Assembly: GCA_035458505.1 (NCBI GenBank)
Contig: DATHZS010000073.1
Location: 31,165 to 95,164 of the forward strand
Length of the DNA stretch: 64,000 nucleotides
Direction of reading: 5' to 3'
From: Anaerolineales bacterium
GTDB taxonomy: Bacteria; Chloroflexota; Anaerolineae; Anaerolineales; UBA11579
Shown here: positions 1 to 64,000 of the stretch, piece after piece
Layout of the letters: every line of letters begins with the position of its first letter
How positions within the stretch are numbered: position 1 is the first letter of the stretch
Notes under the pieces: generated by a model
Database searches by the model: none
Seen by the model: the letters and a program-made list of their open reading frames with translations, nothing else
What the model was told of the DNA's origin: nothing
Made by a program: the position numbers and the translations under genes

Positions 1-104
1 AGAACCTCAAAATCCTCAAGTGTCTGGGCAGCAATGGACTGCAAGGTCTGCTCCAGAGTTTGCTCCCGGTTGAAACACGGCATTAAAACAGATATCTTTG
101 GCAT
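1..104 (-). CDS. Glycosyltransferase family 2, N-terminal fragment (gene continues beyond window start)
   Basis: Reverse-strand ATG at 104 translates to MPKISVLMPCFNREQTLEQTLQSIAAQTLEDFEVL, the typical GT2 N-terminus (V.MP.(F/Y)N......L.S...QT..DFE). It is too short to appear in the ORF track. Confidence 0.55.
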   Translation of the reverse strand, partial: MPKISVLMPCFNREQTLEQTLQSIAAQTLEDFEV

Positions 105-268
105 GGCTCTATTGTACAAGAGAATAGGAACCTATGTGCATCAAAGGGCACAGAACTGCCCCAGAGCCATTGGGCTTGTTTTTTGCCGGCAAAAATATTT
201 GTTGTTACAATTAGGAAAGAAATACCCTGGTGAATAGCTATCACCAGGGTTTGGATGAAAGGAATAAC

Positions 269-1102
269 ATGAACGGAATTGCTGATAATCTCTTGAATAT
301 TTTGACAACATGGTGGGAGAGCTTCATGGAAAACCTGCCAAGCCTGGTTGCCGGGCTGCTGATCTTTTTGGTCAGCCTGTACCTGGCTCACCTGCTGGCG
401 AAAACTACCAAACGGGTCATGAGGAGGCGCGAAGATGACCAAGAGCTCGCTATCCTGATTCCCCGATTGGTCCGCTGGACCGTGATCGGCCTGGGGATTG
501 TGCTGGCCCTGGAACAGACCGGGCAGGATGTGACCGCCCTGCTGACAGGCCTGGGAATCCTGGGGTTTACAGTAGGTTTTGCCTTGCAAGATATCAGTGC
601 CAACCTGGTCTCCGGCATCCTGCTGCTGTTTGAGCAGCCCTTTGAAATTGAGGATGCAATCGAAGTAGCCGGTTACTCCGGGACTGTCAAACAAATCAAT
701 CTAAGAGCTACCGAACTGCTCACCTGGGATGGATTGAAGGTCCTGATCCCTAACCGGGATGTGTTTACCAATACGGTGACCAATTTCACCCAGATTTCCC
801 AACGGAGGATTGGGCTAAGTGTGGGAGTTGGCTATGAAAGCGATCTGAAGGAAGTTGAAAATGTCGCCCTTGAGGCAATCCGCGCTTTGCCCACCATAAA
901 AGATGATCCAGCGCCATCGTTTATGGTGAACCGGTTTGGCGACTCGGCGGTCTACGCCACGATTTATTACTGGTACGACACAAAAGATCTGACCCTGCCG
1001 GATATGACCAACTTGGGAGCCATCGCACTCAAAAGAGCTTTCAGCGAAGCTGGAATCAACATCCCTTATCCCATCCAGGTGGTGCAGTTGCAGCAGAACT
1101 GA
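269..1102 (+). CDS. Mechanosensitive ion channel, MscS family
   Basis: N-terminal TM helices are followed by an MscS beta-domain signature (LLLFEQPFEIEDAIEVAGYSGTVKQINLRATELLTWDGLKVLIPN). I moved the start to ATG 269, which has AAGGA 7 nt upstream, instead of the track GTG at 230. Confidence 0.8.
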   Translation: MNGIADNLLNILTTWWESFMENLPSLVAGLLIFLVSLYLAHLLAKTTKRVMRRREDDQELAILIPRLVRWTVIGLGIVLALEQTGQDVTALLTGLGILGFTVGFALQDISANLVSGILLLFEQPFEIEDAIEVAGYSGTVKQINLRATELLTWDGLKVLIPNRDVFTNTVTNFTQISQRRIGLSVGVGYESDLKEVENVALEAIRALPTIKDDPAPSFMVNRFGDSAVYATIYYWYDTKDLTLPDMTNLGAIALKRAFSEAGINIPYPIQVVQLQQN

Positions 1103-1128
1103 AATCTTCTGAATAAACTTAATACAAC

Positions 1129-1162
1129 ACACAGGGTTGACATTCAAATGTCAACCCTGTGT
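1129..1162. terminator. Hairpin between convergent genes (possible bidirectional terminator)
   Basis: Perfect 15-bp stem ACACAGGGTTGACAT / ATGTCAACCCTGTGT with loop TCAA. It sits between the MscS stop (1102) and the stop of the minus-strand gene (1187). The U-tract is weak. Confidence 0.45.
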
Positions 1163-1186
1163 TCATTTCACGATCAAGATGCAACA

Positions 1187-2077
1187 TCAATCCCTGACCA
1201 GCATATATTTGGCGTACCTTCCATGCAACCGTCCCGTCCACTTCGCAACGTGCATGAAAGCTGTCAGCCCCAATATACCCATCAAGACCGCCAGCGGATA
1301 GTAGGAAGACGGAATAGAATAGTACCCTGTATTGAAATGAATAAACGACACCCCAAAGATTTCCTGAGCAAATGGCGCTGCAATCAGGCTGAGTGAAAAT
1401 GCCACCATGACCGTCCAGATCACAATATACAGCACCCCAAAGGGAAGCTGAACAATCATGTACAGCATAGTCAGCCAAGTCCTTTTATCGGTCAGGTACA
1501 TTTTCAGGCGGTCGAACCACTTCTCTTCGGTCGGGAAGAATATCGGGCGGCGTGGCATCCGAACCCCTAACAAGCCTTCAACCAGACGGCCTTCCAACCA
1601 GCCTAAACCCTGTAATGAAAGGATGAACAAGACCGCCAACGGAACCCCAAACAGGAACAGAGACAACGAAATTGACAGAGCAACACCGGTGGAAACCCAG
1701 GTGAAATACAGCACGCCTGTTATCAGTGCAATCACCATGTACAGGAAGCTGCCCCATGCGGCCGGGTCAATAAATATTCCAAAAAAACGCGCCAGAGGAC
1801 CGCGAGTATCCTGTTTTGGGGCATGGGTAAGATAGGGTTTAAGATAGTTCTCTGCCTGCTTGTATTCAGCGCTAATTTCCTCAGGGGTGCCATACTCTGC
1901 GATGACCGTTGCGACAGCCTGGTCTTCCGTCAGAGAAGGATCTTCTTTCAGCATGTTTTCGAGGGCAGTACATAAATGTTCGTAAGCATCTGCTGTGGCA
2001 TCTTGAATGGTCGCCTTATCACAATCTGCCATCTGGGTTTTTAATTGTTGTAAATAGTTTTCAATTTGTTTATTCAT
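1187..2077 (-). CDS. PadR-associated membrane protein (soluble helical N-terminus, polytopic C-terminus)
   Basis: The N-terminus MNKQIENYLQQLKTQM...EYGTPEEISAEY resembles DUF1700/HAAS-type partners of PadR regulators. Several hydrophobic helices follow. The start overlaps the PadR stop by 8 nt. Confidence 0.55.
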   Translation of the reverse strand: MNKQIENYLQQLKTQMADCDKATIQDATADAYEHLCTALENMLKEDPSLTEDQAVATVIAEYGTPEEISAEYKQAENYLKPYLTHAPKQDTRGPLARFFGIFIDPAAWGSFLYMVIALITGVLYFTWVSTGVALSISLSLFLFGVPLAVLFILSLQGLGWLEGRLVEGLLGVRMPRRPIFFPTEEKWFDRLKMYLTDKRTWLTMLYMIVQLPFGVLYIVIWTVMVAFSLSLIAAPFAQEIFGVSFIHFNTGYYSIPSSYYPLAVLMGILGLTAFMHVAKWTGRLHGRYAKYMLVRD

Positions 2078-2441
2078 CGCCTAAATTCCCTTCTAAAATT
2101 TGATCAACAAATGTCTTAATCTCTTTCCAAGACTCAGTCCAGAGCTTCAAAGATTGCTGACCTTGATCGGTAATGGCATAGTATCTGCGAGGAGGACCAG
2201 AAACAGACGGTTCCACCTCGCTTTTGAGAAGCTCATACTTTTCCAGTGAGCGCAGCACCGGGTAGAGGGCGCCTGGCTTCATCAGGGGAGCTTGGTCATC
2301 GTTCAAACCTAAAACTTTTGAAATCTGATACCCATACATCGGTTTGACCGAACGATCCAGGACACTCAACAAGATCAGCGAGGCAATTCCAGAAGTAATC
2401 TCTTTTTGGAATTTTCTGGTAGCGGTTAGAGACTCAACCAT
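2070..2441 (-). CDS. PadR family transcriptional regulator
   Basis: Winged-helix PadR signature (YGYQISKVL...GALYPVLRSLEKYELLKSEVEPS...RRYYAITDQG). The start is set at ATG 2441, which has GGAG 6 nt upstream, rather than the longer track ORF. Confidence 0.8.
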   Translation of the reverse strand: MVESLTATRKFQKEITSGIASLILLSVLDRSVKPMYGYQISKVLGLNDDQAPLMKPGALYPVLRSLEKYELLKSEVEPSVSGPPRRYYAITDQGQQSLKLWTESWKEIKTFVDQILEGNLGDE

Positions 2442-2549
2442 GTTCAACTCCTTTCTTCCAAACTGGTAATACGTACTTTGTCTTACTATCAATTTGATAC
2501 TATTACTAAGTAAATAGTAGTCGATATTGAAGCCGGAGTCAATAGGTTT

Positions 2550-2580
2550 AAATTAAAACCGGATGAGAAAACTCATCCGG
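2550..2580 (-). terminator. Rho-independent terminator downstream of the 2611..3147 gene
   Basis: On the minus strand the sequence reads CCGGATGAG-TTTT-CTCATCCGG followed by TTTTAATTT. Confidence 0.6.
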
Positions 2581-2610
2581 CAGAACCACTGCGAGCGTCA
2601 GCGTGCTGAT

Positions 2611-3147
2611 CTAATCAGAATCCCTGGTCAGTTGTTTTCCGGTCCATTCTTCAATGAAGATGCGGTAGACTGCCGTGCGTTTCAATTCATCCGGCTCTGG
2701 GAGAGGATAGTCCTCGCCAGGAATTTGATCCGGAAAATATTTCTGCATCAGGCCCAGCAAGACAGACATGATCTTTTCATCATCCGCCAGAGGCGCAGCA
2801 GTACCAAAGATTGTCACCGATTGATATTCCACCCCAAAATCGGAGATGCGCTCCCCGGGGAACAGGTCTCCCATCTCGCTGACATTGAAGCATACCTTGG
2901 GGTTGAGGGCGATATTGGCCCGCGTCCGGCCAACGCGGGCCCCATGAAAGTAGAGGGCGTGGTCGTCTTCAATATAGAGGTAATTGATGGGGGTGGCAAA
3001 AGGCTGATCCTGGTGCACGGTGGAGAGCACCCCAAACCCGGCACGGGCGAGCAATTTTTTCAAGGTTTCAGGATCAGTAATGGCATACTCGGTACGGCGG
3101 ATGGCTGCTCTCGGTTTATTTGCATATTTTTTTACATTATTTTCCAT
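2611..3147 (-). CDS. Pyridoxamine 5'-phosphate oxidase family (FMN-binding split-barrel) protein
   Basis: About 178 aa. The pattern RRTEYAITDPETLKKLL..AGFGVLSTV..DQPFATPINYLY....ALYFHGA..G is typical of Pyridox_ox_2/NimA-like proteins. Confidence 0.6.
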   Translation of the reverse strand: MENNVKKYANKPRAAIRRTEYAITDPETLKKLLARAGFGVLSTVHQDQPFATPINYLYIEDDHALYFHGARVGRTRANIALNPKVCFNVSEMGDLFPGERISDFGVEYQSVTIFGTAAPLADDEKIMSVLLGLMQKYFPDQIPGEDYPLPEPDELKRTAVYRIFIEEWTGKQLTRDSD

Positions 3148-3168
3148 AATTGCAATTTTTTTATCCTT

Positions 3169-4053
3169 TTATTTATCAAGCAGGCGCCCGCGTGTGACCA
3201 GCCAGACCAGCACTGCCCCCACACCCAGCGCAGGTAACAGCACCAACCCGGCTTCAGGCCCAAACGCCCCACCTGTATACAGAACCGGACCCTCCACCTG
3301 CACCACGATCAGCCCAGGATTGCTCAGGCCGCTGACGGGAAAACCGAATACGGTTCCCAGAAACAGGTTCCAGCCAATGTGCAGGCCAATCGACAGCCAC
3401 AACTGCCGGGTGCGCAAGACGGCATAGGCCATAAACACGCCAGACAAGGTGATCCCGGCAGCGGAATACCAGCTGGCATTGGGGTTAAACAGATGGATCA
3501 CGCCAAAAAACATCGACGACAGCAAAACCGCCCAAAAGGTGTTCGTGCCATCTTCTAAATTTTTCAGGTGGTACCCGCGGCTGAAAAGCTCCTCATAGAA
3601 GCCGACTGCCAGGTAGATGAGCAGCCAGAGGATGAAATTCCGGACAACGCCTAGAGGAGCCTGCTGCTGCCAGGCAAATCCAGCCACTTGCGCCCAGCCA
3701 AAGGCAAGCTGAAGCACAAACACGAACCCCGTTTGGAAGGCTGCAATTCCGATCCCAACCAGCACATCCCGCCCTGCCTGGCGGCCCAGCCGCAGCCCCA
3801 GGCTCTCTACGCTACGCTTATCGAAGAGCCTGCGGGCAATAAATACAGATACCACAATGGGAAACCCATTGGACAGGATCAGGGCAACCCCGGTCAGGTT
3901 CGGCCACAGATCCATCACAGCCAAAGCCGGTAAGGCAAAAACAATCGTGATCAAGATCAGCAGCAGGAATTGAGCCAACAATCGCCAGCCCGAGCGCAGA
4001 CGCGCCTCCTCCGGATTGATCAGTAACCGTCGAAGCAGTTCTCCAAACTTCAT
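3169..4053 (-). CDS. CPBP family intramembrane glutamic endopeptidase (CAAX protease-like)
   Basis: All three CPBP motifs are present: YEELFSRGY (EExxxR), FFGVIHLFN (FxxxH) and HIGWNLF (HxxxN). The protein is polytopic. Confidence 0.8.
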   Translation of the reverse strand: MKFGELLRRLLINPEEARLRSGWRLLAQFLLLILITIVFALPALAVMDLWPNLTGVALILSNGFPIVVSVFIARRLFDKRSVESLGLRLGRQAGRDVLVGIGIAAFQTGFVFVLQLAFGWAQVAGFAWQQQAPLGVVRNFILWLLIYLAVGFYEELFSRGYHLKNLEDGTNTFWAVLLSSMFFGVIHLFNPNASWYSAAGITLSGVFMAYAVLRTRQLWLSIGLHIGWNLFLGTVFGFPVSGLSNPGLIVVQVEGPVLYTGGAFGPEAGLVLLPALGVGAVLVWLVTRGRLLDK

Positions 4054-4310
4054 GATTTTTTCTGATCCTTTTTCTCTTTTTTGTCCTTATCCTGCCCCCC
4101 CATGAACTTTTTAACCATGCGGAAACGTTGAGAAGGCTCTGGAGGTGTGCGACCTTTCCAGGCCAACCGCACCCCAAATGCGAAGAAAATTAGCCCAAAT
4201 AACAAAAACCAGCCGTTGACCTGGTCCAAATAATCGGAGATAAAGAACAATACCAGGAGAACGGAGCCAATCAGGATAAACAAGTTACCAAATCGTTTTT
4301 TCAGATTCAT
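4050..4310 (-). CDS. Small membrane protein with lysine-rich C-terminal tail
   Basis: Two hydrophobic helices are followed by GGQDKDKKEKKDQKKS. It overlaps the CPBP start by 4 nt (translational coupling). No family recognised. Confidence 0.45.
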   Translation of the reverse strand: MNLKKRFGNLFILIGSVLLVLFFISDYLDQVNGWFLLFGLIFFAFGVRLAWKGRTPPEPSQRFRMVKKFMGGQDKDKKEKKDQKKS

Positions 4311-4317
4311 AAGAAAT

Positions 4318-4344
4318 AAGCCTGCACCGGTTTGGCGCAGGCTT
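4318..4344 (-). terminator. Hairpin downstream of the aldehyde dehydrogenase gene
   Basis: 8-bp stem AAGCCTGC / GCAGGCTT. On the minus strand it is followed by ATTTCTT. The U-tract is weak, and the hairpin lies just upstream of the next start codon. Confidence 0.35.
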
Positions 4345-4373
4345 GCTTACCTCCAGAAACTGTTCGCAGGTAC

Positions 4374-5951
4374 TTAGCGGATGGTTGTATTGATCTGTTC
4401 GTGCATATACGAGAACAGATAATAATGGCCGCCCGCATTTTTTCCAGTCGAGCCAGACCCTTTCCACCCACCAAATGGCTGGAACCCAGGCCAGGCTCCG
4501 GTTGTTGCGCCGTGCGGGCGGTTGGCATACACCACGCCCGCTTCGATATTTTCAAAGAACCAGGATGTCTCTTCTGGTGTGCCGTAAAAGCCTGCCGTCA
4601 GACCGTAATCGACATCGTTGGCAATGTCCATGGCTTGATCGAGGCTGCTGACCTTGTGCACCATCGTGATCGGCAGGAACATCTCTTGTTTCCACAGGCG
4701 ATGTGTGAGCGGTACATCCAGCGCAATCGTCGGCTCACAATAATACCCTCGCCCGAACATGCCCTCAGTCCGAACTTTGCCGCCGGTTAGAATTGTACCA
4801 GCCTGGGAAAGTTCTTCGGTAAAACTTTTGTAATCATTATACGCGCTTTGGTTCGCAACCGGGCCAAGAAATGTTTCTTTTAAGGTTGGATCACCCATGA
4901 CCGCATCCTCGGTCAACTTTTTCAGGCGCTGTACCAGATCATCATACACGGGTTCCTCGACCAAAATACGGGAAGCCGCGGAGCATTTTTGTCCCTGCAG
5001 ACCGAAAGCCGAGCGGAAGACGCCCTGGGCGGCGCGCTCCAGATCTGCATTCCGGCTGACAATGGCCGGATTTTTGCCTCCCATTTCAAGGATCGTCGGC
5101 CGCGGGTACGGGCCGGTAGCAAAATCGCGGAAAATCTTCATCCCGACATCGTAGGAGCCGGTGAAAGTAATCCCATCCACCTCCGGGCTGTCCACCAATG
5201 CCTGACCTAAGGTGCGTCCGGGGCCAGTGACATAATTAACCACTCCAGGCGGGAAGCCTGCTTCATCAAAACATTCTGCAATCAGGCGGGATGTCCAGGG
5301 AGTATCTGTTGCAGGCTTGATCACCACCGTGTTGCCGGTGACCAGCGCCGCACCGACCGGACCCGCAGTGAGTGCTCCGGGAAAATTAAAGGGGCTGATT
5401 ACCAACCAGACGCCGTATGGTTTCAGCGTGGAATAATTCTGTGCCACATAACCTTCCAACGGGTCATCCCCCATCTTGACAACAAATCCCTGGTTAGCTT
5501 CCATCTGGTCAGCGGCATAGCGCATCAAATCGGCAGATTCAGCGGCGTCGGCCAGCGCTTCCATCCGGTTTTTGCCGACTTCAAGGGACAGCACCGCGGC
5601 GAATTCGTAGATCCTGGCATCGATCCGCTCGGCTGCTTTGCGCAGCAGGGCCACCCGCACTTGCCAGTCTGTTCTGGCCCAACCCCTTGCCGCCTTCCGG
5701 GCAGCTTTCAAGGCCATTTCCGCATGAGAGGCATCGCCCTTCTGGAAGACTCCCAAAAGCATGGTGGTATCTACCGGGGAGCGATCTTCGAATTTTTCTT
5801 CGGCAAAGACATCCTGGCCATCAATATACATCGGGAATTCCCGTCCCAAATTTGTCCGGATCTTTTCGACCGCAGCTTCAAAATTGGTATGCAATTCTTC
5901 CGGGGGATTATACATGGTGGCATAGGTCAGCCTGAATTTTTGTTCACCCAT
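4374..5951 (-). CDS. L-glutamate gamma-semialdehyde (1-pyrroline-5-carboxylate) dehydrogenase, aldehyde dehydrogenase superfamily
   Basis: 525 aa. ALDH motifs are present: FTGS, LEMGGKNP and the catalytic GQKCSAASR. The N-terminus (FRLTYATMYNPPEELH) resembles RocA/PruA-type P5CDH. Confidence 0.7.
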   Translation of the reverse strand: MGEQKFRLTYATMYNPPEELHTNFEAAVEKIRTNLGREFPMYIDGQDVFAEEKFEDRSPVDTTMLLGVFQKGDASHAEMALKAARKAARGWARTDWQVRVALLRKAAERIDARIYEFAAVLSLEVGKNRMEALADAAESADLMRYAADQMEANQGFVVKMGDDPLEGYVAQNYSTLKPYGVWLVISPFNFPGALTAGPVGAALVTGNTVVIKPATDTPWTSRLIAECFDEAGFPPGVVNYVTGPGRTLGQALVDSPEVDGITFTGSYDVGMKIFRDFATGPYPRPTILEMGGKNPAIVSRNADLERAAQGVFRSAFGLQGQKCSAASRILVEEPVYDDLVQRLKKLTEDAVMGDPTLKETFLGPVANQSAYNDYKSFTEELSQAGTILTGGKVRTEGMFGRGYYCEPTIALDVPLTHRLWKQEMFLPITMVHKVSSLDQAMDIANDVDYGLTAGFYGTPEETSWFFENIEAGVVYANRPHGATTGAWPGFQPFGGWKGSGSTGKNAGGHYYLFSYMHEQINTTIR

Positions 5952-6271
5952 TCAATAGTCTCCTTATTCAGTTTCCATATTTTAAATTCAATCTGGTTGG
6001 CACCCTGACAAGCACTATCCCTGGATCATTATTCGGGAGCAGGTTGTCCATCCACTCGATAGACGTAATGACCAAGGTGAAGTTTACCCAACCTGACCAA
6101 ATTACGTTCTAATTTTACCAAAAATATCCATTTTTGATGTTATACCACCCTCTCTCCCAAAGATCACCCTTTTCTAAGACCCCAAAGCCGGCCCCCATTC
6201 TGCACAAATATCAAAGCCAATTCATCTGCATATATTTGACTTCTCTCAAGCTAGGGAGTAGACTCCTCTTT

Positions 6272-7549
6272 ATGTCTTGGCAGAGAAAGTTCAAATATTT
6301 GGTGCAAACCATTTTTTATTTCCTGGTGTTCATGTACACCCTGGGCCCATCCACCATCGCGGTCATCGACTCCAAGGCGAGAGTGCGCGCCTTTACCCGG
6401 CCAATAGAATTCGACTTTGTTGAATGGACGATGGATGCCCTGGAGGTAAAACTGGAACGCCTGCCACTCAACACGATCGACTATCTCGACCGGGAAGGCC
6501 AACGTCAAATCGTTTTCGATTACATCAACCTGATCGGCGAGATCCAGCAGGCAGAGGGTGAACTCAACCTGATCTACACCAATCCTGAGATTGACAATCC
6601 GGAGTCCCAGGCCAAACCCATCCGGGAAAACCTGGACTCGCTTTACAACCTCCGTGCAGACCTTGCGCCACTGGCCGAGAACGTGCTGCAAGAGATGCTC
6701 AGTACGATTGTCGCTGAAATGGGCTTCACACCACTGGGACAGCCAATTCCCCCGGTCATGTATCACAGCACACCGCTCCCATGGGCGTTGATCGTTTCTC
6801 CCCGTGAAAGGATTGAACAGGAAGCCAATATCTCTCTCGAAACAACCCTAACGCTGGAAGACCATATCCTGCTGGAAAACGAGATCGCCGAGACCCTGGA
6901 TGTATCCACGCTGGTGGTCCCGATAGGCGGTGTAGGCACGTATCCGACGATGGTCGCCCAAACCACCAACCTGAACTGGCTGGCGACTGTCATCGCACAT
7001 GAATGGATCCACAACTACCTGACTCTGCGGCCATTGGGGATACGTTATGAACAGACTCCCGAACTGCGCACGATGAACGAAACCACGGCCAAGCTTGCTG
7101 GAAATGAAATCGGTGCGGCGCTGATTGCTGAGTTTTTCCCTGAACGGGTTCCTCCACCACCACCGCCCCCGGAGCCACCAGACCCACAACCCACCCCCGA
7201 ACCAGAGAGATTCGATTTCCGGGCAGAGATGTACGAAACCCGCATTCAGGCAGATGCGCTGCTTGCCGAGGGCAGGGTTGAAGATGCAGAAAACTATATG
7301 GAGCAGCGCCGGCTAATCTTTTGGGAAAATGGATACCGCATCCGCAAGCTTAACCAGGCCTATTTTGCCTTTTACGGCGCTTACGCCGACCAACCCGTCA
7401 GCTCCGCCGGAGAAGACCCGGTCGGGGCCGCAGTGCGCCAGCTCCGAGCAGAAGCAGGTTCGCTGATCGAATTTGTGGACACCATTTCAAAGTTTAAATC
7501 TTTCGAAGAGCTGCAGAACCTGCTGCAAGCTGAGAGTCCCCCGGGATAA
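6272..7549 (+). CDS. Membrane-anchored hypothetical protein with HExxH motif and proline-rich linker
   Basis: The start is moved to ATG 6272 (MSWQRKFKYLVQTIFYFLVFMY, an N-terminal TM helix). It carries VIAHEWIHNYL (HExxH) and a PPPPPPPEPPDPQPTPEPE tract. No family recognised. Confidence 0.5.
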   Translation: MSWQRKFKYLVQTIFYFLVFMYTLGPSTIAVIDSKARVRAFTRPIEFDFVEWTMDALEVKLERLPLNTIDYLDREGQRQIVFDYINLIGEIQQAEGELNLIYTNPEIDNPESQAKPIRENLDSLYNLRADLAPLAENVLQEMLSTIVAEMGFTPLGQPIPPVMYHSTPLPWALIVSPRERIEQEANISLETTLTLEDHILLENEIAETLDVSTLVVPIGGVGTYPTMVAQTTNLNWLATVIAHEWIHNYLTLRPLGIRYEQTPELRTMNETTAKLAGNEIGAALIAEFFPERVPPPPPPPEPPDPQPTPEPERFDFRAEMYETRIQADALLAEGRVEDAENYMEQRRLIFWENGYRIRKLNQAYFAFYGAYADQPVSSAGEDPVGAAVRQLRAEAGSLIEFVDTISKFKSFEELQNLLQAESPPG

Positions 7550-7633
7550 AATGCTGGTAGAATTATTCACTATGCACTATTTCAAAACAAACTCCAGGCA
7601 GAGATATCTTTGCCTGACACATCAGGTGATGAT

Positions 7634-9394
7634 ATGAAAAAATTCCTTTTACTCATTTCCCTGTTGCTTGGCTTGATCGTTTTATCCGCATGCCAAAGCA
7701 GCGAAGAACCGACAAACGCAACCTCGAATACCGCACAGCCAACGACCACAGCAAGCGATCCGAGCATCTCTGACATGTGCACGGTACAGAGCGAATCCGC
7801 GGATGAGCTGTCCCAACCCGGGGACCACATCACCGGGGCACTGGAAAATTATTCAATCACAATTGTGAGCTACAATGACTTCACCTGCCAGGGCTGTGCT
7901 GCGATTGCCTCAGCCTTGGCGCAAGCCGTCGAACTGTACCCCGACGACATCCGATTAATTTACCGCTACTTTACCTCGCCCGCAAAGAACCCGCTTGTGG
8001 CAGCCCGGGCAGCTGAAGCCGCGGGAAACCAGGGCAAGTTCATTGAAATGTACGAGTATTTCTACACATCCAGCCAACCCTGGGTAGACCTGGGCGAGGA
8101 AGGTTTCAATGAGTTTATCTGGACCCAGGTAACTGCCCTGGAGTTAAATCCAGACCAATTCTTTGAGGAGATCAGCAGCGAAGAAATCTCCAACCAGATT
8201 TTGGAAAGGTACAATGACGCGTACCTCTACCTGGAACTGCTGCAAGGCAATCCCCGGGGTCTCCAGATCGCTGCTGCCGCTGAGGCCGCAGGACGGCAAA
8301 ACCAGTTCTGGGCAATGTACCAGCAACTGCTTTCCTCGCAAGACACCTGGCAAGAACTGGATACCACAAGCATGGACCAGTATCTGAAAGAGCTAGCGGG
8401 CACCCTGGGACTTGAAGCCGAAACATACCAACAGGATTTCGAGCTCCTGCTCATCTCCAATATTGAAGAAAGTCCCTACAGCAGAGCGCTTAATTACTTC
8501 AGCCTGTTTTACCGCACTCCGATCGCGGTTGCAGCGGCAAAAACTGCCGAAGCCGCCGGAAATCAGGGTAAGTTTTGGGAAATGCATGACCTGCTGTTTA
8601 TAAACCAGGAACTTTTAACCACCCTGAATGAATCATCTTTTCTCGACCTGATTTCAGAACAATTTGAGGCCATGGAGATTGATGCAGACCTATTCATGGA
8701 TGATTACTACAGCCAGGAAACAGAAGCTGTGATTATTGAGGATTATCTGCAGGCGCGGGACGCCAGCACAACTGCCCCCCTGGTCCTGGTGAACGGCTCA
8801 CCAACCCCGCCCTACCTTACTACAGTCGGTGATTTCCTGCTATGGCTTGACAACTTCATGGTCCCTTATGGACAGCACATCCGTGATAACCAATTCTTCG
8901 AATGCCCACCGATGACGATTGACACAGACGCTCAGTATACGGCCACGCTCCATACCGAAAAGGGCGACATCCTGCTGGCCCTCTACCCGGAAGCCGCGCC
9001 GTATGCCGTAAACAATTTTATCTTCCTTGCCGAAAATGATTATTATGATAACACTCCTTTCTACGCCGTGATCGAAGGTTTTATTGTCCAGGCTGGCGAT
9101 CCTTCCGGCACCGGTTGGGGCACCCCGGGATTCCTCTATGATCTCGAGATTTCTGAACTAAACTTCGACCGGCCCTACATGGTTGCCATGGCGAACTCAG
9201 GCCCGGGCTCAAACAGCAGCCAATTCTTTATCACGTTCAGCCCGCTAAGCTATCTGAATGGACAACACACCATTTTTGGCGAAGTGATTGAGGGAGTAGA
9301 TGTGCTCAAGATGCTCACCATCCGAGACCCCGAGAAAGACCCCTTTGCTCCCATGGAAGACCACATCCTGGACATTACAATAGATAAGAAATGA
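7634..9394 (+). CDS. Lipoprotein: DsbA-like thioredoxin module(s) fused to cyclophilin-type peptidyl-prolyl isomerase
   Basis: Lipoprotein signal MKKFLLLISLLLGLIVLSAC. One CxxC motif (FTCQGC). The DsbA-like helix motif AAEAAGNQGKF.EM occurs three times. The C-terminus is cyclophilin-like (FYAVIEGFIVQAGDPSGTG...MANSGPGSNSSQFFITF...LNGQHTIFGEV). AGGTGA lies upstream of ATG 7634. Confidence 0.75.
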   Translation: MKKFLLLISLLLGLIVLSACQSSEEPTNATSNTAQPTTTASDPSISDMCTVQSESADELSQPGDHITGALENYSITIVSYNDFTCQGCAAIASALAQAVELYPDDIRLIYRYFTSPAKNPLVAARAAEAAGNQGKFIEMYEYFYTSSQPWVDLGEEGFNEFIWTQVTALELNPDQFFEEISSEEISNQILERYNDAYLYLELLQGNPRGLQIAAAAEAAGRQNQFWAMYQQLLSSQDTWQELDTTSMDQYLKELAGTLGLEAETYQQDFELLLISNIEESPYSRALNYFSLFYRTPIAVAAAKTAEAAGNQGKFWEMHDLLFINQELLTTLNESSFLDLISEQFEAMEIDADLFMDDYYSQETEAVIIEDYLQARDASTTAPLVLVNGSPTPPYLTTVGDFLLWLDNFMVPYGQHIRDNQFFECPPMTIDTDAQYTATLHTEKGDILLALYPEAAPYAVNNFIFLAENDYYDNTPFYAVIEGFIVQAGDPSGTGWGTPGFLYDLEISELNFDRPYMVAMANSGPGSNSSQFFITFSPLSYLNGQHTIFGEVIEGVDVLKMLTIRDPEKDPFAPMEDHILDITIDKK

Positions 9395-10689
9395 TCCAAA
9401 ACCAACTGCAAGTCCCGCCAGAAAAAAAACGCTTCCACTGGCCTTCATTGCTGGTGCTGCTGAATGCCGCACTGGGGCTGATGTTTTTTGGCGGGATTGC
9501 AGTTATCATGTTATTGAGTGGTCTGATGGCAGTGTTCAATCGGGAAGCCGGGCCTGAGGACATAACGATCACATTCTCTTACTCTGCCGCGGGTGTACTG
9601 CTTGGCGCCCTGCTGCTGCCTTCGATTGTACTGGCCTTCAAGAGGCTCAGCGGCCAAGCCGCAACCAGCACTCCTGTTTGGGAGTTGCTGCAGACCCTGT
9701 TCCATCCCAAACGGTTGATCTGGCTTTATCCATTGATCCTTCTGGCAGGCGTGTGGATCAACACCAACCAACGACTTAGTTGGCTTATGATGCCGGTCAT
9801 CAACCTGTTCGCCCTCGGTGTGCCAATTGCCTTGCTGATTTGGGCCGGCACCCGCAGGCTGACCCCCAGTTCACCCCAGCGCACCTGGAGCGTATTCGGC
9901 ATAGGAATCACCACCATCCCCTTGCTGATTATCATTTTAGAATTCATTTTCATGATCGTCGGATTTTTTGTGGTGGCATTCTTTGTCTCGATCTTCTTTG
10001 AGGGGGCTGTGACAAATATCAATGACCTGCTTTTCTCCTTCACAGAGATGGCAAATGGCCAGGAGATTCCAGCACATATCGTCGCAGAGTTCATCAGGCA
10101 GCCGATCGTTCTCACCACCATCCTGATGTTTGTCTCCGGCTTGATTCCATTGATTGAAGAGTTGATCAAACCTGCTGCGATCTTGCTGCTGTGGAAAACC
10201 CCACTCACCCCTCAGGACGGATGGCGGCTGGGCCTGCTCGGCGGGGCTGGTTTTGCCCTGATCGAGAGTTTGGGGAATACCACCGTTGGCGAGGATTGGG
10301 TTTTTCTGATCCTGGGCCGCGCCGGTGCTTCAGCTTTACATATGTTCAATACAGGAATAATCAGTTATACTTTTGTGCTGTCGCGGGAAAAGAAACGCCT
10401 CCTGCCTGTGCTGTTGGCTTTGCTGGGAACCATCCTGATCCACGGGTTGTGGAACGGGATCACGATATTTGCCACAATATCCTCACTGGAGACCGGCACC
10501 GTTCTCAGCGGAGTCTGGCCGACAGGATTTATGATCCTGCTTGCAGTGATCGCTCTCGGACTGGTTGGCGGCATTCTGGCAGTCAATCAACGCCTGTATC
10601 AGAGACACACTGAGACCATTACAGCAGCCGCCAGCGAATCAACTCTTCCGGAACCAGACATTCCGGAAAAAACTGAAAGTGAGCAGTAA
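9391..10689 (+). CDS. PrsW-family intramembrane protease-like protein
   Basis: Polytopic protein with PrsW-like motifs IEELIKP (EExxK), GGAGFALIESLGN and HGLWNG. The start overlaps the upstream stop (ATGA). Confidence 0.55.
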   Translation: MIQNQLQVPPEKKRFHWPSLLVLLNAALGLMFFGGIAVIMLLSGLMAVFNREAGPEDITITFSYSAAGVLLGALLLPSIVLAFKRLSGQAATSTPVWELLQTLFHPKRLIWLYPLILLAGVWINTNQRLSWLMMPVINLFALGVPIALLIWAGTRRLTPSSPQRTWSVFGIGITTIPLLIIILEFIFMIVGFFVVAFFVSIFFEGAVTNINDLLFSFTEMANGQEIPAHIVAEFIRQPIVLTTILMFVSGLIPLIEELIKPAAILLLWKTPLTPQDGWRLGLLGGAGFALIESLGNTTVGEDWVFLILGRAGASALHMFNTGIISYTFVLSREKKRLLPVLLALLGTILIHGLWNGITIFATISSLETGTVLSGVWPTGFMILLAVIALGLVGGILAVNQRLYQRHTETITAAASESTLPEPDIPEKTESEQ

Positions 10690-10694
10690 ACCTT

Positions 10695-11363
10695 ATGGAA
10701 TTCATTTTGCAGATTGTGGATTTCATCGTCCACATCGACGTACACCTGGCACAGATCATCCAAGACTATAATACCTGGACCTACGGAATCCTCTTTGCAA
10801 TCGTATTTGCCGAAACCGGGTTTGTTGTGACTCCCTTTTTGCCCGGAGATTCTTTGATCTTCGCAGCAGCAACCTTTGCCGCGAAGGGTGCCCTCAACCC
10901 CTGGCTGATCTTTATCACGATGACCACTGCCGGGATCATTGGCGATGGTGTCAATTATTCGATCGGGCATTACATCGGACCGCGGGTCTTTACAGAAGAT
11001 ATGCGGTTCCTTAAGCGGGAGTACCTGGATAAAGCCCATGAATTCTTTGAAAAACATGGCGGAAAAGCGGTAGTACTGGCGCGCTTTATGCCGATCGTGC
11101 GCACATTCGTCCCATTCGTGGCCGGCGCCGGCTCGATGACCTATTCCAAATTTGTGGTCTACAATGTATTTGGGGCCGTAGTCTGGGTGGGGCTGTTTAC
11201 TGTGTTAGGTTACTTTTTCGGCACAATCCCAGCCGTCGAAGAGAACTTTACCTTTGTCATCTTCGCGATCATCATCCTCTCCATCCTGCCGCCAATTTTC
11301 GAGGCTGTCCGCGAGAGAAACAAAGCCAAGCAGCTCAAGGCCAGCACTCCCGAATCAGAATAA
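10695..11363 (+). CDS. DedA family membrane protein
   Basis: Canonical DedA motif: AETGFVVTPFLPGDSLIFAAATFA ... GKAVVLARFMPIVRTFVPFVAG. Confidence 0.8.
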   Translation: MEFILQIVDFIVHIDVHLAQIIQDYNTWTYGILFAIVFAETGFVVTPFLPGDSLIFAAATFAAKGALNPWLIFITMTTAGIIGDGVNYSIGHYIGPRVFTEDMRFLKREYLDKAHEFFEKHGGKAVVLARFMPIVRTFVPFVAGAGSMTYSKFVVYNVFGAVVWVGLFTVLGYFFGTIPAVEENFTFVIFAIIILSILPPIFEAVRERNKAKQLKASTPESE

Positions 11364-11388
11364 GCATAGCCCCGCAAAGAAAATACAA

Positions 11389-11417
11389 AGGAGCCGTATC
11401 TCGCGGCTCCTTTTTTT
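11389..11417. terminator. Bidirectional rho-independent terminator
   Basis: AGGAGCCG-TATCTCG-CGGCTCCT followed by TTTTTTT, between convergent DedA (+) and EamA (-) genes. Confidence 0.7.
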
Positions 11418-11460
11418 CAATTGAACAGCCTCTTTCAGGCATCGGCAGGCGAAAGCTGAA

Positions 11461-12399
11461 TCAGTTCTGCTGCACTTTTCCCCGCCGCAGATACCGCTCC
11501 CGGAATACACCTACCACCCCCAACAACACCAATGCCATCCCACCCAATGTCCAGGGGGTGATCTGCTCATCCAGAATGATCCACCCCAACAATACTGCGA
11601 TGACCGGGTTGACATAGGTATACGTCATCACAATCTGGATCGGCAGAGTTTTCAGGGCAGTCACATAAGCGGTAAATGCCAGTACAGAACCAAAAATAGA
11701 AAGGAAGACCAGGGCGATCCATGATTCTATGGTTGGGGAGGGCACCGGTTCGCCTGTCAGCCGGGAGAGAACCAGAAGCCCCACACCGCCGATCAACATT
11801 TGGTAGCCAGAGCTGATCGCTGGATCCAGCGAGACAGGCCACCGCACCTGGCGCACACTGCCCGACGCCCAGCTAAAGCCGGCAATCAGCAGTGCGCCAA
11901 TCGAGAGAACCTCAGCCTGGATCCCTTTCAGCATCCCCGGAACCGCCAGCAGGGCAATCCCGCTAAACCCGACCAGCACAGCCGCTAACAGTTGAAAAGA
12001 CGGCCGTCTTCGATTCAGAACCGCTTCGATCAAAATCGCCCAGATCGGTACCGCAGCAACCAATAGTGCCGCCAGACTGGAATCAGCCTGCTGCTCTGCC
12101 CAGGTCACCATCCCATTCCCGCCGACCAGCATCAGGATACCCGAGAGGATCAGGGTGCGCCATTCTTCTTTGGTCGGTGCCATCCGGCGCTTGCGCGATA
12201 TACCCCACAGCCAGAGCAGCCCGCCCGCGCTGAGATAGCGGACGCTGGCAAAGCTAAACGGAGGAAAGCCGCTGCCTTCCCGGACGCCAAAGCGGATGGC
12301 GAGGTAGGTCGCTCCCCAGGCGAGGTAAACAATGAATACCGGAACCAACGCTTGAAAAGTGATCTTTTCTTCAGCGGGAACCTCGGTGATATTCATCAT
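11461..12399 (-). CDS. EamA family (DMT superfamily) transporter
   Basis: Ten predicted TM helices in two EamA-like halves. The start is set to ATG 12399, which follows AAGAGGAAG. Confidence 0.7.
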   Translation of the reverse strand: MMNITEVPAEEKITFQALVPVFIVYLAWGATYLAIRFGVREGSGFPPFSFASVRYLSAGGLLWLWGISRKRRMAPTKEEWRTLILSGILMLVGGNGMVTWAEQQADSSLAALLVAAVPIWAILIEAVLNRRRPSFQLLAAVLVGFSGIALLAVPGMLKGIQAEVLSIGALLIAGFSWASGSVRQVRWPVSLDPAISSGYQMLIGGVGLLVLSRLTGEPVPSPTIESWIALVFLSIFGSVLAFTAYVTALKTLPIQIVMTYTYVNPVIAVLLGWIILDEQITPWTLGGMALVLLGVVGVFRERYLRRGKVQQN

Positions 12400-12579
12400 G
12401 CACACTTCCTCTTATGCTTGCTGAGATCAACCGAAAACACCCTGCCGGGCAATGTGAGTTGGGTCATTCGCTGATTGTAATGCAGAACTGGAAATAGATG
12501 TAAGGAAACTCAGTATATCAAGGTGATTCTTTGTGAATATCTGCTCATATCCTGCGATTATTAAAATCGGACAGCCCGG

Positions 12580-12588
12580 TGGTATAAT
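12580..12588 (+). promoter_or_regulatory. Candidate extended -10 promoter element (TGgTATAAT)
   Basis: TGGTATAAT lies about 100 nt upstream of the 12688 operon. No good -35 box. Confidence 0.3.
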
Positions 12589-12687
12589 CGCGATGATATT
12601 CAATGTATGAGTCAGATCATCGTATCGTTTCCATCAAAATGGACACCCAGTGCCCTGTCTGATTCGCCAAAAAAAGGAAATGTGAGA

Positions 12688-12960
12688 ATGCCTGGAATAA
12701 AAATTAAGACTCACATGTCCGCCCCCATCGATGCCGGAGAGATCACACTGCTGCCCATATCCCAATCCATCCATTGGATTGAGAAGAAATTCGGCCTGGT
12801 ATGGAACCGGCCCTATGCGATCAGGGTGGAACACAATCAATCGACATACCAACTCCCAATCAGAGATATGACGCGTGTTTACCTGATCTTGCTTTGGGGG
12901 TTGACAGCCATTTTCAGCCTGGTGTTTGTATCTGCCAAGCCCAACAGAAGGAGTAAATGA
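12688..12960 (+). CDS. Small membrane protein, hypothetical
   Basis: ATG 12688 (MPGIKIKTH...) with a C-terminal TM helix. The stop overlaps the next start (ATGA). No family recognised. Confidence 0.4.
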   Translation: MPGIKIKTHMSAPIDAGEITLLPISQSIHWIEKKFGLVWNRPYAIRVEHNQSTYQLPIRDMTRVYLILLWGLTAIFSLVFVSAKPNRRSK

Positions 12961-13391
12961 TGAGTGAAGAAAATAACACGATGATCAGTGTGCCGATCAG
13001 AACGTACGAGGAATCGATCCGCCTGACCGAACGGTTGTTAGAAGTGACCGAACCCGGGGTTGTCTTCAGCAAGCCAACCAAATCTGGTGAATACACCCTG
13101 ATCACTGCTTCCGAAATCATGGTTGGTTTGGGAAGCGGCTATGGCTACGGGATTTCTGAACCTGGTGAGAGAAGCGATACAGAAACGGCAAAGCCCATGC
13201 CACCCGCGGGGAGCGGTGGCGGTGGTGGTGGCGGCGGCATGTCCAGCGGGCGGCCAGTGGCCGTGGTCAGCGTTGGGCCGGAAGGCGTCCAGGTGCATCC
13301 CGTGTTGGACCGGACAAAATTGGGGATCGCTCTGCTCTCAGCCGTGGGCAGCATGCTGTTTGCAATTGGACGGATGAAAAAAGGCAGATAG
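12957..13391 (+). CDS. GerW/YtfJ family protein
   Basis: The pattern ...LLEVTEPGVVFSKPTKSGEYTLITASEIMVGLGSGYGYG ... GRPVAVVSVGPEGVQVHPVLDRTKL matches the GerW/YtfJ layout. It has an internal poly-Gly tract. Confidence 0.5.
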   Translation: MMSEENNTMISVPIRTYEESIRLTERLLEVTEPGVVFSKPTKSGEYTLITASEIMVGLGSGYGYGISEPGERSDTETAKPMPPAGSGGGGGGGGMSSGRPVAVVSVGPEGVQVHPVLDRTKLGIALLSAVGSMLFAIGRMKKGR

Positions 13392-13472
13392 CCTCTCCCA
13401 CCACCGAAAAAACGCAACCTTTTAAATTAAAACCCGCATAGTCAGTTAACCTGGTAATGAAGAGGTATCCTC

Positions 13473-13859
13473 ATGAGCAAACTCCCTGACAACCATAACC
13501 TGCCCAATCTTCAGGATGATCCCGGTTTGTTTACCGGAATGTCGCGCACGCTGCGTCTGGTACTGCGCCTGCTGGGAGATAGGCGGGTAAATTTCCTGTT
13601 GAAACTGCTGCCGATCAGCACACTCGTTTACATGTTTTCTCCACTGGATGCCGTCATCCCGTATATTGATGATGCTATCATTCTTGGTCTCGGCACCTAT
13701 GTCTTCATTGAGCTTTGTCCACCGGATGTGGTTGAAGAGCATCAGGCCAGGTTAGCCGGATGGAGGGGTACCCCCAGCCCCTCTGAGGACAATGGGGAAG
13801 TGGTTGACACCACGTTCACCGAGTTGGACACATTGGCTGAAAAAGATGAAAAATCCTAA
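13473..13859 (+). CDS. DUF1232 (YkvA)-like small membrane protein, copy 1
   Basis: LLGDRRVNFLLKLLPISTLVYMFSPLDAVIPYIDDAIILG resembles the DUF1232 core (D.RV...K.....L.Y..SP.D.IP...DD). Confidence 0.45.
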   Translation: MSKLPDNHNLPNLQDDPGLFTGMSRTLRLVLRLLGDRRVNFLLKLLPISTLVYMFSPLDAVIPYIDDAIILGLGTYVFIELCPPDVVEEHQARLAGWRGTPSPSEDNGEVVDTTFTELDTLAEKDEKS

Positions 13860-14208
13860 AAATCTGCAACCCCCCAAAGACAGCAACTTCTTCCGCGAGA
13901 TCGCCGACTACCTAAAACTTGTCTGGCTGCTCTGGACGGACGAGCGGGTCAGCCCATTCCTGAAAATATTACCGCTAGGTTCACTGATCTACATGATTTC
14001 CCCTTTCGATATGATCATCCCCTTGATCGACGATGTAGGGGTGGCCTGGTTTTTCACCTATCTGTTTGTTGAACTTTGCCCGGAAGATATCGTTGAAGAG
14101 CATCGTCAAAATATCATCAGAACAATTGAACGCGAGTGGAAGGAAACAACCTCCTATGACTTCAGTGAAGATGATATCGAAGATGCAGAATTCGAAGAAA
14201 AACCGTAA
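13846..14208 (+). CDS. DUF1232 (YkvA)-like small membrane protein, copy 2 (tandem paralog)
   Basis: WTDERVSPFLKILPLGSLIYMISPFDMIIPLIDDVGVAWFFTYLFVELCPEDIVEEH parallels copy 1 (...FIELCPPDVVEEH). The start is set at ATG 13846. Confidence 0.45.
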   Translation: MKNPKNLQPPKDSNFFREIADYLKLVWLLWTDERVSPFLKILPLGSLIYMISPFDMIIPLIDDVGVAWFFTYLFVELCPEDIVEEHRQNIIRTIEREWKETTSYDFSEDDIEDAEFEEKP

Positions 14209-15514
14209 TAGGATTACCCCTCTGATTTTGTCTCTGGTCGTGACAATCCTGCTAGGCGGGAGTCTGACCGGGTGCAGCAACTTCTCCTCAGACGATCCAG
14301 TAGTGGTCGGCGATCCCCCAACACCGGTTCTTGATACCGCAACCCCAGAAACGTCCCCAACCCAGGAACCGCCCACACCCACCAACGAGGAACCTGCCCA
14401 GGCACCTGCAACTATGCAGCCCTCACCAGAACCCATTTCCCAGGTTTCCACTTTTCCAGACGCAGGCTTCTATTCCTGGTCGGTATTTGCCAGCGACCTG
14501 GACCGGCCGGTCTTTCTGACCCATGCTGGAGACCAATCCGGGCGGATTTTCGTGATCGAGAAAGCGGGGCGTATCCTGATCTTTCAGGATGGCGTGCAAC
14601 TTGAAGAACCTTTCCTGGATATTGTCCAGCAGGTGAACAGCCAAGACTCCGAACGCGGCTTACTGGGTCTGGCCTTCCACCCGGAGTATGCCGAGAACGG
14701 CCTGTTCTTTATCAACTATACAGATCTGAATGGCGATACCGTGATTGCCAGATACCAGGTATCGGACGACAAGAATCAGGCAGACCCCAACAGCCAGCAG
14801 GTACTGCTGATTATCGGGCAACCCTACGGAAACCACAACGGAGGGATGATTGCTTTTGGGCCAGATGGTTATCTCTATATCGGGATGGGCGACGGCGGGG
14901 CGGGCGGGGACCCCCAAGGCTATGCGCAGAATCCCAACAGCTTGCTCGGCAAAATGCTGCGGATTGACGTGGACAGCGGCACACCTTACAGCATTCCCGC
15001 AGGCAATGCTCCGAACGGACGGCCAGAAATCTGGGCACTTGGACTGCGCAATCCCTGGCGATTCAGCTTCGACCGCTCCACTGGCGATCTGCTGGTCGCT
15101 GATGTTGGGCAAAACCAATGGGAAGAAATCAACATCCTGCCTGCAAACCTCCCCGGGGGACTCAACCTGGGATGGGATTATTACGAGGCAACACATGCTT
15201 TTGATGGTACCCCGCCCGAAGGCGCTGACTTTATCTTCCCGGTGATCGAGTACCAACACAGCGGCAGGAACTGCTCTGTCACCGGGGGGTACACCTACCG
15301 AGGCACTCAGCTTCCCGATTGGCAAGGGGTTTATCTTTACGGCGATTATTGCTCAGGGACTGTCTGGGGAGCAATCCCAGATGCGGACGGGAAGTGGGAA
15401 ACAGTCCAACTTTTCAAACTTCAGGCCGAGATCGCTTCCTTCGGGGAAGATGAAAACGGAGAACTTTATTTGCTCGACCTCAGCGGGAAGATCTTTAAGC
15501 TGACCCAGAACTAA
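14156..15514 (+). CDS. PQQ-dependent sugar dehydrogenase (soluble glucose/sorbosone dehydrogenase-like beta-propeller), lipoprotein
   Basis: Lipobox LGGSLTGC. Motifs present: ERGLLGLAFHPEYAENGLFFINYTD, GNHNGGMIAFGPDGYLYIGMGDGG, LLGKMLRIDVD, GLRNPWRFSFD. The start is uncertain (in-frame ATGs at 14156, 14171 and 14183). Confidence 0.75.
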   Translation: MTSVKMISKMQNSKKNRNRITPLILSLVVTILLGGSLTGCSNFSSDDPVVVGDPPTPVLDTATPETSPTQEPPTPTNEEPAQAPATMQPSPEPISQVSTFPDAGFYSWSVFASDLDRPVFLTHAGDQSGRIFVIEKAGRILIFQDGVQLEEPFLDIVQQVNSQDSERGLLGLAFHPEYAENGLFFINYTDLNGDTVIARYQVSDDKNQADPNSQQVLLIIGQPYGNHNGGMIAFGPDGYLYIGMGDGGAGGDPQGYAQNPNSLLGKMLRIDVDSGTPYSIPAGNAPNGRPEIWALGLRNPWRFSFDRSTGDLLVADVGQNQWEEINILPANLPGGLNLGWDYYEATHAFDGTPPEGADFIFPVIEYQHSGRNCSVTGGYTYRGTQLPDWQGVYLYGDYCSGTVWGAIPDADGKWETVQLFKLQAEIASFGEDENGELYLLDLSGKIFKLTQN

Positions 15515-15637
15515 AGAAACCAGGTAAAACTCAGAATTGGCTGCCGGGATGCTGAGATCGCTTCGCCAGCTATTGTTTATGTCGAACATGGTGAGACAAG
15601 AGAGACGCGGGTGCCGAAGCGTAATTTTGATAAAAAT

Positions 15638-15666
15638 TTGGCCGCATAGCAATCTGGGGCTATACT
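15638..15666 (+). promoter_or_regulatory. Candidate sigma70-type promoter (TTGGCC-17 nt-TATACT)
   Basis: -35 TTGGCC at 15638-15643 and -10 TATACT at 15661-15666 with a 17-nt spacer. It lies about 40 nt upstream of the acyl-CoA dehydrogenase start. Confidence 0.35.
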
Positions 15667-15704
15667 ATTAAAAAATCAAAACGATCATAGATTTGGAGGA
15701 GAGC

Positions 15705-16952
15705 ATGTCTACGGAGGCAATGATCACTCAGGAGGAGAAAAATCTTCAGCAGGAGGTGCGGGATTTTGCGGCATCCATTCCCAAGCAGCTGCTGCTGGAC
15801 ATGGACGCGGAAAAGGTCTCCTACCCCAGAGAATTTATCGAGGAGGCCGGCAGGCGCAATTTACTTGGTCTGCGGTTTAATAAAGAATGGGGTGGCCGTG
15901 GTTTACCCTGGCCTTCCGAACTGGTGGCACTCGAGGAGATCGGAGTACTGGGCACCGCGCTATCTTGCCTGTATTCGTTGGTTTCCATTGTTGGGGAAGC
16001 GATTCACACATTTGGGACCAACGAACAGAAAGAGAAGTACCTCAAACCGATGATCCGCGGGACGCTGGGTGTGGCCGAAGGGCTGACCGAACCGAGAGGT
16101 GGTTCGGATTTCTTTGGTGCCACCACAACCGCAAAAAGAGAAGGCGACACCTTTTATTTGAGCGGGCAAAAGCGGTTCATTGTCGGTGCCGAAGGGGCTG
16201 ACCTGTTCATGATCTACGCCAAAGTAGACGGGATCGACAACCCCAAAAAGGCGATGACCGCTTTCCTGGTAGAACGCGGAGAAGGGGTCAATGTGCATCA
16301 TATCTACGGCCTGATGGGAGCCCGGGGCGGCGGTACCGGCCGGCTGGTGTTCAACAAGGTCCCTGTTCCAGTAGAAAATGTTTTGGGAGGGGAATCCGGT
16401 ATCGGGCAAGGGACAGCCGTGTTCCACCGGATGATGATCCCCGAACGGATGACATCGGCTGGGGGAGCGATTGGGATGGGCCGGGCCGCGCTGGAGATTG
16501 CCGCTCGCTACGCCGACCGGCGCAAAGCCTTTGGCGAAAAGATCCGGCAGTTTGAAGGGGTGAGCTTCAAGATCGCGGAGAGCCTGACCCTGCTGGATGC
16601 CGCCCGAGCCCTCAACCACGCTGTCGGGAAAACCATCGAGTCTGACCAGCCGGAGGGGAAAGTCCGGCGTCTGGTTTCAGAGGCCAAGAAATTCTCCACC
16701 GATACGGCCTGGACGATCGTCAATCATGCAATGCAAATTTTGGGCGGGATCGGGTACACCAACGTGTTCCCGGTGGAACGGCTGCTGCGCGATGTGCGCC
16801 TGCTGACAATTTGGACGGGTACCAACGAGATCATGAATCTGATCATCCAGCACGAGTTTTACCGGGAATTTCTAAGCCGCCCACCGGTCAGCCGGGATGT
16901 GGAAGCCGATGCCGAAGGCGCAGACCTGGAAGGGGAAAAGATTTACGAGTAA
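15705..16952 (+). CDS. Acyl-CoA dehydrogenase family protein
   Basis: ACAD layout: [11 protein letters not shown], the C-terminal helical domain and the catalytic region IWTGTNEI. The start is ATG 15705, preceded by GGAGGAG. Confidence 0.8.
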
Positions 16953-16988
16953 CTTCGCCTTGGGTCCTCAATGCAACCATAAAAAGTA

Positions 16989-17020
16989 AGCCTCTGATAA
17001 TCGAGGCTCACTTTTCAGTT
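16989..17020. terminator. Hairpin plus T-rich tail between convergent genes
   Basis: AGCCTC-TGATAATC-GAGGCT followed by CACTTTTCAGTTTT. Confidence 0.4.
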
Positions 17021-17037
17021 TTGCATTCGCACAAGCT

Positions 17038-19206
17038 CTATCTTGGCTTTCTCCTGATTTTCTCCAGGGATTTAGCGTAATCTTCTATCTCCTTCAAGAC
17101 AGGCCGATTGACTCCCTTCTGTTTGAGATAATCGACGGTCAGGTTCAACTCCCGTTTGGCCTTCGTAATATCACCCGCCTCAGCGAGCGTTTCTGCCCGC
17201 ATTCGGCGCACTTCATGATAGGACAAGTTAGTGAGTGTTTCTTCATCCGTCTGATGCCTTTCCAGGGCATCATCGGTGAGAGCAATGACACTATCAGGGT
17301 CTGCCCGCCGGTACAGTTTAAGTTCTTTTTTCTTTTTTTCGATGCGGTAAAAGTCGCGCTTGAGGTTTTTGGCGAGGGTCAGTTTTGTCTGGGCAGCAAG
17401 CCGGCTTTCCGGGAACCGTTCAACAATTTCCTCCAGAGTATTCATACCACTATCGAGATAAGGGGAACTGGAACCGTTCAAATAGAGGGTCATGCCGGTG
17501 GAGTAGTTGAAGTAATCCTGGGCAATACGTTCTTCTTCCCTGGCAAAGGGACGGGCAATCCGAAGCCGATGCACTTGTGAAGGGATGAGAATATCCCCAC
17601 CGCCATGATAGACCGCCTTAATCAGATATTCGCCAGGGTCGTCGAAATAATACCCGTCGACACCAAAACTGACGAAGACATTTTCGCTCTGTCGATCTTC
17701 CCCCTTATTCTTTTGATCCTTTTGCAGGGGTTTCAGGACTGTTGTCTCTGCCTCAGCCACCTTGCATAAAATCGGTGCATACTGAACGGTCTTGCCATTC
17801 GGTTTCCGGATGTAAATAACCACCCCGCCAAATTCCGGATTGAGGCGGGTATCAATTTTCAGCTCCAGATTGCTCAAGTTGCGCAGGCGGAACTCCAGGT
17901 TGACGGGCTGCATAAAATCGAAGTGTCCGGGGGAACGGACAAGCAGTTCAACAGGGAGCTGGCCTTCCGCATCGGCAAAGACATCGCTGGTCATCTCAAG
18001 ATGGCCGCCGGAAGCCCAATCGTCTCCGCCCATAATGACTGCGGCGCGGTCTCCGTGACGAAGATGGATCAATTCATCCTCATCGAAGCGAAATTCGAAA
18101 TTTTTCCAAAACTCATTGGTCCCATTCCGGTTGTCGTATTTCCAATCATAGTTCATCCAGGAAAGGGCATCTGGCCTTCCTTTATCCCATGAATGCAGGA
18201 AGTTGAAAGCATGCCCAATCTCATGCACATAGGTATACAACAGCTTGCGCATGGCGGCTGCCTGTGCCTCCGTCCTGGGGTTCTCCACCAGGTTTCTGAA
18301 CCAGCGATGATTGCGGAATACCGCACAGCCCTGGCGGTCTGGTGCTTCACCCGCGCCACCATAGATTGACTTTGCATCAAACATGATCCCACCCACACCC
18401 GCTGAGTCAAAGGTACCCGCGAGGATACACCACATATGCCATTTGGGCTCATTTCCAGAGTATTGGCTGAAATGCTGTTCCATCGCATCGTGCAGTTCAT
18501 CCGGAGACCAGGTGTCAAAATCGGAATGGCTATCATCGATCAGAGTATGGTTAGGATTGATGGTCAGATCAATGCCTGCTTCCAGGTAAGCCTCCCGGAT
18601 ATCCAGGACCCGCTGTGGCAATTCGCTGGGACGATTTTTGTGCAGGTGCGTATCATAGCTGGGCAAGACTGGCTTGGAGTTGACTGAATTACAAATATCC
18701 ACTTCGAGGGTAATTTGACGAAAGGCAGATGCCTTTCGAGTACATTCAAACACCCAGGTCTGCTCAGCGCCGGAGGACAGGGTGACAGTGGTTGGGCCGG
18801 TCGCCTTCACAGATCCCCATGGGATGCTGATCGTAACCGTTGTTTGGGGATGTGTGCCTTTCCAGTAGCGTACCTGACCGCTAATCTCAACCCTGGAACG
18901 CTGCCACTCCAGCACCGGCTCGTCTACGATCCAGGATTCGCGATACACCTTCCAGGAAAATGTTTTCCCAAACCACCTGAAGTTATAGGTCCGGTACAGA
19001 TCAGCACTGACGCGATTCGTGACCGGAGAATTGGCATAATTGGGATCAACATCCACCCTGAGGTCAATCTCATACCTGCCGCGCACCGGGGAAATCAACC
19101 CGCCTTCATACCTCCCGCTGACTGGGTTTACTACTGTTTCCTTTTCAGAACCAGACTTGGGATGGTCGCTTGCTTCTGGATCTACAAGGGATTGAGCGTC
19201 GGACAT
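17038..19206 (-). CDS. Large metzincin-like zinc metalloprotease-domain protein without signal peptide
   Basis: 722 aa. It carries HEIGHAFNFLH (HExxHxxNxxH) followed by a Met-turn-like LSWMNYD. The N-terminal ~300 aa look beta-rich and the C-terminus is helical. No signal peptide or TM helix is seen. Confidence 0.55.
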   Translation of the reverse strand: MSDAQSLVDPEASDHPKSGSEKETVVNPVSGRYEGGLISPVRGRYEIDLRVDVDPNYANSPVTNRVSADLYRTYNFRWFGKTFSWKVYRESWIVDEPVLEWQRSRVEISGQVRYWKGTHPQTTVTISIPWGSVKATGPTTVTLSSGAEQTWVFECTRKASAFRQITLEVDICNSVNSKPVLPSYDTHLHKNRPSELPQRVLDIREAYLEAGIDLTINPNHTLIDDSHSDFDTWSPDELHDAMEQHFSQYSGNEPKWHMWCILAGTFDSAGVGGIMFDAKSIYGGAGEAPDRQGCAVFRNHRWFRNLVENPRTEAQAAAMRKLLYTYVHEIGHAFNFLHSWDKGRPDALSWMNYDWKYDNRNGTNEFWKNFEFRFDEDELIHLRHGDRAAVIMGGDDWASGGHLEMTSDVFADAEGQLPVELLVRSPGHFDFMQPVNLEFRLRNLSNLELKIDTRLNPEFGGVVIYIRKPNGKTVQYAPILCKVAEAETTVLKPLQKDQKNKGEDRQSENVFVSFGVDGYYFDDPGEYLIKAVYHGGGDILIPSQVHRLRIARPFAREEERIAQDYFNYSTGMTLYLNGSSSPYLDSGMNTLEEIVERFPESRLAAQTKLTLAKNLKRDFYRIEKKKKELKLYRRADPDSVIALTDDALERHQTDEETLTNLSYHEVRRMRAETLAEAGDITKAKRELNLTVDYLKQKGVNRPVLKEIEDYAKSLEKIRRKPR

Positions 19207-19314
19207 TTTTCACCTCCAAAGGCTTTAATCATCTGATGTTCCAGTCTGAGAAACGGGATGCAGGACAATTCCCTGCAACTGAACAACCATTTTTTCGATT
19301 TTACAGACAAACCA

Positions 19315-19725
19315 CTAGCCATACCCAAATGGCGAATCAGAGACAATGAATTCGATCCCCTCGATTGTCAGCGAAACACCAATATACCTATCAGCCAAAA
19401 GATCCAATTCCAGAGATGAACTGATATCTCTGGTCAGGACATTTACGGTAAGTGTAATTTTCCCTGCATCCAGCACGGTTTCGACCGAGGTGGCAATTCC
19501 AATCAGCAAAGCCGTCGTGACATTCTCTATTTCACTGACAAACCCTCCGGCCTTGATCTCTACGGTGTCCCCCTTAAAGCCATCCTGGAGATCGATCATC
19601 AGGTAATGGGTGGTGGTCTTCTCCTCCAGATCATCGGGGGGATCCGGCTGATCTGGATAAAAATCGTTTTCGCTGCTTGCGCAGCCGAGAGACCCAAATA
19701 AGAGTAACAATATATTCAGCATCAT
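19315..19725 (-). CDS. Small lipoprotein, hypothetical
   Basis: Signal and lipobox MMLNILLLLFGSLGCASS. It lies 108 nt upstream of the metzincin-like gene on the same strand. Confidence 0.5.
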   Translation of the reverse strand: MMLNILLLLFGSLGCASSENDFYPDQPDPPDDLEEKTTTHYLMIDLQDGFKGDTVEIKAGGFVSEIENVTTALLIGIATSVETVLDAGKITLTVNVLTRDISSSLELDLLADRYIGVSLTIEGIEFIVSDSPFGYG

Positions 19726-19992
19726 GACAAACCTTTTGGAAAATCTAATTGAAAAAACTCTTACAATTCAACAACTCGTGTTTACCTCTGCGATATGCCG
19801 ATCAATTCACAGTCGCTGACCTTCGTACCATTACTGTACCTTTTTTTATCTGCTAAATCAAGTCCAAATATTCATAATTAATGGAAGCTGTTTGCAAACG
19901 AATTATTTTTGGGTTAGGAGAATATCGCACGATAAAAAGGGGGTTTTCAGGCTATACTTTAATTGGTATTCGTAGATAGATTCGAGGGCGAG

Positions 19993-22650
19993 ATGGATCA
20001 TCCTCTGCTGCTGTTAAAATTCAATACCCCTCAGTTGAAGCCCAATCTGGTTCAAAGGCCGCGATTATACAACTTGCTGAGTGAAGGACTGGAAAAGAAG
20101 CTGACCATCCTTTCATCGCCAGCAGGATTCGGCAAATCCACCTTGCTGGGCGATTGGCTGAGAAGGATTCCCTACCCACATGCCTGGCTATCACTGGATG
20201 AGGATGACAATGATTATGCGCGCTTTCTGAAATACTTTATCGCGGCCTTACAACAGCTGGATCCGACGATTGATAATACCGTCTTAGATCTGCTCTATTC
20301 GCCACAACCGATGCTTCAATCAGCCGCACTTACCGCACTCATCAACCAAATCGATACAATCGAAACCAATGCCATTTTGGTTCTGGATGATTATCACTTA
20401 TTAAACAATCATAAAATCCATCAATCGATCGAATATCTGCTCAATTATCTTCCGCGAAATTTACACCTCGTGGTCAGCACGCGTGCCGACCCTCCTTTCG
20501 CCTATTCTCTGCTGCGCGCACAGGGAGAGTTGGTTGAGATCCGGATGAACGACCTTAAGTTTACGGATGCGGAAGCAAAAGATTTTATTCGCAAAGAAAT
20601 CGACGAGCAGATATCTGACCAGGCCATTTCCGAATTAACCAAAAGAACAGAAGGCTGGATATCTGGCCTTCAAATGGCTTCCTTATCATTGCGGGGAAAA
20701 GAAAATGCAGAGAGTTTTGTCCGGTCTTTTTCGGGCAGTCACAAATATATCCTCGATTACTTATTTGAAGAGGTGCTTCAGCAACAACCAGAAGACATCC
20801 AGAACTTCCTGTTATACACCTCCATTCTGGAGAGGTTAAGTGGGCCATTATGTGACGAAATCCTGGGCGGGAAAGACAGCCAGGCTGTTTTAGAAGAGCT
20901 GGAAAGAGGCAATTTATTCCTTGTTCCGCTGGATGATGAACGGGGCTGGTACCGTTACCACCAACTTTTCAGGGACCTATTGAATCACCATCTCTCCCTG
21001 AAGCATGTCGAAAAAATTCCTGGCCTTTACCGAAAAGCAAGTCACTGGCACGAGCAAACAGGATGGCTCACCCTGTCCATCGATTATTCCATCGCAGCCG
21101 GAGATTTCAATAGAGCTGTGGACCTGATTGTCAGAGAAGCCGAGAACACACTCATTCGCAGCGAGGTGAACACTTATCAAAAGTGGGTGTCCAAATTACC
21201 GGATGACCTTTTGAAAGCCAATCCAGAAATAGAATTCTTCACTCTCTGGGCTCAGATATTGAGAGGTGCGGATCTTGAGGTAAATCTGCTGGAATTTGAG
21301 CACTTTGATCAAAGCGCAGGCCTAACCGGACGGAGGTTTGCCCTGCAGGCTTTTATCCAGGTATCGAAGGGAAAATTTAGCCTGGCAGGAGAGTATGCCG
21401 GGAAAGCCCTAAAAGAGCTGGACCAGGACGATGATTATTTCCGCGGCATGGCTACCTGGATTATGGGGGTATACCATGCGCTTCAGCAAGATGTTCAGGG
21501 GGCATTGTCCATGCTGGAAAAGCTGTCCAGTTCTCTTGATCTTGAGTACTACCCAATGTTGAATGTGTTGCTACTCAGCCAGATCGCGCATGTCCATGCC
21601 CGATTGGGAAACTTTAGCCAAGCAGAGACGATCTATGAGCAAGCGCTCAATTCCGCAAAGGATCGACAAGGAAACCTGATCCCAATTGCAGGTGAGGCTT
21701 TGATGGGGTATGGCGATCTTCTGCGGGAGCAAAACAGACTGGATCAGGCAACGGACATGATCCTGGATGGTATTGAGCTTACCTACCAATGGCGTAAAGT
21801 GGCCGCGATTGAGGGGTATCTCTTCCTGGCAAGAGTAAAACAACTGCAGAATAATTTTTACTCGGCAAATGCTGCGCTGGAAAAAGCCATGAAACTCGCC
21901 ATTGAATATGATGCGATTGAAATTGATGATCGCATGGTGGCGATGTGGCAGGCGCGTTTGTGGTGCTTCGAAGGAAAGACCCACCTGGTCGAGCGCTGGA
22001 TACAACAATCATCTCTCTCAGACACAGTAGAATCGTTCATCGTTGGCGGCATTTTCAATCTTGAAAACTATCTTCAGGCAAGAGAAAACATGGTGCTTGC
22101 AAGGTACAAACTGCTCACCCAACGACATGAGCAAGCCCTCTCCCTGACAGATCGACTGCTGGCCGTTTTTGAAGAATACGGCAGGCTGGACCTTCTAATT
22201 GAGCTGTATTTGCTCCGATGCCTTATTTTTCACAGAACCCAACAAACAGAAAAATCTTTATCGGCCCTTGGGAAAGCGATTGACCTATCAGAAAGCGGCG
22301 GTTTTATAGGGGTGTTCCTTGAGGGTGGACCTGAACTGCAGGAAATCATCCGGTTTTACTGCCAAAGTGTGCCTGCTCCTTTGTATGCTCAACGATTGCT
22401 CGAAGCATTCCAAGAAAAAACGATGGTCCAGGAAGTAAAACCTCAGCCCCTGCTTGAGCCGCTCAGCGACCGGGAATTGGACGTACTGAAATATTTGCCC
22501 AGCAACTTAACCACACCGGAGATTGCTGATGAAATGATGATCAGCATCAATACAGTGCGGACACACATTAAAAATATTTATCAGAAGTTTGGCGTGCATA
22601 AACGATCCCAGGCGGTGATAAGGGCGAAAGATTTGAACTTGATCACCTGA
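19993..22650 (+). CDS. LuxR family transcriptional regulator, MalT-like (STAND ATPase + TPR-like region + C-terminal HTH)
   Basis: Walker A at LSSPAGFGKSTLL and Walker B at ILVLDDYH, then a long helical repeat region. C-terminal LuxR HTH: LSDRELDVLKYLPSNLTTPEIADEMMISINTVRTHIKNIYQKFGV. The start is set at ATG 19993. Confidence 0.8.
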   Translation: MDHPLLLLKFNTPQLKPNLVQRPRLYNLLSEGLEKKLTILSSPAGFGKSTLLGDWLRRIPYPHAWLSLDEDDNDYARFLKYFIAALQQLDPTIDNTVLDLLYSPQPMLQSAALTALINQIDTIETNAILVLDDYHLLNNHKIHQSIEYLLNYLPRNLHLVVSTRADPPFAYSLLRAQGELVEIRMNDLKFTDAEAKDFIRKEIDEQISDQAISELTKRTEGWISGLQMASLSLRGKENAESFVRSFSGSHKYILDYLFEEVLQQQPEDIQNFLLYTSILERLSGPLCDEILGGKDSQAVLEELERGNLFLVPLDDERGWYRYHQLFRDLLNHHLSLKHVEKIPGLYRKASHWHEQTGWLTLSIDYSIAAGDFNRAVDLIVREAENTLIRSEVNTYQKWVSKLPDDLLKANPEIEFFTLWAQILRGADLEVNLLEFEHFDQSAGLTGRRFALQAFIQVSKGKFSLAGEYAGKALKELDQDDDYFRGMATWIMGVYHALQQDVQGALSMLEKLSSSLDLEYYPMLNVLLLSQIAHVHARLGNFSQAETIYEQALNSAKDRQGNLIPIAGEALMGYGDLLREQNRLDQATDMILDGIELTYQWRKVAAIEGYLFLARVKQLQNNFYSANAALEKAMKLAIEYDAIEIDDRMVAMWQARLWCFEGKTHLVERWIQQSSLSDTVESFIVGGIFNLENYLQARENMVLARYKLLTQRHEQALSLTDRLLAVFEEYGRLDLLIELYLLRCLIFHRTQQTEKSLSALGKAIDLSESGGFIGVFLEGGPELQEIIRFYCQSVPAPLYAQRLLEAFQEKTMVQEVKPQPLLEPLSDRELDVLKYLPSNLTTPEIADEMMISINTVRTHIKNIYQKFGVHKRSQAVIRAKDLNLIT

Positions 22651-22716
22651 TCCGATTTTCTCACTCTTTCTCCAGGTAGGTGAGGGAGTTTTTGCTAAAA
22701 AATTCACCCAAATTGG

Positions 22717-23034
22717 GTGATGACCAACCACCCAGATGCTTCTTATACTGATGGCATGAACAGTGATGAAACCAAACAGCCTAAGACATTGGGTGAGCCT
22801 ATTCACTACCAAATCAGCCTGCGGGGTGAAATTGATCAAACACGGATTGACTGGTTTGCCAAGCTGGGTCTTGATGCATCTCCAGCTCATGCCGCCGAAG
22901 GTCTCGTCACTATTCTCACCGGCAAGATCATCGACCAGTCTCACCTGAGAGGGATTTTGAATAAACTTTGGGACTTAAATTTTGAAGTAATCCGGGTGAG
23001 CTGTGTAGATGAAAGAAATGAAATTGGAGAATAA
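22717..23034 (+). CDS. Small hypothetical protein
   Basis: 105-aa ORF between the LuxR regulator and the PEP-utilising enzyme, with a conserved-looking core (PIHYQISLRGEIDQTRIDWFAKLGL...LTGKIIDQSHLRGILNKLWDLNFEVIRV). No clear RBS, and the start is uncertain. Confidence 0.35.
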   Translation: MMTNHPDASYTDGMNSDETKQPKTLGEPIHYQISLRGEIDQTRIDWFAKLGLDASPAHAAEGLVTILTGKIIDQSHLRGILNKLWDLNFEVIRVSCVDERNEIGE

Positions 23035-23038
23035 AAAG

Positions 23039-25402
23039 ATGAGAGGATTAATTTACACTTTTGATGAGCTTGGCGAAGAAGTACAAAGCAAAGCCGGGGG
23101 CAAAGGTGGTACGCTGTCCAGATTATTCCAGTCAGGTTACCCTGTACCGGAAGGTTTCGTGATTATGCCATCCGCGTTTGAAGGAGACCAACTAAGACCG
23201 AATGCCTGGCACGAGATCGAAGATCAGCTCTCTGTGATACGCAAAAAGAATGGCAAAACAGCCTTCGCAGTGCGGTCTTCTGCCATCGCAGAAGATTCAG
23301 CCTATGCTTCCTTCGCGGGCGAGTTTGAAACTGTCCTGGATGTGCACTCAAACGAGGCAATTCGGGCCGCGATTATGCAGGTGCATGTCTCGCGCAAGTC
23401 TGAACGCGTGCAAGCCTACAGTAAAGCAAAGGGCATCGACGGACTGCAAGAGATCGCCATCGTTGTGCAAAAATTGGTGCGCGCGGATATTTCTGGCATC
23501 CTGTTCACTGCCGACCCAGTTACCGGGAATCATGCAATCATGACCGGGAACTATATTTTTGGCTTTGGTGAAGAGCTTGTTTCAGGAGAAGCAGAACCAT
23601 ACACGTTTCGCTTTCAAAGCCCAAAAGGCGACTATGATGGACCGGCTGAGTTAAAGCCATATGCCAAAAAATTGTATAAACTTGCCCGTAAACTGGTCAA
23701 AGACCTGGGTTGCCCTCAGGATATAGAATGGGCCATTGCGAATGGGCGCCTGTACCTCCTGCAATCGAGACCGATCACAACCCTGTTGGGCTATGATCCG
23801 CAAAAAGGCGAGTGGAATTCAAGCCTTACCGGAGATTTCGCCTGGGTGAGCAGTGAAGTATTTCCCGAAACCCTGACCCCTGCGTCCTGGTCGATCTGGA
23901 AGAATTTCCAGAATATGGGCAATCTTTTTGGGGCAGAACCCGTTGGGAATATCTGCGGCCACTTCTACATGAACATGTCTTTAGCTGGGGCGATGATCTG
24001 GATGGTTGGGCAAAGCCAGGAGTACTGGCAAGATTATGTCAAACTCGCTACCGGGTTTGAGATCAGCAATATTGTGGTACCGCGCGTGCCAGCAACCCGC
24101 TTTCAGCTATTTAGAAGCATCCTGCCAATGATGGTCACCCTGCTTCCAAAACAGATCAAGCTGATGAGGGTGCATGAGCAGGTATTGGCGGAGAATCCGG
24201 CCTGGTGCAAGGAAATGCGCAAAAAAATTCAGCAGGTACAGGACAAAGAGGAACTATCCGCATTGTGGCCAGAGGTTCTGTGGCCGAAATATTGGGATTT
24301 GCTGCAACTGCAGGATAAATCCAATGAGGATTATTTTTACCCGTATATTGCCGCCCGGAAGAAACTGATTGAACTGATTGGGCTGGAAGGAGCTGAGAAC
24401 CTGCTCTCCAACCTGGTCGGCGAGACAGGGGAACTGGCCAGTGTGGGACAATTGATCGGTTTGCAAAAGCTGTATGAAGGTGAGATCAGCCGGGATCAAT
24501 ATGAAGAGATTGCCGGACACAGGCCAAACTCAGAAAATGAGGTCTCTGTCCCACGGCTGTATGAAACCCCAGGGTGGATCGACAAGCGGCTGGAAGAATA
24601 TGCCAGGAATCCGATCGATTATCTGCAGCTACAAGAAAACAAACGCAAGACATACTTCCGGGTGTGGGGAGAATTTTCAAACCGCTTTCCAAAAGAATCA
24701 GGCAAGATAAAAGCCAAGCTGGATAAAACGATTGCGGCAATGGAAAAACGTGAAAAGATCCGCACCGAACTGACACGCTCCGTAGGGGTCTTCCGGGCCT
24801 GGTTTTTACGTGCCGGAGAGCTAACCGGTTTGGCAAAAGACATCTTTTATTTGCAGAATGAAGAAGTCCAGTGGTTGTTGAAGGGAGCAACGAAGTGGGT
24901 TGACGTGGTGACCCCGCGAAAAGAGGCCCACCAACGCCACCTGGAATTACCGATACTGCCAATGATGATCAGCGGCCGGTTCGACCCATACACCTGGGCA
25001 AAGGATCCAAACAGATTTTCAGACTACTATGATGCACATGTACCGAGAGAGAAAGCACCAGAAACCGATCTGATCACTGGCCATCCCGGTTCTGCCGGAC
25101 AGGTCGAAGGATTGGTGAGGATCATTCACAGCCCAGCAGATTCTGACCAGCTGAAAAATGGGGAAATTTTGGTCGCGGCAAGCACAAATGTGGGATGGAC
25201 GCCGCTCTTCCCGCGGGCTGCAGCAGTGGTCACGGACGTGGGTGCCCCACTGTCTCACGCGGCGATCGTGGCGCGCGAGTTGGGAATCCCGGCAGTTGTT
25301 GGAACAGGTAACTGCACAGCAGCCCTTTCAACCGGAGACCGGGTGCGCGTGGATGGGAGCCATGGAACAGTAGAATTGCTGGAAAAGGCTTCTCTCAACT
25401 GA
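23039..25402 (+). CDS. PEP/pyruvate-binding and PEP-utilising (swivel His) domain protein, PpsA/rifampicin-phosphotransferase-like architecture
   Basis: N-terminal ATP-grasp-like region (GGKGGTLSRLFQSGYPVPEGFVI ... DIEWAIANGRLYLLQSRPIT). C-terminal mobile domain (GSAGQVEGLVRII...GEILVAASTNVGWTPLF..AAAVVTDVGAPLSHAAIVARELGIPAVVG). ATG 23039 follows GGAG and avoids overlap with the upstream ORF. Confidence 0.7.
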   Translation: MRGLIYTFDELGEEVQSKAGGKGGTLSRLFQSGYPVPEGFVIMPSAFEGDQLRPNAWHEIEDQLSVIRKKNGKTAFAVRSSAIAEDSAYASFAGEFETVLDVHSNEAIRAAIMQVHVSRKSERVQAYSKAKGIDGLQEIAIVVQKLVRADISGILFTADPVTGNHAIMTGNYIFGFGEELVSGEAEPYTFRFQSPKGDYDGPAELKPYAKKLYKLARKLVKDLGCPQDIEWAIANGRLYLLQSRPITTLLGYDPQKGEWNSSLTGDFAWVSSEVFPETLTPASWSIWKNFQNMGNLFGAEPVGNICGHFYMNMSLAGAMIWMVGQSQEYWQDYVKLATGFEISNIVVPRVPATRFQLFRSILPMMVTLLPKQIKLMRVHEQVLAENPAWCKEMRKKIQQVQDKEELSALWPEVLWPKYWDLLQLQDKSNEDYFYPYIAARKKLIELIGLEGAENLLSNLVGETGELASVGQLIGLQKLYEGEISRDQYEEIAGHRPNSENEVSVPRLYETPGWIDKRLEEYARNPIDYLQLQENKRKTYFRVWGEFSNRFPKESGKIKAKLDKTIAAMEKREKIRTELTRSVGVFRAWFLRAGELTGLAKDIFYLQNEEVQWLLKGATKWVDVVTPRKEAHQRHLELPILPMMISGRFDPYTWAKDPNRFSDYYDAHVPREKAPETDLITGHPGSAGQVEGLVRIIHSPADSDQLKNGEILVAASTNVGWTPLFPRAAAVVTDVGAPLSHAAIVARELGIPAVVGTGNCTAALSTGDRVRVDGSHGTVELLEKASLN

Positions 25403-25409
25403 TGGGTTA

Positions 25410-25441
25410 CAAGCAAGGAACAGCCAGCTGTTCCTTGCTTG
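25410..25441 (+). other. Perfect 14-bp stem hairpin between the PEP-utilising enzyme and MFS genes
   Basis: CAAGCAAGGAACAG-CCAG-CTGTTCCTTGCTTG with no U-tract. It lies 8 nt after the stop and 17 nt before the next start. Confidence 0.4.
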
Positions 25442-25457
25442 ATTCTGGATCCTGAAA

Positions 25458-26666
25458 ATGAAAAACAATAAAGCGTTTCTTATTCTTTCGCTGGCACTGG
25501 TTGTGGTGATGCTTGGATTTGGGATGGTAATTCCGATCTTCCCGTTCTATGTGGAAAGATTGGGTGCGGGAGGGACGGAATTGGGGCTCCTGGTGGCGAC
25601 CTCTGCACTGCTGGAATTTCTGCTTGGCCCAATGTGGGGCAGCATCTCGGACCGGTTTGGGCGAAAGCCGGTTTTGATCGTAGGCTTGTTTGGGTATGCC
25701 ATCTCGGCGTTCCTCTTTGGTCTCTCGACGCAGTTGTGGATGCTGTTTGCCGCCCGGGCCCTTTCCGGAATATTGTCTTCAGCCACGATCACCGCTGCCA
25801 TGGCGTATGTGGGAGATATTACCTCCGAGGAAGACCGTGGAGAAGGGATGGGAAAGATTGGTGCCGCCATGGCACTCGGTTTAATGGTCGGGCCGGGGGT
25901 AGGCGGATGGCTGGGTAAAGAGGCGCTCTCCACACCCTTCTTTATTGCATCGGGAATGTCGGTGCTGGCGATGCTGCTGGTAGTGTTCTTGCTTTCCGAA
26001 TCGATCGCTGAGGTAACAGCCCAGCCAAAAACCAGGTTTCGGCTTCCTCAATTCAAATCTCTTTGGGATGCTCTACGCGGGCCGGTCGGGTACCTGCTGC
26101 TCCTGGTGACTTTATTCAGCTTTGCCCTGACCAATTTCGAAGCGATCTTTGGGTTGTATGCGCTGGAAAAATTTGGGTTTGGTTCAGATCAGGTGGGGAT
26201 GATTCTGATGGTGGTTGCTGTCGTCTCGACCGTGGGAAAAGCGCTCCTCACCGGGCCGGTGACCCGTAAATGGGGAGAAAGCGCGACGATAAAAGTTTCA
26301 CTGATTGCCGGTTCGTTGGGATATCTGGTTTTGCTGGCTGCCTGGGATTTCTATTCGATTCTCGCGGCAACTGCTTTGTTCATTCTCTCAAAAACTTTAC
26401 TACGCCCGGCAACTTTTGCACTTATCTCCAAACGGTCTGCCGGGAGCCAGGGGACAGCCATGGGCCTGAGCAATTCTTTTATGAGCCTGGGGAGAATTTT
26501 GGGGCCAATCTGGGCTGGGTTTGTCTTCGACCTGCATGTGAACTTGCCTTATCTGAGCGGATCGGTGTTCATGCTGGCCGGATTCATCGTCAGCCTGATG
26601 ATCCTCAAGCCTGCCAAACCTCAGCTGGATGGCGGCGGGATGATCAGGCATAAAAAGACTGGGTAG
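25458..26666 (+). CDS. MFS transporter (DHA1/tetracycline-efflux-like)
   Basis: 12-TM layout with MFS motif A: GPMWGSISDRFGRKPVLIVG. Confidence 0.75.
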   Translation: MKNNKAFLILSLALVVVMLGFGMVIPIFPFYVERLGAGGTELGLLVATSALLEFLLGPMWGSISDRFGRKPVLIVGLFGYAISAFLFGLSTQLWMLFAARALSGILSSATITAAMAYVGDITSEEDRGEGMGKIGAAMALGLMVGPGVGGWLGKEALSTPFFIASGMSVLAMLLVVFLLSESIAEVTAQPKTRFRLPQFKSLWDALRGPVGYLLLLVTLFSFALTNFEAIFGLYALEKFGFGSDQVGMILMVVAVVSTVGKALLTGPVTRKWGESATIKVSLIAGSLGYLVLLAAWDFYSILAATALFILSKTLLRPATFALISKRSAGSQGTAMGLSNSFMSLGRILGPIWAGFVFDLHVNLPYLSGSVFMLAGFIVSLMILKPAKPQLDGGGMIRHKKTG

Positions 26667-26901
26667 GGGGAGATCCTGAAGCGGGAGAATTTTCCATGAC
26701 CATCACCGGATGGGTCTGCTATCCCAAACATCAGGATCATTGAATCTGTGACTGATCTGCTGACCATTATTTATTTCCAAATCTTATTTTGGCTACAATC
26801 CTCCCGCCCCCGTTCTACCGCTCCTGAACCACATCCTGGAAAGCAATTTCAGGTATACTTGGAATAGCTTTGTACACGCAGTCACAGGTGAAAGGAGAGC
26901 C

Positions 26902-28350
26902 TTGAAACGTTCTTTGTTATCGCCCATCGCCGTCAATGCCAATATCCTGGAAATGGAATATGCCGTCCGCGGACCGATTCCGATGCGGGCTGCCCAGCTT
27001 GAACAGCAGGGTAAAAAAATCATCCCCTGCCACATCGGCAACCCCCAGGCCTTGGGGCAGTCGCCGCTGGCCTACAACCGCCAGGTCCTCGCCCTGGTAG
27101 AAGACCCCTCCAAAATCACACGGGAACGGGCGCTGAAAAACCTCTTTGAGGAAACGCCGGGCAGCAGCCTCCGGGATGATGATTTCGTCCCTGACGAAGT
27201 GCTGGCGGTCAGTGAGACCATCCTCGGTGGCATGAAAGCCGGGACCACCGGCGCGTATACCGAAAGCAAGGGCGAGCGCTTCATCCGTGAGGCGATTGCT
27301 GCTTTCATTGACAAAAGAGACCAGGTTAGTGAGGCAGGCGGGATGCCCTCCGACCCGGAGAAAATCTTTCTTACCAATGGCGCCAGCCAGGGCGTCAAGT
27401 TTGTCATCGACCTGCTCATCGCCAAAAGCAGTGACGGGATCATGGTGCCCATTCCGCAGTACCCGCTCTATTCTGCCACAATCAAAAAAGCAGGCGGCGT
27501 GCAGGTCAACTACTATCCTGATGAGGACAGCGGATGGACCTTCGACCAGGCCCTGCTTGAAGAGTCACTAGAGAATGCACGCCGCGCCGGCATCACCGTC
27601 AAAGGCATCGTGGTCATCAATCCCGGCAACCCGACCGGGGCCGTACTGAGCGAGCAGAGCATCCGCACGGTGATCAACTTCGCCCGCGAGCACCAGCTTG
27701 CCATCCTGGCCGATGAGGTGTACCAGGAAAACATCTACAAGGGCAAGTTCGTTTCCTTCGCCAGAGCATTGGGAGATGATCCCTCCGTAGCCCTGTTCAG
27801 CTTCCACAGCATCTCCAAAGGTTTCTTCGGGGAGTGCGGCCACCGGGGCGGCTACCTCGAAGTGCGCAACCCGCCCAAGGTGCGGGGCAGTCAGCTGGAT
27901 TTTGTCGACCTGCTGACCAAACAGGCCTCGGTCAGCCTGTGCGCCAATACCGCCGGGCAGATTCTGACCTATCTGATGGTCACGCCCCCCCCGGCAGGCA
28001 GCCGGCCTTACCAGCAGTACATCACCGAAAAGAATAAGGTCCTCAGCGATCTAAAGGCTAAAGCAGCCCTGATCAGGGACGCTTTCACCCAAATGGATGG
28101 CGTGGAATGCTTTGGCGAGACCGGGGCAATGTATCTCTTCCCGCGCCTCAATAAGCTCCCACCCGGCACCACGGACTATGATTACTGCCTGACGCTGTTG
28201 GAGAGCACAGGGCTGGTGACGGTCAACGGTACCGGCTTCGGCCAAAAAGAAGGTACCAGCCACCTGCGAATCGCCTTCCTCCCCTCACAGGAACTGCTCG
28301 CCCAGGTCCTGCCCGAGTGGATCAAGTTCCATAACGAATACGTCGGGTGA
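26902..28350 (+). CDS. Alanine aminotransferase-type class I/II PLP aminotransferase
   Basis: Contains LEMEYAVRGPI, NPGNPTG and the ALT-type lysine region HSISKGFFGECGHRGGY. It uses a TTG start preceded by AAAGGAG. Confidence 0.7.
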   Translation: MKRSLLSPIAVNANILEMEYAVRGPIPMRAAQLEQQGKKIIPCHIGNPQALGQSPLAYNRQVLALVEDPSKITRERALKNLFEETPGSSLRDDDFVPDEVLAVSETILGGMKAGTTGAYTESKGERFIREAIAAFIDKRDQVSEAGGMPSDPEKIFLTNGASQGVKFVIDLLIAKSSDGIMVPIPQYPLYSATIKKAGGVQVNYYPDEDSGWTFDQALLEESLENARRAGITVKGIVVINPGNPTGAVLSEQSIRTVINFAREHQLAILADEVYQENIYKGKFVSFARALGDDPSVALFSFHSISKGFFGECGHRGGYLEVRNPPKVRGSQLDFVDLLTKQASVSLCANTAGQILTYLMVTPPPAGSRPYQQYITEKNKVLSDLKAKAALIRDAFTQMDGVECFGETGAMYLFPRLNKLPPGTTDYDYCLTLLESTGLVTVNGTGFGQKEGTSHLRIAFLPSQELLAQVLPEWIKFHNEYVG

Positions 28351-29474
28351 TGGATTTGGATAAGGAACAGGGATTACATTCCACCTGGGCGGAGGTTGAC
28401 TTAGGCGCAATCAGGGCCAACGTCCGCTATTTCCTGGAGCACACTGGCACCCAGATGATGGCGATTGTCAAAGCAAACGCTTATGGGCATGGCGCGGTCC
28501 CGGTGGCGCAGGCTGCCCTGGAGGCCGGGGCAACCTGGTGCGGGGTTGCCCGCGTCAATGAAGCGCTGGAACTGCGCCAGGCTGGCATAGGCTGCCCGAT
28601 CCTGATCCTAGGCTACACCCCGCAAAACCGCTTAGGGGAGATGATTGCCGAAGGCGTTTCGATGACTGCCTGGGATTTTAACCAAATTCAAGCCATTTCA
28701 GCCGCGGCAGCCAAGGTCAACCAGACTGCCCGGCTTCACCTCAAAGTGGATACCGGGATGAGTCGCCTTGGCATCCCACCTGCTGACGCGCCCGGCTTTC
28801 TCGACGCTGCCGCCCAACTCCCCTATATCCGGATCGAAGGGGTCTTCACCCATTTTGCCCGCGCCGACGAGGAAGACCACTCACCCACCGACCAGCAGGA
28901 AGCACTGTTTCAGGATGTATTGGACACACTGAACGCTTCGGGCATCCAGGTCCCGCTGATCCATGCAGCCAATTCCGCCGCCAGCCTGACGCGCCCGTCT
29001 GTTCATTTCAACTGTGTGCGGGTCGGGATTGCGATGTACGGCCTGCACCCCTCCGCGGATTGCCCACTACCCTCCAGCTTTCACCCTGCTCTGCGCTGGA
29101 AGAGTGTCCTCGCGCAGGTGAAGACGATGCCGCCAGGCCGGGGCATCAGCTATGGACATACATACACCACCACACACAGCGAGCGTATCGGCACGGTTCC
29201 GGTTGGCTATGCTGACGGATTCCGGCGCACAGCAGGCAACCAGGTGCTGGTGAGGGGACAGCTGATCCCGGTAGTTGGCCGGGTGACCATGGACCAGATC
29301 ATGGTCCAGCTCGACAGCGTACCCGATGCCCATGAAGGGGACGAGGTGATCGTGATCGGGGAGCAGGATGGAAACCGCATTACTGCCGAGCAGGTTGCCG
29401 CCCGTTGGAACACGATTAACTACGAGGTCACCAGCGGAATTGCCCACCGCGTGCCGCGCGTCTATTCCCGGTAA
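28347..29474 (+). CDS. alr: Alanine racemase
   Basis: PLP-lysine motif MAIVKANAYGHG and the C-terminal beta-domain motif GYADGFRR...V.G.LIPVVGRVTMDQIMV. The start overlaps the upstream stop (GTGATGG). Confidence 0.85.
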   Translation: MMDLDKEQGLHSTWAEVDLGAIRANVRYFLEHTGTQMMAIVKANAYGHGAVPVAQAALEAGATWCGVARVNEALELRQAGIGCPILILGYTPQNRLGEMIAEGVSMTAWDFNQIQAISAAAAKVNQTARLHLKVDTGMSRLGIPPADAPGFLDAAAQLPYIRIEGVFTHFARADEEDHSPTDQQEALFQDVLDTLNASGIQVPLIHAANSAASLTRPSVHFNCVRVGIAMYGLHPSADCPLPSSFHPALRWKSVLAQVKTMPPGRGISYGHTYTTTHSERIGTVPVGYADGFRRTAGNQVLVRGQLIPVVGRVTMDQIMVQLDSVPDAHEGDEVIVIGEQDGNRITAEQVAARWNTINYEVTSGIAHRVPRVYSR

Positions 29475-29496
29475 ACTTATTCAATCGTTAAACTGA

Positions 29497-29534
29497 AACC
29501 GGACTGCCAGCAATTTGCATTCAGCAGCCCGGTT
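29497..29534. terminator. Imperfect hairpin between convergent alr and ABC ATPase genes
   Basis: AACCGG-A-CTGC ... GCAG-C-CCGGTT. The stem has one mismatch and the T-tracts are weak. Confidence 0.3.
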
Positions 29535-29556
29535 ATTCTTCAGGTATCGGAAGGTG

Positions 29557-30270
29557 CTACCCTCCCAGGTACGCCCTCTTGACCTCCGGGTTTGCGAGCA
29601 GATCTTTGGAGGGGCCTTCAAGCACCAGGTTGCCGGTCTCCATGACATAGCCGCGCTGGGCAAACTGCAATGCCATGCGGGCGTTCTGCTCCACCAGCAG
29701 GATGGTCGTCCCCTCATCATTGATCTCTTTGAGGGCATCGAACATTTCCATCATCAGCAAAGGAGCGAGCCCCATGGAAGGTTCATCAAGCAGCATCAGC
29801 TTCCTGGCGCTCATCATGGCCCGCCCGACAGCCAGCATCTGCTGCTCGCCGCCGCTGAGCGTGCCTGCCTTCTGGTTAATGCGTTCCTTTAAACGCGGGA
29901 AGATGGAAAATACGCGCGCGCGGTCGGCCTGGATGCCATCCGTATCCGTGCGGGCAAAGGTAGCCAACTTCAGGTTTTCATTCACGGTCAGGTTTTCGAA
30001 CAGGCGGCGTCCTTCGGGCACATGCGAGATACCCAAATCGGTGACCACCTTGTCTGGAGGGAAGTCGAGCAAGTTTGCGTTATGGAAATGCATCTCTGAA
30101 CCCGGCTCGGATGCAATCAGCCGCGAAATGGCGCGCAGCGTAGTGCTCTTTCCAGCGCCGTTGGCACCGATGATACACACGATCTCACCTTCGGAGACCT
30201 CAAAACTGATCCCATGCAGAGCTTTGATATTGCCGTAGGAGACGGAAAGATTTTTTACAGAAAGCAGCAT
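29557..30270 (-). CDS. livF: Branched-chain amino acid-type ABC transporter ATP-binding protein (LivF-like)
   Basis: Walker A GANGAGKST, signature LSGGEQQML and Walker B LMLLDEPS, about 237 aa. Confidence 0.8.
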   Translation of the reverse strand: MLLSVKNLSVSYGNIKALHGISFEVSEGEIVCIIGANGAGKSTTLRAISRLIASEPGSEMHFHNANLLDFPPDKVVTDLGISHVPEGRRLFENLTVNENLKLATFARTDTDGIQADRARVFSIFPRLKERINQKAGTLSGGEQQMLAVGRAMMSARKLMLLDEPSMGLAPLLMMEMFDALKEINDEGTTILLVEQNARMALQFAQRGYVMETGNLVLEGPSKDLLANPEVKRAYLGG

Positions 30271-31040
30271 TAGTATTCCACCTCCTTTCCGAGGTATGCT
30301 TCAATCACTTTGGGGTCGTTGCGGATCTCTTCCGGCGTCCCTTCGGCAATCACCTCGCCGAAGTTCAGCGTCTGGATTATCTCGCACAACTCCATCACGA
30401 CTTTCATGCGGTGCTCGATCAGGAAAATCGCCATCCCGATCTCTCTATGCACCTGCCGGATAATATCCATCATCTGGATCAACTCTTCCGGGTTCATGCC
30501 GGCAGTGGGCTCATCCAGGAAGAGGACTTTCGGCTCGGTTGCCAGGGCCCGGGCGAGCTCCACACGGCGCTGGGCGCCATAGGGCAAGTTGGTGACGATC
30601 TGGTCTGCCAGGTGGGCCACACCCACCAGATCCAGCAGTTCCATTGCCAATTTGTCGGTGGCCTTTTCTTGCTCCACACGTTTGCGGGTACCGAAAAACG
30701 CCCCCATCAGCCCATAGGTCAACTTGGAGTAGCGTGCCATTTTCACATGGTCCAGCACGCTCAGGTAGCGCCACAACATCAGGTTCTGGAATGTTCTGCC
30801 CAGCCCGCGGTCGGCAATCTGGTTGGGCTCCAGAGCAGTGATTTCTTCACCTTCCAGCAGGATTCTTCCTTCCGTGGGGTGGTACACGCCGGTAATCAGG
30901 TTGAAGATCGTGGTTTTTCCCGCCCCGTTCGGGCCGATCAGGCCCCGGATTTGGCCGGGTGTAATGGAGAGGCTGTAGTTATAGACAGCCCGCAGTCCTC
31001 CAAAATAGTGGGTCATGTCATGAACTTCAAGCAATGACAC
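30270..31040 (-). CDS. livG: Branched-chain amino acid-type ABC transporter ATP-binding protein (LivG-like)
   Basis: FGGLRAV, Walker A GPNGAGKTT, LPYGAQRRVELARAL and VLFLDEPTAG. The start is reassigned to GTG 31040 (GGAGG 5 nt upstream, giving VSLLEV...). The track ORF extends to 31091. Confidence 0.8.
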   Translation of the reverse strand: MSLLEVHDMTHYFGGLRAVYNYSLSITPGQIRGLIGPNGAGKTTIFNLITGVYHPTEGRILLEGEEITALEPNQIADRGLGRTFQNLMLWRYLSVLDHVKMARYSKLTYGLMGAFFGTRKRVEQEKATDKLAMELLDLVGVAHLADQIVTNLPYGAQRRVELARALATEPKVLFLDEPTAGMNPEELIQMMDIIRQVHREIGMAIFLIEHRMKVVMELCEIIQTLNFGEVIAEGTPEEIRNDPKVIEAYLGKEVEY

Positions 31041-32358
31041 TTTCGCCTCCTTCCATTTCTCTGTCCTTTGGTCGGAACAGTTTTTCCACATTGAATTCGG
31101 TGAAGGCGACCAAGCCCGTCGGGCGGAAGATCATGATCAGGATCAGCATGATGGGGATGATGATCCACTTGAAGATATCCAGCGGCCTCAGCGCTTCGCT
31201 GATCAGGCTTAATCCGACCGCTCCGACAATCGAACCGGTGACGGAATTTAACCCGCCGAAATACACCATGGCCAAAACTTCCGCCAATTTGCGGATGCCG
31301 AAGGAGTCTGGGTTGATATAGCGCAGCACGTGAGCGAACAATCCGCCTGCCACGCCAGCCCAGAAGGCGGCAAACAGGAAGGCAACCATCTTGGTTTTAC
31401 GGGTGTCGACGGTCATGGCATTGGCAGCCAATTCGCCATCCCGCACAGCGTTGAGCGCTTTGCCCATCGTGGAGCGCACGAAATTGTTGATGATCCAGAT
31501 CGAGAGCACCGTCCAGACGAAGACAACCGGCAGGCTGGCATAGTTGGGCTGGTTGCTGATCCCGCGCGCGCCCCCGACAATTTCCATGTTTTCAAACAAG
31601 CTCTTGACAATGAACATAAACGCCAGCGAAATGATCGCCAGGTAATCTCCGCGGGTGCGGAAGGAAGGGACTGCCACGAGCAAGGCCCCGAGGGCCGCGA
31701 CCAACCCACCGAGGATCAGCCCAATAGGAAACAGAAACGGGCCAAGTGCCGGTGGAAGCAGTGCTTCTCCAAATTTGTTTTCGGTCACAAAGAAGACCAG
31801 GGTGAACGTGGAGGCAACGTAGGCCCCTAGCGCCATAAAGCCGGGGTGGGAACAGGAGAACTCACCCATGTAGCCGTTGACGACATTGAGGCTCAGGGTG
31901 AGGATGATGGCGATCATTGCCAGGCGTGCCACCAGGATGCGGTAGTCGCTGATCTCCCCCCAGATATGCAGCACGGCATACATGAGTCCAAGATGGACCA
32001 CCGCGGTGAGCACCAGCGGAAATTCCATCAACCTAGCAGCAATTTTATTCATCAGGGGTTTGGTGAAACGCGCCACGATGCCCATAGGCAGGAAATAGAT
32101 CAATATCATGAAAAGCAGCGCGCTGGGAAATAAAATTGGATTATCCAAGGCCACCACTAAGCCAAACAGGGCCGGGATTTTGGACATCCCTAACACCCAG
32201 GCCAGTGGAAGACCGACGAATTGCTCCAGACCGACAGCGACAAGCGCAGCGAGCAGCCATCCCAAAAGCGGGACAGTTTTGTAAGGCTGCCAGAACCTTG
32301 AAAGTGCCGCACGGAAGCGTTGCCAGCTGTTGGGTATTGAGACTGAGTCTGTTGTCAT
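31027..32358 (-). CDS. livM: Branched-chain amino acid-type ABC transporter permease (LivM-like, extended N-terminus)
   Basis: Polytopic permease with the LivM core (GYMGEFSCSHPGFMALGAY ... GGARG). It sits in an operon with LivH, LivG and LivF. Confidence 0.75.
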   Translation of the reverse strand: MTTDSVSIPNSWQRFRAALSRFWQPYKTVPLLGWLLAALVAVGLEQFVGLPLAWVLGMSKIPALFGLVVALDNPILFPSALLFMILIYFLPMGIVARFTKPLMNKIAARLMEFPLVLTAVVHLGLMYAVLHIWGEISDYRILVARLAMIAIILTLSLNVVNGYMGEFSCSHPGFMALGAYVASTFTLVFFVTENKFGEALLPPALGPFLFPIGLILGGLVAALGALLVAVPSFRTRGDYLAIISLAFMFIVKSLFENMEIVGGARGISNQPNYASLPVVFVWTVLSIWIINNFVRSTMGKALNAVRDGELAANAMTVDTRKTKMVAFLFAAFWAGVAGGLFAHVLRYINPDSFGIRKLAEVLAMVYFGGLNSVTGSIVGAVGLSLISEALRPLDIFKWIIIPIMLILIMIFRPTGLVAFTEFNVEKLFRPKDREMEGGESVIA

Positions 32359-32389
32359 TTTTTATCCTTTCTTCAGTCTTTATCCATGA

Positions 32390-33325
32390 TTACAGGCGCA
32401 GTTGTGCGCTGTGCGGCTCCCCAAAGAAGCCATGCGGCCGGAAAGTGAGGATAATCAGGATGATGCCGAATGCGATCAGATTCCGCATTGTCGACGGGAA
32501 GACGGTCGCCACGAAGATCTCAATGAAACCCAGGAGAAATCCTGCTAACCCGGCACCAAGGATTGAACCGCGCCCGCCGAGAATGGCGGCGACGAAGGCC
32601 TTCCAGCCAAAGAGAATGCCCATATTGGGATCCAGCACGGGGTAAGCAACACCGTAAAGCACACCGGCTGCCGCGGCCAGCGCAGAGCCGAGCCCAAATG
32701 TCATCAGCGCAATTTTATTCGTTGAAATCCCCATCAGCGGAACGACGACATAATCGTAGGCCATGGCGCGCATGGCCATGCCCCATTTTGTGCGGCGAAC
32801 AAACTGGTGTAGGGCCAGAGTAAGTAAAATCGAAACAAAAACAATTAATATCTTTTTGTTGGTCACGCTGACCCCTGCAAGGTTGATCGTGGCACTTTGG
32901 ATCAATTCAGGGAATGATCTGCGCTGCGGGCCGAGGATGGCCAGGTTGCCGGTTTCGAGGATGATCCCGATCATCAACCCGGTGATGGCAGCAGAGGCGC
33001 GCGGGGCATCCCGCAGGGGGCGATAACCGATGCGTTCGACCAACATCCCAACTATCGAGTTGAGCGCCATTGAGATGATCAGTGTCAGGACAAGCACGAG
33101 AGCCAGGGCAACGCCAGTGGGTAAATTTAGTGCACCGAAAAAGTCTAATGCGAGCAGCCCGCTGGAGACACCAAACCCGATATAGGCGCCGACCATAAAG
33201 ATATCGCCGTGGGCGAAGTTGAAAAGCAGCAGCACGCCGTATACCATCGAGTAGCCAACCGCGATCAGTGCATAGAAGCTTCCCAACTGAAGGGCGTTGA
33301 TTAACTGTTGAAAAAAGATTTCCAT
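32390..33325 (-). CDS. livH: Branched-chain amino acid-type ABC transporter permease (LivH-like)
   Basis: MEIFFQQLINALQLGSFYALIAVGYSMVYG is the classic LivH N-terminus. Confidence 0.8.
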   Translation of the reverse strand: MEIFFQQLINALQLGSFYALIAVGYSMVYGVLLLFNFAHGDIFMVGAYIGFGVSSGLLALDFFGALNLPTGVALALVLVLTLIISMALNSIVGMLVERIGYRPLRDAPRASAAITGLMIGIILETGNLAILGPQRRSFPELIQSATINLAGVSVTNKKILIVFVSILLTLALHQFVRRTKWGMAMRAMAYDYVVVPLMGISTNKIALMTFGLGSALAAAAGVLYGVAYPVLDPNMGILFGWKAFVAAILGGRGSILGAGLAGFLLGFIEIFVATVFPSTMRNLIAFGIILIILTFRPHGFFGEPHSAQLRL

Positions 33326-33446
33326 TGAGACAACTTCTCCTACGAGAAGGGCGGGTCAAAGAATAACTCCTTGACCCGCCCTCTCAGTGATGTTCTTAAA
33401 ATGGATGCACGATGACAGGTTTACACGTTGTCATGGTGCGAGCAAC

Positions 33447-34610
33447 TTACGGGCAGGCCTGCTTATAGAAAGTGAATTTGCCCTCGTCGCTGATTTTTAC
33501 GATCACGGCACACTTGCTGGGATCGCCTTGTGCATCGAAGGTCATGTTACCCGTGATGCCAGGGAATTCTTTGATGCCGGCCATGGCGTCCCGTACACAC
33601 TCGCGGTCGGCTTCAAGATCGCCGGTGATCTCGCCACAGCTCTGGATAGCCTGCTTGACGATGTTCATGGCATCCCAGGTCAGGGCGCCGACGTCATCCG
33701 GTACATAACCGTATTGTTCATTGTACTTGTCGATGAATTCTTTGGTTGCGCCGGTTGCACCCTCAGCTGCATAATGCGTGCTGAAGAAGAGCCCATAGCA
33801 GTCCTCGCCGCACAGGTTCATCAATTCCGCGGAGCCCCAGCTGTCGGAACCGACAATCGGGCCGGTGAATCCGAGCTCGTGAGCTTGCTGAACAATCAGG
33901 GCAACTTCGTTGTAGTACTGCGGTGCGAAGATGAACTCAGCGCCGGCGTTGATAATATTGGTCAATTGTGCGCTGAAGTCTGTATCCCCTGTTGTGAAGC
34001 TTTCATACGCTACCACAGATCCTGCACCATGCAGGTCTTCCCAACCGCTCTGGAAAAACTCGGCCAGGCCTTTTGGATAGTCACTGGCGATGTCGTACAA
34101 CACGCCGGCCTTGGTGAACCCAAATTCATCGGTGACAAAACCAGCAACCACTGGGCCCTGGAATGGATCCAGGAAGGGGGTGCGGAATACCCACGGGCGG
34201 TCCAGGGTTGTGTTGGGGTTGGTCGACCACGGGCTGATCATGGGGGTTTTCAGATCGTTGGCAACGCCGCCTGCCGGGACAGCCTGTTTAGACGATTGGG
34301 GGCCGACAATGACGAGCACTTCATCCTGGGTGATCAGCTTGGTGTTGACCGCTGCTGCAGATTCACCTTTGGATTCATTATCTTCAATGACCAGTTCTAC
34401 CGTGTATTCTGTCCCACCAACTGTGATGACCCCGCCGTTTTCCTCCAGCCACATCTCGGCTGCAAACCGGGTGCCTTCACCCACCTTGGGGATGTCACCC
34501 GTGATTGGGGCATTGATCCCGATCTTGATGGTCTGGCCACCTGCACCACCGCAGGCGCTCAGCAGGAAGATAGCAATGATGAGAAAGGGGAAAAACTTGA
34601 ACTTCTTCAT
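33447..34610 (-). CDS. ABC transporter substrate-binding lipoprotein, LivJ/K-like (type I periplasmic binding fold); ligand unknown
   Basis: Lipobox FLLSACGG, then IKIGINAPITGDIPKVGE ... VIVGPQSS, typical of the Leu/Ile/Val-binding family. Confidence 0.75.
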   Translation of the reverse strand: MKKFKFFPFLIIAIFLLSACGGAGGQTIKIGINAPITGDIPKVGEGTRFAAEMWLEENGGVITVGGTEYTVELVIEDNESKGESAAAVNTKLITQDEVLVIVGPQSSKQAVPAGGVANDLKTPMISPWSTNPNTTLDRPWVFRTPFLDPFQGPVVAGFVTDEFGFTKAGVLYDIASDYPKGLAEFFQSGWEDLHGAGSVVAYESFTTGDTDFSAQLTNIINAGAEFIFAPQYYNEVALIVQQAHELGFTGPIVGSDSWGSAELMNLCGEDCYGLFFSTHYAAEGATGATKEFIDKYNEQYGYVPDDVGALTWDAMNIVKQAIQSCGEITGDLEADRECVRDAMAGIKEFPGITGNMTFDAQGDPSKCAVIVKISDEGKFTFYKQACP

Positions 34611-35515
34611 ATGTCTTAGCTCCTAGCTTATTTACTGTAGAGAACATTACCGTTGCCATCTTAGAAAACCTGGGGGGTGCCAGCCCGACTCTCAGGCGAC
34701 GGATCCTATAGAAATCATCTAAAGCTCTGATCACCTCCTCGATTGGAACTATACAAGACTCTGGTTACTAGGATATGACTTATGACTATGATACACATTT
34801 TAGCATAAAACAAGCGGCAGATTAAATTTTGGATCAGAATGCGGTGTTAACAACAAGCGATCTTTTTGACCACGCCGACTTAGAGGAGGGCGTGAATGAA
34901 AGTTACCAAAACGAGATGATTTCTGATCCGGGGGAAAGCTGAATGACCCGGTGAAAACATCGATATTTTTTCCATGCAGATTCAAAAATGCAGCAAATTT
35001 CACAAATTGCCCTCCTCTCATAAATATGCTACGCGAATTTTCATACACAGGATCAGGAGTTTTTTTGTTTATCCAACTTTTGCCTATAAAAATATCATCG
35101 AGGAGAAAGATATGTCAAAAAGAATCTATGTTGAGTTAGATCTTGAGTGATTTGAGGTCCCGGTTTTCATGTGGGTGGAACTGGAAGGGTTTGTTGACCC
35201 CATCATTGCCCATGAAAAAATGGGGGTTTTTAAGAAATCGCTTACTGGAAAAGTAAACATTAAAGGGCAATCAAAGACCATCTCAATTCGCACCGAATCC
35301 AGATAATACATTTTTGATCGGCTTACCCTACACACAACCAAATCACGTTTGTTGTTGTTGGTGAGGCAGCTGAATGAAGATCAGCCTTGCCAGGTTCATG
35401 ATTCCTATAACCAATCCTGAGAAAAATGCCAACAGAAAAAAGGTCAGAAATCTTTTGAAGATGCATTTATTTATGCTGTAATATTTTAAGCATAATTTCG
35501 TACTTATATAATAGG

Positions 35516-35625
35516 AAGCGACGATCCAAGAGAAAGAATTGGTCGCTTATCCCTGCGTGGCTGGGATGATTCTCTTGGGGAGTGAGTAGCGAAACCGGCC
35601 TGTGACTGGCTGGTTTTTATTTTTC
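35516..35625 (+). ncRNA. Candidate small structured RNA ending in an intrinsic terminator (class unknown)
   Basis: TATAAT at 35507-35512. Hairpin AAGCGAC (35516-22) / GTCGCTT (35542-48). Hairpin ATCCC (35549-53) / GGGAT (35563-67). Perfect 9-nt long-range complement CCAAGAGAA (35526-34) / TTCTCTTGG (35570-78). Terminator ACCGGCC-TGTGACT-GGCTGGT followed by TTTTTATTTTT. Confidence 0.3.
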
Positions 35626-35792
35626 CAGACCACGAGACATGTGTCAAAATACTTTGTTTATAATTTGATAAAATTTATGCGTAGAAATCGCGGGGCGACT
35701 TCGATATACGCCCAAAGGAGGTGTTGGGAAAAAATAATCTGTTTGTCTAATTTTATCTGTAATTCAAAATAAGCCAAAAAAGGAAACGATTT

Positions 35793-37013
35793 ATGAAACT
35801 AAAAATGTTTTTCGTTTTGTTGATTATTCTTCTCTTTCCCACCAGTGTACTTGCCGTAGCCCCACAGGAAGAAGCATTAAGTGTGGTTCGCTTTGCTACC
35901 TTTAATGCCTCTCTCAATCGCTTCAATGCAGGCGGTCTTGTTGCCGACCTATCCGATCCCGACAATGCTCAGGCCAAGGTCATTGCAGAGATCATCCAAC
36001 GCACCCGGCCGGATGTGCTGCTGATCAACGAGTTTGATTTTGCTGAAGGAGGAGCTGCCGCTGAACTATTTCGATCCAATTACCTCGAGGTCTCTCAAAA
36101 TGGTGCAGAACCCATCGAATACGGCTATTACTTTGTAGCACCGTCCAACACCGGGATCCCATCAGGTGTTGACCTGGACAACAGCGGCTCTGTTGGCGGC
36201 CCGAACGATGCCTTTGGTTTCGGGTTCTTCCCCGGCCAGTATGGGATGGCCGTTTTTTCACGCTTCCCGATTGATTTCGACAGCCTGCGCACCTTCCAAT
36301 ATTTCTTGTGGAAGGATATGCCAGGTGCGTTACTGCCCGATGACCCGGACACACCAGAACCAGCGGACTGGTACTCGCCAGCTGAGCTGGACGTTTTCAG
36401 GCTCTCTTCCAAGAGCCATTGGGATGTTCCGATCATGATCGGGGACAAAGTGGTGCATTTTCTGGTGAGCCATCCAACGCCCCCCGTCTTCGACGGGCCG
36501 GAGGATCGCAACGGGACTCGCAATTACGATGAGATTCGCTTCTGGTCGGACTATATCCTCCCTTCACGCAGTGGCTATATCTACGATGACCAGGGCCATT
36601 ACGGCGGGCTTCAGCCCGGCGAAATGTTTGTGATCGCAGGAGACCAGAACTCTGATCCGCTGGATGGCGACAGCATCCCCGGGGCCATCCAACAGCTGCT
36701 GGATCATCCGCTTGTCAATACCAAAGTGACCCCCAGCAGTGAAGGCGCTGTTGAGCAAGCCGCTTTGCAGGGTGGTGCCAATGCAACACATCTCAGCGAC
36801 CCGGCTTTTGATACGGCGGACTTTTCTGATTTCGCACCGGGAAATCTCCGGGCAGATTATGTACTCCCGATGAAAAACCTGAGGATTACGGACGCAGGCG
36901 TATTCTGGCCGTTGACCAGTGATCCGTTGTTCGGGTTGGTCGGCACCTTCCCATTCCCCAGCTCCGATCACCGGCTGGTATGGGTGGATGTGAGAGTGCC
37001 TGGAACTCACTAA
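35793..37013 (+). CDS. Secreted endonuclease/exonuclease/phosphatase (EEP) family protein
   Basis: It has a signal peptide (MKLKMFFVLLIILLFPTSVLA). EEP motifs are present: LINEFDF, a GDQNSDP-type metal site and the C-terminal SDHRLVWVDV. Confidence 0.7.
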   Translation: MKLKMFFVLLIILLFPTSVLAVAPQEEALSVVRFATFNASLNRFNAGGLVADLSDPDNAQAKVIAEIIQRTRPDVLLINEFDFAEGGAAAELFRSNYLEVSQNGAEPIEYGYYFVAPSNTGIPSGVDLDNSGSVGGPNDAFGFGFFPGQYGMAVFSRFPIDFDSLRTFQYFLWKDMPGALLPDDPDTPEPADWYSPAELDVFRLSSKSHWDVPIMIGDKVVHFLVSHPTPPVFDGPEDRNGTRNYDEIRFWSDYILPSRSGYIYDDQGHYGGLQPGEMFVIAGDQNSDPLDGDSIPGAIQQLLDHPLVNTKVTPSSEGAVEQAALQGGANATHLSDPAFDTADFSDFAPGNLRADYVLPMKNLRITDAGVFWPLTSDPLFGLVGTFPFPSSDHRLVWVDVRVPGTH

Positions 37014-37034
37014 TTGGATTAAACCCAAAATATT

Positions 37035-37066
37035 GGCAGAGGGAGTGATTTACTCCCTCTGCTTTT
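37035..37066 (+). terminator. Rho-independent terminator after the EEP gene
   Basis: Perfect 11-bp stem GCAGAGGGAGT-GATTT-ACTCCCTCTGC followed by TTTTGATT. Confidence 0.7.
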
Positions 37067-37620
37067 GATTCCCAACTCAATTAGAAGAAATGACGACAGG
37101 ATTTTCTTCTCTTTTTTTGCACATCTTTCCGGTTCCGAATGGATCGATCCCCTTTTCTTAAAAGCCAAGTCGATTTATCCCTCACTTGCCTATTCGGAGC
37201 GAAGGCACCCGCTTTCCAAGCTCCAAAAATGATCACAGGATCCGGATCCGTTTTCGGGGCTTAAGTCAGCGGAACAGTAAGATCAGATTGGGGAAAAGAT
37301 TCCGGGGCCCTTGGGAAATCAAAGACCCATCAACTGAATTACTCAACCTAGCTTTTCCCTTGAATGATCGGGATACAATCAGGGGCAGTTTTTAATAAGA
37401 TACCTCATCGAAGGATTGAATTGACAACCCTTCGGGGAACGGTTCGGTTCCAGGAAAGGGATGCACACCCAGGCACACAGCTCAACAGTAGAGGAGTGGC
37501 CTTTCAAACGATTGGCTGCTGGTACGAGACCAGCTGTGCACGTCCGCTTAACCGCTCAAAGTGATTGAGAGGCTTAGATTTTTAATCCCTTGAGTTCTCC
37601 AGATTCAGATTTTGTAAATG

Positions 37621-37660
37621 TTGACACACCAATAACATCTGATATACTACCAATATATCA
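37621..37660 (+). promoter_or_regulatory. Candidate sigma70 promoter (TTGACA-16 nt-TATACT) overlapped by inverted repeat TGATATA-N7-TATATCA
   Basis: -35 TTGACA at 37621-26 and -10 TATACT at 37643-48. The 7-bp inverted-repeat arms at 37640-46 and 37654-60 overlap the -10 box. It lies about 30-40 nt upstream of the MetV-MetF start. Confidence 0.45.
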
Positions 37661-37686
37661 ATAACAACATATTACAGGATAATCTC

Positions 37687-39162
37687 ATGCCAATTTTCTC
37701 CCCCCGCAGATTCCAACACAGGTTCATGCCTGTTACGCGAGAAAACGAAACCTTTTCTGAGAAAACCTTAACCGCTGTCGAGGCAATGGTTAAAGGCATC
37801 TTGTTTGGATGCCGGATGTGCGGCAATTGTATTTTGCAGGAAACTGCTTACATCTGCCCAATGACCTGCCCCAAAGGTCTGCGAAATGGCCTGTGTGGTG
37901 GCGCGTCACCAGAACGATGCGAGGTAGACGCCACCCGCCCCTGCACCTGGTACAAGATCTACGAAAGGGCAGAAAAGATGGGCCGGCTGGACGCCCTGTT
38001 GGAAATCAATGCCCCGATTGACGGAAAACGGGCCGGAAAAGAGCAATGGTCTGAAGTGGTGCGCACCTGGAGGGAGGATGATAACAGTCCCAAATTCATT
38101 GAATTTGTCACTGACCGTGACAAATTCCAAAAGGACCTAGACAACTTTTTCTTTAGAATGCGCCAGCCGGATTGGTGGCAGGGAGATGCTGAATACCACC
38201 CTCCTCAAAATGAAGAACCCGTTTCTTTCCTGGAAGCAAGCCTGAGAAGTGGAGTATTCGTCACAACGGGAGAAATTGCTCCCCCGCTGGGCGCTTCCGG
38301 GGATATCATCCGTAAAAAGGGTGAAATGCTCCGAGACTATATCACGGCCGCCAATTTTACCGATAACGCCTCTGCCTCCGCGCGGATGAACAGCATGGCT
38401 TCCAGCAAAATTTCCATGGAAACCGGGGTTGAGCCTGTCATGCAGCTTCAGGCGAGAGATCGGAGCCGGGTGGTGATTGAATCGGATGCAATGGGTGCTG
38501 TGGGATTGGGGATTCATAATATCCTCTGCCTGAGCGGCGACCACCATTTCTTCGGCCCAGACCCAATGGCCCAGCCCAATCAATTTGATATGGATGCCAT
38601 ACAGGTGCTTTGGATGCTGCGGCGCATGCGAGACGAAAAGAAATATCTGGACGGGCGGTACATCAAAAATCCCCCCACGTTTTTCCTGGGAGCTGCCGGA
38701 TCTCCCTTTGGCGCACCGCCAAAATACGAAGCCATCCGGGCAGAAAAGAAAATCAATGCCGGGGCTCAATTCATGCAGACCCAGCCTATCTTCAATTATG
38801 AGAGATTCCTGGAATGGCTTGAAGCCCTGGACAAGCGAAATCTATTGGACAAAGTGTACCTGCTCCCAGGCATTATTCCTCTGAAAAGCGCCCAGGCAGC
38901 CCACTTCATGGCAGATGAAGTACCCGGTGTCTCTGTCCCAGCCTCTATTGTCAAACGGATGGACGAAGCCGGAGACAAAGATGGCCAGGCTGAAGAAGGT
39001 GTGCAGATCGCGTTGGAAATCATCGAGAAACTCAAAAACACTCCAGGCATTAACGGCATGCACGTCATGGCCGTCCACTGGGAAGCCATCGTACCCCGTT
39101 TGATTGAAGAATCAGGTGTTCCAAAGCCAAATAAAGAGCTCAGGAAACAGTTCGCCCATTAA
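37687..39162 (+). CDS. Methylenetetrahydrofolate reductase with fused N-terminal Cys-rich MetV-like domain
   Basis: The N-terminus (FGCRMCGNCILQETAYICPMTCPKGLRNGLCGG..CEVD..RPCTWY) matches the zinc-ribbon/FeS MetV-type domain. The C-terminal ~300 aa are a MetF-like TIM barrel (FVTTGEIAPP ... FTDNASA ... QLQARDR ... NILCLSGDH ... GAQFMQTQPIF). Confidence 0.7.
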   Translation: MPIFSPRRFQHRFMPVTRENETFSEKTLTAVEAMVKGILFGCRMCGNCILQETAYICPMTCPKGLRNGLCGGASPERCEVDATRPCTWYKIYERAEKMGRLDALLEINAPIDGKRAGKEQWSEVVRTWREDDNSPKFIEFVTDRDKFQKDLDNFFFRMRQPDWWQGDAEYHPPQNEEPVSFLEASLRSGVFVTTGEIAPPLGASGDIIRKKGEMLRDYITAANFTDNASASARMNSMASSKISMETGVEPVMQLQARDRSRVVIESDAMGAVGLGIHNILCLSGDHHFFGPDPMAQPNQFDMDAIQVLWMLRRMRDEKKYLDGRYIKNPPTFFLGAAGSPFGAPPKYEAIRAEKKINAGAQFMQTQPIFNYERFLEWLEALDKRNLLDKVYLLPGIIPLKSAQAAHFMADEVPGVSVPASIVKRMDEAGDKDGQAEEGVQIALEIIEKLKNTPGINGMHVMAVHWEAIVPRLIEESGVPKPNKELRKQFAH

Positions 39163-39270
39163 GCAATTTTGTCACTGACGGATAAGCATATCCACAAATA
39201 ATAAGGGAAGAGATACAATCTGTCCGTTGGTAACCCTAAACCATCTGACATCATTTCGAACGAGGAAACC

Positions 39271-40758
39271 ATGGCACAACCCGACCCGAAGAACGCTGCT
39301 GCCGCGCAACCCTTAATGCATATCCCAGTTTACAAGATTGCTGATGATGAAAGTATCGAGACCATTCATCAAACCTCTTTGACAATCCTGCAAGAGATCG
39401 GAATGGCCTTTTATGATGAACAGGCAAGAGATCTTCTTGCCGCGCATGGTGCCCGGGTCGAAGGGGAAATGGTCTATTTTCCACCGGAAATGGTGGATGA
39501 ATTTATCAGCAAGGCTCCCGCAGAATTCACCCAGATCAGCCGCAACCCCTCCAGAGCCGTCAAGATTGGAGGACGAAACACCGTTTTTGCTCCGGTGTAT
39601 GGCCCTCCTTTTGTCTATGATCTGAACGATGGCAGAAGGCCTGCCACCATAGAAGATTTTGAAAATTTTGTCAAATTAGCCTATCTCAGCCCTTACATTC
39701 ACCATTCCGGCGGAACCATCGTAGAACCAAACAACTTGCCGGAAACCTCACGCCATCTCGATATGCTCATGGCTCATATCCTCTACAGTGACAAGCCCTT
39801 TATGGGTTCCGTCACCTCTTCGGAAAACGCCCGGGACAGTATTGAGATGGTTCGGATATTGTTCGGTGAAGAAGAAATCTCCAAAAACCCGGCATTACTT
39901 TCACTGATCAATATCAACAGCCCCCGGCAATTCGACAAAGGTATGTTAAGAGTATTGAGGGAATATGCGCAGGCCAACCAGGCCACGATCATCACGCCAT
40001 TTATCCTCGCGGGGTTGATGAGTCCGCCCACAATTGCGGGAGCGCTGGCCCAACAAAATGCAGAAGTTCTCGCAGGGATTGTCTATGCACAGGCTGTTAA
40101 ACCCGGTGTGCCTGTTGTCTATGGGTCTTTCACGACCACCATCGATATGCAGAACGGTGCTCTGGTTATGGGGTCACCTGAGAGTCAAATCGCGCTCCTG
40201 GTTAGTGCCAGCCTGGCCCGCAAATACCACCTGCCTTTCCGGAGCGGAGGGATGTTTGCCAGTTCCAAACTGACCGATGCCCAGGCCGCCTACGAATCGG
40301 TGATGACGATGCTGCCTGCCATACTTGGCCAGGTCAATTTTGTTCTCCATGCGGCTGGTTGGCTGGAAAACGGCATGACTGCCGGCTATGAAAAATTCCT
40401 CCTGGATTGTGATCTATTAGGGGCTTTCCACACCCTGATGCGGGGCCTGGACGTCTCACCGGATAAGCTGGCAGTGGATACGATCCGTGAGGTTCCTCCT
40501 GGCGGGCATTACCTTGAAACCGAGCACACCATCCGTCACTTCAGAACGGCGTTTTACCGTCCACAATTGATGGATTACGTCGAATATGATCAATGGGAAG
40601 CACAGGGGAGTTTAGATGCTGCGCAAAGGGCCAATCAACGCCTTCAATTCTTGCTATCCAACTACCAGGCCCCCGAACTGGATCTGGAGCGTAAGGAGAT
40701 GCTGGAAGAATTTGTCCTCAGGCGGAAACAGGAATTAGAAACAAAGGTATTCAGTTAG
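39271..40758 (+). CDS. MttB-family (trimethylamine methyltransferase superfamily) methyltransferase, non-Pyl, paralog 1
   Basis: 495 aa with no internal stop. N-terminal DESIETIHQTSLTILQEIGM and C-terminal VPPGGHYLETEHTIRHFRTAFYRPQLMDY match the family pattern shared by all six paralogs. Confidence 0.75.
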   Translation: MAQPDPKNAAAAQPLMHIPVYKIADDESIETIHQTSLTILQEIGMAFYDEQARDLLAAHGARVEGEMVYFPPEMVDEFISKAPAEFTQISRNPSRAVKIGGRNTVFAPVYGPPFVYDLNDGRRPATIEDFENFVKLAYLSPYIHHSGGTIVEPNNLPETSRHLDMLMAHILYSDKPFMGSVTSSENARDSIEMVRILFGEEEISKNPALLSLININSPRQFDKGMLRVLREYAQANQATIITPFILAGLMSPPTIAGALAQQNAEVLAGIVYAQAVKPGVPVVYGSFTTTIDMQNGALVMGSPESQIALLVSASLARKYHLPFRSGGMFASSKLTDAQAAYESVMTMLPAILGQVNFVLHAAGWLENGMTAGYEKFLLDCDLLGAFHTLMRGLDVSPDKLAVDTIREVPPGGHYLETEHTIRHFRTAFYRPQLMDYVEYDQWEAQGSLDAAQRANQRLQFLLSNYQAPELDLERKEMLEEFVLRRKQELETKVFS

Positions 40759-40768
40759 CCAGGAAAGT

Positions 40769-42754
40769 TTACAACTTGGTCGTTAACTCCCCAATTGCCG
40801 TCACACGCACACGAAAGCTCTCGGCACCATCTGGAAGGATTTCTGTTTCCAGTTCCACCGTTTCTGCGCCAGCCAGTCTGGCTTGCTGATCGGCAGCTTC
40901 ACCCAGCCACCCGGAAGCATATTCCAAGGCTTCTTGTCCTGTGCCAAATATTTTTCGCCCTTGTTCTGATTGAAGAATGTACCCAACGGGGTAGCGATTT
41001 CGGATTTTCGGGTACACCCAGGCATCCTGATGAACAATCACCTTGCCCGCCACCGCACCAACCGCATTTGCCACCTCATAATGCGGCGGCAACAGCAGTT
41101 CGGTGTGCAGCAGTTCAGCAACTCGCGGGAGTAAAATCCCCGCCGGTGCGCCAATCCCTACAATCGGCATTTTAAGCCCAAGCTCACTGCGCAAATAGGG
41201 GTTTTTCCGGTAAAGGTTTTCCTCAAAAAGCCAGGCCCCCAGGCTGCGAACAGGTGCATACTCCGGCATCCGGTCCACACCCTGTCCTGTGATATACCTG
41301 ACAACCTCTTCCACGATGAGTTCCGCGATCCTCTCTCTCATCTGATGGATCAAACCCTCAACGTCAATCTGCATCAGCAAGGCAAATTTTTCAGCAGCCA
41401 TCCGAGCAGCTTCAACTACCCAGGGCGAAAATTCCCCGCTCAAGTGAAAGAGATCAGAGGGGGTTAGCGCAGCCCGTCCAACAATTTCTTCCCTGATCAG
41501 GGTCCCGCTGTCCAACTGCATCGGATGCATCACTTCCATCCTTTTGAGGATCACAGGTAATGGAAGCGGACCATCCTCCAGGATGGCAAGAACTCGCATG
41601 CTTCGATCGTTGTTGATCAAACGTGTTGGTTTACGCAGCAAAAACCAGTATTCAAAGTGGTCGATCGTAGGCCGCTGGGCAAATATGGCGGTGGTGAGAG
41701 ATTTCATTTGGTCCAGGACTGCCGGGTACCGGGAAGCCAGATAAGCCAAAGGAACAACCCGTTCAGGACCAATCTTCAACTCATTTTCCATATCCAGGCG
41801 CAGGAAGCTGTCGCCACCCAGGCCAATCGAACGGACATCTGCTGCCCGTACTGCGGTGTGGAACTCACCCACCGTGGTACCTGAGTCATTGATCTTCAAC
41901 CTGCCACGATCGAGAAGAGCGATATCTGTCGTGGTACCGCCAATATCTATCACCAGCGCCTTATCTACACCTGCCAGGAATCTGGCACCAATCGCACTCG
42001 CCGCCGGTCCAGAATGGACTGTCTCCACCGGGTGAGCCTTGACCTGGCTGGTCTTCATCAGCGATCCATCGCTGTGTACAACCATCAAAGGAGCCTGCAC
42101 CCCCCGGGCAGAGAGCGCTCCTTCGATCGAGGAAATGAATTCCTGCAGGATCGACAGCAGCGAAGCATTCAATGCTGCCGTGGTAGCCCTTTGGATCGAA
42201 TTGAGCTTGCTCGAGAGCTGGTGCCCCATCACCACTGGCTTACCCGTCTCCCTTAGAATTTCCTCCGCTGCCGCCTCCTCATGGGAGATATTAAAGGGGC
42301 TGAAATACCCTGAGATTGAAAAGGCTTCAATCTCAGGGCTCACATCCCGGGCTGTCTTGATAATACCTGAGAGGTCTAAAGGTGCCTGGGCTTCTCCGGT
42401 GAGGGTATGCCCACCCTTAAAGTAATAGTATTTTGGAGTGGCAAAACTGCCCTCAAAGTGGAAGTGCCTTACCAGTTCAGGATCATACCCAAGCAGGAAC
42501 AAAGCGACCGGGCGGCCTTTCCCTTCGGCAATCGCATTCGTCGCCAATGTGGTTGAGATCGAAACCAGCTTGATTCGCTCGCGTTGCGCTGGGAGCAGCG
42601 CATCCAGTGCATTCAGGATCCCTTCAGAGAGGTCTGGTTTTGTTGTAAGTGTCTTAGTGGTTTTGATCACTTCCTGGGTTTTAATATCAAGCAGCACCCC
42701 GTCCGTATAAGTCCCCCCGGTATCAATTCCCAAGACAAAATTTTGGCCGCTCAT
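40769..42754 (-). CDS. Hydantoinase/oxoprolinase A-like ASKHA-fold protein, paralog 1
   Basis: VLGIDTGGTYTDGVLLD (hydantoinase N-terminal phosphate-1 motif), VIDIGGTTTDIALL, GLGGDSFLRLD...KIGPERV and C-terminal IVGIGAPAG...VANAVGAVAG. No HyuB partner is in the window. Confidence 0.65.
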   Translation of the reverse strand: MSGQNFVLGIDTGGTYTDGVLLDIKTQEVIKTTKTLTTKPDLSEGILNALDALLPAQRERIKLVSISTTLATNAIAEGKGRPVALFLLGYDPELVRHFHFEGSFATPKYYYFKGGHTLTGEAQAPLDLSGIIKTARDVSPEIEAFSISGYFSPFNISHEEAAAEEILRETGKPVVMGHQLSSKLNSIQRATTAALNASLLSILQEFISSIEGALSARGVQAPLMVVHSDGSLMKTSQVKAHPVETVHSGPAASAIGARFLAGVDKALVIDIGGTTTDIALLDRGRLKINDSGTTVGEFHTAVRAADVRSIGLGGDSFLRLDMENELKIGPERVVPLAYLASRYPAVLDQMKSLTTAIFAQRPTIDHFEYWFLLRKPTRLINNDRSMRVLAILEDGPLPLPVILKRMEVMHPMQLDSGTLIREEIVGRAALTPSDLFHLSGEFSPWVVEAARMAAEKFALLMQIDVEGLIHQMRERIAELIVEEVVRYITGQGVDRMPEYAPVRSLGAWLFEENLYRKNPYLRSELGLKMPIVGIGAPAGILLPRVAELLHTELLLPPHYEVANAVGAVAGKVIVHQDAWVYPKIRNRYPVGYILQSEQGRKIFGTGQEALEYASGWLGEAADQQARLAGAETVELETEILPDGAESFRVRVTAIGELTTKL

Positions 42755-42783
42755 GGTTGAATATAAATTTCCCCTGGGGGACC

Positions 42784-44373
42784 CTAACTGCCCTGCTCAT
42801 CATCTAAGAAGGGGAAACCCATGCTCTCAACATACAACATCACAAAATTCGGGTCCTGGTCAAGATCTACCTGCCGTGCTTTTTGCGCGATCCTCACGCC
42901 CAATTCAAACCCTTCCTTGGTTAAGAATTTGGCTGCGCCTAATCCGGCGCCATTGGCAACTGTCTCGACTTTGTTGCGTGGGATATTCGGGATCATGCCA
43001 ATCTGCATCGTGGCATGAATGTCTACCTGCCCGCCAAAAGAACCAGTCAGCAAGATTTTATCAAGGTCGGCGGGGGTGAGCCCCAACTGCTGCATGAGGG
43101 TGTCCACTGCGGCCCGGATAGCCCCTTTGGCCTTCTGGAGCTCCCTGATATCCCATTGGGTCAGGGCAATATGACCCTGATCATCCAGACGAATGGCAGG
43201 CGCTCCTCTTTCCCCTATGAAGATTCTATCCTTCATAATCGGAGGGTTCTGATTGATTCGCCCGCTCTTCTCAATCAGACCGTATTTTACAAGCTCATAG
43301 ACCGCCGATAGCAGCCCTGATCCTGTCAGGCCAATCGGTGGCTCGTCATTGATGGTATTAAAGACAAAGTCCTCTCCTTCAACCTTTGCCTGCACGACTG
43401 CACCATCGACTGCCCTGGACCCGCATGAGATATTGACACCTTCAAAAGCCGGCCCGGCCGCTGTCGAGGCAGTCAGGATCTGGCTGCCGTCTGTGACCAG
43501 CACCTCTCCATTTGTGCCAAGATCAATTGCCACCATCGGGCCGGAAGGCTGATCAAATCCAAACTCAACCAGACAAGCCAAAGCATCTGACCCCACGAAT
43601 CCGCCGATTAGCGGCGGCAGCGACACCTGCATGGATTCCGGGAAGATGTTGTCCATGATTGGCGAGGCATCATAGATCGGATCACTTTGGTAAGGTTGGA
43701 ACGGCATTGCTCCCAGGCTGTTGACCGGGAGCTTGGCGATCAAATGGTGCATCGCCACATTCCCCACAATCGTGACGCGTGTGATGCGGTCGTAGAACCG
43801 TTTTCCAAGTTTCAGTGAATCAACCGCCTGGTTGATCGAAGCCAGGGCCAGTTTATGCAAGCGTTCAGTGTTTTTCGGGTTATCCAAGACAGCCCCAACC
43901 CGGGAGATGACATCCGCTCCAAAGGTGGTTTGCTGGTTCAGGGTGGCCGCTCCGGCACAAACTTCGCCTGTCGTCAGGTTGGTCAGGAAGGCTGCCACCG
44001 TGGTGGAACCCAAATCGATTGCCAACCCCAGCGGATCGTCCGTCCGCTTATAGGATGAGGAGCCGCGAAAACTTTTATTCGAATAAACGACAATGTGCGA
44101 GAGAATGATGCGGGCATCGTCTACCGCTTTTGCGCGGCAGGCAAGGCGTGTGTTCAGCGCCAGTTCTCCCGCCGTGAGGTGTTCTTCCTCAACTGCATCC
44201 GGAGGAATACTGCCTTCTTCAATGATCACCTTGCATTTACCGCAAGTGCCGCGTCCGGCACACGGTTGTTCAATTGGCAAACCAGTTTCCTGGATGGCAT
44301 CACCAATCAAGGTATCCGGGGAAACGGTGATATTCTTTTCTTCAGTTCCGTAAACGATTGTTAATTTTGGCAT
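42784..44373 (-). CDS. RACo-type corrinoid reductive activase (N-terminal 2Fe-2S ferredoxin + ASKHA ATPase)
   Basis: Plant-type ferredoxin cysteines (CAGRGTCGKCKV...RLACRA). ASKHA motifs follow (LAIDLGSTTVAAFL, VAIDLGTNGEVLV). Its length of ~530 aa is typical of corrinoid activation/regeneration proteins. Confidence 0.75.
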   Translation of the reverse strand: MPKLTIVYGTEEKNITVSPDTLIGDAIQETGLPIEQPCAGRGTCGKCKVIIEEGSIPPDAVEEEHLTAGELALNTRLACRAKAVDDARIILSHIVVYSNKSFRGSSSYKRTDDPLGLAIDLGSTTVAAFLTNLTTGEVCAGAATLNQQTTFGADVISRVGAVLDNPKNTERLHKLALASINQAVDSLKLGKRFYDRITRVTIVGNVAMHHLIAKLPVNSLGAMPFQPYQSDPIYDASPIMDNIFPESMQVSLPPLIGGFVGSDALACLVEFGFDQPSGPMVAIDLGTNGEVLVTDGSQILTASTAAGPAFEGVNISCGSRAVDGAVVQAKVEGEDFVFNTINDEPPIGLTGSGLLSAVYELVKYGLIEKSGRINQNPPIMKDRIFIGERGAPAIRLDDQGHIALTQWDIRELQKAKGAIRAAVDTLMQQLGLTPADLDKILLTGSFGGQVDIHATMQIGMIPNIPRNKVETVANGAGLGAAKFLTKEGFELGVRIAQKARQVDLDQDPNFVMLYVESMGFPFLDDEQGS

Positions 44374-44391
44374 AATTGAGTTCCCAATTGA

Positions 44392-45036
44392 TTAGTTTTC
44401 GATCAGCTTTTGCACCTTGAGATAAAAGCCCTGGACATGCTCTTTCATTCTGATTTCTGCCGCCTGGCTGTCCCCGCTGCGGATACTCTCGACCAGCCTG
44501 ACGTGCTCATGCACTGCCGAAGAGAGGAATTCCAATTTGGGCAAGGCCAGGTACCACAAACGCTGAGAAAGCCCAAAATATTTTTCCAGCGAATGGGCCA
44601 GATAATGGTTTCCGGAGGCCTTCGCAATCGCCTGGTGGAGTTTATGATCAAGATCAAACCAGGCCTCCTTGTCATCTGCCTTGATTTTTGACTGCTCCAG
44701 AACAAGGGCATCCATCACCAATAAATGATCAGCCGTGGCTCTTTGCGCGGCCAAACCCGCTGCCTGACTTTCCAGCCCGACACGCACCTCACTCAACATC
44801 TTCAAATCCTTCGGATCCAAATCTGCCACATACAAGCCGCCTTGCCGAGAGACAACCACAAGCTGATCGTGGACCAGCAGTTTCAGCGCTTCCCGGATGG
44901 GGGTGCTTCCCAGTCCAAAGATAGAAGAAAGTTCAGATTCATTGATCGCTGCACCGGGTTTGAGGGCGAGCGTATTGATCTGCTCCCTGAGTAACTGGTA
45001 TGCTTCCTGAGTATCTACGCCAATAAGATCCATCAT
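44392..45036 (-). CDS. GntR family transcriptional regulator (FadR/FCD subfamily), copy 1
   Basis: Winged HTH region (LKPGAAINESELSSIFGLGSTPIREALKLLVHDQLVV) followed by a helical FCD-like domain. The start is set to ATG 45036, preceded by GAGAGGAAAAA; the track ORF is longer. Confidence 0.75.
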   Translation of the reverse strand: MMDLIGVDTQEAYQLLREQINTLALKPGAAINESELSSIFGLGSTPIREALKLLVHDQLVVVSRQGGLYVADLDPKDLKMLSEVRVGLESQAAGLAAQRATADHLLVMDALVLEQSKIKADDKEAWFDLDHKLHQAIAKASGNHYLAHSLEKYFGLSQRLWYLALPKLEFLSSAVHEHVRLVESIRSGDSQAAEIRMKEHVQGFYLKVQKLIEN

Positions 45037-45055
45037 TTTTTCCTCTCTGGGGCTA

Positions 45056-47050
45056 TTATCCCGACAGGCGCGGGTTGCCGAATGCCTTTGCCCGAATTCT
45101 GTAGGTATCGAGACCATCTGAGGTTTCTTCAACCACCACCTGAGGTTGATCGGCACCCGACCGAAGCGCCGCATTCAGCGCAATTTCTCGGCAGGTTTCC
45201 TTGGCAGTAATCAGCGCGGTCTGCAATTCCTCAAACTCCAGCCGCTTACTGCTGGTTTGCACATAATACCCCAGCACGTCCAGACCTGTTCTGTCCAGCT
45301 TCGGGTAAATCAGAATTTCTTCCTCGACCATAATGCTCCCGGCAATTGCACCAACCGCATTGGCCACCTGATAATGATTGGGTAATACCAGCTCTACGTG
45401 CAGAATTTCGGACACTTTTTGCAGGAACATGCTGGCCGGCCCACCAATGCCAATGACCGGATACGACAGGACAAAGTTTGTATTAAGGTGAGGATGGTCT
45501 CGGGTTGCTGCATTTTTAAAAAACCAGGAATCCGCCGAGGATTTTTCCTGCTCGGGCAAGGTTTGTCCAGTAAGGAATTCAATCGTTGCCTTCAGGATCT
45601 TCTCTGTGACAGTTTGCCAGATCATGGCCTGGACCTCTTCTGGTTCTTTGAACAGGTAGTGGCTGAATGCCTTCAGGGCCATCTCGGAAGTTTCTGCATC
45701 CCAGGCGACAAATCGCTCATCACAATGCAGCAGGTCCGTTGGAGTAAACCCGGCCTTACCAAAAAATTCCTGCCTTAATAATTCCTCCGCACCAAGCTGC
45801 GATGGATGGAAAACCGACATTTTTTTCAGCAGGTCTGGCAAAGCGTGGGGCCCGTTTTGCAAAATCTGCAACAATTGCTTGTGCTTTGGGTTCTTCGATA
45901 AATCTTCATCCCCCGGCTCCCGGATCAGATACCAGTACTCCAGCCAATCTGGGGAGGACTGCTCCCAGGTTCGGCGGATGAGGGAACGGATCTGGCTTTT
46001 GACGATCGGATGTTGTTCTGCCAGATATGCCAGCGGGACGACCCGCTCCGGGCCGACCACAATATTCCCGTCCCGATTGATGCGAATTTGGCTGTCTCCA
46101 CCTAATCCAATCGAGAGCAGGTCGGCTGCCTTGACAGAAGTTGCATACCCCCCTACCGAGGCTCCTTCCTCACTGATTGTTACCGCTCCATCCATAATCA
46201 AAGCCAGGTCGGTAGTTGTTCCTCCCACATCGACAACAAAAGCATTGTCTATCTGAGACAAGAATCTCCCACCGATGGCACTTGCGGCTGGCCCAGAATG
46301 GATCGTCTCCACAGGAGTTCGGGCAGCAAATTCATCGCTCATCAAGGTGCCATCTCCGCGGACCACCATCAGTGGTGCAACAATCTTGCGCTTTTCCATG
46401 GCACGCTTGACAGCAATAATGAACGTTTGCAGCACAGCCAGCAGCGAAGCGTTCAGGGCTGCTGTGGTGGCGCGCTCCACCGACCCAAGTTTGGTAGACA
46501 GTTGATGCCCAAGGACGATCGGCAGGTTGCATACTCCCGAAATCGCCTCATAAGCCCGGTTTTCATGCTCAGGATTCAGCGGGGAAAAATAACTGGAAAC
46601 TGCGATCGCATCCACCTCATGTTTGATCTGAGCAGTTTTTTCCAGGATGCCTTTAAGATCCAATGCTTGCTTTTCCTGTCCATACAGGTTATGACCACCC
46701 TGAAAATAATAATGAAAGGGGGTGGCAAATTGATGAGCCATCTTAAAGTTCTCGATCAATTCCCGGTCATACCCAACCAGGAACAAGGCCACCCGTTTAC
46801 CTTTCCCCTCTGCGATGGCATTCGTCGCCAGCGTGGTAGACACCGAGACCATTTTTATCAGGGAAGGATCTTCGATCTGGATCCCGGCAATCACATTCTC
46901 GATGCCAATTGCAAAATCGCGTTTGGTTGTCAGGCTTTTTTGCGTTGCAAGGACTTGATGAGAATCGTAGTCCAGGAGTACACCATCGGTGAATGTCCCC
47001 CCGGTATCAATCCCCAGCACAAGGTTCTGGTGCTTGTTTGTATCAGTCAA
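45056..47050 (-). CDS. Hydantoinase/oxoprolinase A-like ASKHA-fold protein, paralog 2
   Basis: It is collinear with paralog 1 along its full length (LVLGIDTGGTFTDGVLLD, STTLATNAIAEGKGKRVALFLVGYD, VVDVGGTTTDLALI, VANAVGAIAG). By eye the two share roughly half or more of their residues. Confidence 0.65.
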   Translation of the reverse strand: MTDTNKHQNLVLGIDTGGTFTDGVLLDYDSHQVLATQKSLTTKRDFAIGIENVIAGIQIEDPSLIKMVSVSTTLATNAIAEGKGKRVALFLVGYDRELIENFKMAHQFATPFHYYFQGGHNLYGQEKQALDLKGILEKTAQIKHEVDAIAVSSYFSPLNPEHENRAYEAISGVCNLPIVLGHQLSTKLGSVERATTAALNASLLAVLQTFIIAVKRAMEKRKIVAPLMVVRGDGTLMSDEFAARTPVETIHSGPAASAIGGRFLSQIDNAFVVDVGGTTTDLALIMDGAVTISEEGASVGGYATSVKAADLLSIGLGGDSQIRINRDGNIVVGPERVVPLAYLAEQHPIVKSQIRSLIRRTWEQSSPDWLEYWYLIREPGDEDLSKNPKHKQLLQILQNGPHALPDLLKKMSVFHPSQLGAEELLRQEFFGKAGFTPTDLLHCDERFVAWDAETSEMALKAFSHYLFKEPEEVQAMIWQTVTEKILKATIEFLTGQTLPEQEKSSADSWFFKNAATRDHPHLNTNFVLSYPVIGIGGPASMFLQKVSEILHVELVLPNHYQVANAVGAIAGSIMVEEEILIYPKLDRTGLDVLGYYVQTSSKRLEFEELQTALITAKETCREIALNAALRSGADQPQVVVEETSDGLDTYRIRAKAFGNPRLSG

Positions 47051-47110
47051 GGCATCCCTCAGCGAATACAGTATCGACCATCATGATCGTCTGACTTTCT
47101 CTGAATGTCC

Positions 47111-47146
47111 GAAAGCAGGGATACTGAATTTGGTATCCCTGCTTTC
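47111..47146 (-). other. Perfect 14-bp intercistronic hairpin (no U-tract)
   Basis: GAAAGCAGGGATAC-TGAATTTG-GTATCCCTGCTTTC, in the 152-nt gap between the MttB paralog 2 stop and the hydantoinase-like paralog 2 start. Confidence 0.5.
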
Positions 47147-47202
47147 CCTGTCCTATTGCAGTCGTCCGCTTTGGTCATACTCGGACAATTTTTTAGAGCA
47201 GA

Positions 47203-48705
47203 TTACCCGAACATCGAGTAATCGAGTTCTTCATCTTTGTGGCGTTCGTCAGCCAGTTCACAGACCCGGCGAAGTTCTTTGAACATGGCTTCGTCAATCA
47301 ATGGCTCTGTGTCTGCTTCAATCACTTCGATAACGCGCTCTCGTACCCGGTCACGATAGGCTTTGCGCCCGCTCATCTCCCAATTTTCGTACCCCTGGCG
47401 ATCGAGCAATTCAGGCTGCCAGATTTCAGTGCGGAAACGATCATACGTATGGTCGTGATCCAGGTAATGACCGCCCGGCCCAACTTCATCGATCACACCC
47501 AGCGCTTTGGATTCTCTCGTCACCGGGATCCCGCGCAAGATGCGTTTTAACATTGAGATGACCTCGTTGGACATCACCATCTGGTCCATCGAGCTGGTTA
47601 GACCCTGTTCCAGATACCCTACATCATGGATCATGTTGCCGCCCACCAAGGCAGAGGTGGCAATGTTCAAGGTTGCTTCCATGGCTGCCTGTTCATCAAA
47701 CATCTTGGCATCGGAACACCCTGCGGTTTCGTACATTGGGAGGCCAAGCCATTTGGTAATCTGGGTATAGGCTGCACTGAGCAAGGCCATCTCAGGTGAA
47801 CCGTAGCAGTACACAGTGGTCAGCATGTCCATGTTGGACATCAACCCACCGATGATCAGCGGGGCACCTGGGCGGCGCAGTTGGCTCAGGACGATCCCGA
47901 ACAGGCTCTCAGTCAGCGCCTGGACTGCCGTTCCAGCCAGCGTGGTTGGGGCGGTTGCGCCTGCCAGGGGGCAGGGAGTGTAGACAAACGGGATGTAGTT
48001 ATCTGTGGCAAAGAGCAGCTTTTGCACCACCTCTTCGGAGTGGCTGAGTGGGGAGACGGGTTCGATATACAGGGAAAAGATTGGACCTTTCTTCCATTCA
48101 TCAGCCCCACCCACCCGGATATGCGCCATTTCAAGCTGGTCCTTCAGGCCATCCAGGTCCACGGCGGTGATGTTGATCGGTTTTGTGGTGCCTTCAAGCA
48201 TGGCGAGGTACTGCCAGCGGTCGTAAGTGCCCACGGCAACATCCTGCACGATCCCCAGGGACATGTGGAAATCAATGTTTGGCATGGCCTGGGCCAGCTT
48301 AGCAAACTTTTTCACATCGTCATACATCGCACGCCGGCGCTGGCTCGTATACGGATCGATGGTAAAGGGAGTATCTGATCCGGCACCGAAGTAGATCGCA
48401 TTCTTATACAGTTCCATCTTGTATTTGCGATCCGGACCGATCACATCCACTTTACGCGGGACGGTCGCACGCGCCTTATCAATCATCCATGGGGGAATTT
48501 TGACCAGAGCGCTGTCTTCTTTCACATCCTCAACAATCGCCCCGCCATCATGCAGAATATCTACGCCTTCTTTTTCATACACTCGGATCCCGGTTTCATA
48601 CAGCACCCGCAACGCCGAGAAATAGATCGCTTCGATCTCGTCCTCAGAGAGTACTTCAAATGTTGGGGTGGCATTGACCAGGTAATTATTTCTCGTAACT
48701 TGCAT
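47203..48705 (-). CDS. MttB-family methyltransferase, non-Pyl, paralog 2
   Basis: SEDEIEAIYFSALRVLYETGI and VGPGGHYLDHDHTYDRFRTEIWQPELLDR. The start is set to ATG 48705 (GGAG 8 nt upstream, giving MQVTRNNY..., parallel to paralog 3's MRTNYRVN). The track ORF starts at GTG 48741. Confidence 0.75.
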   Translation of the reverse strand: MQVTRNNYLVNATPTFEVLSEDEIEAIYFSALRVLYETGIRVYEKEGVDILHDGGAIVEDVKEDSALVKIPPWMIDKARATVPRKVDVIGPDRKYKMELYKNAIYFGAGSDTPFTIDPYTSQRRRAMYDDVKKFAKLAQAMPNIDFHMSLGIVQDVAVGTYDRWQYLAMLEGTTKPINITAVDLDGLKDQLEMAHIRVGGADEWKKGPIFSLYIEPVSPLSHSEEVVQKLLFATDNYIPFVYTPCPLAGATAPTTLAGTAVQALTESLFGIVLSQLRRPGAPLIIGGLMSNMDMLTTVYCYGSPEMALLSAAYTQITKWLGLPMYETAGCSDAKMFDEQAAMEATLNIATSALVGGNMIHDVGYLEQGLTSSMDQMVMSNEVISMLKRILRGIPVTRESKALGVIDEVGPGGHYLDHDHTYDRFRTEIWQPELLDRQGYENWEMSGRKAYRDRVRERVIEVIEADTEPLIDEAMFKELRRVCELADERHKDEELDYSMFG

Positions 48706-48748
48706 AAGGTCATCTCCTATAGCATTTTCAATCACAGTCACCCTGCGG

Positions 48749-49456
48749 CTAGCGCAGGAAGGCTTCCTGGGTTAGTGTGCCACCAGGTGGCACCACCAGG
48801 AACTCGCTGTCTAATTGATCTAAGTTTGCCGCGACTTCGACAAGCCGCCGGACATACTGATCTGAACCAAGGATTTCTTCATACACCATTCCCCATCGCT
48901 CACAATACGCAGCAACCTCTTTCGCACTTGGGCGATAATTGAAAAGGTCAGCTTCCTGATGAGCGATGAAGGCTAATCGTTTGTAATTCTGGTATTGAGT
49001 ATCCATGATCCATTCAGCCTCTTCAGGACCATATTTCTCACTGATCTCATGGTACTCTTTCAACGGGTTGCTGCCGGATTCTAACCAGCCTTTGGTCAGG
49101 TAGTAGGTCCCCGGCTCACTGGTGAACTCCTGCATGTAGCGTGAATAGGAACCCAACAAAATCGCGATGCAATCATCTGTTCTGGGGATCAGCAAAGTAT
49201 GGTTTCTCGCTTTGATCCCGTTTAACCCGTTGCCGCATAACCCATAACCCAACACGATCAGACTCGGAGTATCGATCTCATCGATTCTGCTCTGGACTGT
49301 GAAAGCCAGCTTCGCCGGAACCCGGTGCAAGCCGTAGTCCAGGAAAGTGATCTGAGAAGTCATTTCTTTCGGCAAAAAGTGGTCGATCAACCCCTCAAAC
49401 ACTTTGCACGAGATCACTACTACCGGTAATTTATCGTGAGAAGTCATGGATGGCAT
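48749..49456 (-). CDS. DUF1638 domain protein
   Basis: VVVISCKVFEGLIDHFLP...ITFLDYGLHRVPAKL...LIVLGYGLCGNGL.G......LLIPRTDDCIAILLGS matches the DUF1638 pattern commonly found beside corrinoid methyltransferase genes. The start is ATG 49456 or 49447. Confidence 0.55.
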   Translation of the reverse strand: MPSMTSHDKLPVVVISCKVFEGLIDHFLPKEMTSQITFLDYGLHRVPAKLAFTVQSRIDEIDTPSLIVLGYGLCGNGLNGIKARNHTLLIPRTDDCIAILLGSYSRYMQEFTSEPGTYYLTKGWLESGSNPLKEYHEISEKYGPEEAEWIMDTQYQNYKRLAFIAHQEADLFNYRPSAKEVAAYCERWGMVYEEILGSDQYVRRLVEVAANLDQLDSEFLVVPPGGTLTQEAFLR

Positions 49457-49475
49457 CCAAAATCCCTGGTTTGGT

Positions 49476-50117
49476 TTAGGATTTCCCGAGAAGGGTTCTT
49501 GCCAATTCGGGGCCAGAGACAGCATTGGAGCCATAGCCATCTGCACCGATCCGCTGTGAAAACTCTTCATCCACGGGAGCTCCGCCCACAATCACCTTGA
49601 CTTTATCTCTCAGTCCGGCCTCTTCGATAGCTTTGATCGTATAGCCCATCGCTCGCATGGTGGTTGTCAGCATCGCAGACATCCCCACAATATCGGGTTG
49701 ATGCTCCTTGATCGCCTGGACAAACACTTCAGGGTCGACATTAAAGCCCAGGTCGATTACCTCAAAGCCAGAACCTTCACACATCATCCCCACCAGGTTT
49801 TTACCAATGTCATGCAGGTCGCCTTTTACCGTACCGAGCAAGATGGTGCCTACCCGGTCTGCTCCACTTTCAGCCAATAAGGGGCGCAGGATTTCCTGCC
49901 CGGCATGCATGGCCTCAGCAGACATCAGTACCTCGGGCACAAACATGTCGCCGCGTTTAAACCTGGCGCTTACTTCAGCCATCCCAACAACCAGGCCTTT
50001 ATTCAGGATCTCATTGGCAGAAAGTCCATCCTCCAGGGCTTTTTTGGTCAGTGCTTCGGCTTTTTCGGCATCTCCTTCTAAAACACATGTCGAAAGTTGT
50101 TCAAAAATTTCACTCAT
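49476..50117 (-). CDS. Corrinoid (cobalamin-binding) protein, MtbC/MttC/MtgC-like, copy 1
   Basis: N-terminal helical cap domain and a Rossmann B12-binding domain with DxHxxG (GTVKGDLHDIGKNLVGMMCEGSGFEVIDLG), about 213 aa. Confidence 0.85.
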   Translation of the reverse strand: MSEIFEQLSTCVLEGDAEKAEALTKKALEDGLSANEILNKGLVVGMAEVSARFKRGDMFVPEVLMSAEAMHAGQEILRPLLAESGADRVGTILLGTVKGDLHDIGKNLVGMMCEGSGFEVIDLGFNVDPEVFVQAIKEHQPDIVGMSAMLTTTMRAMGYTIKAIEEAGLRDKVKVIVGGAPVDEEFSQRIGADGYGSNAVSGPELARTLLGKS

Positions 50118-50133
50118 TTTCTTGGTCTCCTCG

Positions 50134-51594
50134 CTATTTATCCTTCACCCGATCTTCTGCCGCTTCCAAGACTTCCCGGATCACTTTCTCGGTCTCAGGT
50201 TTAATCGGAGATGGCTGATGAGTAGACAGAATTTCGTGCACCCGGCTGACGACCCGATCTCGCATGGGTTGTTTGCCCATCATCTCCCATTCTTCATAAT
50301 TTTTTCGGTCACACAGGTTCGGATACCAGAACTCAGTCTTATAATGGTTCCGGGTGTGCTGTTCTCGCAAGTAGTGCCCGTTGGGGCCAACATTGTTGAT
50401 GACCTCAACGGCCAGGGTATCTTCATTGACCTCGATACCGCGTGTAATTCTGCGGGAATAGCCGATCGATTCATCCATCATCGCCAATTGGAATACAGAA
50501 CCGGTCATTCCGCTCTCTGTATAGCCGACATCGTGGGTCAGGTCTCCTCCCGTCAGGGCAGAGAAGAATACAGACAAAGACCCCTCGATCACAGCCTGTT
50601 CATCCAGGCACTTCGAATCTGTGCAGCCACCAGTTTGCCACAGCGGCAGACCAACATAATGTGCCAATTCGGTCAGGCCTGCCATGAATAAAGACAACTC
50701 AGGCGCACCGTAGGACAAGATCATATTGCTCATGTCCATCACAGAGAGCACTCCGCCCATAATATATGGTAGTCCAGGCTGAATGGCCTGAGCGATTGTC
50801 AGCCCCATCCAGGACTCCGCAGCGGCCTGAATAATGATCCCAGCTCCTGTCACTGGGGCAGTTCCACCGGCAATGGGGCAAGGGGTAAAGATGAGTGGGA
50901 CTCGATGCCGAGCTGCAAATACCAGCTTATTCAGCGCATCCTGTGTGCTGACCAGCGGCGAGAGTGGTTCACAGTAGTGGACGTAATTCGGTCGGCGCTC
51001 GAATGCTTCTTGCCCGCCGGCCTCTGCCACAGCAATCTTGTGAATATCCAGCGAATCGTCATAATCGTATGACCAGGCTACGATGGGTTTGCTCGTATTG
51101 GGGAACATACCGGCAAATTCATAAGTCGCGCCAAGTTCGTGGTGGACATCGTTTACCGTACCCAGTGATTCACAAAAATCGATGTTGGGCAAAGCATCCA
51201 CCACCTTTGCCACGGTCGGGACATCGCTTTTTACATAGGGGCGCCGTTCCAGGGTGTCAACGTCAATGAAGTTTGGGCATGTCGGCCCTGGGCCAAAATG
51301 AGCCCGGCCAGGTCCTATATGAATATCGTGTTTCGGATTGCCGTCACGCGAGAATACCGTAAAGCTGCGTGGTGCCATGGACAAAGATTTCTTGACCAGG
51401 TACTGTGGGATTCGAACTCGAATGCCATCGACCCAAGCACCGGCTTTTTTCAGTATTTCTCTCGATTCTTCATGGTGAACATCCAGCCCAGTATATTCCA
51501 GCACATGAAAAACGCCATCTGCCAATTCCTGGAGTTGGTCGTCACTCAACATGCGGAACCTGACACCGGAGTTTACCCGATAGTTGGTTCTCAT
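50134..51594 (-). CDS. MttB-family methyltransferase, non-Pyl, paralog 3
   Basis: SDDQLQELADGVFHVLEYTGL and VGPNGHYLREQHTRNHYKTEFWYPNLCDR. 486 aa, uninterrupted. Confidence 0.75.
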   Translation of the reverse strand: MRTNYRVNSGVRFRMLSDDQLQELADGVFHVLEYTGLDVHHEESREILKKAGAWVDGIRVRIPQYLVKKSLSMAPRSFTVFSRDGNPKHDIHIGPGRAHFGPGPTCPNFIDVDTLERRPYVKSDVPTVAKVVDALPNIDFCESLGTVNDVHHELGATYEFAGMFPNTSKPIVAWSYDYDDSLDIHKIAVAEAGGQEAFERRPNYVHYCEPLSPLVSTQDALNKLVFAARHRVPLIFTPCPIAGGTAPVTGAGIIIQAAAESWMGLTIAQAIQPGLPYIMGGVLSVMDMSNMILSYGAPELSLFMAGLTELAHYVGLPLWQTGGCTDSKCLDEQAVIEGSLSVFFSALTGGDLTHDVGYTESGMTGSVFQLAMMDESIGYSRRITRGIEVNEDTLAVEVINNVGPNGHYLREQHTRNHYKTEFWYPNLCDRKNYEEWEMMGKQPMRDRVVSRVHEILSTHQPSPIKPETEKVIREVLEAAEDRVKDK

Positions 51595-51626
51595 AAACTT
51601 TTATCCTTTCTCGTCCAGTGGTCTAA

Positions 51627-52259
51627 TCAACTAACGAACTTGGTTGCCATTTCAGCAGCGGCTGCAGCATTGGATGCATAGCCATCTGCGCCAATCGTAT
51701 CTGCAAAATCTTTGGTCACCGGTGCACCGCCAACCATGATCTTCACCTTACCCCGTAATCCTGCTTCTTCCAATGCTTTGATCGTGCTCTCCATCGTACG
51801 CATGGTTGTTGTCAGCAAGGCGGACATGCCAACAATATCCGGATTGTGTTCCTTTACGGCCTCAACAAACGCTTCGGGGGCGATGTCTTTACCCAGATCC
51901 ACGACCTCAAAACCTGCGCCTTCGCACATCATTCCCACCAGATTCTTCCCGATATCGTGCAGGTCACCTTTGACAGTGCCGAGGATCACCTTCCCGACCA
52001 TCTTAACTCCGCTTTCCGAAAGGATCGGTTTCAGGATCTCCATAGAAGCGCTCATCGTCTTGGCAGAACGAAGCACTTCAGGCACAAACATATTCCCGGC
52101 TCTGAATTCTGCGCCAACATGATCCATGCCCGGCATTAAGCCCTGATCCAGAACGTCCTTGGCGGAGATCCCTTCCGCCAGCGCTTGCTGGGTCAGGTCT
52201 TTTATGTCATTCAGGTTTCCCTCAATAACACATGACGTCATCTTTGATAAAACGCTCAT
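51627..52259 (-). CDS. Corrinoid (cobalamin-binding) protein, copy 2
   Basis: GTVKGDLHDIGKNLVGMMCEGAGFEVVDLG. It is collinear with copy 1 throughout. Confidence 0.85.
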   Translation of the reverse strand: MSVLSKMTSCVIEGNLNDIKDLTQQALAEGISAKDVLDQGLMPGMDHVGAEFRAGNMFVPEVLRSAKTMSASMEILKPILSESGVKMVGKVILGTVKGDLHDIGKNLVGMMCEGAGFEVVDLGKDIAPEAFVEAVKEHNPDIVGMSALLTTTMRTMESTIKALEEAGLRGKVKIMVGGAPVTKDFADTIGADGYASNAAAAAEMATKFVS

Positions 52260-52280
52260 TTCTTATCTCCTTGTGTTAGT

Positions 52281-52922
52281 TTATACTAAATGCTCTTTAA
52301 TATTTTGCTGAAAGTTTGAAATGTGGGTTCGAATAGCTTTCTCAGCGCGCTGAGAATCACCAGCCTTGATCGCTGACACAATATCCACATGTTCACGGAT
52401 TCCTATCTCAATCAATTTCATCGTCCGCAACCCGTAGTACCAGATGCGTTGGGACATGAAGTAGTATCTCTTGAGGTCAGCTTGCAGATATTGGTTTTGG
52501 CTTGCTTCATAGCTTAAAAAATGAAACCCTCTATCGAGGTCCATCACCTCGTAGGGGGTTTGCAAACTGTTCAGATTTTGTTCGTCTACCATCGCCTCCA
52601 GCTGAGCGATCTGCTCTGGGGTGGCCCTGTTCGCAGCCAAACGTATCACCAATGCTTCCAATTCCATCCGCACTTCGTAAATATGGTTGATGTCCCTGAT
52701 CTCAATTGGCGTGACAAAGATTCCCCGTCGGGGGCTTACCGTTACAAATCGCTCCACCTGCAAGCGCTTGAGTGCTTCCCTGATCGGGGTCCGTCCAAGG
52801 CCAAGGGAATCCATCAGGACAGGTTCCTGGATCAACGAGCCTGGCTCCATCTCCGCCCGGATAATTTTCTCCAAGATCAGTTTATAAGCTCTATCAGCAT
52901 CCGTTAAGCTTGCTGTTTGCAT
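52281..52922 (-). CDS. GntR family transcriptional regulator (FCD subfamily), copy 2
   Basis: Winged HTH region (MEPGSLIQEPVLMDSLGLGRTPIREALKRLQVERFVTV) followed by a helical FCD domain. The start is ATG 52922; the track has a TTG at 52943. Confidence 0.75.
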   Translation of the reverse strand: MQTASLTDADRAYKLILEKIIRAEMEPGSLIQEPVLMDSLGLGRTPIREALKRLQVERFVTVSPRRGIFVTPIEIRDINHIYEVRMELEALVIRLAANRATPEQIAQLEAMVDEQNLNSLQTPYEVMDLDRGFHFLSYEASQNQYLQADLKRYYFMSQRIWYYGLRTMKLIEIGIREHVDIVSAIKAGDSQRAEKAIRTHISNFQQNIKEHLV

Positions 52923-52961
52923 ACTATCTCTGCCTTTTTCCAAAACGGTTTATTTCGATAA

Positions 52962-53834
52962 TCATCCCTCGTCATCAGCTTTTCGTTTTCGATAAGCTTG
53001 AATCCAATTCATTCCAAATTCATCCCTCCCCATGGACAGATCTGAAGCCAAAACAGCTGTGCTGATCTCCCTGACAAGGGGATTGGTGATTGGGCAGGTC
53101 ATTCCGGCATAGATTGCCAGGGCGATGAAGGTTGCATTGATGTATTTCCGGTCGGGCATGCCAAAGGAGATGTTGCTGGCACCCATCGTGATGTTCACCC
53201 CAAATTCTTTGACCACCATTCCAATGGTATCCAGGGCAATCTTACCCGCATTGCTGTCGGCACCCATCGTCAGGGCCAGTGGATCGATGATCACATCTTC
53301 GGGTCCAATTCCGAGTTTACCGGCTCGCTCGATGATCTTCGCGGCGACCTTCAAACGCTGCTCAGCTGTCTCGGGAATACCATCATCATCCATACACAGG
53401 CCAATCACGGCAGCCCCGTATTCTTTTGCCAGAGGGAGAACAGATGACAGTGATTTCTCCTCCCCATTTGTGGAATTGATCAACGCTTTGCCCTCATAAA
53501 TTGAAAGTGCTTCCTTCAAAGCAATCGGATCGGCAGTGTCAATACACAGCGGGATATCTGTCGTCTCCATCACAATCTGCATCACCTGTTTGAGCAGCGC
53601 CGGTTCATCTGCACCGGGAACGCCCGCATTCACGTCCAGCACTTTGGCTCCCGCAGCAACCTGGGAGGTGGCATCTTTTCTGACGATATCGAAATCGCCA
53701 GCCTGAAGTGCTGCCAGCACCAGTTTGCGGCCCGTCGGATTGATCCGCTCTCCGATGATAACTGTGGGGTTTCCCCGTTGAATCTCAACGGTTTGAGATT
53801 TTGATCTCAGAATAGTGGTTAGGTCTTTTGCCAT
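52962..53834 (-). CDS. Methyltetrahydrofolate:corrinoid methyltransferase (pterin-binding, DHPS-like barrel; MtgA/AcsE/MetH-pterin-domain-like)
   Basis: IIGERINPTGRK, VLDVNAG, PLCIDT, LINS and GASNISFG are the pterin-binding-domain hallmarks. Confidence 0.75.
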   Translation of the reverse strand: MAKDLTTILRSKSQTVEIQRGNPTVIIGERINPTGRKLVLAALQAGDFDIVRKDATSQVAAGAKVLDVNAGVPGADEPALLKQVMQIVMETTDIPLCIDTADPIALKEALSIYEGKALINSTNGEEKSLSSVLPLAKEYGAAVIGLCMDDDGIPETAEQRLKVAAKIIERAGKLGIGPEDVIIDPLALTMGADSNAGKIALDTIGMVVKEFGVNITMGASNISFGMPDRKYINATFIALAIYAGMTCPITNPLVREISTAVLASDLSMGRDEFGMNWIQAYRKRKADDEG

Positions 53835-54357
53835 GTTTCTCCTCTTTTTTAATTCAACTATTTCTTTCTTAGGTTTTTACCAGGTCGGTGTCTGGGGCCC
53901 TGACCAAGTAGGCTACAATCAATTACAGAATATTTAAAGGCATGCAGACTGCATACCCTCCTCAAAAGTGATTACACCAGCGCGCGAAACAGGGAAGCAC
54001 GAACACCCTGCCAGATCTGGGGGTTGCCAGATAAGATGCCAGCTGCGACAAATGGAAATTAAAAATCCTTGATACTCCAAACTCTGGCTCCTGAATTACT
54101 TGATCCATTGCACAAATCGCTTGATCAAACCATTCTCTCCGGCATTTTTATTTGAATTTTCCTTAATGGTGAACCGAATGTATTCCTGAACCAAAAAGAA
54201 CTGGTTCAAAATATATTTCTAATATATCAGGAAGCAACACCAGTGTCAACAAGTCAAAACTCAAGCGGAGAGATCAATAAATCGCAATCTATCTGCCGTG
54301 ATTTTTCGTGCATTCACGCGACGTTATTGCAAGTAAAACGAGTACCCGATTGGTTAA

Positions 54358-54366
54358 TGCTATAAT
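54358..54366 (+). promoter_or_regulatory. Candidate extended -10 element (TGcTATAAT) upstream of the MFS gene
   Basis: TGCTATAAT lies about 70 nt upstream of TTG 54436. Confidence 0.3.
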
Positions 54367-54435
54367 TTTCAGCTAATCCCTTTTATTCAGAACAAATCAC
54401 CTCCATGGAAAACAGGCAACCTTGAAGGAGCTTTT

Positions 54436-55761
54436 TTGACATCCGAAAAAATCATTAAAAACTATTTGATAATTGCCGGGCTATATACCCTGTCGGCGTC
54501 TCTGATCTGGGGTGTAAACACCCTGTTTTTAATTGACGCAGGGCTGCAAATCTTTGAAGTATTTCTCGTAAATTCAATATTCACTGCCGCCATGGCATTA
54601 TTTGAGATACCGACCGGCGTTTTGGCTGATACCAGCGGAAGGCGGGTCTCTTTTTTGCTCAGTCTGGTCATCTTAGCATTTGGAACTCTTGGATATGTTG
54701 CTGTGGACTGGGCAAACGGCGGACTGATCTGGTTTGGGATTACTTCAGTGATCCTGGGCTTAGGATTCACCTTTTATTCGGGAGCGGTGGAAGCGTGGCT
54801 CGTAGATGCCCTGGCAGCCACTGATTTTCCCGGAAATCTGGACCGGGTTTTTGCCCGAGGGGGCCTGGTGACAGGTTTCGCCATGCTGGTTGGAACGATT
54901 GGAGGCGGCCTGCTTGGTGAAATTTCCTTAGCGGCCCCATTCTTGTTGCGGGCTGCTTTGCTGTTCGTCCTCTTTGTGATTGCGCTGAGAGGAATGCACG
55001 ATATCGGTTACCAGCCTCGTGCGATCACACTTTCTGATATTCCATCTGAAATTCAGCGGGTGACCAAAAACAGTATCACCTTTGGCTGGAAAAACAAATC
55101 CCTGCGCCTGATTATCGTCGCGGGGTTGATCCAAAGCAGCTTTTTTGCCTGGGCATGGTACGCCTGGCAGCCTTATTTTTTAGAACTCTTAGGGCGCGAA
55201 GCCATCTGGGTAGCCGGAGTGATTGCCGCCCTGATCTCTTTGGCCATCATGGCGGGGAACAGCATTGTAGAATACCTGACCCGTTTTTGCGGGCGCAGGA
55301 CGACCATGCTCTTATGGGCCGCCGCCATCTTTTCGATTGCCATGATCGGGGTTGGGCTCACTAGTTCCTTCTGGGTGGCGATTTTCCTGCTGCTGCTGGC
55401 CATGGTCGCATCAGGGGTTACTACCCCAGTCAGGCAGGCACTCATCCACCGCCTAATCCCTTCCGAACAGCGAGCTACGATTGTGTCGTTTGATTCCATG
55501 GTGGCCAGCGGGGGGTCGATGGTCGGCCAGTCCAGCCTCGGGTATATCGCGCAAGCCAGATCATTTGGGAGCGGGTATTTTTATGGCGGGCTCTTCACAG
55601 GTTTAATTTCCCTGGTATGGCTGCTCTTCCGCGCCCGAAATGATGCGTCTGATTTCTTTGCCGGCCAGCAGGCTGGTGAGGATGCCATCTGCGCGGCTCA
55701 AGGTCTGCCGTCGATATCAGCCGTGGATGCCAATCCAATCAATTCATTGATCTCCGAATAA
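54436..55761 (+). CDS. MFS transporter
   Basis: 12-TM layout with a motif A-like GVLADTSGRRVSFLLS. It uses a TTG start preceded by GAAGGAG. Confidence 0.7.
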   Translation: MTSEKIIKNYLIIAGLYTLSASLIWGVNTLFLIDAGLQIFEVFLVNSIFTAAMALFEIPTGVLADTSGRRVSFLLSLVILAFGTLGYVAVDWANGGLIWFGITSVILGLGFTFYSGAVEAWLVDALAATDFPGNLDRVFARGGLVTGFAMLVGTIGGGLLGEISLAAPFLLRAALLFVLFVIALRGMHDIGYQPRAITLSDIPSEIQRVTKNSITFGWKNKSLRLIIVAGLIQSSFFAWAWYAWQPYFLELLGREAIWVAGVIAALISLAIMAGNSIVEYLTRFCGRRTTMLLWAAAIFSIAMIGVGLTSSFWVAIFLLLLAMVASGVTTPVRQALIHRLIPSEQRATIVSFDSMVASGGSMVGQSSLGYIAQARSFGSGYFYGGLFTGLISLVWLLFRARNDASDFFAGQQAGEDAICAAQGLPSISAVDANPINSLISE

Positions 55762-55814
55762 CCCGGGTAAAACCGTCCATTCTCCAAACCTGAATGGTGA
55801 TAAATCGTTGTTGA

Positions 55815-57056
55815 TCAGAGTGCCTCCAGAGCCTTGTTGAGGTCGCGGATGATATCTTCCACGTTCTCCAACCCCACCGATAACCGGATCAAGCCATCAT
55901 CAATTCCAGCTGATTGACGTTCTTCAGGAGTCATGTGTTCATGGGTGATCGTCGGCGGGTGCATGCAAATCGTCCGGCTGGTGCCAAACGTGACGGCATG
56001 CACGATGAGCTCAAAATGATCCATGACCGCGGCAGCCCCAGACATTCCACCAGGGACAATGAAAGACAACAATCCGCTGCCTGCCTTCATCTGTCGCGCG
56101 GCCAGCTCATGTTGGGGGTGATTGGCCAATCCGGGGTAATTGACATGCTGCACCTTGGGATGTTGATGGAGGAACTCAGCGACCTGCAATGCGTTGCTGC
56201 TGTGCCTTTCCATCCTTAAGGATAGGGTTTCAAGATACTGAAGGGTGAGCCAGGCTTCAAACGGCTGCATAATTGCCCCAATGAATTCGGTCGTATTCCA
56301 TCGGATGTCTTCAACCAGGGCTTCAGGCCCCACCACTGCTCCGCCAAGGACACTCGCATTCCCGCTGAGGAACTTGGTCAGCGACAGCAAAACAATATCT
56401 GCCCCCAGGTCCATCGGGGTCTGTAAAGCTGCAGTTGCTGTCGTATTATCCACCATTAAAGGGACACCGCGGGCATGCGCAATTTCTGCCACCACAGAAA
56501 TATCAGTAACAAATAAGGTAGGGTTGCTGGGAGTTTCCACCCACACAAGCCGGGTTTTGTCATCAATCGCCTGATCCCAGGCCTCAGGTTGAGCCGGATC
56601 AGCCACAAAGCGACTCGTTACCCCACAGCGCTCCGGCAAGATGGCGGCGGCTTGCTTATATCCTTCCCCGAAGATATTCAACGAGGTGACGATGTTATCT
56701 CCTGGCCGGGCGATCGTGGAGATCAGGCTGAAGAGGGCCTGAGAGCCCGATCCAGCTGAAACCGCTCCTTCTCCCCCTTCCAGGGCGGCCAGGCGTTCCT
56801 CCAGGATGCTGACGGTTGGAGTTTTACTGCGGCCGTAAATATAATCCGGAAACTTCTCAAAGTGCTCATAGGGATACGTCATGGACTGGACGATTGGCGG
56901 GACAAAAGCCCGGAACTGGTCCACATTTTTCAATGGGTGAAATCCCGCATGCAGTGCTCTGGTATCAAAGCCCAGGTGTTTATCCCTGGGTTTCGTTTGC
57001 TGCTCCTGGGGGGAATATTTCCATGGGTCGCGCATAAAGAAAGGTTTTTTTTTCAT
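55815..57056 (-). CDS. Cys/Met-metabolism PLP-dependent enzyme (O-acetylhomoserine sulfhydrylase / methionine gamma-lyase family)
   Basis: Family layout, with PLP-lysine region VLLSLTKFLSGN and C-terminal LIRLSVGLENVEDIIRDL. Confidence 0.7.
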   Translation of the reverse strand: MKKKPFFMRDPWKYSPQEQQTKPRDKHLGFDTRALHAGFHPLKNVDQFRAFVPPIVQSMTYPYEHFEKFPDYIYGRSKTPTVSILEERLAALEGGEGAVSAGSGSQALFSLISTIARPGDNIVTSLNIFGEGYKQAAAILPERCGVTSRFVADPAQPEAWDQAIDDKTRLVWVETPSNPTLFVTDISVVAEIAHARGVPLMVDNTTATAALQTPMDLGADIVLLSLTKFLSGNASVLGGAVVGPEALVEDIRWNTTEFIGAIMQPFEAWLTLQYLETLSLRMERHSSNALQVAEFLHQHPKVQHVNYPGLANHPQHELAARQMKAGSGLLSFIVPGGMSGAAAVMDHFELIVHAVTFGTSRTICMHPPTITHEHMTPEERQSAGIDDGLIRLSVGLENVEDIIRDLNKALEAL

Positions 57057-57115
57057 TTTTTCCTCAACTCATCACCGTTAGCTATCTCTACCGGGTTTAT
57101 CCTGCGAAGTCATGT

Positions 57116-58555
57116 TTACGCCTGGTTCTCGGCTTTCAGCACATACTCTCGCAAGGCTGTTTTGATTTCCTGTGTCACCGCTTCAACACTATGGTTCGCA
57201 AGGATCTCATCCACTTGTGCTGCGGCCCGCTCTGCCATGGTCGTGGAGCCAGCATCCTGCCAGGCAGAGTAAATCTGCCGGTCAGCCAATTTTGAATAAT
57301 GCGCATCCCTAAAATGGCGGAAGGTATGGTCATGGGAAAGGTAATCACCCTCCGGGCCTAATTCCTCAACAACATCCAGGGCAAGAGTCTCCTCATCCAC
57401 CACGACACCCCGCGTTGCTGCCCTTATCCACCCGAGCAGGTCATTGGAAATCGCGATCAGTTGGAGTGAGCCCTGCAAGCCGGCATCCATGAACCCAAGA
57501 TCGTGGATGATATTCGCGCCATTCAGGAGCGAGAACGTCAGGCCCAGCGCACATTCTGCACCAGCTTGCTGGTCGAGGGCTTTCGAGTCGGTGGAACCGC
57601 CTAACCCAAAAACCGGAAGCTGGTAATACCTCCCCATAGATGCCGCCACACCCTGCTCATCGGGCAGGCAGTAATTCCCGACCATGGTTTGCAGGTTATA
57701 GGGTCCGCCGTTCCAGCCTGGCACGGCAATCGGAGAACCTTCTCGCACCAACTGAGAGAGCACCATGCCCAACAAAGTTCCGGCATTCATGGTCGCCATA
57801 CACCCGGCAGTGGTCGCGGGAGAGTTGACACCCGCGGCGTTCAGAGGAATGTATAACTGAGGCAATCCTTTCTCAGCAAAATAAATGCATTTTTGCAACG
57901 AGTCTTTATTCGCCACCATCCCGCTGGTCACGTTGATATAGCACACCGCAAACGGCCGATCCCGGAAGGCCTCTGCCCCACCAGCCGCGATCTCAGCCAT
58001 CTCCACACATGCCACGGTAGTCTCAAAATCAGGCGTCACAAACACGATCGGTTTCCTGGATCTGGTTAACATGACCTCCATCTGGTACAGGGGATAGACT
58101 GGATCGCTGACATCGGACGGCAAGAACGCTGACATAATGAAATCCACCTCAGGTAAGGCATCCATAACTGTGATGGCATCGATCACATCCTGCAGGACAG
58201 CTCTCCGCCGTTCGTTCGTCCGGTGATCCAGTACATACAGGCAGTCAGATCCTCCTCCAAAGTACGAATTATGCCCCCAGGCCCGGATGGCGGGTGTCCC
58301 CTGCCGATCATACAAGAGGAGCTTTTTAGGAGCAGACGCCAGTGCTTGATTGACCAGGTATTCCGGAATGCGCACCCGCTGACCTTTTGCCTTCGCTCCG
58401 GCCTTGATCAGGATCTGCCGGGCGTTTTCATCATGGACTTCTAAGCCAATCGTTTCCAAAACTTCCACACTGGCCATATGGAGTTTCTCGCACTCCTGCT
58501 GACCAAGGCGGGAATAATGAGCACTGGTCATATTTCTGCCATGAGTTTCGATCAT
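57116..58555 (-). CDS. MttB-family methyltransferase, non-Pyl, paralog 4
   Basis: GQQECEKLHMASVEVLETIGL and LGPEGDYLSHDHTFRHFRDAHYSKLADRQ. AGGA lies 8 nt upstream of ATG 58555. Confidence 0.75.
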   Translation of the reverse strand: MIETHGRNMTSAHYSRLGQQECEKLHMASVEVLETIGLEVHDENARQILIKAGAKAKGQRVRIPEYLVNQALASAPKKLLLYDRQGTPAIRAWGHNSYFGGGSDCLYVLDHRTNERRRAVLQDVIDAITVMDALPEVDFIMSAFLPSDVSDPVYPLYQMEVMLTRSRKPIVFVTPDFETTVACVEMAEIAAGGAEAFRDRPFAVCYINVTSGMVANKDSLQKCIYFAEKGLPQLYIPLNAAGVNSPATTAGCMATMNAGTLLGMVLSQLVREGSPIAVPGWNGGPYNLQTMVGNYCLPDEQGVAASMGRYYQLPVFGLGGSTDSKALDQQAGAECALGLTFSLLNGANIIHDLGFMDAGLQGSLQLIAISNDLLGWIRAATRGVVVDEETLALDVVEELGPEGDYLSHDHTFRHFRDAHYSKLADRQIYSAWQDAGSTTMAERAAAQVDEILANHSVEAVTQEIKTALREYVLKAENQA

Positions 58556-58587
58556 TTTTTATCCTTTCAGGAAATTCTTTGTGTTTT

Positions 58588-58688
58588 TGATATATCAATT
58601 ATATAAATAAATATATTTTATAGTGATTATAGTATTTCATCAAGATTTTTTATCATATCAACAGGTGACTTTTTTATATCATATGATA
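58588..58688. promoter_or_regulatory. Divergent AT-rich control region with palindromes TGATATATCA and TATCATATGATA (candidate GntR operators)
   Basis: 10-bp palindrome at 58588-58597 and 12-bp perfect palindrome at 58677-58688, in the 145-bp gap between divergent MttB paralog 4 and GntR copy 3. Confidence 0.35.
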
Positions 58689-58700
58689 AAATCTCAATAT

Positions 58701-59354
58701 ATGTCCGAGAATACAAAAAACAAGATCTATCAAGAAGTTAGGCGCTCGATCATTATGGGGCAGCACAAAACTGGCACCAGGCTGAACATCGAGGAGATCG
58801 CCAAACGGCACCAAACCAGCGTCACCCCCGTGCGGGATGCACTACAAATGCTCAGCCAGGAAGGGTTGGTCACAATCAGACCGCGCGCTGGCTACTTCAT
58901 CACGAGAATCACACTAAAAGAACTGCGCGATATGTTTGAACTTCGCAATATCCTGGAATTAGCTGCAATTGAACGTTCTGTCGAGCAAATCAGTGAGGAG
59001 CAGATCGCCCAACTACGAAAAATCCATGCCGGGTATACCGGTGATGATGACGAATCTTACGAGCGCTACACCGATGAAAACCAGCGTTTTCATTGTCTGC
59101 TTGCTGAAGCATCAGGCAACCAGGAACTGGCACAACTTATCGGACATTTAATGGATCGCCTGGCCCGTTTTATGGTCTTGCGGCATGCTGGCAAGACTAT
59201 GGAAGCGTCTCATACCCGGATCCTGGAAGCGCTAGAACAACGCGACCGCGATGCCGCCCGTCAGGCACTCATTGAGGATATCGAAGGCACTCAACAGGCG
59301 GCCCTGGATAAAATCATCCAAACCGAGGCCGCCACCTGGCACCTGGAAATTTAA
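58701..59354 (+). CDS. GntR family transcriptional regulator (FCD subfamily), copy 3
   Basis: Winged HTH region (IYQEVRRSIIMGQHKTGTRLNIEEIAKRHQTSVTPVRDALQMLSQEGLVTI) followed by an FCD-like domain. The start is set to ATG 58701. Confidence 0.75.
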   Translation: MSENTKNKIYQEVRRSIIMGQHKTGTRLNIEEIAKRHQTSVTPVRDALQMLSQEGLVTIRPRAGYFITRITLKELRDMFELRNILELAAIERSVEQISEEQIAQLRKIHAGYTGDDDESYERYTDENQRFHCLLAEASGNQELAQLIGHLMDRLARFMVLRHAGKTMEASHTRILEALEQRDRDAARQALIEDIEGTQQAALDKIIQTEAATWHLEI

Positions 59355-59379
59355 TCACAAAATTAAGAGGAGAACGTCT

Positions 59380-60819
59380 GTGAATACCGTAAATGCACTC
59401 GCTTTTCTTGGACCGCAATTTTCGATTTTATCCGATAGCCAACTCGACGATATTCACATGGCAGCGCTCGAAGTGCTCCGGCGCACCGGGATCCGATTTT
59501 TCCATCAGGGTGCTTTGGAGATGTTGAAAGAGGCTGGGGCGTTCATTGCCGACGGGAATCTGGTTAAGATGTCGAGCTCCATGGTAGAAGATGCGATTGC
59601 CACGGTTCCCAGCCGGGTGATTATGTGCGATCGTGAAGGAGAACCAGCAGTGCGGCTGGAAGGCAGACGGGTGAACTTTGGCACCGGCTCTGACTGCATT
59701 AACCTGCTCGATCCGGAGACCGGCGAGCATCGGAAATTCACAACAAAAGATATCCTCGATGCGTATCACCTGTGTGATGCTTTGCCAAACATTCATTTTG
59801 TGATGTCGGTGGGCATCCCCTCAGACGTGCCGCCTGAAACTGCCTATGATGTGCAGATGGCGGCCATGCTGGAACACACCAGCAAACCGATTGTTTTCGT
59901 TGCGGATGACCTCGCCAGCTGCCAGAGGGCAATTGACATGGCTGCCGCAGCAGCTGGTGGGTACGAAGCCCTGCGGGAACAACAGCATATTTTGCTGTAT
60001 TCTGAGCCCAGCTCCCCTTTGCAGCAATCCGAAACAGCTATCGATAAATTGTTGCTCATGGCAGAATACCAGCTGCCAGTTGTCCACTCTCCCGCCCCCC
60101 TGATGGGCGGCACAGGACCAATCACGATGGCCAGCGGTTTGGCGATGTCCGTGGCAGAAATTCTCAGCAGTGTGGTTGTGCACCAGCTTAAGCAGCCCGG
60201 CGCGCCGTACATCTTTGGCGCTGGTCTCCACCACATGGATATGCTAGCCACCCAAATCTGCTATGCATCTCCAGAATTTCAATTGACCAAAGCTGCGATT
60301 GCCCAGTTAGGGCGCATGTACGGCATGCCCACCTGGGGCTATGCCGGCTGCAGCGATGCCAAGGTGATGGACGAACAAGCCGCATTGGAAAGTTTATTGT
60401 CAGTCATGATGGCAAAATTCAGCGGCGGCAACCTGATCCATGACGTCGGGTATATGGAGAGCGGCCTCACTTGCTCATACGAGATGATTGCCCTGACAGA
60501 CGAACTGGTCGCCCTGACAGACCACATGATGAAAGGCATTGAGGTAACCGAAGACTCTTTGATGCTGGATGAGATCCATAAAGTCGGGCCGGGTGGTCAT
60601 TTCCTGAACACTGACCAGACCCTGAACCGTTTCCGTGATTTTTGGTACCCGGATCTGATAGACCGCAGCATCCGCCCCACCTGGCTGAATAATGGAGCCA
60701 CCACACTTGGTCAGCGGTTGAATGCAAAAGTCAAGCAAATCATTAAAGAACACCAACCCGCACCTCTGCCCACAGATAAAAAGAAAAAAATCCAGGAAAT
60801 CCTCGCCCAGGCATCCTAA
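59380..60819 (+). CDS. MttB-family methyltransferase, non-Pyl, paralog 5
   Basis: SDSQLDDIHMAALEVLRRTGI and VGPGGHFLNTDQTLNRFRDFWYPDLIDRS. The start is GTG 59380 with AAGAGGAG 7 nt upstream; the track ORF would overlap the GntR gene. Confidence 0.75.
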   Translation: MNTVNALAFLGPQFSILSDSQLDDIHMAALEVLRRTGIRFFHQGALEMLKEAGAFIADGNLVKMSSSMVEDAIATVPSRVIMCDREGEPAVRLEGRRVNFGTGSDCINLLDPETGEHRKFTTKDILDAYHLCDALPNIHFVMSVGIPSDVPPETAYDVQMAAMLEHTSKPIVFVADDLASCQRAIDMAAAAAGGYEALREQQHILLYSEPSSPLQQSETAIDKLLLMAEYQLPVVHSPAPLMGGTGPITMASGLAMSVAEILSSVVVHQLKQPGAPYIFGAGLHHMDMLATQICYASPEFQLTKAAIAQLGRMYGMPTWGYAGCSDAKVMDEQAALESLLSVMMAKFSGGNLIHDVGYMESGLTCSYEMIALTDELVALTDHMMKGIEVTEDSLMLDEIHKVGPGGHFLNTDQTLNRFRDFWYPDLIDRSIRPTWLNNGATTLGQRLNAKVKQIIKEHQPAPLPTDKKKKIQEILAQAS

Positions 60820-60820
60820 C

Positions 60821-63094
60821 GTGAAATCAGCTTCCGAAATCCGCCCAATTGGGGGAGAGTCAAAACGCCTCGACGCGCACGAAAAAGTGACCGGGGAAGC
60901 CCGGTATGTTGAGGATATCTCGATGCCTGGCTTATGCTATGCCAGGGTATTTCGCTGCCCTCACCATCATGCAAGGCTGATTTCTCTCGATACCCAAAAA
61001 GCATGCGCACAAGCTGGGGTGATTCGGGTCGTCACCGCGGAGGATATTCCGGGAGAAAATGGATTTTCAGAATACAGCAAAGAAGAGCCTCTGCTGGTCT
61101 CCGTTGGAATGGTCGCAAAAATGAAGGGAGCGCCCATTGCACTGGTTGCGGCCGATTCTCCTGAACATGCACGCGCAGGGGCACAGGCAATCAGGGCTGA
61201 TTTTGAGGTTTTACCGCATGTATTTGAAGCTGATGCCGCCTTGTTAGAGGATGGAATGCAAATCTACCCAACTGGGAATATCCTCAATACCTATTCCGTC
61301 GCCCATGGAGATCCCAAGCAAGCTTTTTCCGACTCAGATATCACGATTAAAGCCGAATATCACACCTCCTATCAGGAGCACTCTGCATTGGAACGCGAAT
61401 CAGCATTAGGGTATCTTGATCAGGATGGGAGGGTAACCGTCCTGTCTGGCACCCACGAACCGCATTGGCAACAACACTGGATCGCCAGGACTTTGCAGGT
61501 TGATGCATCACAGGTGCGTTTCATCACCCCCCATATTGGCGGGTCGTTTGGCGGCAAGCAAGACCCCTGGCCGCATATCGCGGTGGGCCTATTGGCCTAC
61601 CTGATAAAAAAACCAGTCCGCCTGATTTTTTCCAGGCCTGAATCTTTCCTGGCATCTCCCAAACGACATCCCTATACGATGGCATACAAAGTCGGGACAA
61701 CCCAGACGGGTATCCTGACCGGTCTTCAGGTGCAAATCAATTGTAATACTGGGGCATATGATGCGGATGGTTTCCACATCCCGGAATATGCGACGGTCGC
61801 TGCCGGCGGCGCTTACCGCTGGCAAGGAGCCGACATCCGGGCACAGAGCATTTACACCAATGGTCCAAAATGCGGGCAATTTCGCGGTTTTGGCACACCC
61901 CAATCAACCTTTGCCCTGGAATGTGCACTGGACGAGCTTGCGCAAAAATTGGAAAAAGATCCAATTAAATTCCGTCTGAAAAACATCATCACCCAAGGGG
62001 AAAACACTTTCCTTGGCTACCCTATCGCCGAATCCCTGGGTTACAGGCAGGTTTTGGAAACACTCGATGCCCCCTATCGACAATTCCAACATGAGGCGAT
62101 GGAGTTCAACCACCAGAACCAGGTGGGTCCGTACCGCAAAGGAGTCGGGGTTGCCGGGATGTGGTACCGTTTCGGAAAATCGGGTTCCCTGCGGGTTGAA
62201 GCGCATGCAGAACTCGCACCAGACGGTCATTTCGTGATCTACTGTTCTGTCCCGGATTATGGCCAGGGCATCAGCACAGTGATGGCTCAGCTCGGTGCCC
62301 AAACACTGGGAGTTTCCAGGGATTTGGTCGAGCTGGTCAATGCAGATACCGGTTTAACACCAGACAGCGGTGTCCAGGGGGCCTCCAGGGCAACCTACTG
62401 GGTTGGCAATGCAGTTGTCCGGGCTGCTAAAACCCTGAAAGAGAATATCTTTGGAAATGTGGCTGAACTATTGGATTGCCATCCAGCTGATCTGTTGATT
62501 TCAGGTAAGCAGATCCTTTCCTCCAGCCAGCCAAACAATCGACTCTCGCTGGAGGAAGTGGCCAGCCAATTTGAGGCATTATCCATACCGCGCAGGGTGG
62601 CAGAATTTTTTGATGCATCTGCCCTCTTTCCACAGGAAACACGCCCCAGATACACCCCGCAATTCGTCACCGGGGCACATTTGGCTGAGGTGTTGGTGGA
62701 TCTTCAAACCGGGGAAGTATGCGTCACACGCTATGTGGCGGTGCATGATGTTGGGAAGGTGATCAACTTACCCGGGGCTGAAGGACAGGTTGAAGGTGCC
62801 GTGATCATGGGGATTGGCGCTGCGCTCAAAGAGGAGTACCTGCCGGATGTTACAACCGGCTTCAGTAACTATATCCTGCCTATGGCCAATGAAATACCAG
62901 AGATAAAAACCATATTTGTCGAAGTACCCAGTTTGCACGGCCCTTTAGGTGCCAAAGGTCTGGGAGAAACCGCGATGCTGCCATCCACACCAGCGGTGAT
63001 CAATGGCGTCTCACGAGCCATCGGAGTACGCATCCGCCAGATTCCCGCAACGCCGGAACGAATCGTTCGGGCGATACTGAACATAGACTCATAA
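60821..63094 (+). CDS. Xanthine dehydrogenase/aldehyde oxidase family molybdopterin-binding large subunit
   Basis: N-terminal a/b-hammerhead (IGGESKRLDAHEKVTGEARYVEDI), GGSFGGK, and C-terminal GAKGLGETAMLPSTPAVINGV containing the catalytic Glu. The start is GTG 60821, 2 nt after the upstream stop. Confidence 0.75.
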   Translation: MKSASEIRPIGGESKRLDAHEKVTGEARYVEDISMPGLCYARVFRCPHHHARLISLDTQKACAQAGVIRVVTAEDIPGENGFSEYSKEEPLLVSVGMVAKMKGAPIALVAADSPEHARAGAQAIRADFEVLPHVFEADAALLEDGMQIYPTGNILNTYSVAHGDPKQAFSDSDITIKAEYHTSYQEHSALERESALGYLDQDGRVTVLSGTHEPHWQQHWIARTLQVDASQVRFITPHIGGSFGGKQDPWPHIAVGLLAYLIKKPVRLIFSRPESFLASPKRHPYTMAYKVGTTQTGILTGLQVQINCNTGAYDADGFHIPEYATVAAGGAYRWQGADIRAQSIYTNGPKCGQFRGFGTPQSTFALECALDELAQKLEKDPIKFRLKNIITQGENTFLGYPIAESLGYRQVLETLDAPYRQFQHEAMEFNHQNQVGPYRKGVGVAGMWYRFGKSGSLRVEAHAELAPDGHFVIYCSVPDYGQGISTVMAQLGAQTLGVSRDLVELVNADTGLTPDSGVQGASRATYWVGNAVVRAAKTLKENIFGNVAELLDCHPADLLISGKQILSSSQPNNRLSLEEVASQFEALSIPRRVAEFFDASALFPQETRPRYTPQFVTGAHLAEVLVDLQTGEVCVTRYVAVHDVGKVINLPGAEGQVEGAVIMGIGAALKEEYLPDVTTGFSNYILPMANEIPEIKTIFVEVPSLHGPLGAKGLGETAMLPSTPAVINGVSRAIGVRIRQIPATPERIVRAILNIDS

Positions 63095-63158
63095 ACGATA
63101 CGATTGGATCTTAGCGATAGGTTCAAGCACATTGGTTTATTTTCGAGGAGGAAAAAAT

Positions 63159-64000
63159 ATGAGACCCCAAATATCTATCCCAACACTGAAACCCAGACTG
63201 CAGATGGTATCTGATGAACAAGTGCGGGAAATTCATTATTCCACACTACAGATCCTGAGCCAGACTGGCATGGAAATGCAGGACCCCCGCGGGCGAGAGC
63301 TGCTGCTCGAGGCCGGCGCGTGGGAATCAAACGGCCGGATTAAGATCCCGGAAAATCTGGTGACCGATTCGATCGACAAAGCCCCTTCCCGAATTCCCAT
63401 GTACGACCGTTTGGGTAATCTGACGATGCCGCTCGAACTTGGCAAGGTCTTCTTTGGCATGGGTTCAGATACGACCTTCACAATCGATCTTGAAACCGGG
63501 AAACGCAGAATGGCGGTTGCAGATGATGTGGAAAACTTTGCCCGACTGGGAGACGCATTGGAGAACATCGACTTCATCATGTCCATGGGAAGCCCCTCGG
63601 ATGTGCCAGCCGAAAACCTCTACCTGCATTCCTTCATCCGAATGCTGCGCGGCTCCGTAAAACCGAATGTATACACCGCAGAAAACCGCAGGGACATGGA
63701 GGATATGTACCGGATTGCCGCTGCAGTGGTGGGAGGAGAACAGACCCTGCGGGAAAAGCCGATCATGCTGCATTACGCCGAACCGATCTCGCCACTGTTC
63801 ATCATTGAAGAATCCCTCCAGAAGATTATCTTCTGCGCGGAGAAAGGCATCCCCAGTGCCTATATCCCATCCCCCAACACCGGCGGAGGTGGGCCAATCA
63901 CCGTAGCTGGTGCAGTCGCATTAGGCAATGCCGAATGCCTGATCGGCTTGATCCTCTCTCAACTCGTGAGGCCGAACGCCCCATACCTGTATGGGATGAA
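63159..64000 (+). CDS. MttB-family methyltransferase, non-Pyl so far, paralog 6 (3' end beyond window)
   Basis: ATG 63159 follows GAGGAGG. My manual translation (MRPQISIPTLKPRLQMVSDEQVREIHYSTLQILSQTGMEM...NIDFIMSMGSPSDV...AEPISPL...) is open to the window end. It is absent from the ORF track because no stop is reached. Confidence 0.7.
   Translation, partial: MRPQISIPTLKPRLQMVSDEQVREIHYSTLQILSQTGMEMQDPRGRELLLEAGAWESNGRIKIPENLVTDSIDKAPSRIPMYDRLGNLTMPLELGKVFFGMGSDTTFTIDLETGKRRMAVADDVENFARLGDALENIDFIMSMGSPSDVPAENLYLHSFIRMLRGSVKPNVYTAENRRDMEDMYRIAAAVVGGEQTLREKPIMLHYAEPISPLFIIEESLQKIIFCAEKGIPSAYIPSPNTGGGGPITVAGAVALGNAECLIGLILSQLVRPNAPYLYGM

Follow-up and report, generated by a model that had tools for sequence, protein, structure and literature searches.

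What would one bacterium do with six MttB-family methyltransferases encoded beside so few corrinoid partners? This question is raised by a gene island from an uncultured member of the Anaerolineales, whose six MttB-family genes (MT1s; M1–M6) lie at positions 37,621–64,000 of the 64-kb stretch of DNA that we analysed (the window). Upstream of 37.6 kb, the window contained no genes of the system. Outside the MttB family, Pfam and NCBIfam searches identified two corrinoid proteins (CoPs), one MT2, one RACo, one fused MetV-MetF and three GntR/FCD regulators, the same counts as in an earlier reading of this DNA from its sequence alone (the sequence-only reading). Further island genes encode two HydA-like proteins, a DUF1638 protein, an MFS transporter, a Cys/Met-family PLP enzyme and a Mo-hydroxylase large subunit, all of which that reading had left out. 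We favour, at a probability of about 0.75, a catabolic corrinoid-dependent methyl-transfer island of three layers, in which each MT1 would have its own methylated substrate. The island is a composite of an M1 module, a conserved core operon and accessory MT1 modules; family memberships, gene order, conservation and active-site signatures were established directly.

All six genes matched the Pfam MTTB profile (PF06253) with 151–669 bits (E 1e-44 to 1e-201), against a gathering score of 25 bits, and the five complete genes covered positions ∼21–499 of its 500. At the sequence level, homology to solved MttB/MtgB TIM-barrel structures spanned the whole chain, with residues ∼15–490 covered in M1 and M2 (M2 versus 7XCL, E 5e-61). 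Pairwise identity among M1–M6 was only 27–39%. The residue aligned to the pyrrolysine of Methanosarcina barkeri MttB was F, C, C, S, C and A in M1–M6, with no stop codon at this column in any of the six ORFs; TAG serves as the ordinary stop of M1, RACo, DUF1638 and M3. The 64-kb window contained no tRNA gene of any kind, and scores for the equivalog model of Pyl MttB (TIGR02369) were 200–407 bits, below its 525-bit cut-off. Judged by these alignments, all six are non-Pyl MttB-superfamily proteins and old paralogs. The sequence-only reading had claimed as much, placing six ORFs without in-frame TAG in the MTTB family as old paralogs rather than recent duplicates, and had expected them not to collapse into one characterised substrate clade, as proved to be the case.

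This last point bears on whether all six MT1s might act redundantly on one substrate, for example glycine betaine, as their common Pfam family and common neighbourhood would allow. Besides their low pairwise identity, the paralogs showed five different active-site signatures, read in the order MtgB Y97, R312, Pyl column, H348 and F356. Orthologs of M2 and of M3 are each ∼70–87% conserved across species, yet the two are <40% identical to each other. M2, M3, M4 and M5 have their own orthologs with distinct conserved neighbours, which argues for different substrates, and the modules have separate regulators. Redundancy is thus very improbable.

The first layer consists of two genes:

37687..39162, + strand: fused MetV-like (DUF5981) and MetF (MTHFR) methylene-THF reductase, 491 aa (PF12225 95 bits, PF02219 108 bits)
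39271..40758, + strand: M1, MtgB-like MttB-family MT1, 495 aa (PF06253 669 bits)

The metVF gene, whose product has a Cys-rich N-terminus (eight Cys among the first 90 residues), lies 108 bp 5' of M1 on the same strand. M1 aligned end to end with 4YYC (49% identity) and with the glycine betaine MtgB of D. hafniense (46%), with E-values of 1e-130 to 1e-149 against 2QNE, 9YCE and 4YYC. Among the betaine-binding residues Y97, R312, H348 and F356, defined experimentally in MtgB (PMC13080624), M1 retains the first three and, like 4YYC, carries Gly at the F356 position; at the Pyl column it has Phe, whereas MtgB of the D. hafniense MtgB/MtgC/MtgA system (2QNE, 9YCE) has Leu. The Gly counts against a betaine-type assignment, and an F356L exchange raises the Km of MtgB several-hundred-fold (PMC13080624). 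As judged from sequence identity and these residues, the likeliest substrate of M1 is glycine betaine or a closely similar betaine with a carboxylate. In related genomes, a canonical MtgB-signature gene (Y-R-L-H-Y/F in 19/22) usually adjoins the core operon.

In contrast to M1, the other five paralogs lack the Arg equivalent to R312, which binds the acidic group of the substrate and is reported to be conserved in all characterised quaternary-amine members, MtgB, MtpB, MtcB, MtyB and MthB (PMC13080624). M2–M6 carry Y, W, F, W and W instead, and among the betaine-binding residues they retain only H348. The R312 column held F, W or Y in 128 of 142 representatives of clusters in the M2–M6 clade, and Arg was outside the eight commonest residues listed. 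The analogy to MtgB, MtpB, MtcB and MtyB drawn in the sequence-only reading therefore holds for M1 but fails for M2–M6. With the M. barkeri Pyl MttB (7XCL), M2–M6 aligned over their full length at 27–31% identity; both have an aromatic residue at R312 and a G-x-[S/T]-D-[A/S]-K motif around the Pyl site, whereas M2–M6 have His where 7XCL has Tyr at the H348 position, and Cys, Ser or Ala for pyrrolysine. Because the Arg of every characterised quaternary-amine MT1 is absent, even the substrate class of M2–M6 may differ from acidic quaternary amines.

M2 and M3 belong to the core operon, 11 genes on one strand, given here in their order together with the adjacent transporter gene:

52962..53834, − strand: MT2, methyl-corrinoid:tetrahydrofolate methyltransferase, 290 aa, first core gene (Pfam Pterin_bind)
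52281..52922, − strand: GntR/FCD regulator 2, 213 aa (Pfam; gene call in the parent contig, L002)
51627..52259, − strand: CoP2, corrinoid protein, 210 aa (Pfam B12-binding_2 and B12-binding; DLHDIG at residue 99)
50134..51594, − strand: M3, MttB-family MT1, 486 aa, core paralog (PF06253 301 bits)
49476..50117, − strand: CoP1, corrinoid protein, 213 aa (Pfam B12-binding_2 and B12-binding; DLHDIG at residue 100)
48749..49447, − strand: DUF1638 protein, 232 aa (PF07796 137 bits; gene call in the parent contig, L002)
47203..48705, − strand: M2, MttB-family MT1, 500 aa, core paralog (PF06253 336 bits)
45056..47050, − strand: HydA2, hydantoinase-A-like ASKHA ATPase, 664 aa, directly 3' of M2 (Pfam)
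44392..45174, − strand: GntR/FCD regulator 1, maximal ORF (Pfam GntR and FCD)
42784..44373, − strand: RACo-type reductive activator of corrinoid proteins, 529 aa (Pfam Fer2, Raco_middle and RACo_C_ter)
40769..42754, − strand: HydA1, hydantoinase-A-like ASKHA ATPase, 661 aa, last core gene (Pfam Hydant_A_N and Hydantoinase_A)
54436..55761, + strand: MFS transporter, 441 aa (Pfam MFS_1)

Gaps within the operon are 1–43 bp, except for 152 bp before M2 in ascending coordinates. We compared HydA-like loci in 80 species-representative genomes (Anaerolineae and some Desulfobacterales); MttB genes were present at 75 of these loci, and most of the genomes had the identical core gene order. The core operon, which joins two MT1s and two CoPs to a single MT2 and a single RACo, is vertically conserved. 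M2 orthologs were mostly 69–84% identical, with the signature S-Y-C-H-G (Cys at the Pyl position, Tyr for R312) in 58/59, and M3 orthologs were 67–87% identical, with P-W-C-H-(A/G) in 51/54. Orthologs of GntR regulator 1, whose real start is probably internal (∼215–221 aa), come after HydA2 in 73/80 loci. MT2 passed the NCBIfam PRK07535 cut-off (305.8 versus 259 bits). Both CoPs have the B12-binding_2 cap, the B12-binding Rossmann domain and the His ligand of the DxHxxG motif; the best NCBIfam match of CoP1 was MtgC (223 bits), and the CoPs, at 223–236 bits, did not reach the 370-bit cut-off. RACo contains [2Fe-2S], RACo middle and ASKHA domains, all three above the Pfam cut-off, and four Cys at 38/44/47/79, and scored below the NCBIfam AcsV and RamA cut-offs. 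The MFS gene is divergent from the operon across a 601-bp gap, and because no ortholog was found across the 80 related loci, its membership in the system is uncertain.

The two core MT1/CoP pairs probably serve two related methyl donors or successive demethylation steps. The latter could form a line for one substrate instead of a hub, in which an MtgB-type enzyme takes the first methyl group of glycine betaine, M3/CoP2 and M2/CoP1 continue with dimethylglycine and sarcosine, HydA helps with these non-quaternary amines, and the other MT1s are unrelated passengers using carriers elsewhere. The tandem MT1/CoP pairs, nearly always beside a canonical MtgB-signature gene, are consistent with such a line, and a like-ordered cluster of ‘Ca. 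Formimonas warabiya’ strain DCMF (Ga0180325_114734-42) is strongly induced on glycine betaine, which DCMF demethylates to dimethylglycine and sarcosine; the idea was raised in that study (PMC9768040). The DCMF cluster, which combines several MT1s with two CoPs and a single MT2 and has syntenic counterparts in Sporomusa ovata and ‘Ca. Frackibacter’ (PMC9768040), reads CoP(210)-MT1(485)-CoP(210)-MT1(488)-HydA-like(668) plus MT2 and a separate MtgB-type MT1 of 471 aa. The island reads CoP2(210)-M3(486)-CoP1(213)-[DUF1638]-M2(500)-HydA2(664), and the two clusters may be orthologous, as judged by gene order and protein sizes. Unlike the island, the DCMF cluster has two BCCT betaine transporters and is without DUF1638, RACo and a second HydA. 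A single line would also suit the DAO-family genes at 15/80 related loci and, at 6/80, a Pyr_redox_2/BFD protein whose match to sarcosine oxidase A3 is weak and below cut-off. However, dimethylglycine and sarcosine both retain the carboxylate, and yet M2 and M3 have Tyr and Trp in place of the Arg that would bind it; BCCT and ProX-type betaine transporters are absent from the window; and a literature search gave no dimethylglycine- or sarcosine-specific MttB member. We consider this line unlikely, if worth keeping in mind.

The HydA-like ATPases are integral partners in the core operon. One was present in every copy of the operon at the 80 loci, compared with DUF1638 in 40/80. HydA1 and HydA2 are 46% identical over their full length; HydA1 orthologs (56–66% identical) occurred in 14/80 loci, and HydA2 had >7,900 homologs, with both DxGGT nucleotide motifs invariant across 21 of them. 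An AF2 model of HydA2 (pLDDT 78) matched in Foldseek full-length A/beta/gamma subunits of acetone carboxylase, acetophenone carboxylase, N-methylhydantoinase and caprolactamase, at TM ∼0.55 and 15–17% identity. HydA equivalog scores were all far under cut-off. A Hydantoinase_B-type partner was found neither in the window nor among the families that recur across the 80 related loci, which fits a role other than substrate activation: together with RACo and DUF1638, the HydA-like proteins might be cofactor-maintenance ATPases for corrinoid loading, exchange or reactivation. Both genes flank RACo in the operon, the proteins are ASKHA ATPases, as is the RACo C-terminal domain, RACo structures (3ZYY, 4C1N) were among the lower Foldseek matches, and the N-termini gave weak Pfam/NCBIfam matches to MutL/GlmL, the glutamate mutase accessory protein. 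Yet the substrate-phosphorylating A subunits were by far the best structural matches, and a substrate-activating kinase, MthK, is proven in one MttB-family pathway (PMC12155760). We regard maintenance as a contender, at clearly less than even odds.

The choline system MthB/MthK of E. limosum, with an MT1 and an ATP-using enzyme from one cluster (PMC12155760), offers a possible analogy for HydA, although MthK is serine-kinase-like and does not have the hydantoinase-A fold. A bolder proposal, which we consider improbable, is that M2/M3 with HydA would carry out a widespread Pyl-independent demethylation of donors other than acidic quaternary amines, and that M4–M6 would extend the superfamily to new substrate classes. 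In this proposal, HydA would provide ATP-driven activation as MthK does for choline, and the candidate substrates of M2/M3 would be dimethylglycine, sarcosine or free methylamines. The near-invariant Cys at the Pyl position and the aromatic residue for the betaine-binding Arg could be markers of the M2/M3 clade.

DUF1638 and a RamA-like protein have been tied genetically to B12 reactivation (PMC5764234; PMC12478193). Several features, namely DUF1638 accompanied by a RamA-like activase, a pterin methyltransferase that is bidirectional and a PLP enzyme of the Cys/Met family, also recall roseobacter MtgBCDE (PMC12478193), and the island might instead be anabolic, a split methionine synthase rather than a route of methyl catabolism. 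Pfam searches found no homocysteine S-methyltransferase domain (MtgE/MetH N-terminal) in the island, and the adjacent MetVF and the six MT1s indicate methyl oxidation; we give an anabolic role hardly any weight.

The accessory modules comprise six genes:

55815..57056, − strand: Cys/Met-metabolism PLP enzyme, methionine-gamma-lyase family, 413 aa (PF01053 395 bits)
57116..58555, − strand: M4, accessory MttB-family MT1, 479 aa (PF06253 274 bits; signature S-F-S-H-G)
58755..59354, + strand: GntR/FCD regulator 3, 199 aa, heading the M5 operon (Pfam; gene call in the parent contig, L002)
59380..60819, + strand: M5, accessory MttB-family MT1, 479 aa (PF06253 323 bits; signature S-W-C-H-G)
60821..63094, + strand: large subunit of a xanthine-dehydrogenase-family Mo hydroxylase, 757 aa (Pfam Ald_Xan_dh_C, MoCoBD_1 and MoCoBD_2)
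63159..64000, + strand: M6, MttB-family MT1, truncated by the window edge (PF06253 151 bits over its 280 aa inside that edge)

The PLP enzyme is encoded 59 bp 3' of M4, and its best NCBIfam matches were methionine gamma-lyase models, all below cut-off. An M4 ortholog (P0224, 66% identical, locus L094) shares an operon with genes for a DAO oxidase, a Cys_Met PLP enzyme and an ABC transporter of the SBP_bac_5/Opp type. In the bolder, improbable proposal, M4 would take its methyl group from a methionine-related donor, and the adjoining gamma-lyase would cleave the product. M5 and M6 flank the Mo hydroxylase, whose large-subunit gene is complete and begins 1 bp after M5; the island contained no FAD or Fe-S subunits for it. 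Its best NCBIfam match, XdhA, was below cut-off, and its PDB matches include 4-hydroxybenzoyl-CoA reductase alpha, aldehyde oxidoreductase and nicotinate dehydrogenase. Downstream of an M5 relative (P0241, 49% identical, L097) lie genes for all three Mo-hydroxylase subunits (L, FAD and Fe-S) and an OTCase-family gene, and an M5-type gene is again paired with a Mo-hydroxylase at L090; remoter M5 relatives, 44% identical, were orphans and lacked a Mo enzyme. In the bolder proposal, the substrates of M5 and M6 would be N-methylated heteroaromatics, for example trigonelline or methylpurines, and the adjoining Mo enzyme would hydroxylate the products. The full M6 gene encodes 483 aa (parent contig L002:13780-15231) with the signature S-W-A-H-G, and an M6 relative (47% identical) has its own corrinoid protein. 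M4–M6 come here with neither their own corrinoid protein nor their own MT2 and so would probably rely on the core set (CoP1/CoP2 and MT2), by analogy with the E. limosum hub; further corrinoid proteins could lie elsewhere in the MAG.

Overall, we infer a methyl flow, with shared carriers and separate substrates, in which each MT1 would move a methyl group from its own substrate to Co(I) of a small corrinoid protein, the single MT2 would hand it on to tetrahydrofolate, and the fused MetV-MetF would oxidise methyl-THF to methylene-THF. RACo, probably aided by DUF1638, would re-reduce corrinoid oxidised to Co(II), at the expense of ATP and an electron. In this model, metVF-M1 would form the first layer, the 11-gene core the second, and the third would add MT1s with their own downstream enzymes, M4 with the gamma-lyase-type PLP enzyme, and M5 and M6 with the molybdenum hydroxylase.

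The hub concept itself is not new, because a shared MtqC, MtqA and RamQ serving MtpB, MtcB and MtyB in E. limosum had already been demonstrated (PMC8604678) and the multi-MT1 cluster of strain DCMF described (PMC9768040). As we propose for the island, the E. limosum hub lets several specialised non-Pyl MT1s feed methyl-THF by way of one corrinoid protein in common, a single MT2 and a single ATP-dependent activase. Its parts are scattered over gene clusters, whereas those of the island lie together; its MT1s keep the carboxylate-binding Arg, which five of six island MT1s lack; and it has been described without a HydA-like or DUF1638 partner. While the system type is known, most MT1s here fall into a widespread subfamily distinct from the characterised quaternary-amine MT1s. 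The sequence-only reading had seen a 6:2:1:1 hub with three separate regulators. Its counts stood, but the actual structure is a conserved operon in which a pair of MT1s and a pair of CoPs go with a single MT2 and RACo, and to which four further MT1s are attached, and the GntR regulators do precede separate modules.

The six genes that the sequence-only reading had assigned to the MttB family between 37621 and 64000 (M1, 39271-40758; M2, 47203-48705; M3, 50134-51594; M4, 57116-58555; M5, 59380-60819; M6, 63159->64000) are all full-length members of Pfam MTTB, scoring 151-669 bits against a 25-bit cut-off, and are 27-39% identical to one another. M6 is truncated at the window end, and the complete gene in the parent contig encodes 483 aa. 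As proposed, none of these methyltransferases (MT1s) has an in-frame TAG: no stop is present at the column aligned to the pyrrolysine of M. barkeri MttB (the Pyl position). TAG serves as an ordinary stop codon in four island genes, and no tRNA gene, including tRNA-Pyl, was found in the 64-kb window. The remaining parts were present as counted, namely two corrinoid proteins (CoP1 and CoP2, both with a DLHDIG motif), one methyl-corrinoid:THF methyltransferase (MT2), one RACo-type activase (RACo), one MetV-MetF fusion and three GntR/FCD regulators. Together, the MTTB matches, the lack of a stop at the Pyl position and the presence of all counted parts confirm the observation; the island is genuine, and the general reading of it was right. 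The island also holds a 661/664-aa pair of hydantoinase-A-like ATPases (HydA1, 40769-42754; HydA2, 45056-47050), DUF1638, an MFS transporter, a methionine-gamma-lyase-family PLP enzyme and a molybdenum-hydroxylase large subunit, and a CBS protein and an Opp-type ABC transporter lie past the window end in the parent contig. Genes before 37.6 kb are not related to the system, and no cobalamin riboswitch or any other Rfam element was found within the island. This kind of system was known before, and the genes are already annotated at family level: the island proteins have database entries (HSG26225-HSG26241) under names such as "trimethylamine methyltransferase family protein". In NCBIfam scans, MT2 alone passed a cut-off (PRK07535); the MT1s, the corrinoid proteins, the activase, the PLP enzyme and the Mo enzyme all went without a name at equivalog level.

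The likeness to characterised betaine enzymes, on which the initial interpretation had drawn, held for M1 and was lost for M2-M6. M1 is 49% identical to PDB 4YYC, which we take to be a Sinorhizobium meliloti protein, and 46% to D. hafniense MtgB. Published active-site residues were used as a stand-in for a tree with MtpB, MtcB, MtyB and MthB. MtgB binds betaine via Y97, F356, R312 and H348, as seen by mutagenesis and in a ligand-bound structure, and R312 is reported to be conserved across all characterised quaternary-amine members, MtcB, MtpB, MthB and MtyB (Picking et al., PMC13080624). Y97, R312 and H348 are kept in M1, which has Gly at F356, the same as 4YYC. Of these four MtgB residues, H348 alone is kept in M2-M6, and their Arg column holds Tyr, Trp or Phe, as in Pyl-MttB. 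As R312 is absent from M2-M6, only M1 can properly be likened to the characterised betaine enzymes.

M2-M6 form a separate deep clade in a neighbour-joining tree and are equally distant from MtgB, 4YYC and Pyl-MttB (26-31% identity by BLAST). The idea that they are closer to Pyl-MttB than to MtgB was withdrawn: phmmer prefers 7XCL for M2, but the BLAST range is the same for all three references. At the Pyl position, M2, M3 and M5 have Cys, M4 has Ser and M6 has Ala. A profile of M2-M5 retrieved 14,905 MTTB-family clusters from a representative library. Within a set of 142 top-scoring representatives, Phe stood at the R312 column in 73, Trp in 37 and Tyr in 18, with Arg outside the eight commonest residues listed, and Cys was the commonest residue at the Pyl column (66/142). 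The named members that were looked up are all uncultured MAGs (Anaerolineae, Deltaproteobacteria, Hodarchaeota and Bipolaricaulota). Judged from these alignments, the five MT1s other than M1 fall in a large clade that is uncharacterised and has neither pyrrolysine nor the betaine-binding Arg. To our knowledge, non-Pyl MttB homologs number in the thousands, and the known substrates are a handful, betaine-type.

The picture of six equal MT1s around shared carriers gave way to one of a conserved core with add-ons. The core is a single operon:

53834 down to 40769 (thirteen-odd kb), minus strand: MT2, GntR, CoP2, M3, CoP1, DUF1638, M2, HydA2, GntR, RACo, HydA1

Its intergenic gaps are 1-43 bp, save for 152 bp between M2 and HydA2. 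With the HydA-like protein as query, 461 related stretches were retrieved from species-representative genomes, and our counts use the best 80 loci, which come from Anaerolineae and other Chloroflexota plus ∼7 Desulfobacterales/deltaproteobacterial MAGs. The core gene order was found repeatedly in these best 80 of 461 loci and also in three metagenomic contigs. MttB genes adjoin the HydA-like gene in 75 of the 80 HydA-retrieved loci; GntR is present in 73, corrinoid proteins in 61, RACo in 45 and DUF1638 in 40, and the loci that deviate from the pattern are mostly short contigs. Across species, M2/M3 orthologs in the 80 loci are ∼70-87% identical, compared with 59-67% for HydA2. Read at the Y97, R312, Pyl, H348 and F356 columns, the signature S-Y-C-H-G occurs in 58/59 M2 orthologs and P-W-C-H-A/G in 51/54 M3 orthologs, with Cys at the Pyl position in 58/59 and 52/54, respectively. 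In the core paralogs of the clade, the Cys at the Pyl site is near-invariant. In many of these genomes an extra MT1, ∼40% identical to M1, heads the module, and the canonical MtgB signature Y-R-L-H-Y/F is found in 19 of 22 such enzymes. Genetic evidence links DUF1638 and a RamA-like protein to the reactivation of B12 (PMC5764234), and DUF1638 is induced by N-osmolytes in Ruegeria (PMC12478193). The maximal ORF of GntR1, the regulator between HydA2 and RACo (44392-45174, minus strand), shares 119 bp with the 3' end of HydA2; as GntR1 orthologs are ∼215-221 aa, its true start is probably internal, with the two genes nearly abutting. Two ∼264-aa "families" in the related loci were antisense-ORF artefacts.

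The HydA-like ATPase is an obligate companion of the core. HydA1 and HydA2 are 46% identical over their whole length and belong to a family of >7,900 members; both ASKHA nucleotide motifs are invariant in 21 homologs. Across many Chloroflexota, and in some Desulfobacterales, genes for stand-alone HydA-like ATPases show tight linkage to MttB/corrinoid operons, and a locus often has two such paralogs. Structure comparison of an AlphaFold model (pLDDT 78) gave end-to-end matches to ATP-binding subunits from acetone carboxylase, acetophenone carboxylase, N-methylhydantoinase and caprolactamase (TM ∼0.55, only 15-17% identity). A Hydantoinase_B partner was found neither in the window nor as a recurrent family in the 80 related loci, indicating that these proteins are not ordinary hydantoinases. 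By analogy with the kinase MthK, which primes choline for MthB (PMC12155760), they may carry out ATP-dependent substrate activation; alternatively, as the HydA genes flank RACo, they may act in corrinoid maintenance. It is rather improbable, in our view, that the core demethylates its substrates by a new ATP-assisted chemistry independent of Pyl.

Outside the core, a PLP enzyme lies 59 bp downstream of M4, and the operon of a 66%-identical M4 ortholog also encodes an SBP_bac_5/Opp-type ABC transporter, a PLP enzyme of this same family and a DAO oxidase; the Opp-type transporter of the parent contig is just past M6. The Mo-hydroxylase gene begins 1 bp after M5, and M6 comes next. Downstream of an M5 relative at 49% identity lie a Mo-hydroxylase with its full set of subunits (large, FAD and Fe-S) and an OTCase-family gene, and the order MT1, Mo enzyme, MT1 is seen again in one related locus (L090). 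The M4 and M5/M6 pairings suggest distinct substrates, with demethylated products feeding the gamma-lyase and the hydroxylase, respectively. One M6 relative carries its own corrinoid protein. The link between M5 and the Mo-hydroxylase stops short of M5 relatives at 44% identity, which are orphans. In GCA_041551075.1, from the same species, gene calling splits M4 (L004:5967-7406) into 447 aa and a detached fragment of 30 aa, which suggests a frameshift, stop or assembly error in that copy.

Methyl flow from MT1 via a corrinoid protein and MT2 to THF, with an ATP-dependent activase, is standard for the superfamily. A hub design is an experimentally established feature of E. limosum, where several specialised MT1s with substrate-specific induction use one common carrier, MT2 and activase (PMC8604678). 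Glycine betaine strongly induces a nine-gene cluster in strain DCMF, which runs CoP(210), MT1(485), CoP(210), MT1(488), HydA-like(668), MT2, MtgB-type MT1(471) and two BCCT transporters; the authors of that work proposed multiple MT1/CoP pairs for betaine and dimethylglycine with one MT2 for both (PMC9768040). The core described here is like that cluster in order and sizes, a likeness of gene order and protein size alone. Genomes with dozens of MttB paralogs are known, DCMF having 82.

Overall, Anaerolineae and some Desulfobacterales have a very well conserved two-MT1/two-carrier operon (as seen from the island and from related HydA-like loci in a few hundred species-level genomes), whose enzymes are without the residues that typify all characterised members and always have the ATPase alongside. 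Once found, their substrates would fill a gap in the anoxic turnover of methylated nitrogen, possibly sulfur or heteroaromatic, compounds, which proceeds without methylamine release to methanogens, and would also reveal which chemistry stands in for pyrrolysine or for the betaine-binding site. The conserved pairings of M4 with the gamma-lyase and of M5 and M6 with the Mo-hydroxylase are concrete, testable substrate leads, from which no substrate can be named.

Beside the core in the 80 related loci we observed an EamA transporter (33 loci), a DAO-family FAD oxidase (15), a YbaK/tRNA_edit-domain protein (15), a CBS-pair protein (13), Liv-type ABC permeases (∼9) and ornithine cyclodeaminase/mu-crystallin (7). 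A Pyr_redox_2 + BFD protein was present in 6/80, with a weak, below-cut-off match to sarcosine-oxidase-A3. Of these recurrent flanking families, the CBS protein alone has a counterpart near the island, just past M6; the window's own MFS and EamA genes have no counterpart in the 80 loci. Other features of the window are as follows:

29557-34610, minus strand: Liv-type ABC transporter 3 kb upstream of the island, comprising a binding protein, a pair of permeases and two probable ATPases
6134-7549, plus strand: ORF of 471 aa, no Pfam match at E <= 0.001
9391-10689, plus strand: ORF of 432 aa, no Pfam match at E <= 0.001
17038-19206, minus strand: ORF of 722 aa, no Pfam match at E <= 0.001
35505-35609, plus strand: c-di-GMP-II-GAG riboswitch aptamer (RF03169), 41.4 bits against a 40-bit gathering score

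The Liv-type transporter was rejected as a conserved partner, its matches to Liv genes flanking related loci being only 25-57% identical (29% for the binding protein); the two sets of genes are not orthologous. The RF03169 aptamer, the sole Rfam match in the window, precedes an endonuclease/exonuclease/phosphatase-family gene (35793-37013) by ∼180 bp.

Follow-up and report, generated by a model that had tools for sequence, protein, structure and literature searches.

What do two genes for HyuA-like ASKHA proteins do inside an operon for corrinoid-dependent methyl transfer? This question is raised by the window analyzed here, a 64-kb stretch of DNA, in which a first-pass annotation had placed two collinear paralogs of 661 and 664 aa lying 18 to 30 nt from the genes for a RACo-type activase and a GntR regulator. 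Two readings had been offered, (a) that the paralogs reactivate or otherwise help corrinoid proteins and (b) that they open an N-methylated cyclic amide.

The paralogs and their operon

Both ORFs were recovered on the minus strand (Table 1) and aligned by BLASTP with 46% identity over 656 collinear columns. The neighbors, namely RACo, GntR/FCD, MttB, DUF1638, the corrinoid proteins (CoP), and the pterin-binding MT2, were found by Pfam to be as first described, and the spacings agreed as well, with 29 nt from the RACo stop to the HyuA-1 start, 18 nt from the GntR stop to the RACo start, and 19 nt from the HyuA-2 stop to GntR if the latter begins at the ATG at 45036. This ATG is the likely start, and the longest GntR/FCD ORF, which reaches 45174, would overlap HyuA-2. 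The longest DUF1638 ORF likewise reaches 49591, with the ATG at 49456 as its likely start; no solved structure was found for DUF1638. The promoter-like site lies upstream of an array of 11 co-directional genes within which no strong terminator-like site was found, and 10 nt separate the end of the convergent MttB-family gene from the stop of HyuA-1.

Table 1. Features of the window and of HyuA-1
Feature	Position	Strand	Basis or remark
MttB-family gene, convergent	39271..40758	+	Pfam MTTB, E 4e-201
HyuA-1, 661-aa HyuA-like ASKHA protein	40769..42754	-	ATG start; ortholog group HyuA1-type
ASKHA adenosine motif region IVGIGAPAG...EVANAVGA, HyuA-1 residues 531-567	41054..41164	-	
TPSD, HyuA-1 residues 431-434	41453..41464	-	counterpart of canonical HyuA TxTDAN; motif comparison
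Subfamily-specific insertion, HyuA-1 residues 333-430, net ~80 aa	41465..41758	-	helical; replaces canonical SAGxPGPxCY loop
ASKHA phosphate-2 motif DIGGTTTD, HyuA-1 residues 270-277	41924..41947	-	
ASKHA phosphate-1 motif GIDTGGTYTD, HyuA-1 residues 9-18	42701..42730	-	
RACo-type reductive activase	42784..44373	-	Fer2 (2Fe-2S) + Raco_middle + RACo_C_ter ASKHA; Pfam, NCBIfam
GntR/FCD regulator	44392..45036	-	Pfam GntR + FCD
HyuA-2, 664-aa paralog	45056..47050	-	TTG start; ortholog group HyuA2-type
MttB-family (non-Pyl) methyltransferase, directly upstream of HyuA-2	47203..48741	-	Pfam MTTB, E 3e-100
DUF1638 protein	48749..49456	-	Pfam PF07796, E 6.5e-40
Corrinoid protein, B12-binding; probe in related-loci comparison	49476..50117	-	translation; L001 homolog has B12-binding_2 + B12-binding
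MttB-family methyltransferase	50134..51594	-	NCBIfam TIGR02369, E 9e-113, under equivalog cutoff
Corrinoid protein, second copy	51627..52259	-	translation; L001 homologs with B12-binding Pfam domains
Second GntR-type regulator	52281..52943	-	translation; position conserved in related loci
Pterin-binding (MtrH/AcsE-like) methyl-corrinoid:THF methyltransferase (MT2)	52962..53834	-	Pfam Pterin_bind
Promoter-like site TTGACA-17-TATATT, 11/12 matches	54221..54249	-	consensus match only

Anatomy of a HyuA-like subfamily

The profile searches that had been proposed gave matches of both ORFs to Hydant_A_N (E 1e-31) and Hydantoinase_A (E 1e-28 to 1e-32), together with a weak N-terminal match to MutL/GlmL. 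The first two exceed the Pfam gathering threshold, as would be expected of a true hydantoinase or oxoprolinase A subunit with a HyuB partner encoded elsewhere in the genome, and our HyuB searches were confined to the window and the neighborhoods of relatives. Conversely, only positions 1-145 of the 291 in the Hydantoinase_A profile were covered, leaving half of it unmatched, NCBIfam equivalog scores were about 10-fold under the cutoff (CapA, 93 versus 1000 bits), and the subfamily formed a long branch apart from one canonical HyuA in the tree. A tblastn search of the window with a bona fide Roseomonas HyuB (L077) gave a best E of 2, in line with the earlier claim that the window holds no HyuB, and no HyuB was found beside approximately 270 related loci (within 10 kb on either side or in the same 8-kb block), whereas in the single canonical pair retrieved, that of Roseomonas L077, the hyuB and hyuA genes overlap. 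Key loops and the C-terminal domain also differ from those of canonical HyuA: the GPE-to-TxTD distance is 22 aa in canonical HyuA and 100 aa in HyuA-1, and the C-terminal domain has 94 aa instead of approximately 206. HyuA-1 and HyuA-2 thus represent a distinct, widespread HyuA-like ASKHA subfamily, here named HyuAx; they are probably not hydantoinase or oxoprolinase subunits, and a true A subunit with a distant partner is very hard to credit.

The motifs GIDTGGT(Y/F)TDGVLLD, D(I/V)GGTTTD, and VANAVGA noted in the first pass were all present in the translations, and the phosphate-1, phosphate-2, and adenosine motifs of the ASKHA fold were found in both paralogs. Among 86 non-redundant members from many phyla, at least 93% conservation was measured for G9, D11, G13, G14, T15, T17, and D18 of phosphate-1, for D270, G272, G273, T274, and D277 of phosphate-2 (invariant in the A1 and A2 types), and for T431, P432, and D434 of TPSD; the adenosine motif reached the same level, with G535, N563, A564, and G566 conserved, and this region of HyuA-1 locally matched residues 453-480 of caprolactamase alpha (6yra). 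An AF2 model of HyuA-1 (pLDDT 82, pTM 0.80) had HyuA-type subunits as its best Foldseek matches (E 1e-27 to 5e-22, TM ~0.57).

Where a novel insert of approximately 200 aa had been suspected, the insertion accounts for approximately 80 aa and the remainder is a diverged canonical helical segment. Used as a query, the insertion retrieved 213 clusters at 50% identity, all within HyuA-like proteins. Its model (pLDDT 87) had no significant Foldseek match in the PDB; weak matches to the winged helices of MarR and MetAP2 (E >= 0.38) make a winged-helix-like module possible. Such a module would suit a regulatory role, in which HyuAx, as an ASKHA sensor of ligand or ATP comparable to ROK-family repressors, uses the insertion to modulate the adjacent regulators (GntR/FCD or Msr-type) or the expression of methyltransferases. 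In favor of this, a GntR/FCD gene follows 49 of 102 HyuA-like genes in the closest set (HyuA2-type), the HyuAx pair of Methanosarcina is followed by a FilR1/Msr-type regulator, and a screen for quicker switching from methanol to TMA yielded a frameshift in MA4396, a member from Methanosarcina acetivorans (bioRxiv 10.1101/2025.05.05.652248). However, that frameshift, which was found together with a causal mutation in MA2561, may be a passenger, and purified MA4396 served as a non-binding EMSA control in the same study. The winged-helix likeness is not significant (best E 0.38, Foldseek probability < 0.2), the helix that would serve in recognition has an acidic consensus (LIxEEIIG), and both the DUF1638 fusions described below and regulator-free clusters such as L244 and L227 fit badly. 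We therefore consider a role of this kind improbable.

Recurrence beside corrinoid methyltransferase genes

The association with corrinoid methyltransferase genes is by no means confined to this locus. The order MttB-HyuA2-GntR-RACo-(EamA)-HyuA1 was found repeatedly in dozens of Anaerolineales and Desulfobacterales genomes, with CoP-MttB-CoP-DUF1638-MttB-HyuA2-GntR-RACo-(EamA)-HyuA1 as the fuller recurrent order. HyuA-1 and HyuA-2 fell into separate HyuA1-type and HyuA2-type clades, which also differ in gene position, the former after RACo and the latter after MttB and before GntR, a position class seen in 43 related loci. The MttB/HyuA-2 adjacency and the placement of GntR/FCD between the HyuA2-type gene and RACo were conserved in related loci, and RACo was a conserved neighbor of 71 of 93 HyuA-like genes in the closest set. 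At the 73 closest loci, 89 of 97 HyuAx genes lay no more than 6 kb from an MttB, CoP, RACo, DUF1638, or MtrH gene. Because many Chloroflexota have numerous paralogs of MttB, such proximity is more likely to arise by chance in these genomes.

More distant members (approximately 33 to 40% identity) from Bacillota, Coriobacteriia, Desulfobacterota, Methanosarcinales, and Methanomassiliicoccales still clustered with corrinoid systems, adjoining corrinoid proteins, RACo/RamA, and DUF1638, so that the synteny crosses both phyla and domains. Three unrelated methyltransferase classes, MttB, MtaB, and the URO-D type, are accompanied by HyuAx. The orders were MttB > HyuAx > DUF1638 > MtrH in Bacillota; URO-D > CoP > URO-D > HyuAx > RACo > DUF1638 in Coriobacteriia; MtaA > HyuAx, convergent with MtaB-MtaC-CobW-RamA, in Methanolobus; MtaC > MtaB ... 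HyuAx > HyuAx > Msr-type regulator in Methanosarcina; and MtaA-CoP ... HyuAx > HyuAx in Methanomassiliicoccus. In the tree, Chloroflexota, Methanomassiliicoccales, and Methanosarcinales each acquired their paralog pairs independently, which is consistent with a dimeric protein. Although the first-pass annotation did not know this family in MttB-type systems, its presence in corrinoid clusters had been noticed in passing, with no function proposed (PMC9768040; PMC11619418): in 'Ca. Formimonas warabiya', glycine betaine induced the homolog along with MttB, CoP, and MTII proteins (PMC9768040), and MA4395/MA4396 of M. acetivorans adjoin mtaCB2 (PMC11619418).

The link to corrinoid operons is recurrent but not exclusive. 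None of 53 alphaproteobacterial and none of 6 armatimonadotal members sampled clustered with corrinoid genes, the alphaproteobacterial gene being solitary, and in these two groups the link consists only of a fusion to DUF1638 and known co-presence in a few species. Proteins in which DUF1638 is fused to HyuAx were found in at least 5 genomes, belonging to Armatimonadota, Desulfobacterota, and Spirochaetales; among the representative clusters, at least 3 contain the fusion as verified by Pfam, and 9 more match it in length. A genetic study linked DUF1638 to B12 reactivation, since Phaeobacter inhibens required both DUF1638 and a RamA-like protein to make methionine by the B12-dependent route (bioRxiv 10.1101/192971).

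These data bear on reading (b), in a broader form of which HyuAx phosphorylates or ring-opens a methylated substrate or demethylated product, with DUF1638 as a non-homologous replacement for HyuB. In structure, HyuAx is closest to the catalytic subunits of ATP-dependent lactamases and carboxylases, DUF1638 is fused or adjacent to HyuAx as HyuB is to HyuA, the HyuAx gene directly follows MttB in the 43 loci, and the glycine betaine co-induction would also fit. Conversely, HyuAx also occurs with MtaB (methanol) and URO-D-type systems, which act on substrates lacking any amide or ring, has lost the SAGxPGPxCY loop, and has a C-terminal domain cut by half. HyuB was found neither in the window nor beside the related loci, aerobes carry stand-alone copies beside unrelated genes, and in P. 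inhibens the DUF1638 phenotype affects methionine synthase and not catabolism. Processing of this kind is thus disfavored, and we judge it a poor prospect.

Supply of the cofactor, as opposed to its redox activation, is unlikely but deserves more weight. HyuAx would then be an ATP-dependent kinase- or ligase-like enzyme or a cofactor-loading chaperone, with a cobamide precursor, lower ligand, or salvaged corrinoid, imported by an adjacent or fused EamA transporter, as candidate substrates. In enzymes with a HyuA-type subunit, it is this subunit that transfers the phosphoryl group. The start of the HyuA1-type gene is overlapped by an EamA (DMT) transporter gene at 38 of the 73 related loci, and one protein in the database carries the annotation of an EamA-HyuA fusion. 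In methanogens, CobW/COG0523 GTPases (metal/cofactor chaperones) adjoin HyuAx and MtaC/RamA, and the housekeeping-like genes standing alone in aerobes fit a cofactor-related role. However, cobamide biosynthesis or salvage genes were not found as recurrent neighbors, the window itself has no EamA gene, and the DUF1638 fusion and RACo adjacency indicate an activation module instead.

A proposed accessory role and its relation to known activases

Reading (a) is the better supported of the two by genomic inference, because HyuAx accompanies three unrelated methyltransferase classes, adjoins RACo/RamA, and is fused to DUF1638. From this context we infer, with about even confidence, that HyuAx is an ATP-dependent accessory factor that acts with DUF1638 and RACo in keeping corrinoid proteins active. 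HyuA-1 and HyuA-2 may pair as a heterodimer, by analogy with HyuA-type subunits, which dimerize, and the conserved ASKHA site would bind and hydrolyze ATP or become transiently autophosphorylated. The heterodimer and the DUF1638 protein would target a shared component, either the corrinoid protein or its cobamide, and their action might make the inactive Co(II) protein ready for the neighboring RACo to reduce, or load or exchange the cofactor. Several observations count against such a role: the EamA overlap could indicate a small-molecule substrate, the alphaproteobacterial and armatimonadotal members are unclustered, and the five methionine-synthesis genes reported from the P. inhibens fitness screen include no HyuA-like gene (bioRxiv 10.1101/192971).

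The proposed accessory factor can be set beside the known activases. A further point against it is that in vitro reconstitutions of the MttB, MtgB, and MtaB systems need no more than RamA/RACo or Ti(III) citrate, so HyuAx is not strictly required for methyl transfer or activation. A connection with the Methanosarcina "methyltransferase activation protein" (MAP), which has never been cloned, is speculative. In favor of the accessory role, an acidobacterial HyuAx variant carries an N-terminal Fer4-like CxxCxxCxxxCP domain, a combination reminiscent of RACo and RamA, in which Fe-S and ASKHA domains are likewise joined.

Two HyuA-like proteins in a methyltransferase operon

The two HyuA-like open reading frames (ORFs) called in the first-pass annotation were recovered, HyuA-1 with an ATG start and 661 aa and HyuA-2 with a TTG start and 664 aa, and their translations carry the motifs quoted at that time. 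They had been described as collinear paralogs, and they align end to end with 46% identity. Both genes lie within a co-directional minus-strand array with short intergenic gaps, on which a MetV-MetF fusion gene and a further MttB methyltransferase gene on the plus strand converge. The window derives from a Chloroflexota genome of Anaerolineales type; the nearest protein was a metagenome sequence (98% identical), and the nearest from a species genome was 74% identical.

Features of the array, in order of transcription, and of the region around it
Feature	Position	Strand	Remark
Promoter-like site	54249-54221	-	Heads the array; consensus match only
Pterin-binding MT2	52962-53834	-	First gene in transcription order
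GntR	52281-52943	-	After pterin-binding MT2
Corrinoid protein	51627-52259	-	After GntR
MttB	50134-51594	-	After corrinoid protein 51627-52259
Corrinoid protein	49476-50117	-	After MttB 50134-51594
DUF1638	48749-49456	-	After corrinoid protein 49476-50117
MttB	47203-48741	-	Followed by a 152-nt gap
HyuA-2	45056-47050	-	152 nt after MttB 47203-48741
GntR/FCD	44392-45036	-	19-nt gap from HyuA-2
RACo	42784-44373	-	18-nt gap from GntR/FCD; between the two HyuA paralogs
HyuA-1	40769-42754	-	29-nt gap from RACo; last in array
MetV-like (DUF5981) + MTHFR fusion	37687-39162	+	Adjoins convergent MttB gene
MttB	39271-40758	+	
Cys/Met-metabolism PLP enzyme	55815-57056	-	
MttB	57116-58555	-	
MttB	59251-60819	+	
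Molybdopterin-binding subunit, xanthine dehydrogenase/aldehyde oxidase family	60722-63094	+	~100-nt overlap with the end of the fifth MttB ORF

The region, with its five MttB-family genes in 22 kb, looks like a methyltransferase island, which the MetV-like/MTHFR fusion ties to methyl-THF oxidation or reduction. All five MttB genes are uninterrupted (non-pyrrolysine type) and scored below the TIGR02369 equivalog cutoff wherever tested. The PLP enzyme gene lies between MttB genes here and again at four related Anaerolineales loci (L001, L017, L025, and L066) and may hint at the substrate class. The start codon of the molybdopterin-binding subunit probably needs revision.

The profile searches suggested with the initial call were carried out on both HyuA-like proteins. 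Hydant_A_N (PF05378) matched with near-full profile coverage (E = 2.5e-31 and 5.1e-32), only positions 1-145 of the 291 in Hydantoinase_A (PF01968) aligned, well above threshold, and Pfam found nothing past residue 335. The MutL/GlmL match was weak and confined to residues 8-69 (PF13941, 31.6 and 27.1 bits against a cutoff of 27), and HyuA-1 scored 34.5 against the 475-bit cutoff of the NCBIfam GlmL model (NF040745, E = 1e-8). When compared to the curated NCBIfam equivalog models for caprolactamase alpha (CapA) and acetophenone carboxylase alpha and gamma (ApcA and ApcC), the proteins reached 93-95 bits against a cutoff of 1000 for CapA, and 66-82 against 1500 and 44-46 against 1250 for the ApcA/ApcC group. 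RACo_C_ter (PF14574), Raco_middle, and an Fe-S domain were absent from both in Pfam and NCBIfam searches; RACo_C_ter and the Fe-S domain were present in the neighboring RACo.

Neither protein has a complete Hydantoinase_A domain with its GPESAGxxPGPxCY loop. In the canonical arrangement, GPESAGxxPGPxCY...PTxTDAN, 22 residues separate GPE from TxTD, versus 100 in HyuA-1 (GPER 329-332 to TPSD 431-434), and comparison with solved structures and canonical HyuA placed an insertion of ~80 aa where the conserved SAGxPGPxCY loop would stand. The novel insert of ~200 aa that had been envisaged thus shrinks to this ~80-aa insertion, the remainder being the canonical helical stretch before the GG/adenosine motif (residues 533-567), diverged and ~20 aa longer. 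After the adenosine motif, HyuA-1 has 94 aa versus ~206 aa in Roseomonas HyuA, so that its C-terminal domain falls short of the canonical ~200 aa. HyuA-1 and HyuA-2 are therefore other than canonical HyuA subunits. We use the name HyuAx for HyuA-like proteins of ~640-690 aa that carry the insertion and a TPxD motif and are without HyuB.

An AlphaFold2 model of HyuA-1 built with 12 homologs (pLDDT 82, pTM 0.80) was compared to the PDB using Foldseek. The top tier consisted only of HyuA-type subunits (acetone carboxylase beta, N-methylhydantoinase, acetophenone carboxylase gamma and alpha, and caprolactamase alpha; E = 1e-27 to 5e-22, TM ~0.57), and DnaK, glycerol kinase, EutJ, and dehydratase activators formed a second tier. 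Neither by sequence nor by fold did the PDB yield a characterized close relative, only these canonical subunits at 14-18% identity. Across 86 non-redundant HyuAx members from many phyla, conservation was at least 93% at the phosphate-1 residues (G9, D11, G13, G14, T15, T17, and D18), the phosphate-2 residues (D270, G272, G273, T274, and D277), GGDS (313-316), the adenosine residues (G535, N563, A564, and G566), and the subfamily motif T431-P432-x-D434, and each of these positions is kept in both window paralogs. The ASKHA motifs DxGGT, DxGGTxxD, and GxG...NAxGA lie on a duplicated RNase-H-like fold. Given that both paralogs retain the conserved ASKHA positions, they are, as judged from sequence, very probably functional nucleotide-binding proteins.

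The insertion region (~333-532) was recognizable in both paralogs. Its 200 residues, modeled alone (pLDDT 87), had no significant neighbor in the PDB (best E = 0.38), the weak matches being to MarR-type and MetAP2/Ebp1-type winged helices. Because no match was significant, a winged-helix-like module in this model is no more than a possibility. A regulatory role exerted through such a module appears improbable, since the resemblance to winged helices is weak, the helix that might serve in recognition is acidic, and purified MA4396, a homolog from Methanosarcina acetivorans, served as a non-binding control protein in EMSA (bioRxiv 10.1101/2025.05.05.652248).

Extent and genomic company of HyuAx

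One genome per GTDB species was scanned, with the aligned paralogs and homologs as query, which yielded 73 loci (the close set) whose HyuA-like proteins are 44-74% identical and belong to Anaerolineales, other Chloroflexota, and a few Desulfobacterales. A degenerate DNA pattern for P[VI]ETxxSGPAAS added at least 120 loci of more distant relatives, and an alignment of archaeal members at least 80 further loci, taken with 10-kb flanks on either side. Among the matches listed, full-length relatives with the insertion (~30-40% identical) occurred in Alpha-, Beta-, and Gammaproteobacteria, Desulfobacterota, Bacillota, Actinomycetota, Armatimonadota, Spirochaetales, Acidobacteria, Methanosarcinales, and Methanomassiliicoccales; the Sinorhizobium meliloti protein aligns along its whole length at 35% identity. 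A search with the subfamily-specific region alone (E <= 1e-3) brought up 213 clusters at 50% identity, in each case within HyuA-like proteins and at the same position. In a simple neighbor-joining tree, computed without support values, HyuAx stood on a long branch apart from canonical HyuA. Within it, the HyuA1 and HyuA2 types were sister clades in Chloroflexota (plus Desulfobacterales), independent duplications appeared in Methanomassiliicoccales and Methanosarcinales, and a proteobacterial clade, mostly unclustered, was nested.

Relatives of 930-980 aa are DUF1638-HyuAx fusions: DUF1638 occupies residues ~30-220, and Hydant_A_N and the first half of Hydantoinase_A come after it. Pfam verified this layout in two Armatimonadota (L189 and L272), a deltaproteobacterium (L096), Desulfotignum (L126), Spirochaetales (L248), and three representative database clusters (P0151, P0164, and P0194), and nine more 50%-identity clusters have a matching length with the insertion at a shifted position. 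The fusion ties HyuAx and DUF1638 together physically. A sequence search of the PDB found no solved DUF1638 structure. The annotation of one database entry, P0085 (963 aa), describes an EamA-HyuA fusion, and proteins of this length were accordingly considered as EamA fusions; those examined with Pfam proved to be DUF1638 fusions. One acidobacterial contig (L274:9551-12151(+), also L088) encodes an 866-aa HyuAx with an N-terminal CxxCxxCxxxCP ferredoxin-like domain (Fer4, E = 3e-4), a layout of Fe-S plus ASKHA that recalls RACo and RamA. A separate HyuA-like subfamily of ~550-570 aa aligns to residues 6-350 only (L080, L122, L123, L125, L135, L142, L148, L155, and L181; hosts include Phascolarctobacterium, Desulfovirgula, and Syntrophaceticus). 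An ORF of ~440 aa, from its sequence putatively HDAC/arginase-fold-like, adjoins it in 9/9 loci, and the two genes may form a different module.

ORFs around HyuAx genes came from mechanical calling, BLAST probes served to assign them, and synteny was read from samples of 80-120 loci in windows of 8-22 kb. With the window proteins mapped onto the ORFs of the 73 close-set loci, the recurrent order was corrinoid protein-MttB-corrinoid protein-DUF1638-MttB-HyuA-GntR-RACo-HyuA, and a Logan contig with independent Pfam annotation showed the same order plus an EamA transporter gene between RACo and the second HyuA. The window genes stand for two orthologous groups: the HyuA2 type, found after MttB and before GntR in 43 close-set loci, and the HyuA1 type, found after RACo either directly or behind the EamA gene that 38 of the 73 loci contain. 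This EamA (DMT) transporter gene (e.g., L001:9079-10008), absent from the window, overlaps the HyuA1-type start. CobW/COG0523-type GTPase genes adjoin MtaC, RamA, and HyuA-like genes in Methanolobus, Methanosarcina, and Methanomassiliicoccus (the L201:15059-16180 region, L212:15059-16180(-), L177:2385-3083(+), L203, and L218) and may encode a further cofactor- or metal-chaperone component. Supply or loading of the cofactor by HyuAx, to which the EamA overlap and the CobW neighbors would lend themselves, is in our judgment unlikely.

A corrinoid methyl-transfer gene lay within 6 kb of 89 of the 97 HyuA-like genes in the close set. Elsewhere, among the matches listed, this was so for 5/13 in Chloroflexota outside the close set, 4/7 in Desulfobacterota, 7/14 in Bacillota, 2/3 in Actinomycetota, 4/19 in other Pseudomonadota, 0/6 in Armatimonadota, and 0/53 in Alphaproteobacteria; the 14/40 in methanogens is an underestimate because the probes do not detect MtaB. 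The HyuAx genes of Rhizobiales and Rhodobacterales are monocistronic and show only lineage-level synteny, with glcB and a P450 gene or with a queG-like gene and msrA/msrB. The association with corrinoid methyltransferase genes beyond this locus, on which the first-pass annotation had staked its reading, thus holds for the window and most members from anaerobes, which cluster with corrinoid genes or DUF1638, but not for the alphaproteobacterial members.

The clustered cases spanned three unrelated classes of substrate methyltransferase, MttB, URO-D type, and MtaB. The order MttB > HyuAx > DUF1638 > MtrH was found in Halanaerobiaceae, Syntrophomonadaceae, and other Bacillota, and URO-D > corrinoid protein > URO-D > HyuAx > RACo > DUF1638 in one Coriobacteriia genome. 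Methanolobus has MtaA > HyuAx convergent with MtaB-MtaC-CobW-RamA, Methanosarcina has MtaC > MtaB > AceP-like > CDF > HyuAx > HyuAx > FilR1/Msr-type regulator, and Methanomassiliicoccus has a tandem HyuAx pair with MtaA-like and corrinoid protein genes nearby. The common denominator of these contexts is a corrinoid protein with maintenance genes (RACo/RamA and DUF1638), and no particular substrate or methyltransferase. In Methanolobus bombayensis (L205), three HyuA-like paralogs lie in 10 kb beside corrinoid protein genes and a split MttB gene, presumably interrupted by pyrrolysine.

No HyuB gene had been seen in the window, and a bona fide HyuB probe bore this out (tblastn over the 64 kb, best E = 2); with tblastn and blastp the probe also found no match in ~270 related loci. 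At the control locus, a canonical Roseomonas pair (L077), the hyuB and hyuA genes overlap. It is most improbable that HyuAx is a genuine HyuA with a distant HyuB. DUF1638 could instead be imagined as a HyuB substitute, with HyuAx processing a substrate or product, but the methanol and URO-D contexts and the methionine synthase phenotype of DUF1638 leave this little likelihood; they likewise tell against the earlier suggestion of ATP-dependent substrate processing such as the opening of an N-methylated cyclic amide.

Candidate role and the MAP question

A literature search found no paper that assigns a function to HyuAx, only passing mentions. An "N-methylhydantoinase A" belongs to a nine-gene cluster of 'Ca. 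Formimonas warabiya' whose proteins are all strongly induced on glycine betaine, and "HydA" also appears in the synteny drawn there for Sporomusa and Frackibacter (Holland et al. 2022, PMC9768040). In M. acetivorans, mtaCB2 and the msr regulators flank the "predicted hydantoinases MA4395 and MA4396" (PMC11619418), and MA4396 was frameshifted in one population evolved for methanol/TMA switching (bioRxiv 10.1101/2025.05.05.652248). DUF1638 and a RamA-like protein are required for B12-dependent methionine synthesis in Phaeobacter inhibens, in a screen that reported five genes, none HyuA-like (Price et al., bioRxiv 10.1101/192971), and DUF1638 is induced with MtgBCD in Ruegeria pomeroyi (PMC12478193).

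Fusion to DUF1638, an ATP site that is conserved, and the lack of HyuB in the window and related loci lead us to favor an ATP-dependent accessory role. We give roughly even chances to HyuAx being a factor that maintains corrinoid proteins in an active state, a reading that comes near the chaperone or reactivase proposed in the first-pass annotation. The contexts with corrinoid protein, RACo, and DUF1638 genes speak for that proposal, as do the fusion and the ATP site, whereas the step assisted, a HyuA-1/HyuA-2 heterodimer, and ATPase activity are elements that we infer. The independent duplications into pairs are consistent with a dimeric protein. ASKHA proteins that help B12 enzymes (RACo/RamA, GlmL, DdrA/GdrA, and EutA) provide precedent. 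Against the accessory-factor model, in vitro reconstitutions of corrinoid methyl-transfer systems work, to our knowledge, without HyuAx, and the model is weakened because alphaproteobacterial HyuAx genes are unclustered and the P. inhibens screen contained no HyuA-like gene.

The methyltransferase activation protein (MAP) of Methanosarcina barkeri is ATP dependent and autophosphorylates, the phosphate being acid stable, and in this phosphorylated form it activates MT1, the corrinoid methanol methyltransferase; a 2016 review noted that nothing on MAP had been published since and considered the question unsolved (PMC5007285). HyuAx with DUF1638 might be MAP, a universal ATP-dependent autophosphorylating module that would prime or reload Co(II) corrinoid proteins alongside RamA/RACo in methanogens, acetogens, Chloroflexota, and marine Alphaproteobacteria, an identification that we offer as a rather doubtful one. 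Daas et al. reportedly purified MAP from M. barkeri in 1996, and it is known only as that activity. MAP is said to be a chromophore-free heterodimer with subunits of ~60 and 30 kDa, which would suit a HyuAx paired with DUF1638 better than a pair of HyuAx subunits. With or without DUF1638, HyuAx is a plausible candidate, having an ASKHA fold free of Fe-S. We know of no sequencing or cloning of MAP. Hsp70, also an ASKHA protein, autophosphorylates at a site of this kind, and the threonines of the HyuAx phosphate-2 motif DIGGTTTD presumably sit at the same position. HyuAx pairs adjoin mtaCB in Methanosarcina L203 and M. acetivorans, as do HyuAx genes in Methanolobus, which is a matter of proximity only.

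The HyuA fold and superfamily, and in passing the presence of the gene in corrinoid clusters, are already known. A HyuA-like subfamily that is without HyuB and carries a distinctive insertion appears to be undescribed, as do its association with corrinoid methyl-transfer modules in Bacteria and Archaea and its fusion to DUF1638. Methylotrophic methanogenesis and acetogenesis are built on corrinoid methyl transfer, as are the B12-dependent synthesis of methionine by many marine bacteria and, in sediments, oceans, and the gut, the turnover of glycine betaine and other quaternary amines. RamA/RACo is the maintenance machinery known so far, DUF1638 is implicated genetically, and MAP activity has been without an assigned gene for ~30 years; HyuAx proteins are concrete candidates for both questions, the mechanism of DUF1638 and the MAP gene. 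They travel with corrinoid systems across two domains of life and are mis-annotated as 'N-methylhydantoinase A', and correcting this could avoid wrong predictions of hydantoin or oxoproline metabolism, for example, in Anaerolineae and methanogen genomes.

Comparison with known systems

Compared to the HyuA-type subunits of N-methylhydantoinase (9h03), CapA (6yra), acetone carboxylase (beta, 5svc/5m45), and acetophenone carboxylase (alpha and gamma, 5l9w), HyuAx shares the overall fold, Hydant_A_N, the first half of Hydantoinase_A, the ASKHA motifs, TxTD, and the GG/adenosine motif, and the two paralogs in the window recall acetophenone carboxylase alpha and gamma. HyuAx differs in having no HyuB-type partner, an ~80-aa insertion in place of the SAGxPGPxCY loop, and a C-terminal domain of half the size, and its genomic context is corrinoid methyl transfer rather than lactam or ketone catabolism.

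GlmL/MutL of glutamate mutase, DdrA/GdrA, and EutA are ASKHA proteins that depend on ATP, and their genes adjoin those of B12 enzymes. The GlmL/MutL profile match to HyuA-1 is limited to the N-terminal ~60 residues, a shared phosphate-1 region. The clients of these reactivases are radical AdoCbl enzymes, whereas those of HyuAx would be methyl-transfer corrinoid proteins, and the architecture of HyuAx, 660 aa with a HyuA N-domain, is different.

The papers on DUF1638 (bioRxiv 10.1101/192971 and PMC12478193) report no HyuA-like partner. The alphaproteobacterial systems of DUF1638 with RamA-like proteins (split methionine synthase and MtgBCD) share DUF1638 with the window operon, and elsewhere it is fused to HyuAx. 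Like RACo, RamA, and RACE, HyuAx has an ASKHA fold and occurs in corrinoid methyltransferase operons of Bacteria and Archaea, and it would also share their ATP dependence. Unlike RACo/RamA, it has no Fe-S domain (bar the rare acidobacterial Fer4-like fusion), RACo_C_ter, or Raco_middle. HyuAx co-occurs with RACo instead of substituting for it, which implies that the two serve non-redundant steps.

What the first reader, a model, noticed from the sequence alone, without database searches (positions are those of the whole stretch)
58701..64000. GntR - MttB - molybdopterin hydroxylase large subunit - MttB operon, with no Fe-S or FAD subunit seen
A 757-aa XDH/aldehyde-oxidase-family MoCo subunit (60821-63094) starts 2 nt after the stop of MttB paralog 5. 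MttB paralog 6 follows 64 nt later. All of these lie downstream of a dedicated GntR regulator. The 2Fe-2S and FAD subunits that normally accompany this family are not adjacent on the visible side. Coupling an N-demethylase to a Mo-hydroxylase suggests the substrate could be an N-methylated N-heterocycle whose demethylated ring is then hydroxylated. One example is trigonelline to nicotinate to 6-hydroxynicotinate; methylated purines are another. This substrate idea is speculation from gene context only.
Basis: inference. Interest (0 to 1): 0.65.

Follow-up and report, generated by a model that had tools for sequence, protein, structure and literature searches.

The report
Methyltransferase-flanked molybdenum hydroxylase lacking partner subunits
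A molybdenum hydroxylase catalytic subunit sits between two corrinoid-dependent N-demethylase genes with no electron-transfer subunits nearby; this is one lineage's stripped-down version of a previously undescribed demethylase-hydroxylase gene module found widely in Chloroflexota.

Summary
GntR/FCD (58701-59354), MttB (59380-60819), a 757-aa xanthine-oxidase-family Mo subunit (60821-63094) and a second MttB (63159 onward) form one plus-strand operon. The public contig shows that it ends at a hairpin after the second MttB. No 2Fe-2S or FAD subunit lies in the 64-kb window or in the 10 kb beyond it.

The organism is an Anaerolineales MAG. In 80 species-level Chloroflexota genomes, relatives at 53-76% identity have an MttB gene immediately adjacent in 50 and in the locus in 68. 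Forty-two carry an N-terminal 2x[2Fe-2S] fusion, and 35 of those have an adjacent FAD subunit. Thirty-eight, including the window's well-supported clade, have neither next to the Mo gene.

Catalytic and cofactor-binding residues are invariant across all clades, so the gene is under selection. Three unfused relatives have a separate FAD-FeS protein in the same operon. They share the window protein's sequence signature (Y/F318, I685, M688). A FAD-FeS partner encoded elsewhere is therefore the likeliest answer, but I could not test it.

The pocket does not match xanthine or nicotinate dehydrogenases. Histidine-utilisation genes accompany 17 of the 80 relatives, which points to an imidazole-type substrate rather than trigonelline or purines. 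I found no paper describing this module.

The parts
58587..58598 (.). Perfect 12-bp palindrome TTGATATATCAA in the divergent promoter region. It is a candidate operator of the GntR/FCD regulator.
   Evidence: The sequence was read. The motif TTGATATATCA(A/G)TT is present upstream of gntR in nine of the ten related loci inspected, and L014 has CTGATATATCAATT. Binding was not tested.
58701..59354 (+). GntR-family regulator with an FCD ligand-binding domain (217 aa). First gene of the operon.
   Evidence: Pfam GntR 55.9 bits and FCD 77.3 bits. The orthologue is in the same position in related genomes.
59380..60819 (+). MttB5, a non-pyrrolysine MttB-superfamily corrinoid methyltransferase (479 aa, GTG start).
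   Evidence: Pfam MTTB 321.8 bits. TIGR02369 scores 407 bits, below its 525-bit cut-off. The nearest solved structure is glycine betaine methyltransferase MtgB (2qne), at 221 bits. The ORF is uninterrupted.
60821..63094 (+). Xanthine-oxidase-family molybdenum cofactor-binding (large) subunit, 757 aa, with no Fe-S domain.
   Evidence: Three Pfam domains. Catalytic Glu716 and the GGSFGGK and QFRGFG motifs are conserved. The start lies 1 nt after the MttB5 stop.
63159..64000 (+). MttB6, a second non-pyrrolysine MttB-superfamily methyltransferase. It is cut by the window end and is 483 aa in the full contig. A hairpin terminator follows outside the window.
   Evidence: Pfam MTTB 150.8 bits on the 280 aa visible. 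The complete gene and the hairpin AAAAGACCTTGCA...TGCAAGGTCTTTTT are in L001.
55815..58555 (-). Divergently transcribed pair: MttB4 (57116-58555) and a Cys/Met-metabolism PLP enzyme resembling methionine gamma-lyase (55815-57056). It shares the promoter region with gntR.
   Evidence: Pfam MTTB 274 bits and Cys_Met_Meta_PP 395 bits. The same divergent pair occurs in most related loci.
49476..53834 (-). Methyl-transfer accessory genes that the MttB proteins need. They are two corrinoid proteins (49476-50117, 51627-52259), another MttB (50134-51594), a GntR regulator (52281-52943) and a pterin-binding methyl-corrinoid:tetrahydrofolate methyltransferase (52962-53834).
   Evidence: Pfam B12-binding and B12-binding_2, MTTB and Pterin_bind. 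NCBIfam PRK07535 scores 305.8 bits, above its cut-off.
42784..44373 (-). RACo-type reductive activase of corrinoid proteins, with an N-terminal 2Fe-2S ferredoxin domain.
   Evidence: Pfam RACo_C_ter 213 bits, Raco_middle 126.9 bits and Fer2 37.4 bits.

Best explanation
The gene encodes a functional catalytic subunit of a Chloroflexota-specific subfamily of xanthine-oxidase-type molybdenum hydroxylases. This subfamily is built into operons with non-pyrrolysine MttB methyltransferases.

**Proposed mechanism**
- A GntR/FCD repressor controls two divergent operons from a shared promoter region that carries a conserved palindrome.
- The MttB proteins remove N-methyl groups from an imported methylated nitrogen compound and pass them to corrinoid proteins. 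The methyl groups then go to tetrahydrofolate through the neighbouring pterin methyltransferase.
- The Mo subunit hydroxylates the heteroaromatic ring of the same compound or of its demethylated product.

**Two architectures in the subfamily**
- Type 1 is a [2x(2Fe-2S)-MoCo] fusion plus a separate FAD subunit.
- Type 2 is a bare MoCo subunit that pairs with a separate FAD-FeS fusion protein.
- The window carries type 2. Its FAD-FeS partner is not in the operon and is presumed to be encoded elsewhere in the genome.

**Shown versus inferred**
- Shown: gene order, conservation of that order, domain content and residue conservation.
- Inferred: co-transcription, the partner acting in trans, and the substrate. 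The substrate is most likely an imidazole or histidine-derived ring.
For: **Operon and coupling**
- The four genes lie on one strand with gaps of 25, 1 and 64 nt, followed by a hairpin.
- MttB stop and MoCo start overlap or abut (-4, -1 or +1 nt) in 13 of 16 loci of the window's clade.

**Module is general**
- Among 80 species-representative genomes, 68 have an MttB gene in the locus and 50 have one immediately adjacent.
- The typical type 1 layout is MAAL-MttB-[FeS-MoCo]-FAD-MttB.

**The subunit is functional**
- 208 of 230 columns conserved in both fused clades are retained in the window's clade.
- His212, Gln247, Asp248, Tyr323, Gln353, Arg355, WYRF448-451, Gln482 and catalytic Glu716 are invariant or nearly so in every clade.

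**Type 2 exists**
- L043, L074 and L097 have a FAD_binding_5 + CO_deh_flav_C + Fer2 + Fer2_2 protein in the same gene cluster as an unfused MoCo, separated by MttB genes.
- These three unfused proteins carry Tyr318, Ile685 and Met688. The window protein has Phe318, Ile685 and Met688. Fused forms have Gln318, Tyr685 and Thr688.

**Substrate lead**
- HutC, MIO-motif histidine ammonia-lyase and urocanase lie beside pocket-identical relatives in 17 of 80 genomes.
- The central domain is closest to nicotinate dehydrogenase NdhL, an N-heterocycle hydroxylase, at 158 bits and 36% identity.

**Methyl-transfer machinery**
- Corrinoid proteins, a pterin methyltransferase, RACo and MTHFR are all in the window.
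Against: - No FAD-FeS gene was found for this genome. About 74 kb around the gene is empty of one. Only 3 of 38 unfused loci show one within 10 kb.
- In L043 the FAD-FeS gene might instead belong to a paralogous Mo subunit in the same locus.
- Eight to ten positions change or relax convergently in unfused clades. This could equally mean that a partner contact was lost outright.
- The window locus itself has no Hut genes, so the imidazole lead rests on orthologues at 54-60% identity.
- His in place of the usual Gln at the Mo=O contact position is unusual, and its effect is unknown.
- Trees are neighbour-joining only. ORF calls in the related loci are my own approximations.
Confidence: 0.5

Rival explanations
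1. The enzyme is a truly Fe-S- and FAD-independent xanthine-oxidase-family enzyme. In this reading the bare Mo subunit works alone or in a complex with the flanking MttB proteins. It would hand electrons directly to some other acceptor, or catalyse a non-redox step.
For: - No partner gene lies within about 74 kb.
- The same is true across 17 genomes of the window's clade.
- Fe-S and FAD loss appears to have happened at least three times independently. In 100 bootstrap replicates the window's clade and the Hut-linked clade are each monophyletic in 100, and all unfused forms together in 0.
- Convergent changes or relaxation occur at positions 147, 286, 316, 318, 670, 685, 688 and 690.
- L037, near the window's clade, retains only the first of the two Fe-S domains.
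- Translational coupling with MttB is tight.
Against: - To my knowledge every characterised member of this family uses two 2Fe-2S clusters to drain electrons from Mo.
- Three unfused relatives with the same signature residues do have a FAD-FeS gene in the operon.
- 90% of fused-clade-conserved columns are retained, which argues against wholesale loss of a large interface.
- MttB proteins have no redox cofactor.
Confidence: 0.2
2. MttB demethylates trigonelline to nicotinate, or demethylates a methylated purine. The Mo enzyme is then a nicotinate or xanthine dehydrogenase.
For: - E. barkeri nicotinate dehydrogenase is the best-scoring solved relative when its two chains are summed (249+179 bits). 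It is also the best match for the central domain (158 bits).
- NCBIfam XdhA models give the highest scores (478 and 462 bits).
- N-methylpyridinium compounds are chemically plausible MttB substrates. This last point is my inference.
Against: - All NCBIfam scores are far below their cut-offs of 780-916 bits.
- Identity to NdhL is only 36% in the best-matching region.
- Pocket positions differ. His212 stands where Gln is usual. Gln247 stands where xanthine dehydrogenase has Glu802 and nicotinate dehydrogenase has Leu. Tyr323 stands where both have Arg.
- No nicotinate-fermentation or purine-degradation genes recur in 80 loci, whereas Hut genes do.
- No paper links MttB to trigonelline demethylation.
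Confidence: 0.1
3. The Mo enzyme is an aldehyde oxidoreductase that produces the MttB substrate. For example, it would oxidise a betaine aldehyde made by the nearby Zn-dependent alcohol dehydrogenase to the carboxylate betaine, which MttB then demethylates.
For: - Desulfovibrio aldehyde oxidoreductase is the second-best full-length solved match (256 bits).
- The fused relatives have the same FeS-MoCo single-chain layout as that enzyme.
- A Zn-ADH gene recurs in about 10 loci, including downstream of this operon.
- Five of the six MttB superfamily members with an assigned substrate act on quaternary amines, and four of these carry a carboxylate (PMC12155760).
Against: - The central, pocket-forming domain matches nicotinate dehydrogenase much better than aldehyde oxidoreductase (158 versus 98 bits).
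- The fused relatives have a FAD subunit, which the Desulfovibrio enzyme lacks.
- Linkage to HutC, HAL and urocanase has no obvious aldehyde logic.
- The window already encodes a conventional NAD-type aldehyde dehydrogenase (4374-5951).
Confidence: 0.1
4. The gene is a decaying remnant. After losing its Fe-S domain and FAD subunit, the Mo subunit would be non-functional.
For: - The electron-transfer modules are missing.
- L037 looks like an intermediate in the loss of the Fe-S domain.
Against: - The ORF is intact in at least 17 species at 60-76% identity, with invariant catalytic and cofactor motifs.
- The translationally coupled position is conserved.
- There are no frameshifts or premature stops.
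Confidence: 0.05

Closest known systems
Eubacterium barkeri nicotinate dehydrogenase (NdhL + NdhM; PDB 3hrd)
   Same: - It belongs to the same xanthine-oxidase-family fold.
- It is the best solved match when the two chains are summed (249+179 bits) and the best match for the central domain (158 bits, 36% identity).
- It comes from an anaerobe and hydroxylates an N-heterocycle.
- The catalytic Glu and the FRGFG and GGxFGGK motifs are shared.
   Different: - Its Mo subunit is split into two chains and works with dedicated Fe-S and FAD subunits encoded alongside.
- Its pocket has Gln, Leu and Arg where this protein has His212, Gln247 and Tyr323.
- It has no linkage to MttB genes.
Rhodobacter capsulatus-type two-subunit xanthine dehydrogenase (XdhA = Fe-S + FAD; XdhB = MoCo; PDB 1jro)
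   Same: It has the same division of labour as proposed here. One bare MoCo subunit pairs with one protein that carries both 2Fe-2S clusters and FAD. The Chloroflexota FAD-FeS proteins in L043, L074 and L097 have all four corresponding Pfam domains.
   Different: - From my own knowledge, the domain order in XdhA is FeS then FAD. In the Chloroflexota proteins it is FAD then FeS.
- The xdhA and xdhB genes are adjacent, whereas here no partner gene is nearby.
- Sequence similarity to XdhB is only 194 bits.
- The purine-binding Glu and Arg are absent.
Desulfovibrio gigas aldehyde oxidoreductase (MOP; PDB 1sij/1vlb)
   Same: The fused relatives of this protein share the MOP single-chain layout of 2x[2Fe-2S] followed by MoCo. 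It is the second-best full-length solved match, at 256 bits.
   Different: - From my own knowledge, MOP has no FAD subunit.
- The window protein lacks the Fe-S domain altogether.
- The central domain is less similar to MOP than to NdhL (98 versus 158 bits).
Characterised non-pyrrolysine MttB-superfamily systems (MtgB, MtpB, MtcB, MtyB, MthB) with corrinoid protein, methyl-THF methyltransferase and RACo
   Same: - The flanking genes are MttB-superfamily members without an in-frame stop codon.
- Cognate corrinoid proteins, a pterin methyltransferase and RACo lie in the same island.
- MtgB is the nearest solved structure (221 bits).
   Different: - None of the six systems with an assigned substrate is described with a molybdenum hydroxylase (PMC12155760; no paper found).
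- MttB5 and MttB6 score below the trimethylamine-MttB cut-off, and their substrates are unknown.

Membership tests
Xanthine oxidase / aldehyde oxidase family, Mo-binding large subunit | a/b hammerhead domain plus two molybdopterin cofactor-binding domains | tested here: met
   Pfam Ald_Xan_dh_C 83.6, MoCoBD_1 235.2 and MoCoBD_2 210.8 bits, all above their cut-offs.
Xanthine oxidase / aldehyde oxidase family, Mo-binding large subunit | Catalytic glutamate (bovine Glu1261, D. gigas Glu869) and the cofactor-contact motifs GGxFGxK and FRGFG | tested here: met
   Glu716 in GAKGLGE aligns with the GASGVGE motif of 1sij. Assigning that Glu to D. gigas Glu869 and bovine Glu1261 rests on my recall of the family numbering. 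GGSFGGK (240-246) and QFRGFG (353-358) are invariant in all 80 relatives.
Xanthine oxidase / aldehyde oxidase family, Mo-binding large subunit | Gln contacting the Mo=O group (bovine Gln767) | tested here: not met
   His212 aligns with Gln of 4-hydroxybenzoyl-CoA reductase, NdhL and human xanthine oxidoreductase. His is invariant in the whole subfamily, whereas four paralogues have Gln.
Xanthine oxidase / aldehyde oxidase family, holoenzyme | Two 2Fe-2S clusters on a fused domain or an adjacent small subunit | tested here: not met
   No Fer2_2 or Fer2-type small subunit lies in window 1-64000 or in the 10 kb downstream.
Xanthine oxidase / aldehyde oxidase holoenzyme, dehydrogenase type | FAD-binding medium subunit (FAD_binding_5 + CO_deh_flav_C) | tested here: not met
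   It is absent from the window and the downstream flank (same calls). It is present next to 35 of 42 fused relatives.
Xanthine oxidase / aldehyde oxidase family | Binds a molybdopterin cofactor with a sulfido ligand and hydroxylates a substrate using water | not testable with these tools
   This needs metal analysis and enzyme assays.
Xanthine dehydrogenase (purine-specific) | Substrate-binding Glu802 and Arg880 (bovine numbering), and a score above the curated family cut-offs | tested here: not met
   Gln247 and Tyr323 occupy these positions. NCBIfam XdhA scores 478 against a cut-off of 780, PRK09970 462 against 916, and PucD 418 against 784.
Nicotinate dehydrogenase (E. barkeri type) | Close sequence relationship and the same pocket residues as NdhL/NdhM | tested here: not met
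   Identity is 36% over the best 259 residues. NdhL has Gln, Leu and Arg where this protein has His212, Gln247 and Tyr323. No nicotinate-fermentation genes occur in the related loci.
Non-pyrrolysine MttB superfamily methyltransferase (MttB5, MttB6) | MTTB fold, no in-frame amber codon, and a cognate corrinoid protein, methyl-THF methyltransferase and RACo available | tested here: met
   Pfam MTTB scores 321.8 and 150.8 bits. The ORFs are uninterrupted. Accessory genes lie at 42784-53834. Methyl donor specificity was not tested.
GntR family, FadR/FCD subfamily regulator | N-terminal winged-helix GntR domain plus a C-terminal FCD domain | tested here: met
   Pfam GntR covers residues 6-67 and FCD covers residues 77-194. 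A conserved palindrome lies in its promoter region, but binding was not tested.

The most novel reading that the evidence does not exclude
The bare Mo subunit may be a new kind of xanthine-oxidase-family enzyme that works without any 2Fe-2S or FAD module. It would be physically coupled to the flanking corrinoid-dependent MttB methyltransferases. Demethylation and ring hydroxylation of a methylated imidazole-type compound would then occur in one complex. Candidate substrates are a methylhistidine, hercynine or a thiohistidine. Electrons would leave Mo by a route not seen before in this family.
Probability: 0.15. Interest if true: 0.85.

Novelty: new variant of a known kind. Interest (0 to 1): 0.6.

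Why it matters
[quoted passage not shown] A gene module that ties several MttB lineages to one conserved molybdenum hydroxylase offers a direct handle on a new substrate class. That module occurs in at least 80 Chloroflexota species. In 17 of them it sits next to histidine-utilisation genes. The likely substrates are methylated N-heterocycles used by abundant, uncultured sediment Anaerolineae.

The family also offers a natural series of architectures: a fused Fe-S domain plus FAD subunit, a separate FAD-FeS protein, and no partner in sight. This series can test how xanthine-oxidase-type enzymes exchange or dispense with their electron-transfer modules.

Tried and rejected
1. **Walking along the contig.** I tried to extend past the 10-kb flank with the look-up of encoding contigs, using a protein outside the window.
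2. **Searching for the partner.** I searched the protein database with the FAD-FeS protein of L074. It returned at least 8000 hits, the scoring cap, mostly unnamed; the named ones were Chloroflexota. None could be assigned to the window's genome. No hit shared a contig length with any W-clade contig. The search did reveal L097.
3. **AlphaFold2 model.** A model of the Mo subunit built from a 21-sequence alignment gave mean pLDDT 62 and pTM 0.47. That is too poor for fold search or interface analysis, so I did not use it.
4. **HutI bypass idea.** I considered that the Mo enzyme replaces HutI by oxidising imidazolone propionate to hydantoin propionate. I looked for hydantoinase or carbamoylase genes next to the Hut-linked relatives and found only unrelated sugar and regulatory genes. 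The idea remains untested.
5. **Hut genes in the window.** I looked for histidine ammonia-lyase, urocanase and HutC in the window and its closest relatives. None were found.
6. **A new cluster site.** I checked for a clade-specific cysteine pattern that could form a new Fe-S site. Only Cys351 is enriched in unfused forms. It also occurs in some fused ones, so this was rejected.
7. **RNA elements.** An Rfam scan for a Moco or cobalamin riboswitch near the operon found none.
8. **Literature.** Searches for MttB together with xanthine dehydrogenase, trigonelline, Chloroflexi, ergothioneine or hercynine returned nothing describing this module.
9. **Longer ORF.** The 790-aa ORF starting at 60722 was rejected as the gene start.

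Full report
**1. The observation**

| Gene | Coordinates | Evidence |
|---|---|---|
| GntR/FCD regulator | ATG 58701 to 59354 | Pfam GntR 55.9, FCD 77.3 bits |
| MttB5 | GTG 59380 to TAA 60819, 479 aa | MTTB 321.8 bits |
| Xanthine-oxidase-family Mo subunit | GTG 60821 to 63094, 757 aa | Ald_Xan_dh_C 83.6, MoCoBD_1 235.2, MoCoBD_2 210.8 bits |
| MttB6 | ATG 63159, running off the window | MTTB 150.8 bits on the 280 aa visible |

- The gaps between successive genes are 25, 1 and 64 nt.
- The longer 790-aa ORF from 60722 is not the gene. Homologues align from about residue 8 of the 757-aa form, and the public annotation aa.

**2. What lies beyond the window**

An exact-protein look-up placed the window on a 124-kb contig, JBFFQJ010000001.1 of GCA_041573535.1.

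- MttB6 is 483 aa.
- A hairpin, AAAAGACCTTGCA...TGCAAGGTCTTTTT, follows it.
- The next genes are convergent: a CBS-domain protein, an Opp-type ABC transporter with an SBP_bac_5 binding protein, a Zn-dependent alcohol dehydrogenase and another MttB.
- The transcription unit therefore appears to be gntR-mttB5-moco-mttB6.
- No Fer2_2, FAD_binding_5 or CO_deh_flav_C protein occurs in the 10 kb downstream or anywhere in the 64-kb window.

The rest of the window is a methylotrophy island. It holds:
- four further MttB paralogues;
- two corrinoid proteins;
- a pterin-binding methyltransferase;
- a RACo activase;
- MTHFR.

**3. Relatives and their contexts**

The closest proteins come from Anaerolineales MAGs.

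*The window's clade*
- Look-ups of homologues at 60-75% identity show the same MttB-MoCo pair without Fe-S or FAD genes.
- In most of these loci the pair is preceded by GntR. A divergent MttB plus a methionine-gamma-lyase-like PLP enzyme lies on the other side.

*A fused homologue*
- P0049 (920 aa) shares 61% identity and carries an N-terminal Fer2 + Fer2_2 domain.
- Its operon reads MAAL-MttB-[FeS-MoCo]-FAD subunit-MttB.

*Scan of 185,579 species-representative genomes*

The scan returned 80 loci. All but one are from Chloroflexota. My ORF and BLAST annotation gives:

| Feature | Count |
|---|---|
| Fused FeS-MoCo | 42 of 80 |
| ...with an adjacent FAD subunit | 35 of 42 |
| Unfused MoCo | 38 of 80 |
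| ...with an adjacent FAD subunit | 0 of 38 |
| ...with an Fe-S or FAD-FeS gene elsewhere in the locus | 3 of 38 |
| MttB gene present in the locus | 68 of 80 |
| MttB gene immediately adjacent on the same strand | 50 of 80 |

- In the window's clade the MttB stop and MoCo start overlap or abut (-4, -1 or +1 nt) in 13 of 16 loci.
- The adjacent MttB genes belong to several distinct MttB lineages.

**4. Phylogeny of the Fe-S/FAD loss**

This rests on a neighbour-joining tree with 100 bootstrap replicates.
- The window's clade of 17 sequences is monophyletic in 100 of 100 replicates.
- A second unfused clade, linked to histidine-utilisation genes, is also monophyletic in 100 of 100.
- All unfused forms together are monophyletic in 0 of 100.
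- This suggests at least three independent losses.
- One protein near the window's clade, in L037, keeps only the first of the two Fe-S domains.

**5. Is the bare subunit functional?**

- 208 of 230 alignment columns conserved in both fused clades are retained in the window's clade.
- The catalytic Glu716, the GGSFGGK and QFRGFG motifs and a set of likely pocket residues are invariant or nearly so in every clade. The pocket set is His212, Gln247, Asp248, Trp250, Tyr313, Asp314, Tyr323, WYRF448-451, Gln482 and Gln519.
- The gene is therefore under purifying selection.
- All 80 proteins probably act on the same or very similar substrate. This makes context evidence from relatives transferable.

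**6. Where do the electrons go?**

- Eight to ten positions differ systematically between the two forms. Fused forms have Gln318, Tyr685 and Thr688. Unfused forms have Tyr/Phe318, Ile685 and Met688. Positions 147, 286, 316, 670 and 690 also differ.
- Three unfused relatives (L043, L074, L097) have a protein with FAD_binding_5, CO_deh_flav_C, Fer2 and Fer2_2 domains in the same gene cluster as the bare Mo subunit, separated from it by MttB genes. All three carry the unfused signature.
- This defines a second architecture in the subfamily: a bare MoCo subunit plus a FAD-FeS protein. It is comparable in logic to two-subunit bacterial xanthine dehydrogenases.
- The window protein has Phe318, Ile685 and Met688, so it belongs to this second type.
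- I therefore think a FAD-FeS partner encoded elsewhere is the likeliest solution (confidence about 0.5).
- I could not test this. The tools did not let me read the rest of the genome.
- An enzyme that truly lacks Fe-S and FAD is not excluded (about 0.15-0.2).

**7. Substrate**

*Curated family models*
- The protein scores below every curated cut-off: XdhA 478 against 780, PucD 418 against 784, and 4-hydroxybenzoyl-CoA reductase 417 against 995.

*Solved structures*
- E. barkeri nicotinate dehydrogenase is closest once its two chains are summed (249+179 bits).
- It is clearly closest for the central domain (158 bits against 98 and 96 for the next two).
- Identity there is only 36%.

*Pocket residues*

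| This protein | Xanthine dehydrogenase | Nicotinate dehydrogenase (NdhL) |
|---|---|---|
| His212 | Gln | Gln |
| Gln247 | Glu802 | Leu |
| Tyr323 | Arg880 | Arg |

Trigonelline/nicotinate and methylpurines are therefore not supported.

*Gene neighbourhood of the 80 relatives*
- Seventeen loci carry at least one Hut gene. Thirteen have a histidine ammonia-lyase, ten have urocanase, and eleven have a HutC-type GntR/UTRA regulator transcribed divergently from the Mo gene.
- The ammonia-lyases keep the MIO motif ASG or ACG, so they are true histidine ammonia-lyases.
- Other recurrent neighbours are methylaspartate ammonia-lyase, an MmgE/PrpD protein, a Zn-ADH, an S15 peptidase and the Opp-type transporter.

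*Reading*
- From my own knowledge, methylaspartate ammonia-lyase fits fermentation of histidine via glutamate.
- This points to a histidine-derived, imidazole-type ring. A methylated histidine or a histidine betaine are candidates.
- This is inference from orthologue context. The window locus itself has no Hut genes.

**8. Regulation**

- A perfect palindrome, TTGATATATCAA, lies at 58587-58598 between gntR and the divergent MttB4 gene.
- The motif TTGATATATCA(A/G)TT is conserved in the same position in nine of the ten related loci inspected; the tenth, L014, has the near-match CTGATATATCAATT.
- It is a plausible operator for the GntR/FCD protein.

**9. Comparison with what is known**

- Papers retrieved on the MttB superfamily list six members with assigned substrates: trimethylamine, glycine betaine, proline betaine, carnitine, gamma-butyrobetaine and phosphocholine. 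None of these systems is described with a molybdenum enzyme (PMC12155760).
- Searches combining MttB with xanthine dehydrogenase, trigonelline, Chloroflexi, ergothioneine or hercynine found no description of this module.
- I class it as a new variant of known kinds. It combines a known enzyme family and a known methyltransferase family in an undescribed, conserved pairing, and the window shows its partner-less form.

**10. Limits**

- The trees are neighbour-joining only.
- ORF calls in the related loci are mine and sometimes extend too far upstream.
- The AlphaFold2 model was too poor to use.
- No experiment or expression data were available.

Noticed in passing
window 35505-35609 (+): This is the only Rfam match in the window. 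It is a c-di-GMP-II-GAG riboswitch variant (41.4 bits against a gathering score of 40). It lies about 180 nt upstream of an endonuclease/exonuclease/phosphatase-family gene at 35793-37013.
   Followed up: no
window 39271-40758 (+): This MttB paralogue matches the Pfam trimethylamine methyltransferase model far better than the others (669 bits against 274-336). It is nonetheless an uninterrupted 495-aa ORF with no in-frame stop where pyrrolysine would be expected. It sits next to an MTHFR gene.
   Followed up: no
window 40769-42754 (-) and 45056-47050 (-): Two proteins of about 660 aa contain only the hydantoinase/oxoprolinase A-type domains. They flank the RACo corrinoid activase and a GntR regulator. 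Their role in a methyltransferase island is unclear.
   Followed up: no
window 58587-58598, and the same position in L009, L014, L018, L020-L023, L025, L035: The palindrome TTGATATATCA(A/G)TT is conserved in the divergent promoter between gntR and the MttB4/PLP-enzyme operon. It is often followed by a second half-site, TTGATATAT. It is a likely operator.
   Followed up: partly
L037:5832-9344: A relative near the window's clade keeps only the first (plant-type Fer2) Fe-S domain in front of the Mo domains and lacks the second (Fer2_2) domain. It may be an intermediate in the loss of the Fe-S module. NuoE-, NuoF- and NuoG-like genes lie a few genes away here, and NuoE-/NuoF-like or NuoF-/NuoG-like genes also lie in L053 and L055 respectively.
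   Followed up: partly
L050:8661-13949, L077:13465-18653, L081:17188-22256, L043:1-7101: A paralogous Mo subunit of about 800 aa, with 27-34% identity, sits close to the family gene in several genomes. In L050, L077 and L081 it is followed by a FAD-FeS fusion, a second FAD subunit and a small Fe-S subunit; in L043 a small Fe-S gene precedes it, only the FAD-FeS fusion follows, and no second FAD subunit was detected. In L050, L077 and L081 that is twice the usual complement of electron-transfer modules for one Mo subunit.
   Followed up: no
L045, L047, L053, L055, L075 (histidine ammonia-lyase genes): About half of the histidine ammonia-lyase neighbours have Ala-Cys-Gly instead of the usual Ala-Ser-Gly at the MIO-forming triad.
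   Followed up: no
L080:3782-6155 and L090:168-1274: Octopine/nopaline dehydrogenase-family genes lie upstream of the Mo gene, near the Opp-type transporter genes, in two genomes. This hints that some versions of the module handle opine-like conjugates.
   Followed up: no
L001:13822-13858 (about 640 nt beyond the window end): A 13-bp-stem hairpin with A-rich and T-rich flanks lies between the convergent MttB6 and CBS genes. It looks like a bidirectional terminator. The consensus scan missed it because the loop is longer than 8 nt.
   Followed up: partly
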